Part shown: positions 1 to 64,000 of the stretch, piece by piece
Numbering within the stretch: the first letter of the stretch is position 1
How the letters are laid out: each line of letters starts with the position of its first letter
Origin: Trichoplax sp. H2
Lineage: Eukaryota
Reading direction: 5' to 3'
Assembly (NCBI GenBank): GCA_003344405.1
Contig: NOWV01000014.1
Location: 868,001 to 932,000 of the forward strand
DNA: 64,000 bases
The notes under the pieces: model-generated
What the model was told of the DNA's origin: nothing
The model's database searches: none
The model's input: the letters and a program-made list of their open reading frames with translations, nothing else
Program-made: the position numbers and the translations under genes

Positions 1-3000
1 TATACTTTATCCTAGATGTCTCATTCTGCTTACTAAGTCTAAATGGAAAACTTATGATTGGCGAGCCTGCACCGTCATTCTGACTTTTGCATCTGTAGTT
101 CCCGTTATTGTACAACTTTAACCCGGAAAATAATAGAGTAGATTGCGCAAATGTAGAATTGCCAGGTATTGTCAAATATGTGAAGTTGATGTTGATTCCA
201 CCGATTAAATCCACAAAATCTGAAGTCCATGCAATTTCTGATATAGGGCGTGATATTGCTGTGCAAGTTAGTGCCACATATGCACCTTGCACCAAGTTAG
301 TAGCGGTAGTGTTGCTTTGGATGGTTAGACTTTTTAAAGGAATATCTTTAGCAGAAATTTATAGGAGAATATGAGAATACAACACCAAGATAACTTTGAA
401 TGAAACAATATAATGTTGTTGATACGGTAATAAAACTTATAATAAAGTGAGTGAAGGATTTATTTAGTTACCAAGTTACGCTAACTAGATTAATTTATTA
501 AATCAAAGATACAAATTGCCCTTAAATTGCAATTTGAGAATCTATACCTATCTAGATAAAATACCCTATATACGAAACTGATACACAGCTTACCTGGAAG
601 TCGAGATTCACAGTTTATTCCCGTATAGTACAGCTCGCAACTAAATTATATCATATGGGCTAGATTAGTGTATGCTGATATCCATGGAAGTTATTTTGGT
701 AAAATATTATATTATAGTAAATAATATGATCAGCTATAGATATTACATAGATGAAAATTGTTTGTTGGTAGTAAATTAGTGTAAGAGTATAGCACTTGAT
801 TACTAATTATGAAGAATTTTTTATGAAATTCATGTTCTACTGTTTTTACCTGCACTTTGGTAAACTACTGTCGGTATCGTTGCTACATGTCCCATGACCA
901 TTACAGAATCCTTCTGAGCATATCATCTCTATAAATTTAAAAATTAAAAATTAAAATGTTTTCAGATATCAATACTGACTGTTCTGACATGCAGGTCAAT
1001 CATCAGCTTAATTATTTTTAAGCTCTTGTCAGAGAGAAAATTGCTGCAGATTGCTACCAAAGTTATTTAATTGCTATTCGTGCATTATACAATATTCTAC
1101 GTACTTGCTTGCTAAAAATTTCATTAGAATAACTTACTAATAGTGACGGCAGTACTTCGTATTATTATACCCATAGCGGTATAATTTCCAATGCATTTGT
1201 ATTCGCCGTCGTCGGCCAATTTCAAATTATTCAAAATTAATTCCGATTGCGACATTGCTAGGTGAATAAACGAGTATTGGACAATCATATTGCTGCCATC
1301 CGTTATTAGAACTCCATTTTTAGTCCAAGTGAGTTGACTTAAAGGACGAGATACCGCCTGGCATGTCAAACTAACATTTATCCCATAAATGTACGTAGCT
1401 GTATTACTTTTGACTTTAACAGCGCCTAGTGGAATATCTAAGGTAGATAAATATGTTATGAAATATGAATTATAATATTAATCCTGTAATCAGTGACTGT
1501 AGTCACACAAAATGGATGCATAAACGATAAAGAACATCAAAACATAACTTTATCTGAATTGTACCGTAAACTTAATATACTTATATTACGAACCCGGTAG
1601 TTTAGTTTCACATCGAGATCCAGTATAATAATAATCACAGCTGTTTATAATAGGAAGGCAAGTCAGCGTTACAAGTTTGCTGAATGTCAATATCTAATAA
1701 TGTATAATAATTTTCTGACAGTACTATAGTTAAAAATAATCGATTCTGTAGATTATATAGCTATCGTTCCGCAAATCAGAGATTTAGTTAAATATATCGT
1801 TGGAAACGTTGACAGTATTAAGTAATTTACCTGCACTGGATTTTGATGCTTCCACTGTTGACAGCACTACAAATTCCACCATTGTAGCAATATCCTGGCC
1901 AACAATTTAATCCTATCTCAACGTAACATTGGATTTTTAGGATAAATTTTAAAATAATTACTATATATCGATAATATTACTTGTAAAAACATTTGAATTA
2001 GCCAAAATGTAAGTAAGTATAGTAGTAACCACTATGTTCGTAGTAAATTCTGGAACCCATTGAAAGGGTTTTAATAATATTATTGGAAAGATTAAAGCTA
2101 TATAACCGAATTTAACTTACCTAGAGCAATTGTAGCACTCTCGACCAATGTGTAATCCAGACTATAGTTACCGATGCATTTATAATTTCCATTATTTTTG
2201 AGGGTCAAACCGTTTATGACGAGAACGGATTGTGCCTCTGTCAAAGCTGAATCTGCTATAGAATACGTTATCATAATATTGCTGTCATTACTGATTGGTA
2301 TATCATCTTTGGTCCAGACCAGCTCAGATATAGGGCGTGATATTGCTTGACAAGTTAAACCAACACTAGCACCAATATTGAATGTTGAAGCGTTGCCTAA
2401 AATAGTAACTTCGCTCAGCACGATATCTGAAATGATCAAAATAAAAAAATTATTATTAATTTATGTTAACGAAAGCACTGATTATCAATTTAGTAATTAA
2501 TTTGACTTAAAGCCCCACAGTTTTTAATATATAAAAATTTATGAATTACTCGCTATTGAAAATATAGCTACAAACAACTTACTTGGCAATTTTTGTTCAC
2601 AATTAACTCCAGTAAAGTATGTATGGCAACTGCGGTAAATTAAAATACCAAATATTTAGTATTAGATAATGATTGAATGGTTAAATTTGATATTAACAGT
2701 GCAGTATTAATTTATTACGTTGCATAGTCGTGCATAAATTAATAAGCAACAAAACTATCTTACAGTTTAATTCATGAACAATGCTTCATATAAATATAAT
2801 ATTGTACTTTGCCGATACTAAATATACAGAATGTATCAGCGGGAATGGCAATTCACTCGAGTTACAACTCTTAACGTTTACTTACACTATGTTAGGTTAA
2901 CAGTTACTTACTTGCACTGAAGCAGATTACTAGCGCTAGTGCTGCTGCAAACACCATTGTTGTTGCAAAATTTTGAGGAACATTCCGTCTCTATGGATGA

Positions 3001-6000
3001 TATTATAATAATTAGTATCTGCAATAGCAATACGAGAGAATGTTAAAGATTAGATACATTTATAATAATTTATTAGTATATATTAATGAAATATATTTTA
3101 CTGTGGCCTTGTCAATGCAGGTGATTACTATATCAATAAAATTTGTTAGATTATTATGTACCGCAAATAACCACTTACTTATGGTAATTTCTGAACTCTG
3201 GATAATCGTGCCCATCGGAGCATAACTTCCAACACATTTATAATTTCCGTTGTCATTAATAGTTAGTGAGTTAAAAATCAGAACCGATTCTGCTATTGAC
3301 GTATTATGTGATGGCGATATTGAAACTATCATCACAATATTGCTGCTATTAACAACTGGAACCCCGTTTTTACTCCATGTAAGTTCCGATTTTGGACGAG
3401 ATATTGCTAAACATGTCAAGGCGATTTTAGCACCGTAGATATAGTTAGAGGTATTGCTCTTCAGAATTACGGAATTTGGGGGAACATCTTTAATAATTAA
3501 ATGAAAGTAATAATTGATTATAAATAAGGAATTAACAAATTCTTTGAGGTTTATGATGAATAATGTTACACTAAATTATTACTAAAGGGTGCAGTAGAAT
3601 CTTTTTCATTAAGCGCTATTCTAATTTACTATCATTCGATCTAAACACTACCACAAGTCCGGTAACGAAATTACATAAATTAATAACTTACAATATATGC
3701 TCTCACACTGCATACCAGTGTATTCTTGGTTGCAACTGAAATTTTAAGTATAACATATATATATTATTGATCGTAGAATGAAAGTGAAATTTATCATAAT
3801 AATAGCACAATGAGTTTATTGGATTACAGTTACGGAAACAACTTATTTGATCTGATTGAGATATCTATGCTTATTACAAGATTATAAGCACTAGTTGTAG
3901 CCTATAGGTTATACAAACCATACACTAATTATACCCCTGAATACTTATACCTAACAAACTTCATTATATCATATTTTAGTACCTGCAAATTGGAACATCA
4001 TTGACTGGATTACACTGGCCATTGCCATAGCATACCTCAGACGAGCATGGGGTACCTAAAATTATAATAAACCATCATATTATGAACTTCTGAATTGACT
4101 AGCTGGTCTTTAGTTTCGATTAAATGAAATGACGCAAAATGTTAAGTAGAATGTAGAATTTAAGATAGAAAATAGTTATGAAATAATACGTTGAACTCAG
4201 ATTTCACAAAGTAGTAAATCAAGACACTTTCGAAATGATCAAGAAAAATTTACGCTCAATCCAAATTTATATGGAATAATTCAAGGCAACAATAATTTTG
4301 ATAATAAATATTTACTTAGATTATATGATGTTTCACATTGAGATCCGGTATAAGGAATGCCACAACTATAATAATTAAAGACAAAAATTTGATTTATTAC
4401 TATAAAGGATTATAATTTGCATCCTTATTGATAACTTAATATTGTTGTTTACTACGTATTGCTAAGTAAAATAATCATAGCAAATTTACCTGCAAACCGG
4501 TTTACCGTCCGTAAAATTGCATTGCCCACCGTTGCTACATAATTGCGGAGAGCAGTCGATTTCTAAAAAAGTAGGAAGTACATAATCAGCACTTAAAGCG
4601 ATAAAATTTTTTCGCTATCAATAAATGAAAAATGTTAGCGCTAGTCTTATCAGAAACTAGTAAGCCTCTATCTAATTTATCTGTCTCTAAAATCCGACTA
4701 GCTGTACAGATGAGACTAATTGGCTCTATCATATTCATCCATTTTCAATTATATTGACCGCTATACGAGTCTTTTATACAGTAGAATAGCAATATAGTTA
4801 CCTATGGAAATAGCTCTACTTTCTAACATTCTATTAAACATTTTGTCATGGACTTTGCATTGATAGTTGCCAATATCGTTTAATGTTAAACCATTAATCA
4901 CTAATATTGATGTTAGCTGATAGTAGACAGAATTCCCTAAAACTTGAGGAGAATCATAATGGTCTCCAATATTTAAGGCAATATTATCTTTAGTCCATGT
5001 TATGGAAGGCATTGGATACGATGTAATTTGACATTTCATCTCTACTGTTTGACCAATTTCGTAACCATTTGTCGTATTAGAATTAATCATAACGCTTCGT
5101 AATGGAACATCTAATTGTAAATTACCGAAAATTTGTTATGAATAAAACCCGTTTATTCATATATATAGTATCTGCTACTTTTGTTACTAGTGTTTGGGCT
5201 TTAAAAATGACTTAAAAATTATTTTAAGGCAATTTCTTGTAATTGGGCTATTATCAGTAACCTACATGGCGGTATGACTTCACAATTGGTTCCCGTGTAC
5301 CAATTATTACAACTGCTATAATAATTTGTAAATTTAAGAAAAAGTAATTAATATCCTAAGAACCAAATTTTTCCTGTAAATCTAGAGGAAAGTACCATTA
5401 AAATTATCGTTAAAAAACGTGAATTATGCCATTTTCAGTTCATTTTTCTGTATAGCTATTTCCATAATATAGCAATGCTATGTCATTTAAGAGTACTAAG
5501 CAAAATAATTTAATTACAGCAAGATTTATTAAGCTAATTATGTACAATGGTAATTTAATTAATAAATATAACTATTGAACTAGGAAACATGTCTAAAGAA
5601 ATGTAAGAGTATAAAGTATAGAATATAATATCGAAATTGGTTTTATTTAACAAACATAATAAAGGAAAATTTTTTATTTGAGTTATAATCATTGACTGAC
5701 AAAATTGATTCAATATCGTTCTTTCTTATAAATAACCTGCATATGGGTGCTTGCGTATTGTTAGCTAAGCTGCAATGGCCGCGATTAGAGCAAAACTTTG
5801 GAGAACAATCGAAACCTAGGACGAAATTTAGAGGTAAGAATTACTTGAAGATGATAGCTAAATGCTTAAGAACTTTTAAATATTTTGTATCTAGTTAACA
5901 ATCTTTTCATAAGTCAGGTTTTAAGCTTAAGCCAATATTCAGCTATTGTCGAAGCTCCATCCTTACTGATTGCTTGTGGGCTGCTTGTTACAGGTTGAGT

Positions 6001-9000
6001 AGTAATGATACTAGTTCCTTGGCAGGCATAGACGCCTTGATCTGAGGTTACTGCATACTTGATAGCGAATACTGACTTAGTCTCAATATCACTAAAATTA
6101 TCATTATTTATACTCATATTCGCATTAATCATGAGAGAAGCGCCATTTTTCAACCAAGCTATAGTTGGTCTAGGTCGACCGTAAGCTGTACATTCTAGCG
6201 TTATTTTTTCTCCAACTTTTACCACATTCATATTCGCTGTTAATGTAACAGCAGACACAGGGATTGCTATATTAAGCGAATGAAGATAGAACTAAATTAA
6301 GTATATTTTCCTTCAATTCGAGTACCAGTATTGCATTTACGAGTATAACAATGTGTGCAATAGCATAATAAAGTATTAATAAATAAGTTAACTATTTTTA
6401 TTTATTAAAGGCAGATAATGCTTTTACTTATTAGACTCTAGCTTAAGAAAGATACTGCATTAAACGAAATCGAATTAATCATTATCTAATACTCGTATAA
6501 CTGATTACGTTCAATGTTTACGATTTAAAGTAGTTACCAAATCTTTTCCTAATATATTAATATCGGTATTACAACTGTAAACTAAAAATTTCGATTATAA
6601 ATGCGTAACCTAGATCTGCAGAACTAGAAATGCATAGCGCCACAATTCTTTCTTAAATTAGAAGTGTGATAATATATTTGAAGTTAATGGTAAAATACAG
6701 TACATTCTTGTTGGCTTATACATTTATCAGGAAATGCCACAAATTCTTTATAATTATGATTCAGTGATTTCTAGATCTAACTTCACTTGTTGCATGACTT
6801 ATTCATTGTATAGCATTTGCTATTTCTCTTTATCTGACATGGTACATATAAATTGAGATTATCCTTGAAGATTCGTGTTGGGGCTGCACCCCAGCATTAG
6901 TGTATTTGGGTTACTCACTATTGACACATATTTGGCCATCCCAGTAGCCAAGCCCACACAAGCAAGTATAGCCTGAAGAGGACTTCATAACATTTACACA
7001 CGTTGCGTTCGGATAATTGCATGGAGAACTGGTACAAGGAGGAATTTCTATTAGAGCATGGACAAAAATATTTCCGATAATGTTAATAATCATATGAATT
7101 TCAAAATTATACAGAAATTATAAAATCTCGTCACGCAGAGGTTTTGATGTTATAATAGCCTAATATTAAGAAGATTAAATGAATTGAAAGCCATCTGGAA
7201 TTATACTAACCTGTTCGGCAGGTATAGCTACGGTTTCAGTTTTAAAAAAGGAAATAATAAGCGTTTATTAGATAATTTTGTACCATTAATAATACATAAT
7301 AGGATATGTTAAATTTATCAATTTTAATGATTTAACTGGAAAGTTAATGCGAAATTATGAAATTCTTTTCTTTCGCTTAGAAAATCAATTTGCGCTCATC
7401 TGAGAAAGGAAGACGTATTACTTACTTTGCAGGTAGCTTTGTAAGATTTACAAGGCTAGTATCTAATGGCTTATCTGTGTAAGTTAAGCAAAAGATTATG
7501 ATTTCTGATCTGGTAACTAATTTAGAGTAAATTTAAAAGCAGCTCACCAGTACATGACACATCTGATTGAGTCGATGTTGGCATACATTTGTTAAAACCT
7601 TCGTTTAATATTTCATTATTTTGAGCACATTGGTTTAAATTTGCTTCATTACCAGAACAATTAAAGCTACCAACAGCGATTGTAACGTTTTTGTTATAAG
7701 TTTTTCTCAAAGATTCCCATAATAATTCCGCATTAGCGAAACCAAGTTGACGACATGCCACCTGAGCTGCGCTATACTTCCACTGACTGTAGCAAGTGGA
7801 TCCCCAGGTTTTGCCGTTATATACTTCCATTAATCCTTGATTATACTTTCGATAGCCACTTACACGAATTCCAATAATTTTAGAATCTATACGCAGTACA
7901 GTATCATCAATTTTTTAACGTTAGTTATTAACAATATGCACGTTTAAATGACACTTTTAGAAATTAAAAGGAACAACTCAACCCTAACAAAGCCTTTTAA
8001 GGTGATTCATTACGAGTAGAGAAACCAAAAGCGAGAGTCAATTTACAGACTGCCATTATAAAATTTTATCTACTTACAAAACAAGCAGTTATAGCCGCTA
8101 AAATCTTTTGGACATTCGCAGAAATAATGATTATTATCTTGGTGACTAATGCATACTGCTCGACCACCAGCTTGAGTTGCACAAGGATTACTGTGACATG
8201 GATTTACATCTAAAAGGTCCACATATAGACGTTTAATCGTTATTAAGAAATCGAATTTTAGTAGCATTTTGAATTAAATAGGTTATGGCTGAGACCATCC
8301 TGTAATGGCTTAGTTCACAAAATTATTCAATGTATATATATAATTCTAGTATTTTATAGATAATGCTAACCAGAATACAGAGCTACTTAAATATACGTCT
8401 ATATTTCTATAACTAGCGCAATAGAATGTCCCTTTATATAGGTTATGAACGATTCAAGTTTGCTATAAAGAAAATCAATTGACAGATTGTTTTCATATTC
8501 GGCATACATGTTTCGCAATATTGGCCAGTGTACATTCTATCACAGCTGCATAAATAGTTTGTACTCGATTTTGATGAATTGCATGTACCATGACCATTAC
8601 ATGGATTCTCAAGCTGATCGCAGTAGTTATCTGTATAAAAGGAAAATGTTGTAATAAATTACCAGGGGCAATACATGAATCTACAGTAATTCATTACCGG
8701 TATAGTATAGATTAATTCGTGCCGAAACTCACCGGAACATTCTATAACAAGAGCACTGCGATAATATTGACAGTAGTTGGTGCGGGGAGGCGAACGTGGA
8801 CATTCAATCGGAGAATTTTCTGTTCCTTTGCATTGCAAATTACTGTAGAGAAATATGCCGATATTACTGTCCTTATTATAGCTCAATTGACGTATAAATT
8901 TTCCCTTGTTCATTGCTCGGCAAATTACTTTGCCAGATTGATTAGTAAATCCTTCGTTGCAGAAGCTACCCCATTTGCCGTTAACAAAAACTTGTACCAG

Positions 9001-12000
9001 TCCGGTACCTTGATTATATTGCTGGCTGTTTAAGCGCACGGCGCCACTTGCTATCGGCCCAATCTCACAATTTTGGCCATAATAATTGGGAGGACATTGA
9101 CAAACATAAGAGGTTTCATTATTGGCGCCAACTTCTATACAAGTAGCACCAGCAGGACAAATACCGGGTTGGCAAAGGTTGCCGGTGCATGAAAGACTGA
9201 TAGAATTTTGAGAACTGCATGTTGACGAGCTATTCCATAGACTGTGCTTGCACTGATATAAACTAGTCTCAAATCCCTTGCAAGTAACATTGCTTAGCAA
9301 TATTCTTGCATTACCAAAACGAGAACAACACCAATAGGATCTAACATTAAGAAATCCCATCTGTCTGCAAGCTACTTTAGCTTCATCTTCAGTAAATCCT
9401 TGGTCACAGACGCCTCCTGATGTGCCATTGTAAGACACTTCTAGACGGCCAGTATAATGATTCGGTCCTTCAACTAATGTTGCTCGTCCAGGTGTTAATG
9501 CTATAAGACGCAACAAGTTGAATAAAGCATATCAATAAGATAAAAAACGAAATATGACTAATAGCTTATCGGTCATAATGCAACTGCTATTTCTGATAAT
9601 GGCATATTCGTATCTGCGTTTATTATGATCTGCTTTATACCTATCTCGCAATGTTCTCCAGTATAACTAGGTGGACATTTGCACCTATAGTATGGTTTAG
9701 ATTGCAATCTTATACAGGTACCGTGGACACATACTGATCCGGTGCAAGCAGAAACTATAACATCAATGTGAAGAAATGATTATATACTTGTAATGCTATA
9801 AAATATTTAACTATCAAGCATTAAACGTATTGCAAGATAATTCTAAAAATGTGGAAATTCTATACAAACCTCTGCATCGTACTTCAACTAGGTTGCTATT
9901 AGCACACTGTCCAGGAGGGCAATAGCTAACGTTACATAGCAATATGGAACTTTCATTTCCTATACACTTGATGCCATCTTATAGCAAAGATTACCAGAAA
10001 ATTCAATAGATGTTTTCAGAAGTAAAATAAAAATTCAAGGTAGTTTAATTGCAAAGCTATAGGCTTCTAACCATAAATTGCATTTCTGCGCAGTAAACCA
10101 GATAGGCCATCGTTATCATAATAATAAGCAGAGGCATAATTTAATTGTCTACAAACAATGTTAGCGGCCTGTATTTTAAAACGGCTTTTTGCAGCGATGG
10201 CACCCCATGTTCCATTCTGATATATGACCACAGTTCCTTGTATATTATTAGTGTTTTTGTAATATGTCTCTAGCCTTACATCTCCATTCTTTGCTCCTAT
10301 TATTTTATGCAATTAATAAATATTTTCTGATTACTATCACTTTCCTTATCATAGCATATATATAGACTTTATCTACAGAGAGCAATATTACTGCGACATA
10401 TATCAATTTCAAAAGCTGTATTAATGTCAATTAATATTCTATTACCATATTGCTACTTAAGCAGAGATTTCATATCAACTTTAGCATAGAAAGATTTTAA
10501 AAATTGCTTAGGCTGAAAATTACCGTTGTAATTAAGAACGTAGCAGTAATATTATCGGACAAAGCAAATCTTACAGGCAAAAAAAGGCATAAAATATTAT
10601 TCTAAATCTATCTTACTTTCTGTACAATACGTTCCAATAAATTCATCAGTACAAAAGCATCCAATGCCAGTGGGTGTATCTCGACATGTCCCATTATTTG
10701 CACAAGGATTCATATGACATTTAAATGCTAATGTCATAAAAGATTTAATAAAAATTAGGATGACGACTTTGGAATTAACAGACTGATTAGCGCCTTTAAA
10801 TATTTAGATTATAAGTTTCAATCAAAGCTTTTAATTGCTATGCAACAAATGACATTTTAAAATTACGATAGGACAAATATCCATAGATACCTATCCCATA
10901 TACCAACGATATAAACTTACAAGTTTGACAGCGATCTCCTGTTCGGTAAGGTTTACAGTGACATTTAAATTTGTATGTGTCTGGACCATAACTGATAGTA
11001 GTGCAAGTGTTGCCAAAGTAGCAAGGATTGCTTGCACACGGATCATCTAATAATAATTCGGATATTAATAGTCTATAATTACCCTTTATTCGTACACTTG
11101 GCCATATGCAGCATAATGAAACCCATTTTAACAATGTCATCATCATATCTTAATATCAAACGGCTGTTCATCTACCGTTACCCATACTGTTGTATAATTA
11201 CTCTAGATTTACCAAATTAGTGCTATTTTAATCATTAAAATGTTTTATTACCTACCTTGACATCGAACACCAGCTACATTATTGGGACTGCAAGTCGAGT
11301 TTAGAGATATACTTTTACAATCGATGAGTCTGGCTTCATCACCATTACAATTTAAGTCTGTAAGCTTGAATGTATTATCACTAATTCCAAAGGCCGAACA
11401 ACAATAATAGCTTTTCATTCCTAAAAATCCTAATTGTTTACAAGCAACTTCTGCCGCCTGTGACATAAAACCTGGATCACAAACAGCTTTCCACTCTTTA
11501 TTGTAATAGATTTCTAAATTTCCTGAGTTGGTAGTACCATTGACGAGGCGTAATACTCCTTCTGCAACTATATTTATTAATGTCATTATTTATAGTTTTA
11601 GAGCATCATAAACTACCAAAAAATAGAAAAAATAAAAATAATAATACCCAATTCGCAATTTCTTCCGGTGAATCTATTTGGGCATCTACAGTAGTAATCT
11701 AAACCTCCAGCAATGCAAGTTCCGTTATTTTTGCAAGGATAGGGCTCGCAAGAAGTCGCTATAAAATGAGTGAGATAGTTATCGAAAGATAAAATTTTTC
11801 CATTTAAGGTCGTAGAGTAATCAATATGCATGAATACTAGATGTAAATTAACTCTAGATTAGATATAGTTACTGGCATACTGGCAAAATAATTAGATAAC
11901 TATTACACAAGTACTGCTTAAAAAATAGTTAATACAATTGCTAATTAGATTAGACTATTAAAGAGACTAGTAGATTTGCCAGGCACTTTCTTTGTTACAC

Positions 12001-15000
12001 GAATTCAAAATTTTTATCCTTACGAAATAGAAACTTACAGCTACAAATGACGCCAATATCACTGCCATGATTGCATTCAGATGACGCACTCACCACATTT
12101 CTGAAAGTGCAATTTCTTGTATTTGTAGCATTAACTGAACAATTTGATGATAATATCAGTGCAGATGCTGTACCAGTACCAAAATAAGCATTATAGACAG
12201 TTTGAACATAGCTATATTGTAACTGATTGCATGCTGCTTTGCCAATATTTCCAGAAGTTGCTGAACCGCAGATTGTATTCCACTGATTATTATGATATAT
12301 TTCGATGCGACCTTCCGTAATCTTCCTACCGTCTTGTAGCCTGAGATCTCCTTCAAATGCTGGTCCTAGTGATGATTAAGAATGGGTATTTTTCATTGAT
12401 AAAATATCATTACATCGAAATGCTTTTTATATTATTAGATATTCAAAACAAAGCTTAAATACAACTTGAATGAATCTTGTGAAACCTTATGGGAAAGTTC
12501 TATTATTTTACTCCTACTATTAACCTAAATAAACCTCGCAAACCAAACCAGTGAAGTATTTCCTGCATAGACACTTGAATCCATATGCCATGTTATGGCA
12601 TCGCCCACCATTACGGCAGGTTATTTTATTACACGGGTTATAATCTAAAGAGAATACTAGCAGTATTAAAATTTTATAATTTTATGTTGCATTTAAAGTA
12701 AGTAGCTATTAAAGGAGTAGCAATTGCAGCAGTGATCTAATATGTCTAATTGCCAGCTTCATAATTAAAATAAATTATTATTCGTGTAATTCAACGTTTC
12801 TAGGAGCTTATTTTAGTTGATTGCAAAAGTAAGGTAAAATCTACAGCTATTGAGCAAAGTGACAGACTCGCCAATTCGAACATTACCGATATTCTAGTTA
12901 CTTTATGGCAGTAAAATTTACCAGTTGCACAGTTGATTCCAAGAACGTTTCTTTTGTTGCATAAATCTACTTCAGTCATATTATGTAAAGTATACTGGCA
13001 TCGAGCAATAGATAATTCATTGCCAGAACAACGGAGATTTCTGATCACTTTTCCGGTTAAGCCAGCCCCATATTCGTTGCTAGAAGAATTACTTTTGCCA
13101 TAGCCCAGCTGCTGACAAACAACATTGGCTTCCGACATAGTAAAATTTTCATTACAGATATTATACCAATCTCCTTGCAAATAGACTCTAATGCGCCCTA
13201 GACTAACAGGAGATGTTAATAGTGGTCCAATTAAACTAACATCGCCATTGTTAGCGGGCCCTAAAGAGTACAGAATATCATCAAGTGAATAAAAAATTCA
13301 CTACGAAACCACGAGATAATTCTAATGTGATAGTAAAATGTTCGATCGCATATTACAATAGTTAATTTTCAATTCTATTAAAGTAAATACCTGCCCAGAA
13401 TGAATTTATCTACTTATCTCGTACGTATTCGCTATTAAAATATATATTGCCTCTTCGAAGCGAAAAATGATTGTGTTATTTCTGATCATCTAACCTTTCT
13501 CACAATTTCTTCCATAGTATCTGTGTGGACATTGGCATTCATAGTAACTAATATTTTGATCTATTTTATAGTTGTTTATGCAATCACCACCATTCATACA
13601 TGGGCTGCTATCGCAGTATGCGGTGCGTTCACATCGATTGCCGTAGTAGCCAGGCGTGCAAACGCAATATTGATGATAAAAAGTAACTCCATCGACTATC
13701 GATGTATTATAAGTACAAGCTCCTTGTATACAATAATTAGGACGGCAAACTGTATCTAAGGACGAGATCAATTCAAATATTGATGGCAATTAAACAACAT
13801 ATATCGAGATCATGCTAATAAATTAAAATTCAATTATAATAGCATTCTTAGCAATATTTTAAGTAAATACAGTTGCTATTGGTTAATGAGAAATACGAAA
13901 TTGAACTTACTTGAGCAATGGAGACGAACTTTATTACATAAGTAGCCATCTACTTCATAAGTAAGCGCACATTGTGTTATGTTAGATTCTTCTCCGCTAC
14001 AATTTAGTCTTGTAACCCATACTTTGTTAAATGGGGTGTACCCAAAACCAACCGAAGTATGATTTAAATAGCCTACGTAGCCAAGTTGATTACATAAAAT
14101 TTTGCCTGCTATTTTACTGAAGTTACTGTAACAAAATCCTCCCCAGATGCCACGATGATAAATTAATACATTGCCAGAGGTTACATAGGGAGACGTAGAA
14201 TACATATTATATAGTTTAATACTGCTTTCTGCCTGAGGAACTACAAAATAAAAAAATTTCCTAGCTCTTTTAGTTGATACAGTGTTGCAAATTCAGATCG
14301 CGATCAAAATTAAAGTTAAATCTACGCTAATTACTAAATCTTTACTTTCTTTTATAATGGATAACGAAATATAGGATTAAATAATTTACTCAATTGTAAA
14401 TTATTACATCGCATACCTAATTTTGTTTCGCATTCGTTTCCAGTATAGCCAGCTTCACATACACATTTGTAGTAAGGGTAAAAGGCTGTTGGTTTACAAT
14501 ACTTGTTGGAAATTCTACAATTGTACTCATTCGAATATGAGCAAGTGCTATAGCCAGCTACGATGATGTATAAAGAAAGAAAGAAAAATTGACAGAGTAA
14601 ATGAATATAAAGGTTTGAGTTAACGAAAATTTTAGAACTTGAAATATATTAGTGCATCACTTACTCCTACATCGTATAAATAGATCTTCGCTATGATTCT
14701 TACAAGCAGGTTGAACATTATTCCAACCAGCGCTATTACATTCATACAAATTTGGTGGTGTTCCTCGACAGACAACTTTGCTCAGAATTGCTGGACCGAG
14801 TACATCCACGGACTGTTGATATGAGTAGGTTGTACCAGTAGAGAATGAATAACCTAGCATCGTACATACTTGCTGAGGGAAAAAGCCCGGTGTCTTTGCT
14901 CGACAAACTGTGCCCCAAGTGCCATTATAAAATACTTGTAAAAAGCCTTCGTAATCTATGATGTCGTCTATTGATGCTAATCGGATATCGCCATCTTTTG

Positions 15001-18000
15001 GATTAACTACAAGTAGAGTGATAATGATAGATTTCATTATTCAAATGCACCGTAATTTCAATCTTGGAAAGACAAAATTACATGTTTCAATTGCAAGAAT
15101 TGATTATATTTCCACATTATTTATGTTTGGTTAATGGCAGTAGATAATTAGTACCGTAGTTAACGGAGTCCAAAAGAATAAATGATAGTTCTAAGACAAC
15201 CGTACATTAAGTTAACATAAATCATTACAGAAGTTAAGGTACGCATATGTATACGTAAGAGATACCTTACATTATTACCTGTACATTTAATTTTGACACT
15301 TCCGCCCATGCAACTGGAGTCGGTAATAAGCGTATAGGAACACTCACTTATAGATGCTTCATTTCCCGAGCATCTTAATTCATATCTTGGAAGTTCGTTA
15401 GTATCAGATTGATTGAAATAGGCACTAGCGAAAGTGTAACCTAATTGTCGGCAAATTACTTGCATATCGTTTACTGTTAACTTCCTTTCGCAGACAGTAC
15501 TCCATTGATTGTTTAGAAATATTTCTGGATTTCCATACATTGGAATCGAGCTATTCACTAATCTAACGGAGCCAGTTGCTATAGGAGCTATTCAAATTCA
15601 AATTTTAAGTTTTAATACACCTAGTATCATGTATTTACTAGGTAAAATACATAAATTACTGAAAGTAATGTTCATTTTACGTTAACTCTTAGGTAATAAA
15701 AGACGAACAATATTAAATGATATATTTAGATGTAATAAGTCAATGAAGTTACTTACTCGCGTTTAAATGGCATACATTGCCTGTATATTGGCCAGTGCAG
15801 TTACAATGAAAACCATAGAACATATTGAAGCATGTACCATTATTATGGCAGGGATTAGATGCACAATAATTGTTTGCTAAAATGTAAAGGGACACAGCAA
15901 AGGATATTTTTCATTAGAAGTAATAAATATGGACATGTCTACTCTAATCTTTCTTATATTCGTAAGTTGTCTATCAAGTTAGTATATGTAGCAATCGCAA
16001 ATGATTAAAGCCAAATTTATCAGTAGCATTCAAAGCGTATGATTAGAACAGTATCGGCTTTGATATTAAGTATTAATTCTTACTTGAGCAATCGACCGAT
16101 ATGACCGCATTTGAACAACGTTCCGTTCCATTAAAGTTAAAAGACGGGCATTGCGATAAAGAGGTCTCATAGCCGGTGCATTGTGGATTACTTGAGCTAT
16201 AAAATGAAGAAGGAGATCCAGTAGCATAGCCGATAGAAAAGCTGTTTGCACCTGCAAAGTTGTTACTTTGACAAATGGCATGAGCAGCGGACATAGTGAA
16301 TCCAAATTTGCATAAGTTTCTGGTACCGGAAGTGCTGTAAAGTCTAACTTGGCCATATGAACCATAAGTGTTGAAATAATAAATTGCCACTGAACCCGGC
16401 GTATAGGGTCCTTTAACGAAAGTAAGGCGATAATATTTCAAAGAAATGGATTTCATAGCACGTATGCTATACTTGAGCAGTAGCATTGTAAATTATGCAT
16501 AAAATCAATTTTTATAGGAATCATTTTAGTTTACCGCTTTGACATTGCTTTCCAGCCCACGGATATGGACAAGAACACTTATACTTGACATTTTGGACAA
16601 CAGAGCAGTTACCTCCGTGATCACATGGATTAACATAACAGGCATTTCGATATTGGCATAAATTGCCTAAGTAACCTGGAAAGCATTCACACGAGATATA
16701 CGGGTAAGGACTTTGAGAATTAATATTGTTTAATACCTTGCACGTTCCATTATTGCATAGACCAGGAGAACAATAAGTACCTACAAGAATGGTTATAATA
16801 TCAAATTTTGCAACCGTAAGTGCTAGCATGCTACACTCAACTTATAGGCACTTTAATAATATGCGTAGTAAAATATACTTGACAGAATGATGAAAAATTT
16901 TAGTGTGATAGAGCTATATAATACTATAAGAAAAAATGCATCAGAAGGATGTGATGGTAGTGGTAAGTTATAATCGCTTAAAAATCTTAATTTCGAGTTT
17001 CCTTCAACCTTTTGACCTATCTAACAGTTTGCGTAGTAAAATTAATAAAAGCAAAAACTAATGATAAGCTTACGCCTGCATTCCACTTTCATCGGATGGG
17101 GGCAAAGATTACTATTTATGCCATATAAAAACGAACAGGAATGTATGTTTGTTGCGCTAGAGGTACAGTTAATGTGCCTAATCCATATTTTGTGATTTGT
17201 GGTACTGGTGCAACAGGATGATCTTCTACCACTTGCGTAACCAAGGTGTTTGCAAGCTGTTACAGCTACCTGTTCGGAAGTCTCATTACAAACAGCTCCC
17301 CATATACCTTTATGAAATATTTCGACTATCCCTGTATCTATTTTACCAGGTGCAGTTGAGTTAATGGAATAGTCTTGATTTCTTATGCGTAGGGTACCAT
17401 CAGCTGGATATTCTATCAAATTTTATCACCATTTACAGAAAATGTTATATTAAAGAATAGACTTATAGGTATAAAAATCTTTTAAAATTAACGATCAGTT
17501 ACAGAGAATCGTAGTTTTTCGATTGCACCGTAAATTGGTTACTGTAATTTGAATACTGGTGAGTATAATAAACTTGACTAATAGTCCAATGTTTATGACC
17601 TAGCCAGGGCGGTGTTAAGTGAATATTATCAATTTATGGCATCATCAACTATAAATTATTACTAAGTTCTATCAGTCCCAATTCTGTTCATACAGTTTAT
17701 TGTAGCCAACTATAGGAATAAGTAAATTTACCTATCGATGTTTCACATCGTTCGCTGGTAAATCCTCTTGGGCAATAACACTGGTAACCAAGTGAACTAA
17801 GAGGTAAATTTGTGGTCCTTTTACATAATTTGCTTTGCTTTGCACATTCGTTATTCTGAGAAGAATTACAAGTTCGAGAAACTGGCAATCAAGAAAAAGA
17901 TTAGTTAATTATATTTAGTACTGACACATAGTTATTACTTCTTTGTTCGTAACATCCATTTTATAGTATTTCAAAAAAAATTTTAGTTTTTATAATTAAA

Positions 18001-21000
18001 TAATATTAACAGAAAGAATTATAATTGAAAATACCATGAACTACTAGACAAAGACTTCCTAGTAGTCCATGGAAATACCAATCAAAATCTCATCGCTCGA
18101 TAATTGTAGGCTTTAGCGAATAGAAGATCAAAGCTGAAACCGAATAGCTTTGAGCATCTTCAGAAATAGATGATGTCATGGTAATCTGCTGTATTTAGAA
18201 AAATCCTTAACTTTGGCACAAATCGCTTTCTTGAAAAATTACAGTAACTACGTAAATCATTAATACGAAATAAATAATTACGCCTTGAAGATAAAGTGAT
18301 AAAAGTTTGTAAGAATTTATCAAGATTGATATTGTAACCACTAGTTGTATACGTATTGGTAGTACAAAGAAAATTAATTGACATTAAGAAAGACTAAAGC
18401 GTTCGACAATGTTTCTTCTAGTTCGATATTTTACGTATGTGATAATGTCGCTCTAATTTAGTAATCGTCACGAGTGCGACATTTTAAGTGCCACTGCTAT
18501 TCCATTATTAAGAAATGTTTATTCCCCTAATTTTTGCAATATAGTTAAAGAAAGGCTCGTTCGATGAATTTAAATGATTCGATAATCCCGTTGGCATTCA
18601 GTATCGTATCAGCATTTTTACCGCTGTTACTGATAAATATATTTTAACTTCAGTTTTACGACTTTCGCAAATATTGAACAGTCGGTAAGCAACAGTAAAA
18701 AGTAGAGCTCAAATGTAAATTCACCTGGACTCGGTTTATAATACGAAATTTTAAATATCATAACAAATCTCACGTATCCGTAATTTTATCACACTAATTC
18801 TATCATTACTAATACAGATTTTTATCTTGAAATCTTAAAGCGAACAGACCCATGGTAGTACTTAAGCTGAGTAAGTAAAAAGAGTGATGGTTCTATCTCT
18901 TAAATGCCGACGATATTCATAAGTTTCTGAAAAAATATTATTACAGTGTCTATAAGATCCTGGAGAATACCTTACCGCTGCAACGGACGAATAACTGGTT
19001 GTAACATCGGTAATGAGGTGGGGAATAGTCGGCATAATTACAGGCTAGAAGGGAAGTTTCGTTTCCAAGACAAACAGGATTTGTTATTATTCCGGAATAA
19101 GTAAAAGATGAGGTCATGAAGGATTCACCAGTGTACAAGTATCCAGCTGCACGGCAAACAACTGATGCTGTTTTGGAACGATGACTGGTTGTAGTAAGAC
19201 ATACTCTACCAATTCGATTGTCTATAAATGTGGCAGCTAAATAATTGATAACTGTAGTAGATCCATCGGCCGGATAAACTACATTAATTATGAAATAGAT
19301 TGATAGAAAATACATCAATAACAGAATGCGAGGATTGAACATTTTTACTTGAAATATCTGGCAGGTGTTAAGTAATTCTACCTGATTAATTGGATGTTAT
19401 CCATTTAAAGATAACTTAACTTTGTAGTAAATCCAATTAAAGCTTAGATTAATACATACTGAAATTTTGACTCACACTTTTCACAATTTCGTCCTTGATA
19501 ATTTTCGTAGCATCGGCAAGTAAAATTACCATCGGTGTTTAGGCATAACCCCGAATTTTTGCATGGGTTAGGATAACAATAATTGGCTAGAATACATAAT
19601 ATTGATTACATTTCGAAACGTAAGCAAAATAAATTCTTTCAAGAGCATAATATCTGAATGATTTATGATTAAGACGAAGCAATCTTATTCTGTAATTTGA
19701 AGAAAATGTAAAGTTTTACTCTACGCTTGGCGTAACAGTGTCCTTTATCTAATTATATTTAGCCTTTGTAGGTATTTACAGGAAGTTTTAAAATAAAAGA
19801 CGATAAACTCAAAACTTTTCACTATAAGAGTACATACGAGATTCGCAATGGATTCCTGCGAAATTGGTAACACAGTTACAAAAGTAAGAGGTTTGATTAG
19901 ATAATTCCGAGCAAGATCCTCCATTTAGGCAAGGATTGGAAGAACATCCTCGTCCTGTATCAGATACATAAATGTACTACAATTATCCAAATTGATGCAT
20001 GAATAAATGATGAAATACGTATAACGATAAATTTGTTTACGTACGATATTCACTATTTTTTCCAAAGAATGGATAGTTACATGTGCAGTTATATATTTGG
20101 TTATTATAGTAACTATTGCATATTCCGTTGTTTTTACAAGTCTTTGCTGTACAAGCCGGCTCAACTGAAATAAAAGAACATTAATTAATTCAAACTGCAA
20201 GATTCCAAGCATCTATAAGAAGTTAGTTTACTATTCGCATTGGTTATGTAGATATTATAGCATGCTAAACTGGAATAGAAGAATTATAGCACCAATAGTG
20301 ATTATCAGTACTTTAAATTGTTAGGAATTTGCTTTTTAATAAACCTAACAATATAGTCTAATATTTCAGCACAATAAAGTGTATTAGAACTAGCTCATGT
20401 GTTCATGCATATAAAGTAATAATATTATAAAGAAGTAGCTACAATAAGAAGGGATTCATACATAGTATGATAACTTGTCTGTAAATTTTTATTTTAGTAT
20501 AATGTTCAATGTAGAATACATTCTACGTTCAAATGAACGTGAAACTTGACTAGTAGGTAATTAAAAAAATAATTTCAATAAACCGGATATCTTACAGTTT
20601 TGTTCACAAAATCTTCCAGTCGATCCAGAAGGACAAGTACAGTAGGCAGCTGCATACGAATAATACTGATGGCAAGTGCCATTATTCTTGCAAGTGCTTG
20701 ATGTACAGCTACCTATACACGTCTGAGCTATAAATTGAATATGAAATTCTTTTATCGAAAATGATGAATTATAATTTGATTTACTGTTAACAATATTAGA
20801 AGCGATTTATAGTCCTCTACGTATGTTATTTAACCAGCATAGAAAATTCCTCATCGCTATTAGTAAATTGACTATGAACAAATATACTCTCATTAGCGAA
20901 CGCGTTTTAATTAAAAACGACTAGAAATCCTGTACTGGTGTCAGGTAATTGCTTCAAATTACTGAGGCAGTTAATTTTACCGGTCTGAATGATTTAACAT

Positions 21001-23169
21001 AATCGATTTGAATTTACATAACAGCAGGTAGCCAACAGCTAGTTGTAATTAAGTAAGTTCAGGTATCGTTATTGTTACGAGGTGCAGGTTTTATTTATAA
21101 GGAAAAGGTTTATTTCAGATCGACTACTGACCTTGAAACTCAGTAGTTTTATTAAAACATTCTGGATCACTAGTACCAGCAGGACAGTTACAGAAATAGG
21201 ATGATCCATTTGATGTTTGGAATGAAATGCACCGACCCACTGTACAAGGATTACTACTGCAGGGGTAATCTGAACCGTTGATAGCTGTCGACAGGAAAAT
21301 ATAAAAGTTAGTAGCAACAATTCCAGAGCTTAATATCCATAAATCACAGCTAGTTCAATTTAAAAACTACTCAATCGATATTAAAACTATTAGTAAATCG
21401 TAATACTAAAGTAGTATATCTAGAGTTGTTCAAATGAAAATTGCGACCTATGCCATATTACAAGTTGAGATGAAATTTCCTTTACGAGTCATACCTATCT
21501 GACATGATAATCCCGTATAACCACTGTAACATAAACATTTTTCCACTCCATCAATTTTATAACATTGTCCTTGCATGCATGAACTACCATTGCAGCTTTG
21601 AAACGGCAAATCTAAGTAAAATTCATTCGTAAATGTTCAATAAGGAATTTACCTAAATAGTCTATGTGTTCGAGATGTAAGAATTACAAAAGTTCTCTAG
21701 AATGATTAATCATTCACTGATTCTATAACAGCATCATTAACATCAGATGATGCTATTGAGAAATCATAGAAAGGATGTTATCAGGAACTATTCTCACAAG
21801 ATAGTTTTCAAAATAGTACAAATCCAAGATACAGTAAAATTTAAATCTTTAGAGTTGCTAACTGTACGCCTATACAATGAATCATGGACTAGTGAAATAT
21901 TTTAGTTGGCTAAGAGTGAATGTAGTTAAATACTACGATAGGTACTCTACTGAATCTATGAAAGACAGAAAGAGGAAGCTATGAGCTGGTAAGTGGAAAC
22001 TACCAACCAACTGCTCATACTGCATTACAAACTCCTTAACGCTTCAGCAATTACTGGATAGAATTTGTACTCAGCACGCTAGCGGTAAATCAAAGACTAT
22101 CAGAAGTCGAACTAAGAGCCGAGGTAGAACATTTTCAGCACAAGCACTAGCCAATATTCCATGAAGAGCCTCTAACAGTGCATGGCTAATTCACCATATC
22201 GTAGTATTGTAGATGCATTTAAGTTATGAGTCTAAGTAATGGAATAGTCTACTATCAGTTAAATAATTTAGTTTCATGTTTTCTCTACATGGTTTGCTAT
22301 CCACGCTCTTCCAAAGCCAATTTCTCTTAACTTATTACCGTTCCTGCAATCCCAAAAATTCGCTACATAAGCCTAAATCGTTAACTCAATATGAAGTCAT
22401 ATTATTTAGACAATCCTGTATTATCTATGTAATCAAGTTCTTTATCAGTAAAGCTTCGTCGTATCCTACAAGTAGTCTACAACATATTGTAATCTTAAGG
22501 TTTGTAATTGATTGCGTACGACTATAGTATACTTTGAAAATAAGTATCAGGCTTAATTTGTTATGCCTATATTAACTACATGCCTGGGAGATCTCACATT
22601 AAAATCGAATTGAACCCTTAACGATAATTTACAGACTGTTGTGGAGTTATATTGCTTCTATCGTTGATGAAGCAGAAATTCATTTTGCTTTACTTACCGG
22701 TACCGGCTACACTGATAGCCCCTTTCGTTAGAAGATTAGAGCCTATCAGTAGTATCTAACAATTAGAATAGTAAATTATACAGTTAGTTATATACTTATT
22801 TCAAATTAGTATAATGCAAGTAACGTATATCAGATATTTTTAGTGTTCACCATTGATAATTTTTTAACGTATTGTTACATTAACAGTAGTAAAAATAACA
22901 CTTTGAATTCGATCTAATACAGAAGATACGGTATCTTAGGTAAATGATATATTCCAATCAAGGAAATATCGTATTCATGTTCAACGATAAATATGACTGT
23001 CTTATATTTGTTGCTAAGATGTATACTATAACCTGCAATTTAAAGTTTGATCATCGAATCAGAAAAAGAAAAGTATATTGATAGCAATCATAGTACAGGC
23101 TTAGTTGAGTTGTTGCTTTTACTAGAAGCTTACCAAACTGTATAAAAGTAGCTTGGCTCGAGCGATCAT
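1..23169 (-). CDS. Gene A: multi-exon EGF/SRCR/Ig mosaic receptor-like protein, 3'-partial (signal peptide, 6 EGF, 13 SRCR interleaved with EGF, at least 6 Ig-EGF modules); paralog of gene B
   Basis: Manually spliced GT-AG exons. ATG exon 23169-23134 (MIARAKLLLYSL) plus 22755-22698 (ILLIGSNLLTKGAISVAGT) form a signal peptide. EGF exons follow from ~21611 (LPFQSCNGSSCMQGQC...). SRCR exons carry G-x-V-E-V...W-G-x-V-C...A-x-V-x-C-R-Q-L-G...C-x-G-x-E motifs. Ig exons carry C...W-x-K-N-G...D/N-G-x-Y-x-C. The last exon in the window is Ig 346-34. Confidence 0.9.
34..6267 (-). CDS. Gene A Ig/EGF block (6 I-set-like Ig exons visible, alternating with EGFs split across two exons)
   Basis: Ig exons at ~5964-6267, 4802-5110, 3178-3487, 2121-2426, 1137-1437 and 34-346 (ORF track: CTAYGRPRPTIAWLKNG...DQGVYAC etc.); half-EGF exons ending TGCAG|GT lie between them. 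Confidence 0.9.
7547..19278 (-). CDS. Gene A SRCR/EGF block (13 SRCR domains)
   Basis: SRCR exons near 18976-19278, 17074-17411, 16085-16467, 15279-15587, 14665-15007, 13910-14240, 12922-13260, 12039-12365, 11256-11567, a split one at 10070-10296 + 9870-9978, two within 8732-9499, and 7547-7866; EGF exons lie between them. Confidence 0.9.
19477..21611 (-). CDS. Gene A N-terminal block of 6 single-exon EGF-like domains
   Basis: Exons at ~21495-21611, 21132-21284, 20595-20728, 20045-20164, 19840-19954 and 19477-19586, each with EGF cysteine spacing (e.g. [12 protein letters not shown]...CNCVTNFAGIHC). Confidence 0.85.
22698..23169 (-). CDS. Gene A signal-peptide exons 1 (23169-23134) and 2 (22755-22698)
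   Basis: ATG, a 36-nt exon ending TTG|GTAAGC (phase 0), then a 58-nt exon TTAG|...ACCG|GTAAGT (phase 1) that joins the first EGF exon in frame; hydrophobic N-terminus. Confidence 0.75.
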
Positions 23170-23377
23170 TTCATTACCCTGATGAATCCTAGCACTTCTC
23201 GTGGTAACTAGCATGAATACTTTTCAAAAGGTAATGGTGTTAACAGGAGGAGAATAGTACAGAATAGAATAGGATAGAGAAATAAAACAATCTATTTATA
23301 AGGCTATCTAGTGTAATGTTATATTACTTATATATCTACATTTATTCAATGGGCAGAACTTATACTACCCTAGTTGG

Positions 23378-23389
23378 TTATATATATTC

Positions 23390-23420
<31 letters not shown>

Positions 23421-23421
23421 C
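23378..23421. repeat. (TA)n microsatellite ~210 bp upstream of the gene A start codon
   Basis: tatatatattcatatatatatatatatatatatatatacatac. Confidence 0.9.
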
Positions 23422-23528
23422 AGTACTTAATCATCAGTACCAAAGTGGTAAAAATACCTTTTTTTGAACGTTTTTGAACATTTCTTACGCCTTTAGTCAA
23501 TAATAAATTGACATTAGGCACCACCCTA

Positions 23529-23929
23529 AAATACTCCCTAAGGGCGGAGCTAGCCTACACCTGTATACTAAAGAGATATTTGACAAATCAGTTGCATAGT
23601 AACCCTACTCTACGTGTACAATAGACTGTCAAAAATCTAAGTTTAAAAAATAAGTAAATGCCAATAGCTTCACGGTTTAATCACTTTAATGTACATGAGT
23701 GACAGTCTCCTAATATAGTTTATTAAGAAATTCTATCTACTAAAAGTCTACTATCGTCGTTTCAAATACTGATATAACGCTGCCATTAAAAATAACAAAA
23801 GATGGCGTTGGATCAATAATTTCAAACGGTGATAGGCCACTTTTAGCAAATAGAATTGCTTATATATTTACATCAGGAGCATGCCACTAAAGCACACTAA
23901 AACGTAAAGCTGCTGGGAAATTATTAATT
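23529..23929 (+). repeat. Copy 1 of a ~400-bp direct duplication (truncated by the assembly gap)
   Basis: aaatactccctaagg...gggaaattattaatt matches 24078-24478 with about 13 substitutions counted by eye. Confidence 0.95.
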
Positions 23930-23949
23930 NNNNNNNNNNNNNNNNNNNN
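23930..23949. other. Assembly gap (20 N)
   Basis: Run of n characters. Confidence 1.
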
Positions 23950-24077
23950 GTTGATTCGATATTACCTGAATTTATTATGCCACAAGCTTGCTATTGTTAC
24001 AGCCTACATAAACATCATAATTGATCATAGTTACTGTAGTATTTAACACTTGTTCATTTTAGGTATTTAATATGAAT

Positions 24078-24478
24078 AAATACTCCCTAAGGACGGAGTT
24101 AGCCTATACCTGTATACTAAAGAGATATCTGACAAATCAGTTGCATAGTAACCCTACTCTACGTGTACAATAGACTATCAAAAATCTAAGTTTAAAAAAT
24201 AAGTAAATGCCAATAGCTTCACGGTTTAATCACTTTAATGTACATGAGTGTCAGTCTCCTAATATAGTTTATTCAGAAATTCTATCTACTAAAAGTCTAC
24301 TATCGTCGTTTCAAATACTGATATAACGCTAGCATTAAAAATAACAAAAGATGGCGTTGGATCAATAATTTCAGACGGTAATAGGCCACTTTTAGCAAAT
24401 AGAATTGCTTATATATTTACATCAGGAGCCTGCCACTAAAGCATACTAAAACGTAAAGCTGCTGGGAAATTATTAATT
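24078..24478 (+). repeat. Copy 2 of the ~400-bp direct duplication
   Basis: About 97% identical to 23529-23929. Confidence 0.95.
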
Positions 24479-27023
24479 TTATTTTAAAATGAAAATTAAC
24501 TTTTTAATATGGTCTAGACTATTAGACTGTACAGTTAAAACTGTACAATGTAAAAGTTGTACCGTACTGTATGTACTGCACTCTATGCGTGTGTTACAAA
24601 CTGAGTGGTGGCAAGTTCGCAAAATTCTGCATCACTGAAAGATTGCCTAGTGCTGTTAGAAGCGCCTTGGTGTTTTGTTGATTGCACCCAATATCACTTA
24701 TAGAGTGAGATTTTTCCTGCGACATGTAGATGCGGGTAGTGTTTTGCATCAATTAAGGATGCGTAGCAGGACAATCGGTTGTGCTGAATTTCAATGCAAA
24801 TACAGTATAGAACGGTATTACGACCTGACTAGGAAAATGGTTGGAGAGACCGTACTGCGTCTTTAATTTCGTTTTAGATACTTTAACTTGGAAAAATAGA
24901 ACTAATACTAACGGGGGGGTGCAGTCGCTTATACCGATATAATCTTTGAGTTAACTGTACGTATAGAAATGGTTATATAGATAGCAATACGTTTCATCTA
25001 TACTTTTATTAAATATCTTATCCAAATATAGTATTGCTGTACAACGTACTGTACATACAATGCACATGTAACAGCGACTGATAGTTTGTATTAGAAACTC
25101 TAAGTAAAGAGAACTAAAATTATACAATACTGCAATATAAAATAATAGAAATGTCGAAAGCTAATTGCTCATTCGTACTGATCTGTCAGTACGGAATTTG
25201 AGCCTAATGTAAATTACATTTTTCAAAATTTAAAGACATAATATAATATAACAACTATAGCTGAATATCTTTCAACCATCGTAGAGGGCTGGCTACGCCC
25301 ATGTAATAGTGTAATATTAATCAAATCAAGTGGAAGAAAGCTGCTAGTCGTGGCGTTATGACTTCAAGGTTAAAACGTCTACCTACCTGTTACGGCATTA
25401 CATAGCCTTAATTTTTAGAGTTTAAGAAAGGATTGTTGCTGACAGTGTTTCAGTGCTATAGTATAGGAAATACTAGGATTTATTGTACTTACAACTGTAG
25501 GAATTGATATCCTATAGTAAATTAATATTATTCATGCTTTATTCGAAAATTGAAAGCTATGAACGTTATTTGTAATGTGATACATTGATTAGCCAATAAG
25601 GCTTCGTGATTACGTGCGTAATTTAGATAAGATTATTCTTAATAAAATAAATATATCTTTTTATCTAATTACATCCTCAAGGTGTGTCTGGTATTTCTTT
25701 GTGATGATAAACGGTTATTTATGAGCGTACTTATTGGTTTGAATCATTCGAATTTGAGAGACAACAGTGAGTAGTGAGTTACTGAATAAAGCTGTTTTGT
25801 AGATTATAGTACAGCGTATCTACTGGTGGTGAGCCTTTTAAGCTCACTGTACAGTACAGTACCGTATTACCGATGTTGACGTAATTATGGTATCGTTGTA
25901 CAGTAAAAGTATGGTGCAGCATTGTTTGTTTATGTTATGCTGTGCATACCTGAGCTACCGTCGATGCAAAGAACAGTCAAGGCATACAGCAATAATTTCT
26001 ATATACTTTGCCATCGAAAAATCTGAGAGAATTAGTAAAACGTGCGGTACACTACGGTACAAAATTCGGTATTATGGAGTAAAATATGTTGACGAATTTT
26101 GTACCATGGTGTTATTTATTAATTACATTGGTAGCGTTGCATATCGCAAAATTGATCAGTAACGGATTCGTTTTAAAACTAGGCGAATTGTATCGGCTAG
26201 ATTGAATCCGACTTGATTACAATCCGTGAAATATGATACTTTGCATTACACTGCTGTATAGGGTTGGTGTTAGGACTAACTAAGGTTACCAACATTGTCA
26301 TTCAGAAAACAATTTGAACAATTTGAAGCGTATTCCTAACACTCATGCTAAACCCTAGTTCTAATCGCAATCCTAGCTCTAACCCTAGCCCTCCGTAATT
26401 TGGGGGCAAGAAAACTGTTTTGCAGAAAATAGCCTATAAAGATGGTAAGTTCATTGGCAAATAGACTGACTTGAATAATTATGTATCAAAAATTTAAAGT
26501 TCAATCAGTTCGTGATAGTAATGTAACGAAGAATACAAGTTTGTTTCAATTTAAATACAAAGTACTCGTGATAAGGTTTGATTCGTATCAGAATCGATAT
26601 AATAATTGCATTGAGCTGGTATAATAAAGATTATCATTCAAACTAATGTAATAATTCTTCTTTTCTGTAATCTTGGCAATTTGAAATGAACAACTGAATA
26701 TACATCTAGACGAATATATTCGTATAGCCATGATAAAGCCTACCTACGCGTCCATACTGGCATACTATAAACAAGGGTACAATTTCCTTCATTGTTACAA
26801 ATTTCACAATAACAGGTAAAATATAGTCAAGTAGACAAATATACAATAAATTAGTAGATCGGTTGATAAAATAATCAATTTAATGAAAGAATTCTAAAAT
26901 TACTAAGCGATAAATTCCTATTACTGTTATGAAACAAATTATTTCTTTTACTAGAAGATGTAGGATTAGCAGAATATTTTATTGATAGTTTAATAACGTA
27001 ATTTTAGAGCTGAACCATGCAAT

Positions 27024-27324
27024 CTATACATTTTCTTCTACATCATCGGAATCAAGCATAGGATCATAATCGTCGCCTTCCACCATATCATCTAAATCTA
27101 TACTTCCGCTATCTTCACTGTCACTCGCGTTATCAGTACTTAATTGTTCAGCAACCCTCGAAATTGAAATAATAATAATCGTAATTGTCATTCCTAATAA
27201 GGAGACACTTTAGCACATTTCTGCAGTCCATTTTGCCCAAAATAGGATTTGAAAAGTGAAACCTGTTTTTAATCAGGGGGGGACGCTTACCCAAATGGAG
27301 GCGATAGCGCAGTACTTTACGGTA
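27024..27324 (-). mobile_element. Possible relic of a Tc1/mariner-pogo-like DNA transposon (one terminus plus an acidic C-terminal coding remnant)
   Basis: The minus strand begins TACCGTAAAGTACTGCG...TAAGCGTCCCCCCC, resembling TA|CCGTA pogo-type ends. A 55-aa frame ending ...DSEDSGSIDLDDMVEGDDYDPMLDSDDVEENV* follows. No partner TIR was found. Confidence 0.3.
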
Positions 27325-28912
27325 CTTAATTAGTCATCATTGATTATATATTTAAATTATTGATGACCAATTGACCAGCCAATAGATATCTTGTAATATT
27401 TACGAGAACCGTGTCCCTTTAAGTCGTAACTAATTCCCGACTAAGGAATGTTGAATATTGTTTGTATGATTATGATTGTAACTGATTACTTAATATTAAT
27501 GGTGGATGGCAATGATTGTTAATGAAAATATTCGTTTACCGTAGGATTGTCAGTTTAACATTATATATATGTATGTACTATGTAGAAGGGAATATTAGAG
27601 TATAATCTGTCCTAAGATATGTACGACTGATCGCTAGTATCCTAGTTGGTAACTACGTTTAGCTTACTTTAGAATTTATGATTCATAGTAGAGAGACCAC
27701 CAACCGCTCTGCGAAGCATATAAAATGGCGGTGTAGTCAAGAATACTTTAGTCTTGTTTTGTTGCAGTTCTTGGTTCTATTGAAATCGTGGACTAACCAC
27801 TTAGAAGCTGATTGTTTAGCTGAAGTAATCATTGAACCAGAAGTCGTAAGTTTCCCTGTAAGTTTTTAAATATGTTCAGAATTCAGCCATATTGTTATAT
27901 TTATTTGTAAGACTCACTGATTACTGTAAGTGGCTTGATAGATAAAATATAATAAATAAATCGGTGTTATCCCCTAATCTCCACCTTGTATCAAGTGCTC
28001 CAATCATAGCGCAATTTAGTAATAACAACGCTAAATTATTATACATGTTACAGAAGCCGTTGACAATGAAGTAATATGATATTCTATTCTAACTATCTGG
28101 CCAGGACTATAGTTAGCAGTATTAGACTAGATCATAATACTTCGCACTGGAATATCTGACCGTAAAATATTAAATGTTTCTTATCTATAAATGCATTAAC
28201 AGATACTTTCACCTTTTTTTTTCGATCTATTTAAATATATTGTTTCGGATATAATTTACTTGCTTGGTAAGATGACTTCACAATTATCTACTGTGTAACT
28301 ATTATATCATTTGCTAAAGGTTGGCATAAATAAAAATATACATAAGATTAGCCCTATACTATATCTCAAAGCATTGATACGTATACCCTTTTGTTAAGCA
28401 ATTTAAAGGTCATGGCAAAATATCGCAAGTAATATTTTATCTATTAACTACGCATTAAGACCTGCGTAAAATTTAGATATTCTTTCCATTCAAATCTATT
28501 TTAAAACTATTACATTAGAATAACATTTATTGTATAATGTTCAATCGATTTTTATTTTAGTGATGTTAATCAAGCCATATCTATAAAAAGTCAATGTTAA
28601 ATTTGAAGTGATATTTTATCGAATTAGTTACATTGCTTCTAAAAATAAAGTGTTTAATTAATTAATAATCTCTCTCAAGAAATCGAAGAATTAACTGAGA
28701 GCCCTGATTTTCATTTAATTATGATGCATAAAAATATTTGTCTTACTGACGTATATATATACTGACACATTAATTTAGATATTGCATAAGAACGGGTATG
28801 TAAATATCAAACTGTGATATGACCGATACTAAAATAAAAAGCTCCTTAAATCAAAATTACCTATATTTAAAATTGAAAATCTAAACATGCCTAAAAAATA
28901 ATACTGGTATAT

Positions 28913-29451
28913 TTATAGATCGTTATCTTGTACGTCAAAGTCTTGATTTTCGTACCTTTCATCATAATTAGGATTTCCGAATGATTGTGACTCCATCGAT
29001 TTCAATTTAAATGCAAATTTTCCTACAAGTAATTATCAGAACAGACCATAAACGATGAAATTAGCCGTAAAATCAACATATGCGGTGGTTACATTCAATT
29101 TTTACAAACACTTTTCGATTTAAGTTATTTCTTCTACGGTATATTATGACTTACCGGTCGAACTACCAGCCTTGCCGAATGACAAACTTTTACGCTGAAA
29201 TGTTCTATTTTACACAAAATATTTAGTTTTAACAATAAGTCATTTGACCAACTGGTGATATTAAGTCTCAATCACTCATTAGGTAGATACATTACCCGAG
29301 CAACCTCTTAAACTACGCAAAATTTTTTGCTTTATTTCTGTAATATTCAGTTACAATATTGATTACCCTTTTCGTTTCAGGAATACAAAGGCCGCTATAA
29401 GGATCAAGATACCGATAACGCACCCTATCGCAATTCCGACGTAACTTCCGA
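28913..29451 (-). CDS. Gene B transmembrane and cytoplasmic exons (29451-29367, 29204-29155, 29022-28913)
   Basis: Spliced translation [81 protein letters not shown]: hydrophobic helix, basic stop-transfer residues, phase-compatible splice sites. Confidence 0.8.
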
Positions 29452-32400
29452 CTTATAATGCAAAAAAATTATTTTATTATGATATCACTCCTTAGATAAT
29501 CTGGTATTTGGTTAAGGCAAAGTTTGCTCACCAATTCTGATATAATAGTATCTCTTTATAGAGAATAAACTTTGCAACTCTTACTACTCTTGTACTGTAG
29601 GTCGAAATATTTACTGAAACAAACTTAGCATAATACTGTAGTTATCGTACCATTCTGAGTGACTGCACTTTGACAGTTATCCCCACCGAATCCGCTTGAA
29701 CAGCTAAAAATAAATAGAAAGAAAGTGACGTTCACAAGATTTCAAGTCGTTATAACAGAATAATAATTAAACTTCAGAGCTGGTAGCATACGTTAGAAAA
29801 AATCCTAGCAACATCATGACCGTTTATGAAATTAAGGTTTTATAACAAGAAATCTACTATGTTGTATCTAAAATAATGTTTTAATTAAGGTTATTTCATC
29901 GTAATGCGTATTTCTAAATTATATTATGGTAATAATATTGTATAAATTTAAATATTTAATTGGATAATTAAACGAACGCTGCTACTATTCGTTATAAAGG
30001 ATATTTGTATTACCTGCAGCTTGGTTTGTTGTTATTCATGCTGCACTGACCATTATTGCTGCAGTATTGTTGCGAGCAAACAAAACCTGAATATTGCATC
30101 ATGAAGATCAAAAATGTTAAGGGTGCCAGTTAATAAACCTATCGCAAAAGTAATAAAATCTTCTTTGAGGACATTAATATACTGAAAATCTCAATAGCAT
30201 ACTTATATTGGATAGCGATGTTTGCAAAACTTGATTGTTGATAGGATTGCGCACAAGACATGAATAAGCACCGTTATCAGTTATAGATAATGGACTAAAG
30301 GTGAGGTATGATGTAATTTTGGATTTCAAATTGCTAATGACATCAGCAACATTCGTCGTGTTTCCAGGTATAAGGGTGACATTATTTTTCATCCAAGTTA
30401 TAGAGGGTAGGGGGCGTCCAGCAGCTTGACATTGTAATCTCGCATAGGAACCGACTTGAAAGGTAGTAGTATTCGCGGATATGGATACAATTGCGACTGG
30501 TATTGCTAGAAAGCAATGTGATACCATAGTATACAGAAAATTAGTAAAGAGATTCATGTATTCAATCATTACTTAGATATGCAGTTATTACGAACGTGCT
30601 AGTTGAGTTTCGCAGTTTTTTCCAGCATATAGAGGATCGCAACTAAAATATAAGATTGACGGTTTATGTTAATGACATGGTAGAATTTTCTAATCGTAAT
30701 TAAAATCTGAGTGAATTTAATGATTTAATGGTTATTAGACACGACTTTGCTGCAATATTTTTATCGTTAGCTACTCTGAATAGTAAAGAAAATTTTACTA
30801 TAAAATTGAATATACTCCTAGGTCAGGTACTATAGCCTTTAGATTAGTTCTGGACAAAGCTGTCAACGAAAGCACTTTAATTGAGTAGATTTTAAATAAA
30901 TGCTATAGCTTCACTTAATAGTACCTGCATATGGCTCCAGAACTTGTTTGATTGCATTCGCCTTGGGAATTACAGAATACAGATGAACACGTAAACTCTG
31001 CAAGTAAATAATCATTAATATTTGTCTAGAATAAGCCATTGTTAACAAAATAAATTATAACATACGCATAAATACAAGAGACTTTCCATTTACTCAGCGT
31101 TCTCAAACCTTGTACAACATTTTATGCGTGAAAAACAAAGCAAATTTCATTTTACTTACGTAAGCTTACGGTAGTGCTGTTTATAGTTTTCTTGTTAATC
31201 TCATCCTTTGCTTGACAGTAATAAGCGCCTGCGTCACTTGGAATGAGGTTCGCAATTGCCAATATTATAGTAGTAGTGTCATTGGAATTGTCAGCTGCAA
31301 GGAAGACATTAATTCGACCTCCGGATATTACTTGTTTGCCGTTATGGTACCAATTGATCGTAGGTCTTGGTCTCGCTTTCGATTGGCATTGCAGACCAGC
31401 AGAAGATCCAATCAGGTACTGAGATGCATTTATTTTTGCTGCTACCAAACTGAGAGGGAGATCTATAGCAGATGTAAGTATTTGTTACATTTTTTGCATC
31501 TATAGCATTTTCATTTATTTTTCAAATTTCGAAAACATCGATTCCTAGTTTCTTATGGAAATGAAAGTGCAACACCATAACAGTAACTCTGAAGGAAATT
31601 GAATCTAAACTTAAAAAATGCCTACTTGGTAGCACAGTCTCACAGCGATTTCCCACGATTCCGAAATTGCAACTACAATCGGAGCAGAATCAAATATAAA
31701 ATTGTTAAATGCCAACTTGAAATTACTACGTTTATCTAACTTGTATTAGTCATATTATACATTGTTTCAGTAACACCAATGTCGTATACGTTGCAGCTGT
31801 TTGTATCATAGTGTAGAGTAAAAATCAGAATTGTGAAATACACAATAACAGAATTGATACTGGTAGGCTCTATATTAACTATAAATATAATTTTACGAAG
31901 TTATAAAGATTCTGTACATGAAGCCTAGATTTACTTTAGACTTTGTAATGATTTATATTGTACTATTGTACAATTTAATGGCTGCATCTGCATGAAGAGA
32001 AAGTCTCGATTTTAGGTTTACCATAGTATTATGCTATGATTGTGACAGGTACTGATCGTGACGACCGTGAAGAAATTTACCTGCATTGGAGAGTATTAGT
32101 ATTGGCAATAGTACTACAAATCCCATTATTATTGCAAAATCCTGTTGAACACACCATTCCTATTTAAAATAAGATTGAATAAATATACCAAGTAATAAGT
32201 GTTTGCATCAGCTCATGTGCGTATTGTGCATTTACAAATTAAATTTCTGATTCAACTTACTAATAGTCATCGTTAAACTTTGAATTGTTGCTCCGTTATA
32301 ATTACCAACGCACTTATAGCCCCCAGTATTATCCAGCATTAAGCTACTAATGACCAGAATAGATTGAGCAAGTGTAGAATTCGATAGCGATGTCGAATAG

Positions 32401-35400
32401 GTAATTACGACATTGCCACCGCTACTAATTGGCGCACCATTTTTAGTCCATGTAAGGGCTGACGTAGGTCGTGATACTGCACTGCATTTTAACGCAACAT
32501 ACACGCCTTGAACGTACGTCGAGGTATTGCTTTGGATATTCACGGTACTCAATGGAATATCTTTTTTTCAAAAATTAGGACAGGATAGTGCAAATTTATG
32601 TTAGATAATTTAATTTATTTATACATAGCGTAAGATACATTATGCATCTATGAAGAAATTAAACTATCATTGCAGAATTTATTCAATAAGTTTAATAATT
32701 TATTTTTTCTTACCGTTTAAACTAGAATTCTACGAACTATAATTAAAATAATGTTCTATCATGCAGAGAAATAAACAACTTACCTGATAGCTTCGTCTCA
32801 CAGTTAGATCCAGTATAGTGCAAATTGCAGCTACATTATATTGGTTGGAAAGTAAAAAAATGAATCAATTGCAATAATTAAACGATTCTGCCAAGAACTT
32901 CATCACTAAAGAAATGCTAGTGACATATTCAGCATATCCTAACTTAGCCTTAGTGGAAAATACTGTTGCGACTTAATCTTAGAAGAAAATGATAAGGCTC
33001 GTGACAAAGGAAGTTTAGTCAGAAGTGAAACACGGCGATAAAATAAGCAATAGTATTTCTAGCTCTTATCTATTTTCATTGTGGACTCAACATCCAAACG
33101 AATAATTTAAGGAGTTTAACAATAAAAATTTTAGAACATTATACCAAGATTATCTGATTTTGTATTTGAGAAATTTTACCTGCACTGAATTAAATCACTA
33201 CCAGTGACACTACTGCATATCCCATGACCTTTACAGAATCCAGTCGAGCATACCATCCCTATCAGAATTGGGATTAATAATAATTGAAATTTGAAATATT
33301 TGTATCAACTGCTCTGACAGGACAACGAACAAAAAGAATGAAAATTTTTCGCTAATTATTAAACAAATAACTAATTTAAGAGACAGGGCATCCTTAATTA
33401 ATGATTCACCAATCATGGTGTATGAGAGCTAGACTATTTTTGTCTGCTATACCTCCAAAGTAGAATAATAACTTACTTATGGCGATGACAGAACTCTGTT
33501 TAGTTATGGAGCCGTCGCCATAATTTCCTACACACTTATAATCTCCGTTGTTCGCTAGGGCCAAACTCTTGAAAATTAAGATAGACTGTACGAGAGTAGG
33601 GTTGCTAGGTAGGTTAGAATTAGTAATAATAACATTGCCACCATTCGTTATTTGAGCACCATTCTTAGTCCATGTCAGTACTGTGGAAGGGCGAGAAGTT
33701 GCTTGGCATGTCAAGCCAACCATTGCACCATAAATATAAGTTGTCGTATTGCTTTGGGCTGTGACACTATTTAGAGGGATGTCTGAAGTGAAGTAAAACA
33801 AACGTAAGTTTACCCATCGCACCTACACAGTCAAATTATCGCTGTTTTAAGCATTACGGTTGTAACAATTTGATCTTTAGTAACTCTCGATCATAACATC
33901 ATATTTCCAAATTTACTTAGAAAATAATATAGAGATCTATTAAATTAGCTTCGTAGGTAGCAATACTTACCAGGTAGCCTAGTTTCGCACTGAAGCCCCG
34001 TATAGTATAAGTTGCAACTATTTATAAGAAATATTAAAATAAGTTATTATAATAGCTGATTGTCTATCAACAACGTTAGAAAATGACTCACTCAATTCTT
34101 TAAGTGTCTGTAAAGAACAAACGCTGAATTTATTCGGCATAAACATTAACCGGTTTACCTGCATAGGAGTGTATTGTTTCCATTATTTGCAGGACTACAT
34201 ATTCCGTTATTATTACAGTATCCTGGAGAACAAGTCATTTCTATTTGATGCATCCATAACATTTGAAGTAGAATATTTGAGGAAAAGTGTAATGCAAATC
34301 CATGTACAGGTATAATTATAAGTTAATGAAGCTCAATGTTAGCAAGATTAATGATGCATTATTAAAAATTCTTAACAGTATAGAATATATAAATACATGA
34401 GCTGCACATTATGTAAGTATTTATTTATAACAGCATTAAAATTAATGGAAGCAACTTACTTATAGTAAATGGAAGGCTCTGCACTATTACGCCATTTTGA
34501 GTGCGGTTACTAATGCACTTATAATCTCCGTTATTATTGAGTGTTAACCCATTTATGATAAGATTTGATTCCGCTAATGTAAAATTTGAAAATGGAATGG
34601 AATAAGTGATCATAATGTTTCCTCCGGCTGTGATTGGTACATCATTTTTAGACCACGAAAGTCCCGATATAGGACGTGATTTCACTGCGCAAGACAAGAT
34701 GATGTGCGATCCAAAAACGTAGGAAGAAGTGTTGCTGATAACAATCACATCGTTTATTGGGATGTCTAGAATGTTTTAAAAGCAGTATTTATCATGGTTA
34801 ACTAGACTTCGTATACCATAATCACAGCTAACAAGATAGACCTGTTTCTGGATTGGATAACGACTTTTATAATTTAAGCTTAATTCTACAGGCGACTATG
34901 ACACAAGTGCATAGGTAACATACCGGTAAGCTTGGTTTCGCAATTAGCTCCTGTAAAGTATCGATCGCAACTATTAAACAGAAATAGAAGAAAGTATGTT
35001 TAGTACGGTTTTTATTGCTTAGTGAATTAATATTTCCAATTAGTGTCAATGTTGTTTAAAAATTGTGTAACCATTCATGCGTTCAGTATTGTTGGTACCA
35101 GGGTGCACGTGAAATACAGATTAATCCTACTCTATCATGTTATTTCGAAATAAGGAAACTTTCGTATTTACCTGCATTGCAGTAAATCACCATTATTTAC
35201 GTTACTACATACACCATTGCCACTACAAAATTCCGCTGAGCATACCATTTCTATAAAGAGTATTATTACCGCAATAGTATTAGAAAATTTTCGTAAAACC
35301 ACGTGTAAGATCAAAAAATATTAAGCTTATACGCGTATACAGTAACTTAACGATTAGCTATCCCTTACTAGAATTCACTACGCTGAGATTAAATACGGTA

Positions 35401-38400
35401 TACTGGTTTACAATCAAATAAAATTTCTTAATATTTTATTAAGATTACATTTATAAGAGGACTACTAGAACTTACTAATAGGTATTGCTGAACTCTGAAT
35501 GATCGCACCATCATGGCTATAATTACCATTACATTTATAAGCTCCGTTGTTATTAAGGGTCAGAGAATTTATAGTGAGCATCGATTCTGCTATTGAGGTA
35601 TTCAATGATGACATTAAATTTGCAATCATGACATTGCCTCCACCAACAATTGGAAAGCCATTTCTAGTCCATGTAATTGCAGATCTTGGACGAGACACTG
35701 CTAGACATGTCAAGGTAACATTTGCACCGTAAATATAAGTAGCAGCATTACTTGCGAGATTGACGGTAGTTAAGGGGACATCTTCAAAATTAAAATAATA
35801 CAATAGTCGTATTTAATATTCGATAAATAGAAAACGTTCAAGTCCATAAATGCGTAGCTAGATATACATAATTAATGAAATATAGAATAATCTAGAATTA
35901 TCTTGATTTGAATCAGTTTTAAATTAAATATAATCAAGTCAGTAAAGATAATAACATATATAAAGTATTAAATACATACAATACACGTTTTCGCAGCGAA
36001 GACCAGTGTAATCCTGATTACACCTGTTTGTAGCAAAATAATATGATTAAGAAACGAGCGGTAACAAATGTCGGTCTGCAGGTGCAGCTAATTTAATTTA
36101 CGCTAGAATGATTTGAGATGGTTTTAGAGGGCATAGTTTCTATATAGCAATAAAGGTATATTCGGTAATCGAAAACTTATAATATAAGGAATCATACGGC
36201 ATGTTATTTGTGCAAATTATACATATGCGTAAGAATTTATTCAAGAGCTTTAGTAAGCTATACATGCATATCATACCTACAAGATGGAATACCATTAACG
36301 GAATTGCATTGACCGTTACCGTTGCACAAATAAGGTGAACATGTTACGTCTGCAACATTAACAAACAAATAGTATTGGACAGTATAAAAGCATTTCATAA
36401 TGAAGATATACTAGATGCTATCATTTAATAGACAGCGTTGCTTAACGTACTGAGAAAAAAAGAATCTGTGAAAGAAATAACTTTAAAATGATGCACATGA
36501 TCATAGTTAGTGTAAGATAAGATGACTCATAATAGAAATAAAACATACTTTATTAAGGATATTCGAAAGGTATAGCAAAATTATTTCTAATTTTAAAGGT
36601 GATATTTTGCAGAATAGAGTAGATTTTATGACTGCAATACGGTGGTTTTGCTAAAGCTGTAATAAATAGTGACGATTGCTTGATGAGTAATAGAAACTCG
36701 TCATTAGTTGTCAATATCCTTCAGAGTTACATTATCTATAGCAAAAATAAGGTTGCATTGTCTAGGTTTTACGCTGCATATTTTGGTGTAATGATTAAAA
36801 GTCATCATTTTCTGAAGCTAAAGTGACGTGGAAAAATCAGCAGATGTGAAGATGTGCTGATATCAAGTTGATTTGCATTGAATCGAACAAAATTTATGAA
36901 GCTTTTTAGTTGTAATAGTTTCAACTTTCGATACATTGCTAGTAATACCTATGAGCGTTAAATACATTTAGCAAAGTAATGAGATTTAATTACTAATGCA
37001 ACATACTTATCAAGACAGGATTGCTAGTCACTGATGTGCCTGTAACTAACTGCTTGGCTGTGCAGCTATAAGTGCCAATATCGTTGAAGGACCGCATCAT
37101 AAATGACAAAAATGATATCGATTGATAATAACTACTGCCTACAATTTGGGAGATGTTATATTTGTTTCCAGATTTTAGTTGAACGTTGCCTTTATACCAA
37201 GATATGTCCGACAATGGATATGAAAGAGCTTCGCAAGTCAGACCAACATTTTGAGATAAATTGTATGATACAACATTTGATTTTAAGGTGACTATTCTCA
37301 GAGGTACACCTATTGTAACATCATAAGACGTCATTTTAATACGATTATCACAAGTACTAGAATCGTATTTAAGTAGTCACCATGACACAAAATGTAGAAT
37401 TATTCTGGCGTTGTAAATAAGTAAGCTATGTCTGTTAGCTTATTAGCACCACTATCAGTTACATCATGAATAAGCTTTACAAATACGTACTTGTTCTTTC
37501 CCTTTCGCAGTATGTTCCAGTATAACCATCATTACAACTGCTATTGATATCAGTGAACAGTGAAATTTAGCAATTGAAATTATATTAATACTCGGTAACT
37601 GTTCATAGAAATAACTTAAACGCTACGCCAATTAAGGGTACCTGCATGACGGCCTACCGTTCGCAATTGTGCATTGACCATGATTACTGCAAAATTGTGG
37701 TGAACAAGTGAATTCTGAAAAATATTAAATACGTAAGGCTGACTAAGAATAACAGTAATGAAGACAAATTATGACATATACCGAAGCAATAGGTTGAAAA
37801 GGACTTCAAATTTTAATTTTTAAATATTACGAGTATTTAAATAAAGATACAATAACTTATTCGTAGTAACAAGACTTTATACAGTAATAGCGATTGAAGA
37901 ACAATTTCACTTTTTCTCAATTTAAGCAAATTAGAAAGTCCTTTGAAGTTACCTATATTTATGACGTTACTACGTATAATTCTACCGTTCGAATCCATAG
38001 CATTGCATTCATATTTTCCATTATCTTCTCGCATTACGTCATTAAAGTTTAGTATCGATTTGGCAATATATCCAGACATGCTACTGGTTGCAAATCCAAT
38101 ATTAGCAGCAGCGATAACCTGAACATTGTTCTTGGTCCATGATATCGTTGCTAATGGATTAGAATATGCCATACATTGCAGAGATAATTTTTGGCCAACA
38201 AAGAAATTCGTGGCGTTTACTTGTAACGTAACCTGAGTTAAGATTATTTCTACAAAGGGATAAAAATCCGGTATAAGATAAGGCCATCGCTGAAGTGATA
38301 AACATGCTTAACGATTGGCGTGTTTTCTTTACCCAAACGTCAAGATTTAATTTTAAATTCCTAATAGATAAATAACTTCTGTACCCAGTATGTAAGTTAA

Positions 38401-41400
38401 TTTTACCTTCTGAACATGTACTTCCATTCCAGTACCCTGCATCACAGAGGCAAGTAAAAGTTTTAGCCGGTTTCAGCACATCGATGCATGTTGCATTGGA
38501 ATTTCCACAAGGAGAACTAAGACAAGCGCTAATCTCTATTAACGCAAAAAGAATGATCAGTGCTTTCTACATAGCGAAATAGAACATAATTCTTAGTTGA
38601 TAAGCGAAAATGTAACGAATTTCCTTCAGCGTTTTATTATCAGTTAGCAATCCATGGCTTATCATACATATTGCATTAATTCACTGGTCTTTATAATATG
38701 ATGATTTATGCATATAGTCTTAGCAATAAAAAATCAGATCGTTTTTCGAAATCAATGTGCAATTGTATCTTTTTGAAGCAAACTAGATAACTACGGTGTA
38801 ATCGATTTTGCTTTAGCTTTAAAAATTGACTATTCTCGTATTAATAAACAACAGTTATAGTTTCATAGTTCAAGATTTGCCACTGAAATCGATCTAAATT
38901 TTTCACGTAGTGAAAAATCTAAAAATTTTAAAATCATTTACTAATAAATAATTACTAGTAGGTGACAAAGAACGCTTAAAGATTACAACGTGAAGACGTA
39001 GCTAAGCTGGAAAATCAGATGCACGAATGCATAACTACGGAGCGATAGTCTGAGTGGCACAGCAATATGTAATTCATCTTGCATAGTAATTTTAGCGATT
39101 TATGTGGAAGAGTATAATGCTATCTAAATAGCTTAACCCTCACCTGATTGACAAACGTAACTTGGTTGTTCGAAAATCACGAAAGCATTAAAAGAATTGT
39201 TAGTAAATCTCTTAGTTTATTTCAACGTGTATTTATATTCACAAAACCTGGAGTATAATTATTAATTTAATTGCCAGCGAACACACACCTAATAATAATA
39301 TATACTTAATAGCAATAAGAACTTACTTGGGAGGTAACTGGATAACGCCAGTAATACTTGTATCTAAAGGTAGATCTATAAATATCCAAGGAAAACGATA
39401 CTAATTACTGAAAAGCTAGATTTCATGTTAGCCTACGTTTTTATTATTTTATTTCCTATTTCAAACTTACCTGCACAGAATGCTTGAGCACTCATATTAG
39501 CAGAACATTGAGATAATTCACTTGCACCATTACTCTGGCTACAATTAGCTAGATTAGGTTCATTGCCTAAGCAATCAATCCGACCAATCAAAGTTTCTAA
39601 ACGGCTAGAACCACAACATTGACTGCGCAACTGTGTTTCAGTAAATCCTAGCTGTCTACAAGCTACTTGAGCATCCTGGAATTGCCAATGGTTGGCACAT
39701 ACCTTCCCCCACTTCTTACCATCATACACTTCGACTTGGCCTTGATTATACATTATGGATCCGGTCAAACGAATGCCAATTACATTCGAGTCTAAAAGCG
39801 ATTTGCAAGTAATATACAGATCTATTAGATATAAAAGTCCCTTAAATAAGTTATGGACTTCTACTTACAAAATAGACAGTTGTATCCACTGTAGCCATTT
39901 GGACATTCACACGAATAATAACCAACGAAATCTTTGCATACTGCTCTACCGCCGGCCATTAATGTGCAAGGGTTACTAGCGCATTCATTAATATCTACCG
40001 ATTTAAATTCAAGTATACATGAATATCAGAGGATCTATTGCCTTATGATCTTTCAATAAAATACTGACTTAATTAAATAGAAAATTTATGCCAGCGGGGA
40101 TAGATTAGGTAATAGTAAAACTTCTGTAACTTATCGATTTCAAGAATGTAATTTTGCAATTAGTCGTGTTATTTCTAGGGAGGTACTTTTTATAGCCTTG
40201 TACCTGTTTCGCAGTTAACTCCTGTATATCCAGTATTGCATTGACAAATATAGTTGTCGCTTTGACCCACTGGCGTACATACACCATGATAATTGCAGGT
40301 TTGTGGATTGGTATCGCAGTAATGATCTAACAGCAGTAAGATCGAAATTCTTGAGCTTTAGTCAAATGTAAAGCGATTTAAAGTAGTCTAAGAAATCTTA
40401 GTTCATTGACTGGTATCGGAATAATCATAACTATTCAGCAGCACCATAACTCAATTAAACTAATAGATGATAAATTATATATCATCATTCATTTTCCTAA
40501 CTTTTTGTAACAATTAACAAATCAAATATCAGCAATTATTGCTAATGCTAATAAGGTTAATGTTTACCAGATTTATGATTAGAATTAAGAAATAAATAGT
40601 TATCGGAAAAATAACTAACTGTTGCATTCGATGGTCACATCCATGTCGTGTGTACAATTAGAATTAGCCGGTACATTCCGGAAGCAATTGAGAGGTGTAG
40701 TTTCGTCGCCATTACATTGCAAATTATCGAATAAGATTTTCCCTTTGCCACTTCCGTACATCGATGAAGAATAAATAGTTGTTACATTGCCATAACCAGC
40801 CGCTCTGCATAGCACCACTGCAGCGGTAAAATCTATGCCAGTGTTACATATAGTTCCCCAATAACCATTCTGGTAGACTTCTACAAAGCCAGTACCATTA
40901 ATGTTGCTATTGCCACTTATTCGGACTGCCCCATTCGGAATAACTCCGAATTGACATCTATCACCGTAATATCCAGTCGGACATTGGCAATAATAAGACT
41001 CTCCATTTAGCAAAGTATGGCATGTTGCGTTATTGGAACACACGCCTGCATCACACCAATTGCCTTGACATTCAACACTAACAACCTCATAATTAAGGCA
41101 ATTGGAACTTCCCCATTCTTTATGTAGGCACTCGGATAAAGCCGACTCATTGCCAAAGCAGACTACATCATCTAGCCAATAATTATTCATTTTGCTACCG
41201 TACTTGGAACAACAAGCCCAACTTCGAGCACTTACAAACCCAAGTTGTTTGCAAGTAACATTGGCTGCTTTGATGTCAAATTTATCATCGCAAACTGGAC
41301 CCCAAGTATTATTGAATTGTACTTCAACATTACCAGTGTAAGGATTTGGTCCTCCGATTAGCCTTATAGGAACCACCTGTGCTACTGAAGAGTTAATTGA

Positions 41401-44400
41401 AAAGTTAATATGGTGCCGCTCATTAATTATTAGTCATATCCAATTAATAATTTAAGTTTCAAGAAGCATTAAATGGCCGGAAAATTTTAATTTCAAGATT
41501 AAAATACAAGATAATTTAATTGGTTGAAAATTACAGTCTTCGCAATTCTGTCCAGTAAAACCAGCTACACAGTTGCAATGATAATTCCCCGGAGAGTCAT
41601 TAATACAGTCTCCTCCATATTTGCAAGGTGATGAATAACATGGATCATCTGGCATCAATACATCGTGAATGGTTAGTGCTAAAATATCACCAGTAAAAAT
41701 ATTACATAAGCAATTAAAATCTATGTAGTAGCCATCAAGTACCTGTACATTTAAGACCAATAAGCTCTGTATAATCACAAAATAATGAGACTTGCGTATT
41801 TAAATTGCAGTCTAAAATTGATGTTTCATTTCCAATGCATGTGATACCAGCTAATTTCGTTATAAAAATTAGTAGATAGACAAACAATTAATTCGTTATT
41901 CTCAACTTTGGTGTATTTAAGATATATAGCATATACGAAAATGCGGTATGCACTAGTTTGTCTCAATAGTTACTCGTTGTTCGTATAAAAGGCAATTCTA
42001 ATTATGTACGCAGCAATTCTAATAATTAAATTTTATGGTTGCGATAAACCGCTACTTTACAGAAGCATTAGCAACACGCTATATAATTTATAAAAATTAC
42101 ATCATTCATATTAACTGTCGTTGTTTACAGGTGATTTCCTAATGAGTCAATAGCAATTAACAACCGTAGAACTTGTTGTCGAAGATAAAACCAACTTACA
42201 ATATAATATCCTTCCTGATGCAGGACCATAAAAGCTATTTTGATATACAGATTGCAATACTGGATGGTTCAGCTTTCTACAAACAATTTTGGCCGCTGCA
42301 TCGTTAAATGTATACCTATCACATACTGTGCCCCATGTACCATTTTGATATATTTGCAGGGTTCCAAAACTGATATCGTTGTTTCCCTGCGACGATGTTA
42401 GCCTAACATCTCCATTTGTAGCTCCTATAATTTATTATAATTATAATTTATTTTAAGGTGCATACTGGCAGAACTTATTACTATACAAGATGCTACTAAT
42501 TAATTCGAATTATTAGGATTAAATTACAGACTTTCAGAACAATTTCTTCCGTGAAAGCCTGGTGGGCAATAACAACTGTAGCCATAGTTATGGTCAAAGC
42601 AAGTTGCGCCGATACCACATGGATTGGTGCTGCATTTCAGCTCTGTTAATGCGTTTAGATAATACGTTAGATAATACTTTAGACTATAATTTCATTAAAA
42701 TATTAATTATTATAACAATGGAAGAGCCAATAAATAACTTAAAGCTTAAATGCTGCTTCATGAAAGCTTATTGATTGCTGAGGTTACTTAATTACCACAA
42801 GGAGTTAATTATAATTTTTTATACCGTAATTTGTGGGATATACTCATGTTAGCAGTCATGTATATGAACGTGACCGTATAAAAATGATAATAATTCTCTA
42901 TATTAAAAAACTATTACGTTATCAGGAAAACCACCATTACGCATTATGTTAGCCAATGAAATCTTATTTATCAAACTGTTACTTATTCTTTTCATTTTAC
43001 TTGCTAATGTACAACTAGCATAATGCCGGATAATAGCAAGCACATTGCTAAATATCGTGGCTCCAAGTACGATGCAAAATATATCAAAATAAGCTTTTCC
43101 AATCTTTTATACCACAACAATAGAATAAGTAAGTTATTATCAGAACTAATCTAAATTTACATAAGAAATAATACAATACTAGTACGTATGTCTTACTTGT
43201 TGAACAATCAGGGCCAGTGTAGCCAAAGTCACAAACGCAAATATAATTATTGATATTACCATTAACTAGCGTGCAGGTTCCTCTAAAACTGCACGGATAA
43301 CTATGACAGGCATCATCTAGATTAGTTTAACCCAGTCAAAAAGCATTAGTTAGCAGAAGTAGCCCTTAACGTGGCACATTTGTGAACAAGAATAAAGAGA
43401 ATTATAATAGTTATATAAAATGTTTTACTTGCGCAGGAAATTCTTACAGCATCATTTCGATTACACTGTGCTTGATTGTATGGCTTTAAGCTACAACTTG
43501 TTAACTTAGTTTCATTACCAACACAATCAACATCAATTGGCCAGTAGTCTCCTGAGTAAGTTCCGCAACAATAGTAATTTTTTACATCGTAAAATCCTAA
43601 TTGTTTACAAGCTACCGTTGCTTCTACTTTAGAAAATCCGTCATCACACAGCGCTTTCCATTCATTATTATTAAAAATCTGCAGTACTTTAGTAAAAAAT
43701 CCAATTTCTTGTAATCGAAGTGATCCTTCAAGAACTAAAATTTTTGAATTTAAAGAGCTATTTTTAATTACCTTATTTTATAGTTATCATTATAGGCACG
43801 TGATAAAAACTAAATTAAATTAAAATAAAAATTAATTATCGGTCGCTCCTATGTCACCTACCGATTTCACAGTCTTTGCCTGTATACTGGGACGTACATT
43901 GGCAAAAATAATGTGATCCATCAGCAATACAAGTTCCTCCGTTTTGGCAAGTAGGCCGCTGACAATTGCTGGCTATAATTTCATTATTTACAAATACTAA
44001 TTAAACTACCGAATACAGCTCAGTATAATTTAGTAAGTAGATCGCTAACAATCATCGGTTATAATGAAGGACAATCACAGAATAACTAAAACTATAATGA
44101 ATCAGTTCCATAATTGCCGGATAGTAATTAATAACGCCAGTTAATTAATACATTTAGGAAGATTATACCAATACATACAGAATTTATAACAATTAGATTC
44201 TTAGTAATAATGGAAGAAGCTAACAATTTAAATCGTACAAAATCTATTTAGAGCAATACCGAAGAAGAATTACTATAACGGGTTACTTACTGCTACACAA
44301 TATGCTGACATCATTAGCATGGGTACAACCGGTAGCCACTGTATCAACAGGTTGCACATTGCAGGTTCTAACATTAAATTCATCGCCTTTGCAATTGGTA

Positions 44401-47400
44401 GACAATATCTGGGTAGAACTACTACCTCTACCGAAATAAGCACTTGGTAAAAACCTTGAAAAGGTAAGTTTTAGCTGGCGACAAATGGCTATCCCGTCAT
44501 TAATTGTAGCCAGTTTCGCACATAATGTTCCCCACTGATTGTTGTTATAAATCTCGACTCGACCTTCTGTTGCATTGGCACCATTGACTAGGCGAACATC
44601 GCCCTGTAAAGTGGGCCCTATTGATTAAATTACAAATAAATTGTATCGGTAAAAACGGTATATAATCATTGCTTTAATTCGCATCTGGATATTTTGTTCA
44701 TTTTTACCAATATAATTTTCACACAAGGCTCCCGAATAAAATGCTGAACAAGAGCATTTATAACCATAAAATTTTCTAACGCAAGTTCCTCCATTGTAAC
44801 ACGTTATACCATTGCATGGATTGAACGCTAGATAAGAGAGAGAGCATCATTATTTCATTCTACTTTCCGTAACTGACATTATTTCATTCTGCTTTCCGTA
44901 ACTGACATTATTTTAAATGCTAGCCATATCTTCATTGTTGATAACATAAAGAAAGTAGAAATTTTGATATACTTTGTAGTATTACTTTTATTCACTTATT
45001 TACTAACATGTACTGCAGTAAACTCCAACATCATCTTTGTGAGTACATATAGATGATACGTTTGTTGATTCATAAGAGCAAGCAATCAAGGATTGTTCAT
45101 AGCCTGTGCATTTGACATTAACCAAGCCAATCATGCCGGTTCCTGAATCGTAAAATGTGCCGTAGGAAAAAGCTTTGCCCCAACCTCGCTGCTGACAGAC
45201 GACATTAGCAGCTTCAATAGAGAAATTTTTACTACAAACTGTCTGCCAACTGCCTTGAAGGTAGACTTCGATACGACCTCGCTCGGCATCACCAACAGAT
45301 TGAGGAATGATATTTACATCACCGTCTTTAGCTGGACCTGTAAAAATTTTTAGATATAAATTTACAAGAAACATTCATTACTAAAAGTTTTTTCCGGTAA
45401 GTGTGCAAGTTCAATAACACTCGTACACTCTACAAGTATCTAAATGACAATTTATTAATGTAAGCTCTTATTACATTTCTATAATTTCATTATCTATAGC
45501 TGGTCATGTACTATAGTTTTATCATGGCTTTTTCCCATAGATAAGTACTACTAACCATATACACATTTTCTAAACATCAAGACGTAATTTCCGTCATGCA
45601 GACAAGTATTATTATGCATTTATTTTAACCGTGGTGAAACTAAATCTAAACTAGTCCTAATAACTTCTGCAAACTGTATTACGTAGAGAATTAAGATCTA
45701 CGCATAGTACTATTAATCGAGTAATTGTAATTACCGTTTTCACAATTGATTCCAAAATAATCCTGTGGACATCGGCAGGTATAGTAATTTTTAGGAAATG
45801 AGCTATGGAAATTAGTGCATTTACCACCGTTCATGCATGGATTACTATCGCAAACGGATATGTATTGGCAATAAAGACCATAAAACCCTGATTGACACTG
45901 ACAATATTGAAAATGATAGGTTCTATCATTCACGACAGTCGTATTGAATTTACAGTCTCCATTAACACAATTATTAGGGCTACAAGTAGTATCTAGAGTT
46001 GAAAAAACAAAAGAGAATTAATTAAAAAGAATAATCAAAATTAGCTAACATGAATTCATAAACTCACAGTAACATATTTTCAAAGGCTACAATGCAATTG
46101 AGTACGAAAATAAATGACTAACTTGAACAAGTGATCCTTGCACGACTGCTGCATTTGTTCGTATTTAAACCATAAGTGAAATTACACTGAGAAATACTGG
46201 TTTCCATGCCAGTACATTTTATGTCGTATACCCAAATTTTTTGATGGTGGTTAATATCAGAATAGCAGCATTGGTAATCTGTCGAAGTAGCATAGCCTAG
46301 TTGCCGGCACATGACTTCAGCTTCATTTGCAGAAAGTTTACTATAGCAGAATCCTCCCCAAATACCATCATGATAGATCAACGCGCCTCCTTTCGTAGTG
46401 TTACCACTGATTTCCATATTTCCCAATTTTAGTGTCGCATCAGGCGGTGTAACTTTTAATGGGTGAAATTACAGACGAAAAATTATTACGTTAGCATATT
46501 AGCATTAGCAGTCTATAGATAGATTGGGAGTTGAATATGTGCATCATTAAGCTAGTAGCCGATTCATTAATTAGTCTAGACATTGCAATTTGATTATATT
46601 ACGAAGGCACGCAGCTAAAGTTGAATAAAAACATGTACAAACTAGCTTTAATTAATAATGAACTTGATACACTTTTTCAATTTACAGTAAGTCATTGGCT
46701 GTACTGGTCTGTAAGTGTAAGATTTTTAGAGAGCCGAAAATATAGCCAATGTATATGTATATGAGAACTACAGCAGTTATCCTTAAACTGGAGGGGATCT
46801 CTGCTATTACGAATATCGACCTTAACGATTAAAAACGGTTACCGATAGGAGATTCGCACTTGCTACCAGTGTAGCCATCCTTGCAGTAGCAAAATCCGTT
46901 AAAACCTTCACTCTTGCAATATTTATTGTTAAAGGCGCATGAATTCACGTCTGTATTTCCACAATAACTGCCATCTTCATGTGGATCATTGAAATTTGGG
47001 ATATGTAAAACATGCAAATTCATTTAATTATTAATCATTATCTATTTAGTAATTAGTAAATAAATGTTGTTACTTACCATAACAATCAACATACAAATCT
47101 TGAGAATGATCATTACAATTTGAAGGAACGTTATACCAGCCAGGGGTATTGCAATGAGCTATACTTAAATCGTTGGTTCGACAGTCGACATCAGTTAATA
47201 AAACTGGACCGTAGCCTGTAAAATACGTTGCTTTAGCTTGGTTAGATGCAGCCGAATTATACCCCAATTGTTGACATATATGTCTGCCAAATGATGATGA
47301 ATAACTCGGACGACAAATCGTTCCCCAAGTACCATTATAAAACACTTGAACGATTCCCTTGTATACACTTGTGCTAGCTAGCCGGAGATCTCCATCTTTT

Positions 47401-50400
47401 GCAGTAGTTCCTATATGCCAAACAAACTAAACTTATCTTGTGTACTGCTAAAGCGAATACGTATTCATAAAGGACGTGCGTATTCTTTATTAAATGAAGT
47501 AGCCTTTAAGTAACTTCCGATGAACTAATTACGATTATTAATTCTAGAATTTCCAATCTGTACCTGAACAAGCTAAACTTAGATCTCGTTCATGAGTGCA
47601 TCCACCCTGATTAGTTGTAGTTTTGTATGTACAATCCTTGATTGAATTTTCATTGCCAACACAATTCAGTTGATATAAATCGGCACTACTATTGGACATA
47701 CCAAATACTGACGTCGGGAATGAATTTGCAAATAAGTAACCCATCTGTCTGCAAATAACTCGCATGTCGACTAATGAAGTGGTATTTATGCAAACTGTAG
47801 CCCAGCTATTATTAAGAAAAACTTCAACGCGTCCACTCATTGGTGATGTGCCATTGACTAATCGAACTGATCCCAGCGTTGGAACTACAAAATGAAAGCC
47901 GAAATAGATGCATAGAGGGATACCCATTAGATTGAGATAGCAAGTTATAATAATTCGATAAAGCTTAATAATTTAAACAACAGAAAAAACTTACAATTTG
48001 CCTTTTGACAGTTTTGTCCAGTAAATTGACCACTACAGGTGCAATAATATCCGTAAAATCTATTAAAGCATGTGCCACCGTTGAGGCATGGATTAGATGA
48101 ACATGGATTCTTGGCTGTAAATTTGATATGAGGGAAGTAATACATTATCTAACGCAGATTTAATTGATTTTGTTACAACTCAAAGATGGATTCGATATTA
48201 CTTACTTGAACAGTAAACACCAGCATAGCTTGAAAAACATAGGGTATTTTTGGAAGGATCACTACCTAGACAATCATAGATGGAGAACTCATGACCTGTA
48301 CATTTCATGTTTCTCATTCCATTCGATGTTGGCGGTAAGCCAAAAGCAGTATCTTTGGTGGTGCTTAGTGCTCCTGCAAAACCAAACTGTTGACACACTA
48401 CATGAGCGTCAAATATAGTAAAATCACTGGCGCAAATTGGTTTCCATACGCCATTATACAAAAATTGTGGTCGTCCAACATTAATTTCATTTGGTTTGCC
48501 ATCGATGATTACTAATGAGCCATTAGCAAATGGTCCTGAAACAATAAATGAACTATCGTGAACTAAAATATCATTGTATACCTATAATTATGCTTTAACA
48601 TTTTACGTATTTTATGACTGCTACTATAAAACGATTAATTGAATAAAGAAGTGTATTTCATACCAAGTTGACATCTTTTTCCTAAATATGAACTGTTGCA
48701 CTTGCATGAAAAGGAGGTTTGACCAACTAGAGAGCATTCTTCATTATTTTCGCAAGAGTTAGGGTTACAGAAGTTTCTGTACTGACAGAGGTCGCCGTAA
48801 AAACCCATCGGGCAGAAACATTGAGTAATCGTTATGCTAACTCCGGAAACCATGGTATGCTTAGGACCACAAGTTCCGTTGTTTAAACATGGATTTTGTT
48901 GACAGCTTACGTCTGCAAGATTTTATTATCTCCTTAGAACTCTCAAGAATTTTATTGAGGTATGACAATTTGCAAGCAGATAAAACATTATTAAGAACAC
49001 ATTGAAGGCAAAGAATCCTAGACCTTTACCGTAATAGCTCATTAAACATAATTCTAAAGAAACTTTTGCTGTACTTACTAACGCACTCCACCCTGTATCT
49101 ATTATAGCAGCTGTAAGTACCCGTTCCATAAACATAGGAGCAATCCGCAATTGAAGTTTCGTTACCATTGCAAGTCATAGTATTAATCCAAATTTTTCTA
49201 GATGCTGAAGAACTATCGCAGCAGTAGAATTTCATAGAACCCGTTGCATAGCCAAATTGCTTACATGCAATTACTGCTATAGCTTCGCTGTTACTAGTTG
49301 AACAAATTGATCCCCAAATACCATTATGAAATATTTCTATAGCACCTTTAGCGATATTAACTTGGGATGGATCAGATACTTTATAATAATCGTAAATTCG
49401 GACTGTGCCTTCTTTAGGTAGAGTAGCTATAGCTATTATTAGAATAAAGTGACCATAATTAGTAGAAATGCATCAAGCCAATCTTAAGAAATAAATTTTG
49501 TGTTACTGCATTTATCGAGGCAGAAATGAATAAGGAAGAATCGAATGGCAAGCACATAGATTCAAGTAAACAAGAAAGATTAAAGTATACGTATGATGTA
49601 AATCTTGATATTTCACCGAAACAAAATTTAATTTAAAGTAATTTCTACTGAATGCGTCTTAAAACTAAAAGTTGAAGGCGTTATGATTTATTTATAACTA
49701 GTCTTTTTCAGCAAACTTTATTTATCTTCTGTTAATTCTTATAGCCTTTCACAAACTTTGGAAATTACCATCGTTCGCCGTATATATCGCACTACAGACC
49801 ATATCAATGTACTATAAGACCTAACGTTTTCACTTTATGAGCTTTCGGTTGAGATACAGTATAGACTATTCCAGAAAGTCATCAGTTACGGTATGCAATA
49901 TAAAACTTAATTCTACGTCAACTGTAGATATTCAATGCAGATGTCAAGGTATTTGGGACATTCAAATACCTCACTATAATTTAATTATTCTCATTCGATG
50001 GTTTGATCCAAAATGGGATTGACAAGAAAGAACGGATACGAATTTAAATAATAAATATCGCTAGTTTGCAACTGGCAGAACAATTTTTACAAAAAAAACT
50101 GTAGGTCTGCAAGATATACTGAAACGTTATTATGAGATATAGAAGTAGAACAGAATAAGAAATACGAATCAGCCATGCTGCACAGTATGATTTCTTATGA
50201 CAATCTATAATACGAATAGTTACCGATAGGAGTTTCGCAATTTTCGCCAGTATAGCCAGTTTGGCAAACGCATACCGTTGAGAAGTATCCATTTGATCTA
50301 CAGATTTTATTTTGAGCTCTACAAGCTGCAACTTTGTCTGCATTGCAGTTATCTGAAACTAAGTTTGATTGGATGTCAAAAAAAATAAGTCAAGGAATTA

Positions 50401-53400
50401 GAATATTGACTACTAATTAAAAACGACCATTTCGTTTTGACTACATGTGAAAGCACTACAACTCTAATTCAAAAGACACGGATTAATAATCTAGTACGAT
50501 ACGCCAAAAGAGGTATTCTTTCGATTAACTAACTTTTTACTGACTTTCAATAAGTAAATTAAAACAAGTATCGGTATTTGTCATCATCGGTGCCTGATAA
50601 ATCGCTATGACAGGCTTTGATATGGAAAATTCGTTATTATTGCGTAGCTGAAGCCTAAATAGAATCTCTTACGGAAAGCTTACCTCTACACCTAACAGAA
50701 ACAGCATCTCTACTACCAGGAACACAGGAGGAAGAAACGACTCCAAAGCCTTCATTATTGCATAGTAGAATGGACAACTCATCACCAATGCATCGCATTT
50801 TACCTAAATTATAGTTTGTGCCTGTATTGAAGTTTCTGAAACTCGAAGCACCCGAAAATCCCAACTGGTTGCATACAACATCAGCTTCATTCGATCTGAA
50901 CGAGGAAAATGAGGAGCCACAGATTTCCCCCCAAGTACCATTAAAGTAAACTTGAACCAGACCTTCATTGTCCGATACTTTATTTGTTAAACGTAAGTCT
51001 CCATCCTGTTGAGGTCCTAAAAATTCATTGATAATGTCGGCTCAAATTAATTTGTAATACTTTGTACGTTTAGTACAGTAATGGGTAATCCTGCCATAAG
51101 GATAGCAGAAACATTTTCCATGTGGAGGGCATAAGCGTTATCAAAAACAGTTACAACACACTAAAATTGTGTTGATATCGATATTAAACCACTGCAAGCC
51201 AGAAATGTGAAATAATTCCAACTTACTTATTTGACAGCGATTGCCTTGATACGGATACGCACACTGACACGTAAAATTAATTCCATTAGGTTGGCATATC
51301 CCTCCATTCATACATGGACTGTTACCGCAAGGTAAATCTATTTAGTCATTTGAATGAAAATGCCATTAAGGTTAGTTTCAAGAACTTTTATAAGCATGCT
51401 TGAAATTCCACTTTTAGCAGTCATAGAAATGAATAATAACTGGATAAGAGAAGGCTATGGATACATTATGATAACATAAAAAGAGTGCAAGCCTATCTAA
51501 TAATATTGCATGGATGTTGCAAGTATTTCAGGTCATTGAAAAGCAGTACATATTTCGAGTAGTGCTTACATGTCGTGCAGTTTTGATCAGTGTAGTTATT
51601 ATCGCAGGTGCAAGAATAGCTTAAACCATCAGGGCTACTGTTACAGGTACCATTATTCATGCAAGGATTGTCCGAGCAGGTAACCTCTAAAGTGAAACAT
51701 GTTTACACGTTAGTAAAACAAATTTTACAGTACCATCAATGGATCATTATCGAAGGGCTACAAAGTGCCACTAAACAAGTTTCATTTGCAATGACTTTAA
51801 AATATCTCGATTACCTGATTGACAAATACTGCCAGTATAAGGATACATGCAATTACAAGAATAAGATGTTCCTGCATATTTGTTGATACATACGCCGCCA
51901 TTTGTGCAAGGATTGGAAGAACATGCAATGACTAATTATAATTACGCAATAATACGCAAGTTAGGAGATGCATGTAAATTTCGTTAAAGATATTAACTAA
52001 GTGGCTAAAAACTATTCTTTATTTTTATAAAATAATACGGTAATTAATTGTCTATCATTAGAACCTACAACGGTATAAACTGCTGAAAGAGTTAACGCTG
52101 CTCAATGCCCAGTAATAGGGAACACACAACAACATTGAAACTTACCGACTTCACATCTTGCACCAATGTAAGGATATGGACAGGTGCAATTGTAAGAATT
52201 ACCATTGTATAAACTTGAGCATGTTCCACCATTTAGACAGGGATTGGGGTTTGAACATGGATCACTCTCTATAGAACAGAAAAGATGATAATTTAGATAA
52301 TATAACCTTCAAAAAATTCAAAAGTTGAAATCCTTTCCGAGCACCTAGCGATATGTACTAAATCGCTCCGTATAGCTATTAAAGCTACCAGAAGCAGCGA
52401 AGGTACTACAGTGCCAACTACGCTTACTAGATAAAACGCTACTTGAGAACAGAAATTGTATTCAAAAATCAAAGGTAAACGGTAGAGTTGTTCTACCGCA
52501 ACCAAAAATGGACTAAATGCTGTCGATCCAGTCAAATTCGTTAATACGACTGCTAGAATACAGCCCAAATCACAGTTGATAATTAAAATGAAGTCTTTAT
52601 ACATCTTTGAGTTATTTTACAGTGTTTACGAGTTAAAAGATGGTCAATTTCTCAGGACTTTAGTGATTATAATATACAGCTAACGACGATGATAATAAAT
52701 AAAATGGCATACTTGTTTGATTGCAGGTTCTACCAGACATTCCTGACGGACAGGAACAAGTATAGGTGGAATAGGAGTAGTAGTTAAAGCAGGTACCGCT
52801 TGCACATACGTTGCTACTACATGTTCCTTGACACGTTTGGCCTATTAAAGGAATTTAGTTATTATAACGTTCGAAACATCTTTTACAGTAGCGATCAATT
52901 TTGATTGGAGAATAAATAGCATCTTTGCTTACTTGGTATATTGGCAGTAGCATTATAACATTCTTGATTGACAACACCAATGGGGCAGTAGCACAAATAG
53001 CTTGCCACTCCGGATACTGTAATAGGAACACAGTTACCAACTTGGCAAGGATTACTGCTACAAGGGCTGGTTGTACCGTTGTTGTCTAAATAGAGAAGTT
53101 GATGTTATATGTTTTCGAAAATGGTTTGCAAACTTTAAAACAATAAGTTCAGCACTGTTTACTTGTTCATACTTTCGTGTGGTGCACAGAAACGCATGCA
53201 GTGATATATAACTCGAAGCAAGACTCAGTCATCTGATAAACTTTTATCTACATGTAGAATCTTTCATGATGTTAGACTGCTGTGAAAAAGAGAAATTGGC
53301 AGCATGTCTAGGTTAATGATGTTTAGTAAAGTATACCCTGCATTCTATTGGAACAGCTCAGCGAATAGTATCTCTGTGCAAGTGAATTACAAATTACTTA

Positions 53401-56400
53401 AAAATCTAAACTATTGGGAGGAAATTATCATGGTATATAAGATTTTAACTGGGTAAGCCAGAAGCAAATATAAGCCTCCTCATACTATAGAATATCTCTA
53501 AGATCTTAAGATGAATAACTAATCTGCATAGAAAAAATGAACTAAATTCTAGCTGTCACGTATTATAATGAATATTAAGATATACTTGATAATCATTGCG
53601 GTGAATTGCGTGATTCCTTAGTAACATCGAGTACACTAAACTAGCCAGATTTTCAGCTCGTTTTAAATTGTCCAGTAAGCTTACAAATCTTTATTGTACT
53701 TAACGCAATTATGCTCGCAATGCTAAGGAAAGAACTACCAGAGCAAATAGTGTAAGCTATCGAAGGGCAAATACTCGTTGAGGTTTGATTTCTTTAATGA
53801 ATGAATAAATTAAATTTAAACGACCATATTGATTGAAATAATTCAAGTAACTGCATCAACTTTAGTATTCAATTTAAGGAAGTAAAGTTACCTATTTGAC
53901 AGTTATCGCCGGAAAAGCCTTGATAGCAGATACATACAGATTCTCCTCGTACTAGGGTACATCTTCCTTGATAGCAGGCGATACCGCTACAATTTTGCAT
54001 AGGACTTACTATAGTAACAAAATATGAATAGATAATGTTATACATAAATTTAGATGAGTCTACGGTAGAATATGTGGTACAGTACCATTAATCCATTTTT
54101 AAATAAATCAATAGATCTATCATTGATAATAATTTCTTTATTCGCATGCGATTAAAAATGATACCAACTTTGTTACTACACTAGGCATGCAGACTATCAA
54201 CAATAAAATGTTGATATCATTACGTCTTCATTACATAACACTTTAGCTCCCCGTCTGTTCGTTATGATTTTAAATGTTGTCATTGGTAAAACATAATTGC
54301 TAAGTCTTGATTAACATGCTTATTCTAACCATTCACTAGACAAATATGTTATCATGCCAATTATATGTCTCTAATATTCAAAGTACGCTACTGATATCGT
54401 TACTTATTGATTCATGATTACTTTTTAATATCTACATCCACAGATGTATATCTAAATTAGATTTAGTATTATAGACTCTAATGGTTTATGATAAGATATC
54501 ACATTGGGTACGTTATGGCTTTCGATTTAAAGGAGTCAAATGTGCATCGTTTTTACAATAATAAACACTTATATGCATATATCTTATACTATATTTTGCA
54601 ATTACGCTTGCGATAAAGTGTCATCAAAATAAAAAAATACGTACTACAGTTTCTTGTTAACTTTTACTTTAATACATAATTTAGGTTCGTCTTGCAACTA
54701 TCAATATCTAAGAGCTGGTATGTTCAGTGTGATCTCACAGTTTGCTCTAATTCATTCTTATTAAGCGTTTTGCTATAAGGTCTTTCTCGAATCCGTATAG
54801 GATAGAACTCTCCTAAAGCTGTTGCCTATATAAGAACGCTTATGTCCACATCAACTATTAACGGTAGTGTATGCATCTAAATACGGCATATCTACTCTTA
54901 GTAAAAGTTAATTTCAACTAGACTGTAGCATAACTCTTTATTAATGTAATCTATATTTAACAAATTGACACTATGGAAGTTTAATTATACTTTAGTTTAA
55001 CTGTATCATAGAACTGCCCAATCTTCTTGCATCTATCTCGTTAGTCAATTCTGTTAGTACAAGACAAGCTTACACGCTTTACCTATTGTACTTTACTATA
55101 GCCATTCGACTAGTCATGTCGTATTCATGCTATAACCTCACGCGGTTATCCTTTTCACACCAGCCCAATAAAGACTATTATTTCGCCAGTCATTCTGTTG
55201 TAATTTATTGCAAATATAACAGACCTATTTTCAAAACATCACACCGCCTTATAGTAATCATTCTCTAACCCTTTCATCGGATGCTTAAGTAATAAAATAT
55301 TTCCTTCCCTAATCACAGACTGCCGTTACGTTAGGATTTACTACTAGAATTATACCGCCTTCTAACTGATTAGCCGTGATCAATTATTTCCATTTTGATA
55401 ATTTAGAACAGTGACTCCTATAGAATTACTAAAGACTATCCCTGAATATCCATTATGCAATAGTGACCCATGGTAACAATGTAGTTAATGTAGTACCTAG
55501 CTTTCTTTTGCAAGATCTAAAATATGCGGTATAATTTTCTAGATTACTTGCGTAAAAATCTTGATTTAAGATGCAGAAAGGAGTGCATGACACTACACCA
55601 TAATTAAACGATTAAACTTAGAATACAAGTATGTTGCTGTTTTATATAGGCTAGATAAAATTTGGGCATCAAATTTCCTGATTTGACAGCTTGTGATAGA
55701 ATGATCAAGATTATCGACTTGCAATTTGTTACTGCAACGATAGAATCACGTGATAGAGCAGAAAGATTACTGTGTGACCTTAGTTCATATTGATAACAAT
55801 TGGAGACTGTTACGAAGAGTTAAAGGGGTGCGAAGCATTTTAATGACTTATGAGTATGAAATATATTGATAACGAAGCTATCCCATCTAATATTAAATCA
55901 TTATATAAGAGGCTACAGAGTTAGATGATCCTGTGTTGAAATGTAGATGGTTGAAATCGTGAAAATACAAAATATTATCGTTATATGGTCGATATTGATA
56001 TTCAAGGTCGTCATGAACGAAATCTATAATCGATATGAAGTTAAAATTGACCTCCAAATATTTTTGCTGGCGGTCAATTGAGTCAGCATAAATAAATTTA
56101 CGTAAATATATGTGACAATATGCACACAACAAATAATACTTTGCTTTTGGAAGTAGAGAAAGCTGTATGATATCACCTCTATCGCTACGAAACTTACTTT
56201 TGGATATGGCGCCATCCGTTTTATTTGCTGCACAGCTGATAGCAAACGATAGCAACTGTTGAATAAACAGGTAATATAATTACTATGAGCAAAGAGTATG
56301 TTTTTCTATGAATCTTTGAAAACTACAAGAAAATAGTTTCCGGCCATCAATAGTAAATTTTATGCAACTACAATAAATTTAGGCCACCTACTTTTCTAGA

Positions 56401-57275
56401 TACCTAAAGATTGATATAACAAGTATTTTATAAGACTTCAAGCTCTATGTCCTTCAAATATCTTTAGCTATCAGACAATCGATAAGACTCTGCGAAGCCG
56501 CTAGAGTTATGTAGTAGTATCAATCATAAGAAATCGAGATATTTTTTGGAGCGTGATAGAGTACTGTGTAACTAAGAAAGAAAATAGGCTATGTAGCTAT
56601 CTACTGTTACTGGGACAAATAATAAAAAATTATCTCCACGATGTCTTTCCAACGAGCTAGAACTGCTTAAAAATAAAAATTCCTTTCTCAGCAGGAGATA
56701 TTCAATATTGTAACATACTTATTCGAAGTTATAGTTCGTTCTAATACAATCGAGATGGATGTGATCCTTCCGGAAAGAATGTCTGAACGTCAATGCGGAT
56801 AAAAACTATCTTAATTTTATAAGTTTGATTTTTAAAATTAATTGTAATCATTTCCTTCGCAAAGAATGTTTAATTATTCGAAACACAGCCGCAGGAAGTA
56901 AAAGGAGTGACCTCTAACAAATTTAGCTATCGTCTTTTCACAATACTGTAATTTACTCAACAATGTAGGTCTCTTAAGATTTTCAATTTCAATAATTGTA
57001 GTGCTGAAGTACAGATAGTCTGTTGAGAACTTAGGCAAATAAACGGAGGATATAGTATAGATTACGGTTGATTTTGAATCAAGTAACCTACTAGCTGATA
57101 AACTACAGAAATATAAGACAGCCTTGAAACTCGCAAAATCACTACATAATCGCACTACTGAGTTAAGAAAGTTATGCTAAGTAATACAGAAGGAATAAGC
57201 TTATAAAATATGAGCATATTAAAATCACCACATTTTACTTACCATAAAAAATAGAACTTTAGCTACGAGCCACAT
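28913..57275 (-). CDS. Gene B: complete multi-exon type I membrane receptor; signal peptide, 7 EGF, 13 SRCR + EGF, 8 x (Ig-EGF), TM, FxNPxY tail (~31 EGF in total)
   Basis: Manual splicing from the ATG at 57275 ([37 protein letters not shown]...) through EGF, SRCR and Ig exons to TM exon 29451-29367 and the TAA stop at 28915-28913; the junctions I checked are phase-compatible GT-AG. Confidence 0.9.
29651..38248 (-). CDS. Gene B Ig/EGF block: 8 Ig domains, each followed by a two-exon EGF
   Basis: Ig exons at ~37952-38248, 37007-37308, 35476-35781, 34459-34765, 33477-33782, 32260-32560, 31158-31463 and 30203-30505; the last EGF is 30014-30086 + 29651-29703 ([17 protein letters not shown]). Confidence 0.9.
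39471..51016 (-). CDS. Gene B SRCR/EGF block (13 SRCR domains)
   Basis: SRCR exons near 50684-51016, 49078-49426, 48204-48536, 47564-47885, 47077-47410, 46123-46452, 45010-45338, 44291-44617, 43429-43733, a split one at 42199-42425 + 41743-41851, two within 40619-41384 (canonical [16 protein letters not shown]...WGPVCDDKF...[23 protein letters not shown]), and 39471-39791. Confidence 0.92.
44848..44913. repeat. Intronic 29-bp tandem duplication (about 2.3 copies)
   Basis: cattatttcattct(a/g)ctttccgtaactga x2, then cattattt. Confidence 0.9.
51227..54008 (-). CDS. Gene B N-terminal block of 7 single-exon EGF-like domains
   Basis: Exons at ~53892-54008 ([16 protein letters not shown]...), 52933-53085, 52713-52841, 52146-52267, 51815-51931, 51570-51686 and 51227-51337. 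Confidence 0.85.
56198..57275 (-). CDS. Gene B signal-peptide exons 1 (57275-57243) and 2 (56255-56198)
   Basis: A 33-nt ATG exon ending ATG|GTAAGT (phase 0), then a 58-nt exon CAG|TTG...AAAA|GTAAGT (phase 1). Exon 2 has the same length and the same GAIS motif as gene A exon 2. Confidence 0.75.
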
Positions 57276-60256
57276 CCTGAAATAGTGTACTTTGCTGTCA
57301 GTTCTTTAAAGTACGATTAAAGGCTTTCGTTATTATTCTATAAATCTTATGGCGAAATATTGCAGAGCTTTAATTGGTAAATTTAGATAGTCTTACTGAA
57401 TAACTGTTACGCTGAACATATTTGTCTCAGTAAGTCTATAAGAATTAGTCTACAATCTTTTATTGTTGCATCCCTATTTAATGTGAATATATTGGGAAAA
57501 TTCTATATTCATGAGAAAAAGTATACAAACATGAATTAATAATACTTTGGAAAACATTTTCTTATACTGTAAAACGTGAGCTCATTCATTGTATTGATAC
57601 TTCTTAATTTCTTATTTGCATCTCATTAATATTGTTAGATAGGTATGGGCGTTGCGATCGTTTTTGTTTAGGAACAAACATGTTTATCCAGTGATAGAGA
57701 GTTTCCGATATTAAACTGGGATTCAATTTTGGGTAACTTATTTATAAACTTAGTAATAAGCACAGAATGCGATATGTCAGGCTGAAAAGACACAAAACAG
57801 CAATCAATTACCCACCTAAAGAGGTTCAACTAGCATAGTATATATTGAGATTATACTAAGGATATTTTAATTGCTATTGCTTTATATGGGAATATTTCCG
57901 TAAATTTCGGTACTTCCTTGTACTAATATTGAGGCTGTAATAAAAGTGTCTCACAATAACTGTCTTAGTCAAATGGTATTTTCCAAAAGGCTCTTATTAC
58001 AAGGTTTTTAAGAATAGTAGAGCAATAATAAATGACTATAATAATCCAGTCTAAAATCTAAAGTATTCCGAGCTCAAAGCGAAGTGAATTCTCTTCTCTC
58101 TATGAGAGCTTATCTCCGCAGTTCTTAAAATACATTTCACTAAATCCATTTATGACAAATTAACTAATCTACAATCAGACTCGAGTCCTCAAATAGAATA
58201 CTTTTTCTCAAATAGGACATCATTATCTTTTGCCGTCTGAACCATTCTACTTAAGACAACACTTCTCTTCTATTAATGTCCAGCAACTTTCGGAGTTGAG
58301 CATCTTCACAATTACAATATTTCATGTCACATATATTTTATATCGTGATTAGTCCATTGGCTAATATTAGTCATCAACAATTTCTAATATAGTAGTTATC
58401 AATCATCCAATATCAGCGCCAAGATAATATCTATTCTTAGTAACCTAAGTATATCAAATATAGCTATTGACGCAATCAAATATAGAACTGCAGAATTAGT
58501 TAGCATAACTTGAAGAAATGCTACCATACCATACTGTTTCAAATTTTAAATAGCAGCCCTAATATGACAATATCTGATGGATGAAATCAAGACACTATAA
58601 GTTAGCAACAGTTTATACAAATCAATATATATATACTACAGAGAATTGCTGCAAGGGTGTGTAATAAGCTGTAAAAGTCTTTGCAAGCATGATGTGTGAT
58701 GGTTAAGCATGTAAAACGAGAAATGTACAGAATATGAATTACGTATAGAATAGACAGACTAGAAAAATTATTTTATTCAAACTGTAATTCAATATTGTAC
58801 GAAATTTTTTATTCAATGAGCTCCCAAATTTGCTACGTACGACTATTCTTGGATTCCAGTTTACAGAATTACCGTTCTATCAAGTAAAGTTGCACTATGA
58901 TTTATTGTCATTTACAAGGTCTTGTTGACAGGTTGTTCGAGGCAATATGGTATTTATTAAGTATTCATGTAATGAAATGATTGCTCCGTCATAAACAAAT
59001 ACCGAAATTGACAGCAAAACATAATTTTATGGCTTATCGAGATTGGCCGGAGTAATCAAGCGAACATTTTACCTAGGTATTAAATGCTTATAAAAATCGT
59101 TTATTATAGTTACGACTTGCCTATAGAGAACATTATAGTGCACTGGCTAACAATACTATAGAACCAAGACTTTAATACGATTAATATGATTTGATAATAC
59201 AGTAAGCAAATTTGTTAGTTTAGGTAACAAGAAAAAAATCTACTTTATTTCTAATTGCGATGCTTTCTTGATAAAAGATTTAATAAATTCTCTAAATTTT
59301 AGAGCAAAATTAAATTAGATAATAAATACTTGTTGACACTACATTTATTCAGACAAACTTTAGGAAGCTAAATAACTAAGCTCTTGCAAGACGTATCGCA
59401 GCGAATGATTTCTAAAATGCAATCTGAAATTTTCAATCATGTGTGATAGGTTATCTTAAGCTAGCCAATTTAATTCAATACTATTGCATGCATAATTCCA
59501 ACATTGAGTTATACAGTAGCTTTCGAAAGTCTACTATTAACTCCTATTCAAAGAGCGGGTACTAATAGTATTAAGCTTGTTATAAAAGAAAGAACTTCAT
59601 AGTCAGCTAGTAGAATGTAAGAGTTAGCTTTAGTTACATAGATTTTCTTCAATTGGTTATAGGCACCTTACTTTATATTGTCTACAATACTCTAGCATTT
59701 TAAGTTAAAAACCTTGCGAAAATATTTTTGTGTAGTTAGACGTTCGACCTCCAAACCATAAAATCATTCGATTATTAGAGGATGAAAATTTTTGTAGTAT
59801 TGACTATTATATTGGGAATTCACTTTATAGATCTACTAATAAAGAAAGTGAATGATCTTAACATCTATTTTACAGGTTAAAAATTGATCACGTTTCATAA
59901 CTTCGAGCTAATTCTGAGTATGATTACAAGTATTAGATGTCAGAGCTATTATTGTTTAGCACCTTGTATTGATGTTGTGGTACTCAATTTTATTAAACTA
60001 TTATATGTCACTATGACTGTATTGCCTTTGCACCTCGTATTTTCTAGGCGATATTAGCCTCCTATAAAATTTTGCAAATGAGCAGTCCTTTAACAATTAT
60101 TTTACATGCAGTGATACAACTAGAACCACTGTCAGTACTGTCCTGTACTATACTGTATTACTGTCTACAGTTAATACTAACAACCTTATTGAGGGTTCGT
60201 ACTACTCTCCATTAGCATCGAAACAAGAAATTGAACATATAGCTGATGTTGACGTG

Positions 60257-60830
60257 AAACTAACTACTAACTCCTACTTTGTCTTTTTTGTATTGAAAAA
60301 CTAACTACTAACTCCTACTTTGCTTTTTTTGTATTGAAAAACTAACTACTAACTCCTACGTTGTCTTTATTGCATTGAAAAACTAACTACTACTCCCACT
60401 CTATCTTTATTGGATTGATAAACTAACTATTAACCCCTGCTCTCTCTTTATTGGATAGAAAAACTAACTACTAACTCCTACTCTCTCTATATTGGATTGA
60501 AAAACTAACTACTAATCCTACTTTGTCTTTATTGGATTGAAAAACTAAATACTAACTCCTAACATTTCTTTATTGGATTGAAAACTAACTACTAACTCCT
60601 ACTCTGTCTTTATTGGATTGAAAAACTAACTACTAACTCCTACTCTGTCTTTATTGGATTGAAAACTAACTACTAACTCCTAGTCTGTCTTTATTGAATT
60701 GAAAAACTAAAAGCTAACTCCTAGTATTTCTTTATTGGATTGAAATACTAACTTCTAACTCCTACTATTGTATAATGTAATCTATACTAACTACTAACTC
60801 CTACACTACTATTTCTTTATTGGATTGAAA
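60257..60830. repeat. Tandem minisatellite, ~14 copies of a 40-41 bp unit (consensus AAAACTAACTACTAACTCCTACTCTGTCTTTATTGGATTGA)
   Basis: CTAAC-type unit starts at 60260, 60301, 60342, 60383, 60423, 60464, 60505, 60545, 60585, 60626, 60666, 60707, 60748 and 60787. Confidence 0.95.
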
Positions 60831-60840
60831 GCCGGCTGCT

Positions 60841-60950
60841 TACAGTATACAGTATACAGTACTGTAGTACAGTACTGTACAGTACAAGGCAATGTTACAG
60901 TACTGTACATACAGTATTATGCTGTACTGTACACATTGTACTGTACAGTA
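60841..60950. repeat. TACAGTA/TACTGTA-rich quasi-palindromic low-complexity tract
   Basis: tacagtatacagtatacagtactgtagtacagtactgtacagtac...; similar tracts at ~60127-60172, ~24527-24580 and ~25846-25862. Confidence 0.7.
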
Positions 60951-61078
60951 CTTGAATTAAAATGTTTATATAAGCGACATCATGATAACAAGTTCAAACG
61001 TGTACTATCAAAGTTGATTGCAACTCAAAATAGACCGGGAAAATCTTCAAAGTCGGAATATTTTCTCTTTAGAAGGAA

Positions 61079-62401
61079 ATGAGTTCCTTCGATGGTAGAG
61101 TGTCTGAATATCCATGGATTGCAATCGATTGCTTCTTGAAGCAGAACTTTACTGCGCACTTCTATTTTCTGTCTCATCTGCATCAAGACCATATGAAAGG
61201 ACTCGATTCGCCTGCTTTTAGAACTCACCTAAATGGACGACCGAAGTCTCGTATTTATTGCTCAGAGATTACCAAATCGATATTAATCAAAGATGCAAAT
61301 TACTCCCACTTAAAATTATTCCTTCAAAGTGTTCCCACCAATGACAAGATCTTCATTGAATTACAACAAACATTCGATACGTCGTATACTGAGATCGAGA
61401 CGGTAGCAGTTACATTTTTACCGTCTGGTCACTGTCCAGGATCGATGATGTTCTTATTGGAAGGTAAGCATGGCAACATACTTTATACTGGTGATTTTCG
61501 AATGGAGGGCGATGAACATAAATTTATGGTATATAATTATCTAAGTGCAATCACCATTGATTCTGTCTATCTTGATACAACGTTTTGCCTACCTGAAATG
61601 ATGACTATTCCAAAGAGGAAAACTATTACAAAGCAGATCATCAACAAGATACAGCAATGGCTTTGTCAAGGTACCAATCATGTCGTTTGCCTTCGTTGTC
61701 GAGCAAGATTAGGATATGAGTATTTATTATCTGAAATTGCCAAGAAGTTAAAGACGAAAATTCTCGTTCACAGCGATCAAATCAAACTCTATGATAATAT
61801 ACCTGAAGTTCGATCCAATCTTACTTTAGTTGATAAAGAAACCAAAATTCATATGTGTATTAGAGGTAGATGTCGGCTTCTATCAGGGCCTCCCACACCT
61901 GATAGCAAGAAATTGAAAATTTTACGTATTAAACCATGTGCATTATCATTCGCCTATAATATGGAAGCGTTGAAACAAGGCTGTTTTACCAGAGGTGCCA
62001 ATTTTTACTCGTTTCTATATTCTGCACACTCTTCTATGGCAGAAATTATAGAGTTTTTAAAATGCCTTCGTCCTTTAAAAGTTTATCCTAATGTCGTACC
62101 TGTGAAAGATTCTGATCTCGATGCAGTCACACAAAGAATAAATGGTATTATGGGAAATTGCGATATTCCTCGTAAAAAGACAAAGATGACCGCATCTTGT
62201 AGTAATCCTGGCAAAGATCAAGGTAAAGAAATTTTACCATTGGAACCGATAGCAAATACTGATCTTGACTACAAAGCAAGCAGAAAAAAATCCGCTATTA
62301 TGCAACTAAATGACAAAAATTTGATGCTCGATGATGTCGATCCTTGCCAGCGTTTCATTTGCCGTAGGCGATCTCGAGATATTCAAAATAATAGTTCTTA
62401 A
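61079..62401 (+). CDS. DCLRE1C: Artemis (SNM1C) metallo-beta-lactamase/beta-CASP nuclease, single exon, 440 aa
   Basis: The N-terminus MSSFDGRVSEYPWIAID...FLSHLHQDHMKGL closely matches human Artemis (MSSFEGQMAEYPTISID...FLSHCHKDHMKGL). Motifs GHCPGS, YTGDFR, YLDTTF and SAHSS are present in an uninterrupted ORF. Confidence 0.95.
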   Translation: MSSFDGRVSEYPWIAIDCFLKQNFTAHFYFLSHLHQDHMKGLDSPAFRTHLNGRPKSRIYCSEITKSILIKDANYSHLKLFLQSVPTNDKIFIELQQTFDTSYTEIETVAVTFLPSGHCPGSMMFLLEGKHGNILYTGDFRMEGDEHKFMVYNYLSAITIDSVYLDTTFCLPEMMTIPKRKTITKQIINKIQQWLCQGTNHVVCLRCRARLGYEYLLSEIAKKLKTKILVHSDQIKLYDNIPEVRSNLTLVDKETKIHMCIRGRCRLLSGPPTPDSKKLKILRIKPCALSFAYNMEALKQGCFTRGANFYSFLYSAHSSMAEIIEFLKCLRPLKVYPNVVPVKDSDLDAVTQRINGIMGNCDIPRKKTKMTASCSNPGKDQGKEILPLEPIANTDLDYKASRKKSAIMQLNDKNLMLDDVDPCQRFICRRRSRDIQNNSS

Positions 62402-64000
62402 GGAGACAGTAGTTACCTACTGAAAAAAATTCTCCAAATTTATAAATATCTTACTGTATTTATTTTTCTTCCCTTTTCTATACGTTAAATATACAAAATT
62501 TCAGATTTAGACTATTGCTATTCTTTTAGGAATTTATCAACAATTCGATAGTAAATTTCAAACACGCAGCAATAAATTTGCTGATTCTGTGAACCCATCA
62601 AAAAATTTTTTTCTGATTCCGATGATAGCATAAATATAATATATCAAATCCTTTGCAATATTATTCATGTAGTAACTTATGAGAAAATATCTGTTAGGTT
62701 TTGTAAAATGTAAGTAATTCAAACAACATACTCTTTATTGGTATAATACTTATCAAATTATCGCAGTATTTTGCGTACGACTGTGGTAAAGAAAGATGTA
62801 ATCATGCAATGAAATGAGTATATTCTTTTCGTTTTAAATTTTTGACATATTTATGAGTCTGCTTTTTTTACTAGTATTTATATGGAATGAATTAGTAAAA
62901 GAATGTTAAAAGGATAAGCTTAAGTTTCATTAATCGAAGAGGTAGCAAAGCGTCTGTTGTATCAGCTTACGCATTACATACATAAAAAATTGGGTTACAA
63001 GAAGAAAGTATGTGCTAAAGTACCGTACTACAATATTATCGCAGCTAACGCGAAAATTAACAGTAAAGTATTAATTAATCTATACTTTACTATACTATAC
63101 TGTAGATGATCTGGCTCATAAAAATTGCTGTAAATTATTTTCTCTTTCTGCAAGTTACGACGTGTAGTAAATTTATTCGTCACAATTAAGCATCAATTAC
63201 AAATTGAAATGAAAATAAGGATAAATAACCACCAAAATGCATCATAGTAAAAGTTTGTACTGATTTCTTCCTAGAACAGTTATTGGCTACATGACTGCTT
63301 ACATGCAGTATGTACCCCTACAGGTAGTCCTATTATAAAAGTCTGATACAGACGGATACTAAAAATTAGAAAGCAGTGTCAGCGAATGCTGATCGATATA
63401 TACTATGAGTAAAGGATTTCAAAATCACAACAGTTGATATGAACTGCAAAAATATAGGCTAAAAATCTTGTAATGAAGGAAGAGCTGAATGCAATTATGG
63501 CAAGGTTAGAAATTTAGCTTTTTGAAAGTAATGGGTGCGCGTTGCATTTTAATTCGCCTAGAAGCATAGCCGCGTTATCTAAAACGATATCTCCAGAAGG
63601 GTCAGGGCAACTTTACCGATTCTTATGCATCAGAAATATGAAAATAGATTTATACGTAAGATATGTCTTAAATAACGTATTTGATTAATTTACTTTGATT
63701 TTTATTATCAATATACATTTCATGCTATCCATCTTCCTCGGCCATTTTTGGTCACTTGGTGAACAAAATAAATGGCCCATATATTTTTCGAGTGCATGCC
63801 TATTTCATTTCTAATTTTATAATGCATAAATTATATTAGAACCATAACAATTACATTTTAAACTTCTAGTAGTAACATTGAATATTACGTAGTATAACAA
63901 GGCATTTATTCAACGTATAACAAAAAACTGATATGAAATAAATTTGGTCTGCTCCCTTCCATGTATTCGAATGTACAATATATACGCGTAGGGGCCATAA

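Follow-up and report, generated by a model that had tools for sequence, protein, structure and literature searches.

A giant EGF-SRCR-Ig gene of Trichoplax sp. H2 and its candidate role as a multi-ligand surface receptor

Introduction

The DNA analysed here (the window) is a 64,000-nt stretch of the Trichoplax sp. H2 genome in which exons for EGF, SRCR and Ig domains lie close together. The locus raises the question whether one gene carries all three domain types and, if so, which kind of receptor it encodes. A first-pass annotation of the letters alone had proposed a complete, spliceable gene for a scavenger or pattern-recognition receptor with a layout belonging to no named family. It had also noted that scavenger-receptor repertoires are expanded in early-branching animals; for placozoans, excerpts of PMC6321704 do describe an expanded set of SRCR receptors, with combinations of domains that are restricted to the phylum.

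Gene structure and transcript

Gene model: The gene (gene A) was modelled by dynamic programming, and the model was then corrected with spliced contigs from three RNA studies (X8, 11,261 nt; X7, 5,300 nt; X9, 4,959 nt) and with a paralog from Trichoplax sp. H2 (RDD45647.1, here P0123). The features of the window are listed below.

28913..57275, minus strand: coding span of the EGF-SRCR-Ig gene (gene A), 64 coding exons
57243..57275, minus strand: coding segment of exon 1, from the ATG on, residues 1-11 of the hydrophobic N-terminus
56198..56255, minus strand: exon 2, remainder of the putative signal peptide (model and depth)
51227..54008, minus strand: exons 3-9, each encoding one EGF-like domain, seven in all, every exon phase 1-1 (Pfam and X8 depth)
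39471..51016, minus strand: SRCR/EGF array, 13 SRCR and 15 EGF (Pfam, own HMMs)
42424-42200 and 41850-41743, minus strand: SRCR10, split over two exons
40620..41384, minus strand: exon 31, SRCR11-EGF-SRCR12 in one 765-nt exon
39144..39375, minus strand: linker, composed of a 49-nt exon (39375-39327) and the 17-nt micro-exon (39160-39144)
38407..38535, minus strand: EGF-like domain ahead of Ig1 (Pfam EGF and RNA joints)
29651..38249, minus strand: eight Ig-EGF modules (Pfam; model and length check)
29367..29451, minus strand: transmembrane exon (Kyte-Doolittle; 69% identity to that of P0123)
28913..29204, minus strand: cytoplasmic tail, encoded by two exons (29204-29155, and 29022-28913 with the stop codon)
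28551..28556, minus strand: AATAAA hexamer 356 nt past the stop, likely poly(A) signal
32..21600, minus strand: gene B, tandem paralog whose domains follow the order of gene A (tblastn and ORF-level HMMs)

The coding sequence (10,917 nt including the stop) specifies 3,638 aa; GT..AG bounds every intron and the reading frame is open through all 64 exons. With the ATG at 57275 and the last stop-codon base at 28913, the extent proposed in the first-pass annotation was recovered at both ends, as was its claim of a complete spliceable gene. Two exons go beyond its description, namely the 17-nt micro-exon between SRCR13 and the next EGF, and the 50-nt tail exon at 29204-29155, which is backed by P0123.

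Splice joints: The X7, X8 and X9 contigs run spliced from SRCR11/12 into and past Ig1. Of 38 joints in total, 15 are displayed, those of exons 1-3 being among the other 23; 14 of the 15 read CT..AC on the plus strand, which is GT..AG for gene A. The fifteenth (AT..AG with 8 unplaced letters) marks the site of the micro-exon, and the model has 39 introns to the 38 joints in the same stretch because two introns merge into one row there. In all three contigs SRCR13 and the EGF exon are separated by 64 nt, of which 8 were left unplaced; the intron contains this 8-letter string a single time, between AG and GTGAGG, and the frame closes with the micro-exon (49+17+129 = 195 nt). Three intervals were compared between contigs and model, of 135, 2,592 and 123 nt, with exact agreement in each; the 2,592 nt lie between anchors 47078 and 41384. 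None of the joints was found in X4, which covers introns and is DNA-like.

Gene ends: Ahead of the ATG, exon 1 contains at least about 174 nt of 5'UTR, on the evidence of record 11 of X7 (1,132 nt upstream of 51015) and of contig depth, and an in-frame stop lies 9 codons 5' of the ATG. Contig depth is consistent with an exon of ~160 nt in bin 56744-57400 (exon 1; X7 and X9) and corresponds to some 58 nt of exon in bin 56077-56743 (exon 2; X8 and X9), and the lengths of exons 3-9 agree with X8 depth bin by bin. The RNA joints reach Ig1 and its EGF; exons 41-64 (Ig2 to tail) were placed by splice logic, module regularity, P0123 and a total-length check, in which 3,365 nt of coding sequence and about 372 nt of UTR make up the 3,737 nt of X8 beyond Ig1 (X7, 3,732 nt). 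Gene A is expressed as a single spliced transcript, an mRNA of about 11.3 kb. This bears out the predicted single mRNA of ~11 kb, and the bridging contigs contradict the situation that the first-pass annotation had named as its refutation, SRCR and Ig blocks on separate transcripts. That one real gene carries the EGF-SRCR-Ig layout is nearly certain.

Strain differences: All 40 displayed differences between strains fall inside the modelled coding sequence, and 26 are synonymous and 14 nonsynonymous; gene A is under purifying selection. Residues are changed by 5 of the 9 differences displayed in SRCR11-12 as against 9 of 31 elsewhere, both being small numbers.

Domain architecture

Layout: From its hydrophobic N-terminus the protein is composed of 7 EGF, an array of 13 SRCR and 15 EGF, the linker, 1 EGF, 8 Ig-EGF modules, a transmembrane segment and the tail. 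The domain counts of the first-pass annotation were confirmed by Pfam and our own HMMs, which give 31 EGF-like units in total. With S for SRCR and e for EGF, the array reads S e S ee S e S S e S ee S e S e S ee S e S e S ee S. Save for the short linker, the exons of the ectodomain (~3,540 residues) are covered by these three domain types; the protein contains 294 cysteines and 67 N-glycosylation sequons. HMM searches of the window's six-frame ORFs gave 89 SRCR, EGF and Ig matches, all of them from the minus strand and none from the plus, which is far beyond chance.

SRCR domains: All 13 exceed the Pfam cut-off (PF00530, 26.1 bits), SRCR10 having been scanned in its first part only. The 11 pieces scanned singly scored 38.3-80.8 bits and the two-domain exon 31 scored 158.1 bits; at the domain level the protein belongs to the SRCR superfamily. 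The domains are 21-39% identical to one another. SRCR group B (CD163, DMBT1 and CD5/CD6 type) has 8 Cys per domain and one exon for each. Here 8 Cys were counted in five domains (SRCR2, 6, 9, 11 and 13) and 6 Cys in the other eight, and 12 of the 13 contain no intron, SRCR11 and SRCR12 lying together on exon 31. The set is mixed, and the protein as a whole fits neither SRCR group.

EGF and Ig domains: Among 20 single-exon EGF pieces, 13 reach the Pfam cut-off and 7 gave sub-threshold EGF-family matches only; for the N-terminal exons 3-9 Pfam EGF was above cut-off in 4 of 7 and sub-threshold in 3, and the EGF ahead of Ig1 scored 23.0 bits (cut-off 21.5). The Ig domains, encoded by exons of 297-306 nt, are over the Pfam cut-offs in all eight cases (Ig_3/I-set/Ig_2), and the EGF unit after each is split by a phase-2 intron into exons of 73-82 and 44-53 nt.

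Ligand site: The cation/ligand site of DMBT1 is formed by D1019, D1020, D1058, D1059, N1081 and E1086, with a role in ligand binding (excerpts of PMC7043408). The corresponding columns were set by motif on duck DMBT1 domains rather than by direct human numbering. Read in this way, only SRCR11 has all six canonical residues (D D D D N E, with 8 Cys, as in the duck domains). Its best solved match is CD163 SRCR2 (76.6 bits; CDD, DD and N..E identical), and by eye the same site motifs are kept in the SRCR11-type domains of the T. adhaerens models P0017 and P0056. SRCR9 has acidic or amide residues at 5 of the 6 positions. Because the canonical acidic cluster is absent or partial in the remaining 11 of the 13 domains, most of the array probably cannot use the one well-established binding mechanism of SRCR domains.

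Membrane topology and tail

Only two segments have a Kyte-Doolittle mean above 1.6, residues 3-21 (2.24) and 3564-3582 (3.13). On hydrophobicity alone the former is a putative signal peptide; the latter, with the 56-aa tail and its FGNPNY, corresponds to the transmembrane segment and ~55-aa FxNPxY tail proposed in the first-pass annotation. The gene A product, a single-pass type I membrane glycoprotein by its sequence, is very probably a surface receptor.

In the tail FGNPNY is followed by YENQDF, so that two N-x-x-[YF] motifs stand in tandem, NPNY at 3619 and NQDF at 3628, 9 residues apart. P0123 has the exon order and the LSFG block of the tail in common with gene A, and both motif positions; its NPx[YF] (YENPSF) is one motif further along, one NPx[YF] being retained per paralog. 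YEN occurs once in the gene A tail and twice in that of P0123, at aligned positions. A Pfam scan of the last tail exon and the transmembrane exon matched no family. NPxY-type motifs are short enough to arise by chance, and they are also used by adhesion receptors (integrin beta tails).

Paralogs and the placozoan family

Gene B lies downstream of gene A and runs off the window start past its sixth Ig. It gave 24 collinear tblastn matches to gene A (31-58% identity), and its ORF-level domain string is that of gene A, including the split SRCR10, with 6 N-terminal EGF detected as against 7. P0123 matches the Ig-EGF-TM-tail end of gene A at 48% identity; "DSCAM" is the auto-assigned name of its record. 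In T. adhaerens, TRIADDRAFT_21116 and TRIADDRAFT_21345 hold SRCR4-, 8-, 11-, 12- and 13-type domains in the order of gene A; the former is an incomplete model with SRCR as its only domain type, and its first 206 aa align with SRCR11-12. These placozoan paralogs are genes distinct from gene A (31-66% identical), and their public models are incomplete, with the EGF exons or the SRCR part missing, and are misleadingly named.

Among 272 fetched database proteins, SRCR was combined with Ig in one and with EGF in one, and none had repeated Ig-EGF or the gene A layout. So far, the layout appears restricted to gene A and its placozoan paralogs. These results agree with the first-pass view of a lineage-specific architecture without a named family, which the annotation had allowed might be catalogued in fragments; it is catalogued in fragments only, such as TRIADDRAFT_21116 and the C-terminal part under the name DSCAM. 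A literature search by gene identifiers matched no paper. Gene A adds a variant to the published placozoan scavenger-receptor expansion.

Comparison with known receptor families

Class I scavenger receptors such as CD163 resemble gene A in being type I proteins with a long SRCR array and a short tail, which in gene A is putatively endocytic. The CD163 ectodomain consists of 9 SRCR only, whereas gene A adds 31 EGF and 8 Ig, has 6 Cys in 8 of its 13 SRCR and the full site in one; assignment to this class, defined by an SRCR-only ectodomain, was rejected for the EGF-like and Ig domains. DMBT1 (SALSA, gp340) also carries many SRCR and is a pattern-recognition protein, and the SRCR11 site pattern is that of duck DMBT1. 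It is secreted, with near-identical SRCR repeats, SID spacers, and CUB and ZP domains. The SRCR of gene A are diverged and EGF-spaced and are followed by a transmembrane helix and tail; with CUB or ZP in 0 of 40 ectodomain exon pieces scanned, DMBT1 was rejected.

LDLR, LRP1 and megalin are type I receptors of giant size that bind many ligands; they contain EGF domains and, in a short tail, an FxNPxY motif for internalisation. Beyond this EGF-bearing form, the tail motif alone is common to them and gene A, and the family was rejected as no LDL-A domain or YWTD propeller was detected in the exons scanned. CED-1/Draper/MEGF10 and SREC are EGF-rich type I proteins whose NPxY tail serves phagocytic uptake, without the SRCR and Ig of gene A. 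The former have an N-terminal EMI domain, an atypical EGF array, and NPxY and YxxL in the tail; they were rejected for want of an EMI match and of YxxL/I in the 56-aa tail, in which NPNY is present.

The Geodia aggregation receptor and the sea-urchin SRCR mosaics combine SRCR arrays with short extracellular modules, a transmembrane segment and a tail. Their SRCR are joined with Sushi/SCR or other modules rather than with Ig-EGF, and the sponge matches were SRCR with Sushi by Pfam columns. Pro-neuregulin was rejected on the spacing of the last EGF (C-x4-C-x5-C) and on PF02158, which was not matched in the last tail exon. DSCAM has about 10 Ig followed by FN3 repeats; it was rejected, as fn3 was matched in neither gene A nor P0123 and EGF domains stand between the Ig domains.

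Discussion

Preferred reading: The gene A protein may be a surface receptor for multiple ligands, specific to its lineage and internalised by way of its NPxY-type tail, a reading to which we assign a probability of about 0.5. Ligand uptake would be its main role at roughly even odds; it would work like a scavenger or uptake receptor, but it belongs to no named receptor family. The scavenger or endocytic character is inferred from the SRCR domains and the FxNPxY-type motif. The eight Ig-EGF modules would form a long stalk on the cell surface that presents the 13 strongly diverged, EGF-spaced SRCR, and separate domains could bind different extracellular ligands. SRCR11, perhaps also SRCR9, may hold a canonical Ca2+-bridged acidic site; in DMBT1, MARCO and CD163 the ligands of such a site are polyanions, microbes or proteins. 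A PTB-domain adaptor would be recruited by the NPx[YF] tail, and receptor and cargo may enter by clathrin-mediated endocytosis or phagocytosis. The complete site in only one of the 13 SRCR and the shifted NPx[YF] of P0123 nevertheless qualify the idea of a microbe-binding distal array. Placozoan fiber cells phagocytose bacteria and debris, according to excerpts of PMC12013895 and PMC8639732.

Alternative readings: The protein might instead be an adhesion receptor (cell-cell or cell-matrix) or a self/non-self recognition receptor, an account that we regard as rather unlikely. The long ectodomain would make contacts, as in Ig-superfamily adhesion molecules or the sponge aggregation receptor, which is an SRCR array on a short-repeat stalk, and the tandem N-x-x-[YF] would link the receptor to the cytoskeleton by way of talin/kindlin-type PTB-like domains. 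Integrin beta tails bind such domains through N-x-x-[YF] motifs about 12 residues apart. The tandem motifs, with both positions present in P0123, agree with this, although their spacing of 9 residues is shorter. The eight I-set-type Ig, nearest by sequence to giant Ig-repeat proteins including DSCAM, the auto-assigned name of the H2 paralog and the lack of the canonical ligand site in most SRCR also point to adhesion, but FN3, cadherin or other typical adhesion modules were absent from the ectodomain exons scanned. The excess of residue changes in SRCR11-12, from small numbers, would suit recognition; the polymorphism as a whole is mostly synonymous, unlike that of known allorecognition genes.

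It is distinctly improbable that the protein is a precursor tethered to the membrane that sheds its ectodomain, either as a soluble DMBT1-like agglutinin or mucus component or, as with pro-neuregulin (Ig-EGF-TM-tail), as Ig-EGF fragments that diffuse away. The top sequence matches of the SRCR part are DMBT1-like proteins, but CUB and ZP are missing from the ectodomain exon pieces scanned. In a language-model look-up the Ig-EGF-TM-tail part of P0123 lay nearest to pro-neuregulin clusters (0.86, 161 shared features), which by the calibration of the look-up is a lead only; the EGF of EGFR ligands has a C-x7-C spacing, whereas the membrane-proximal EGF reads C-x4-C-x5-C and gave sub-threshold teneurin-type or EGF_2 matches only, and the Neuregulin cytoplasmic domain is absent from the last tail exon. 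Conservation of transmembrane segment and tail in two paralogs argues for a function of the tail itself.

A signalling receptor, in which tail tyrosines phosphorylated upon ligand binding would start a kinase cascade instead of uptake, is very unlikely. Y-E-N is a pYxN-type site of the kind preferred by Grb2-SH2, and YEN is better conserved between gene A and P0123 than NPxY; the motif is only three residues long, however, and neither a kinase, death or TIR element nor an ITAM-like YxxL/I is present in the tail. That the model fuses neighbouring SRCR-EGF and Ig-EGF genes, or is an assembly or prediction artefact, has next to no chance: T. adhaerens public models are partial here, P0017 being also chimeric, and exons 41-64 rest on grounds other than direct RNA alignment, but contigs from three studies cross SRCR13, linker, EGF and Ig1 and extend a further 3.4-3.7 kb, the frame stays open over 64 exons, gene B repeats the domain order, and the neighbouring ORF upstream, a divergent member of the DRMBL family, is encoded on the plus strand.

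Meaning for placozoans: As a multi-ligand uptake receptor, gene A with its paralogs might be the counterpart of cubilin-megalin in a gutless animal, a nutritional uptake receptor; we consider this more specific proposal unlikely. If it held, the site of action would be the absorptive ventral epithelium or the phagocytic fiber cells, and the 13 SRCR would each have a target class of their own among food digested outside the body or material from microbes. The NPx[YF] tail would drive uptake, and the fixed order of 52 domains, retained since an old duplication, would be functionally required. Bulk ligand capture would then have arisen independently from SRCR, EGF and Ig domains rather than from CUB and LDL-A.

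Gene structure

EGF, SRCR and Ig signatures are densely packed in minus-strand open frames at 28.9-57.3 kb of the window, which is AT-rich (G+C 29-37%). A gene model (gene A) was built from them by splice-aware dynamic programming and then corrected by using RNA contigs, depth per bin, splice sites and a paralog. The final model and the other features are:

57275-28913, minus: coding sequence of gene A, from the ATG (57275) to the last base of the stop codon (28913); 10,917 nt, 64 coding exons, 3,638 aa
40620-41384, minus: SRCR11-EGF-SRCR12 of gene A, one 765-nt exon
39160-39144, minus: micro-exon of gene A, 17 nt, flanked by AG and GTGAGG; the frame closes
32-21600, minus: gene B, a tandem paralog downstream of gene A; first EGF exons at 21600-21151, cut by the window start after the sixth Ig
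61073-62401, plus: DRMBL ORF (DNA-repair metallo-beta-lactamase, SNM1/Artemis-type); 442 codons, 36.2 bits

All introns of the final model are GT..AG. A stop codon lies in frame 9 codons 5′ of the ATG, and gene A does not extend further 5′ because the DRMBL ORF upstream is divergent and on the plus strand.

The initial dynamic-programming model was rejected in six places, on the basis of contig coordinates, depth per bin and the paralog. It was without the 50-nt EGF exon 37540-37491 and the micro-exon, placed acceptors 41678, 43996 and 37356 too early and acceptor 31441 too late, and ended short of the transmembrane (TM) exon. Two acceptors, 30 and 24 nt too early, were recognised from two depth bins of run X8 that were off against this model.

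Transcript evidence

Contigs of four sequencing runs from four studies (X4, X7, X8 and X9) were aligned to window 37401-57400; the RNA contigs, which carry two organism labels, are at least 99% identical to the window. A spliced X8 contig of 11,261 nt begins inside exon 1 and ends 3,737 nt beyond Ig1, with SRCR1 at positions 932-1263 and Ig1 at 7228-7524 of the contig record. Contigs of X7 (5,300 nt) and X9 (4,959 nt; recorded as RNA-seq) also span SRCR11/12, SRCR13, the linker, the EGF and Ig1. X4 covers the introns and shows no joint, which identifies the joined forms as RNA rather than DNA.

The 38 joints in the table correspond to 39 modelled introns, two of which are merged at the micro-exon. 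Fourteen of the 15 joints listed (of 38) are CT..AC on the plus strand; the fifteenth, 38537|39320, ends AT..AG with 8 letters unplaced and marks the unplaced micro-exon. The contigs hold 64 nt between SRCR13 and the following EGF exon, including the 8 unplaced letters, which are unique in the intron. The micro-exon (39144-39160) is present in RNA contigs of three runs; it was missed ab initio, and its 8 letters were left unplaced by the aligner.

Contig coordinates match the final model exactly over three intervals: 135 nt (SRCR1-SRCR2), 2,592 nt (47078-41384) and 123 nt (40620-39994). X8 depth per bin agrees with the modelled exon length in nearly all bins of 37401-54075. Towards the 5′ end, the depth of X7 and X9 is that expected of an exon 2 of 58 nt and of about 160 nt of exon 1 inside the aligned stretch. 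The exons from Ig2 to the tail, the RNA alignment covering 37401-57400, rest on the regularity of the modules, on a length check and on exon order in the H2 paralog RDD45647.1 (P0123), in which the same Ig-EGF-TM-tail order is seen. In the length check, 3,365 nt of coding sequence and about 372 nt of UTR add up to the 3,737 nt of the X8 contig beyond Ig1; AATAAA is found 356 nt 3′ of the stop codon. The first-pass annotation had placed the gene at 28913-57275, end points identical to those of the final model, and had expected a single mRNA of about 11 kb rather than separate SRCR and Ig transcripts; spliced RNA from three studies joins the two blocks, which excludes separate transcripts.

Loose contig ends were observed in X7 and X8 at 46317, 46843, 54430, 54937 and 56860, with up to 255 letters unplaced; their sites are the interior of exon 19, the margin of exon 18 and the long introns that separate exons 1, 2 and 3. 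Another X8 record overlaps the aligned stretch only partly. The loose ends may stem from alternative transcripts, unrelated transcripts or chimeric assembly.

Domain architecture

The layout proposed from the first reading, namely seven EGF, 13 SRCR interleaved with EGF, eight Ig-EGF, a TM helix and a short tail, was borne out in detail by Pfam, by HMMs built from the protein's own domains and, for the TM helix, by hydrophobicity. The domains all belong to standard Pfam folds. SRCR domains were found above the curated Pfam cut-off at all 13 expected places (SRCR10 is split over two exons, of which the first part alone was scanned), and all eight Ig exons exceeded the cut-offs of Ig_3, I-set or Ig_2. 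Of 20 single-exon EGF pieces, 13 reached the curated cut-off; the other seven gave sub-threshold EGF-family matches (E 7.6e-6 to 0.015). With the own-domain HMMs, the spliced protein reads (e, EGF; S, SRCR; I, Ig) e x7, S e S ee S e S S e S ee S e S e S ee S e S e S ee S, e, (I e) x8; the totals are 31 EGF-like, 13 SRCR and 8 Ig domains. Each of the eight membrane-proximal EGF units is split by a phase-2 intron into exons of 73-82 and 44-53 nt; a unit of this type in P0123 gave only sub-threshold EGF_2 or teneurin-type scores.

Only two segments, residues 3-21 and 3564-3582, are hydrophobic enough for a signal or TM helix. The protein contains 67 N-glycosylation sequons and 294 Cys. The best partners of SRCR1-4 are SRCR5-8 (39, 35, 34 and 38% identity), a sign of an old block duplication; Ig3-6, with 44-59% mutual identity, are a younger expansion.

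Neighbouring genes and placozoan relatives

Gene B gave 24 collinear matches to the gene A protein (31-58% identity). At ORF level its domain string equals that of gene A, except that six rather than seven N-terminal EGF were detected, and it shares the split SRCR10 and the fused SRCR11-EGF-SRCR12 exon. Between its first EGF exons and the 3′ end of gene A lie a TA-rich microsatellite (23286-23554) and a run of 20 N (assembly gap, 23930-23949). A short acidic minus-strand ORF at 27024-27209, rich in D, E and S and matched by no Pfam family, could represent an exon of some small gene lying between the paralogs.

The last 650 residues of gene A, TM and tail included, are 48% identical to RDD45647.1 (P0123, Trichoplax sp. 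H2, 652 aa), whose record carries the name "Down syndrome cell adhesion molecule". The T. adhaerens models TRIADDRAFT_21116 (P0017) and TRIADDRAFT_21345 hold SRCR4-, 8-, 11-, 12- and 13-type domains of further paralogs. Among database entries the SRCR11-EGF-SRCR12 exon is matched best by the partial model P0017, of which residues 1-206 agree with the window at about 97% when the skipped EGF is allowed for; together with the RNA contig matches, this places the window in a placozoan of the Trichoplax lineage. Against window 40621-41367 P0017 forms an SRCR-only chain in which EGF exons are skipped, and it joins the counterpart of SRCR11-12 to SRCR domains that are only 50-66% identical to gene A; it therefore looks like a chimeric, homology-templated model.

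Comparison with other proteins

The comparison set comprised 272 proteins: the 120 best SRCR-based matches of up to 2,000 aa, the 150 best Ig-based matches of any length (from 1.84 billion representatives) and two others. SRCR was combined with Ig in one of the 272 (an amphioxus "CD163") and with EGF in one (a crinoid protein); repeated Ig-EGF was found in none, the comparison being a limited test because the HMMs were tuned to the gene A protein. A word-index search with SRCR11-EGF-SRCR12 returned DMBT1/CD163-like proteins and two partial T. adhaerens models, and one with the C-terminal part of P0123 returned P0123 itself and no other match. With Ig8 a centipede DSCAM alone was obtained; the H2 paralog was missed in spite of common words, so absences in this type of search mean little. 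An exhaustive search with Ig5 gave no full-length counterpart of gene A, its closest matches being short unnamed fragments (43-62% identity) and P0123. A full-length public model of more than 2,000 aa may exist, the SRCR-based search having covered proteins of up to 2,000 aa. Cnidarian SRCR mosaics described in PMC5119243 differ in layout and combine SRCR and Ig with a trypsin domain.

The first-pass annotation had called the architecture unfamiliar and the protein possibly catalogued already in fragments. Among the 272 proteins the layout was not met outside Placozoa, and it is conserved in a small placozoan family whose public models are partial (SRCR-only TRIADDRAFT_21116) or misnamed ("DSCAM", P0123).

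Strain differences

All 40 strain differences listed fall inside the modelled coding sequence, 26 being synonymous and 14 nonsynonymous, which fits a translated frame under purifying selection. Nine of the 40 cluster in the SRCR11-EGF-SRCR12 exon (40620-41384), where five replace a residue. Three replacements in SRCR11 are the residues of TRIADDRAFT_21116; X7 and X8 therefore carry that allele type and the window another.

Ligand site, tail and proposed function

In DMBT1 SRCR8, according to PMC7043408, surface cations held by D1019, D1020, D1058, D1059, N1081 and E1086 bind ligands, mutation of these six residues abolishes binding, and MARCO, CD6 and CD163 SRCR2/3 use the same cation site. 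When gene A was aligned with duck DMBT1 domains, the site was complete in SRCR11 only (D D D D N E); SRCR9 has D D I D Q D, and the other eleven lack most site residues. SRCR11 is also the domain with the best alignment to CD163 SRCR2, and by eye the same site motifs are retained in the corresponding domains of P0017 and of P0056, another T. adhaerens model. On this alignment the array is mostly non-canonical: classical binding of polyanionic or protein ligands could fall to one or two domains, and the remainder must have another binding mode or be spacers.

The tail (56 aa) has two motifs, NPNY at 3619, with F-G in front of it, and NQDF at 3628. The first fits F-x-N-P-x-Y, through which tails of the LDL-receptor family recruit PTB adaptors for clathrin uptake. 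In P0123 the position aligned with NPNY reads Y-E-N-A-D-D and is followed by Y-E-N-P-S-F where gene A has Y-E-N-Q-D-F; one NPx[YF] is thus present per paralog, alternating in position, and both have the YEN core in common.

On the SRCR ligand site and the tail motif pattern, a multi-ligand surface receptor that would be internalised together with its cargo is favoured, the steps beyond domain content and topology being inferred; by analogy, a scavenger or endocytic function is plausible. Rival readings of the same protein are an adhesion or recognition receptor that uses the two tail motifs in an integrin-like manner, a receptor that signals through phosphotyrosine, and a precursor that is shed as an agglutinin or resembles pro-neuregulin. 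Pro-neuregulin is a weak lead, with an Atlas score of 0.86 that lies under the tool's own bar, an EGF spacing of C-x4-C-x5-C that speaks against it, and no Neuregulin tail domain found.

Relation to earlier work and significance

Kamm et al. (PMC6321704) count 45 transmembrane proteins with SRCR domains in Trichoplax sp. H2, with more than 20 domain types and mostly phylum-restricted combinations; gene A may already be among the patterns in Fig. 2 or Dataset S3A of that paper. The product of gene A is an SRCR-superfamily mosaic receptor, and SRCR mosaics as such are already known. Literature searches by the identifiers of related public models found no paper, a search for Trichoplax with NPxY and PTB domain found none linking them, and gene A was not found in placozoan cell-type papers.

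Placozoans digest externally before uptake and harbour intracellular bacteria, and to our knowledge they have no Toll-like receptors. Gene A, now modelled in full and with RNA support, is among the largest candidates for the surface receptors that would capture food, microbes and debris in these animals, and it defines a small family in which the 52-domain order is strictly conserved. Experimental handles are offered by SRCR11, the sole SRCR with the canonical Ca2+/ligand site, and by the NPx[YF] tail. The gene further illustrates how models templated on homology can overlook mosaic receptors of early-branching animals, and how a 17-nt micro-exon can come to light through RNA only.
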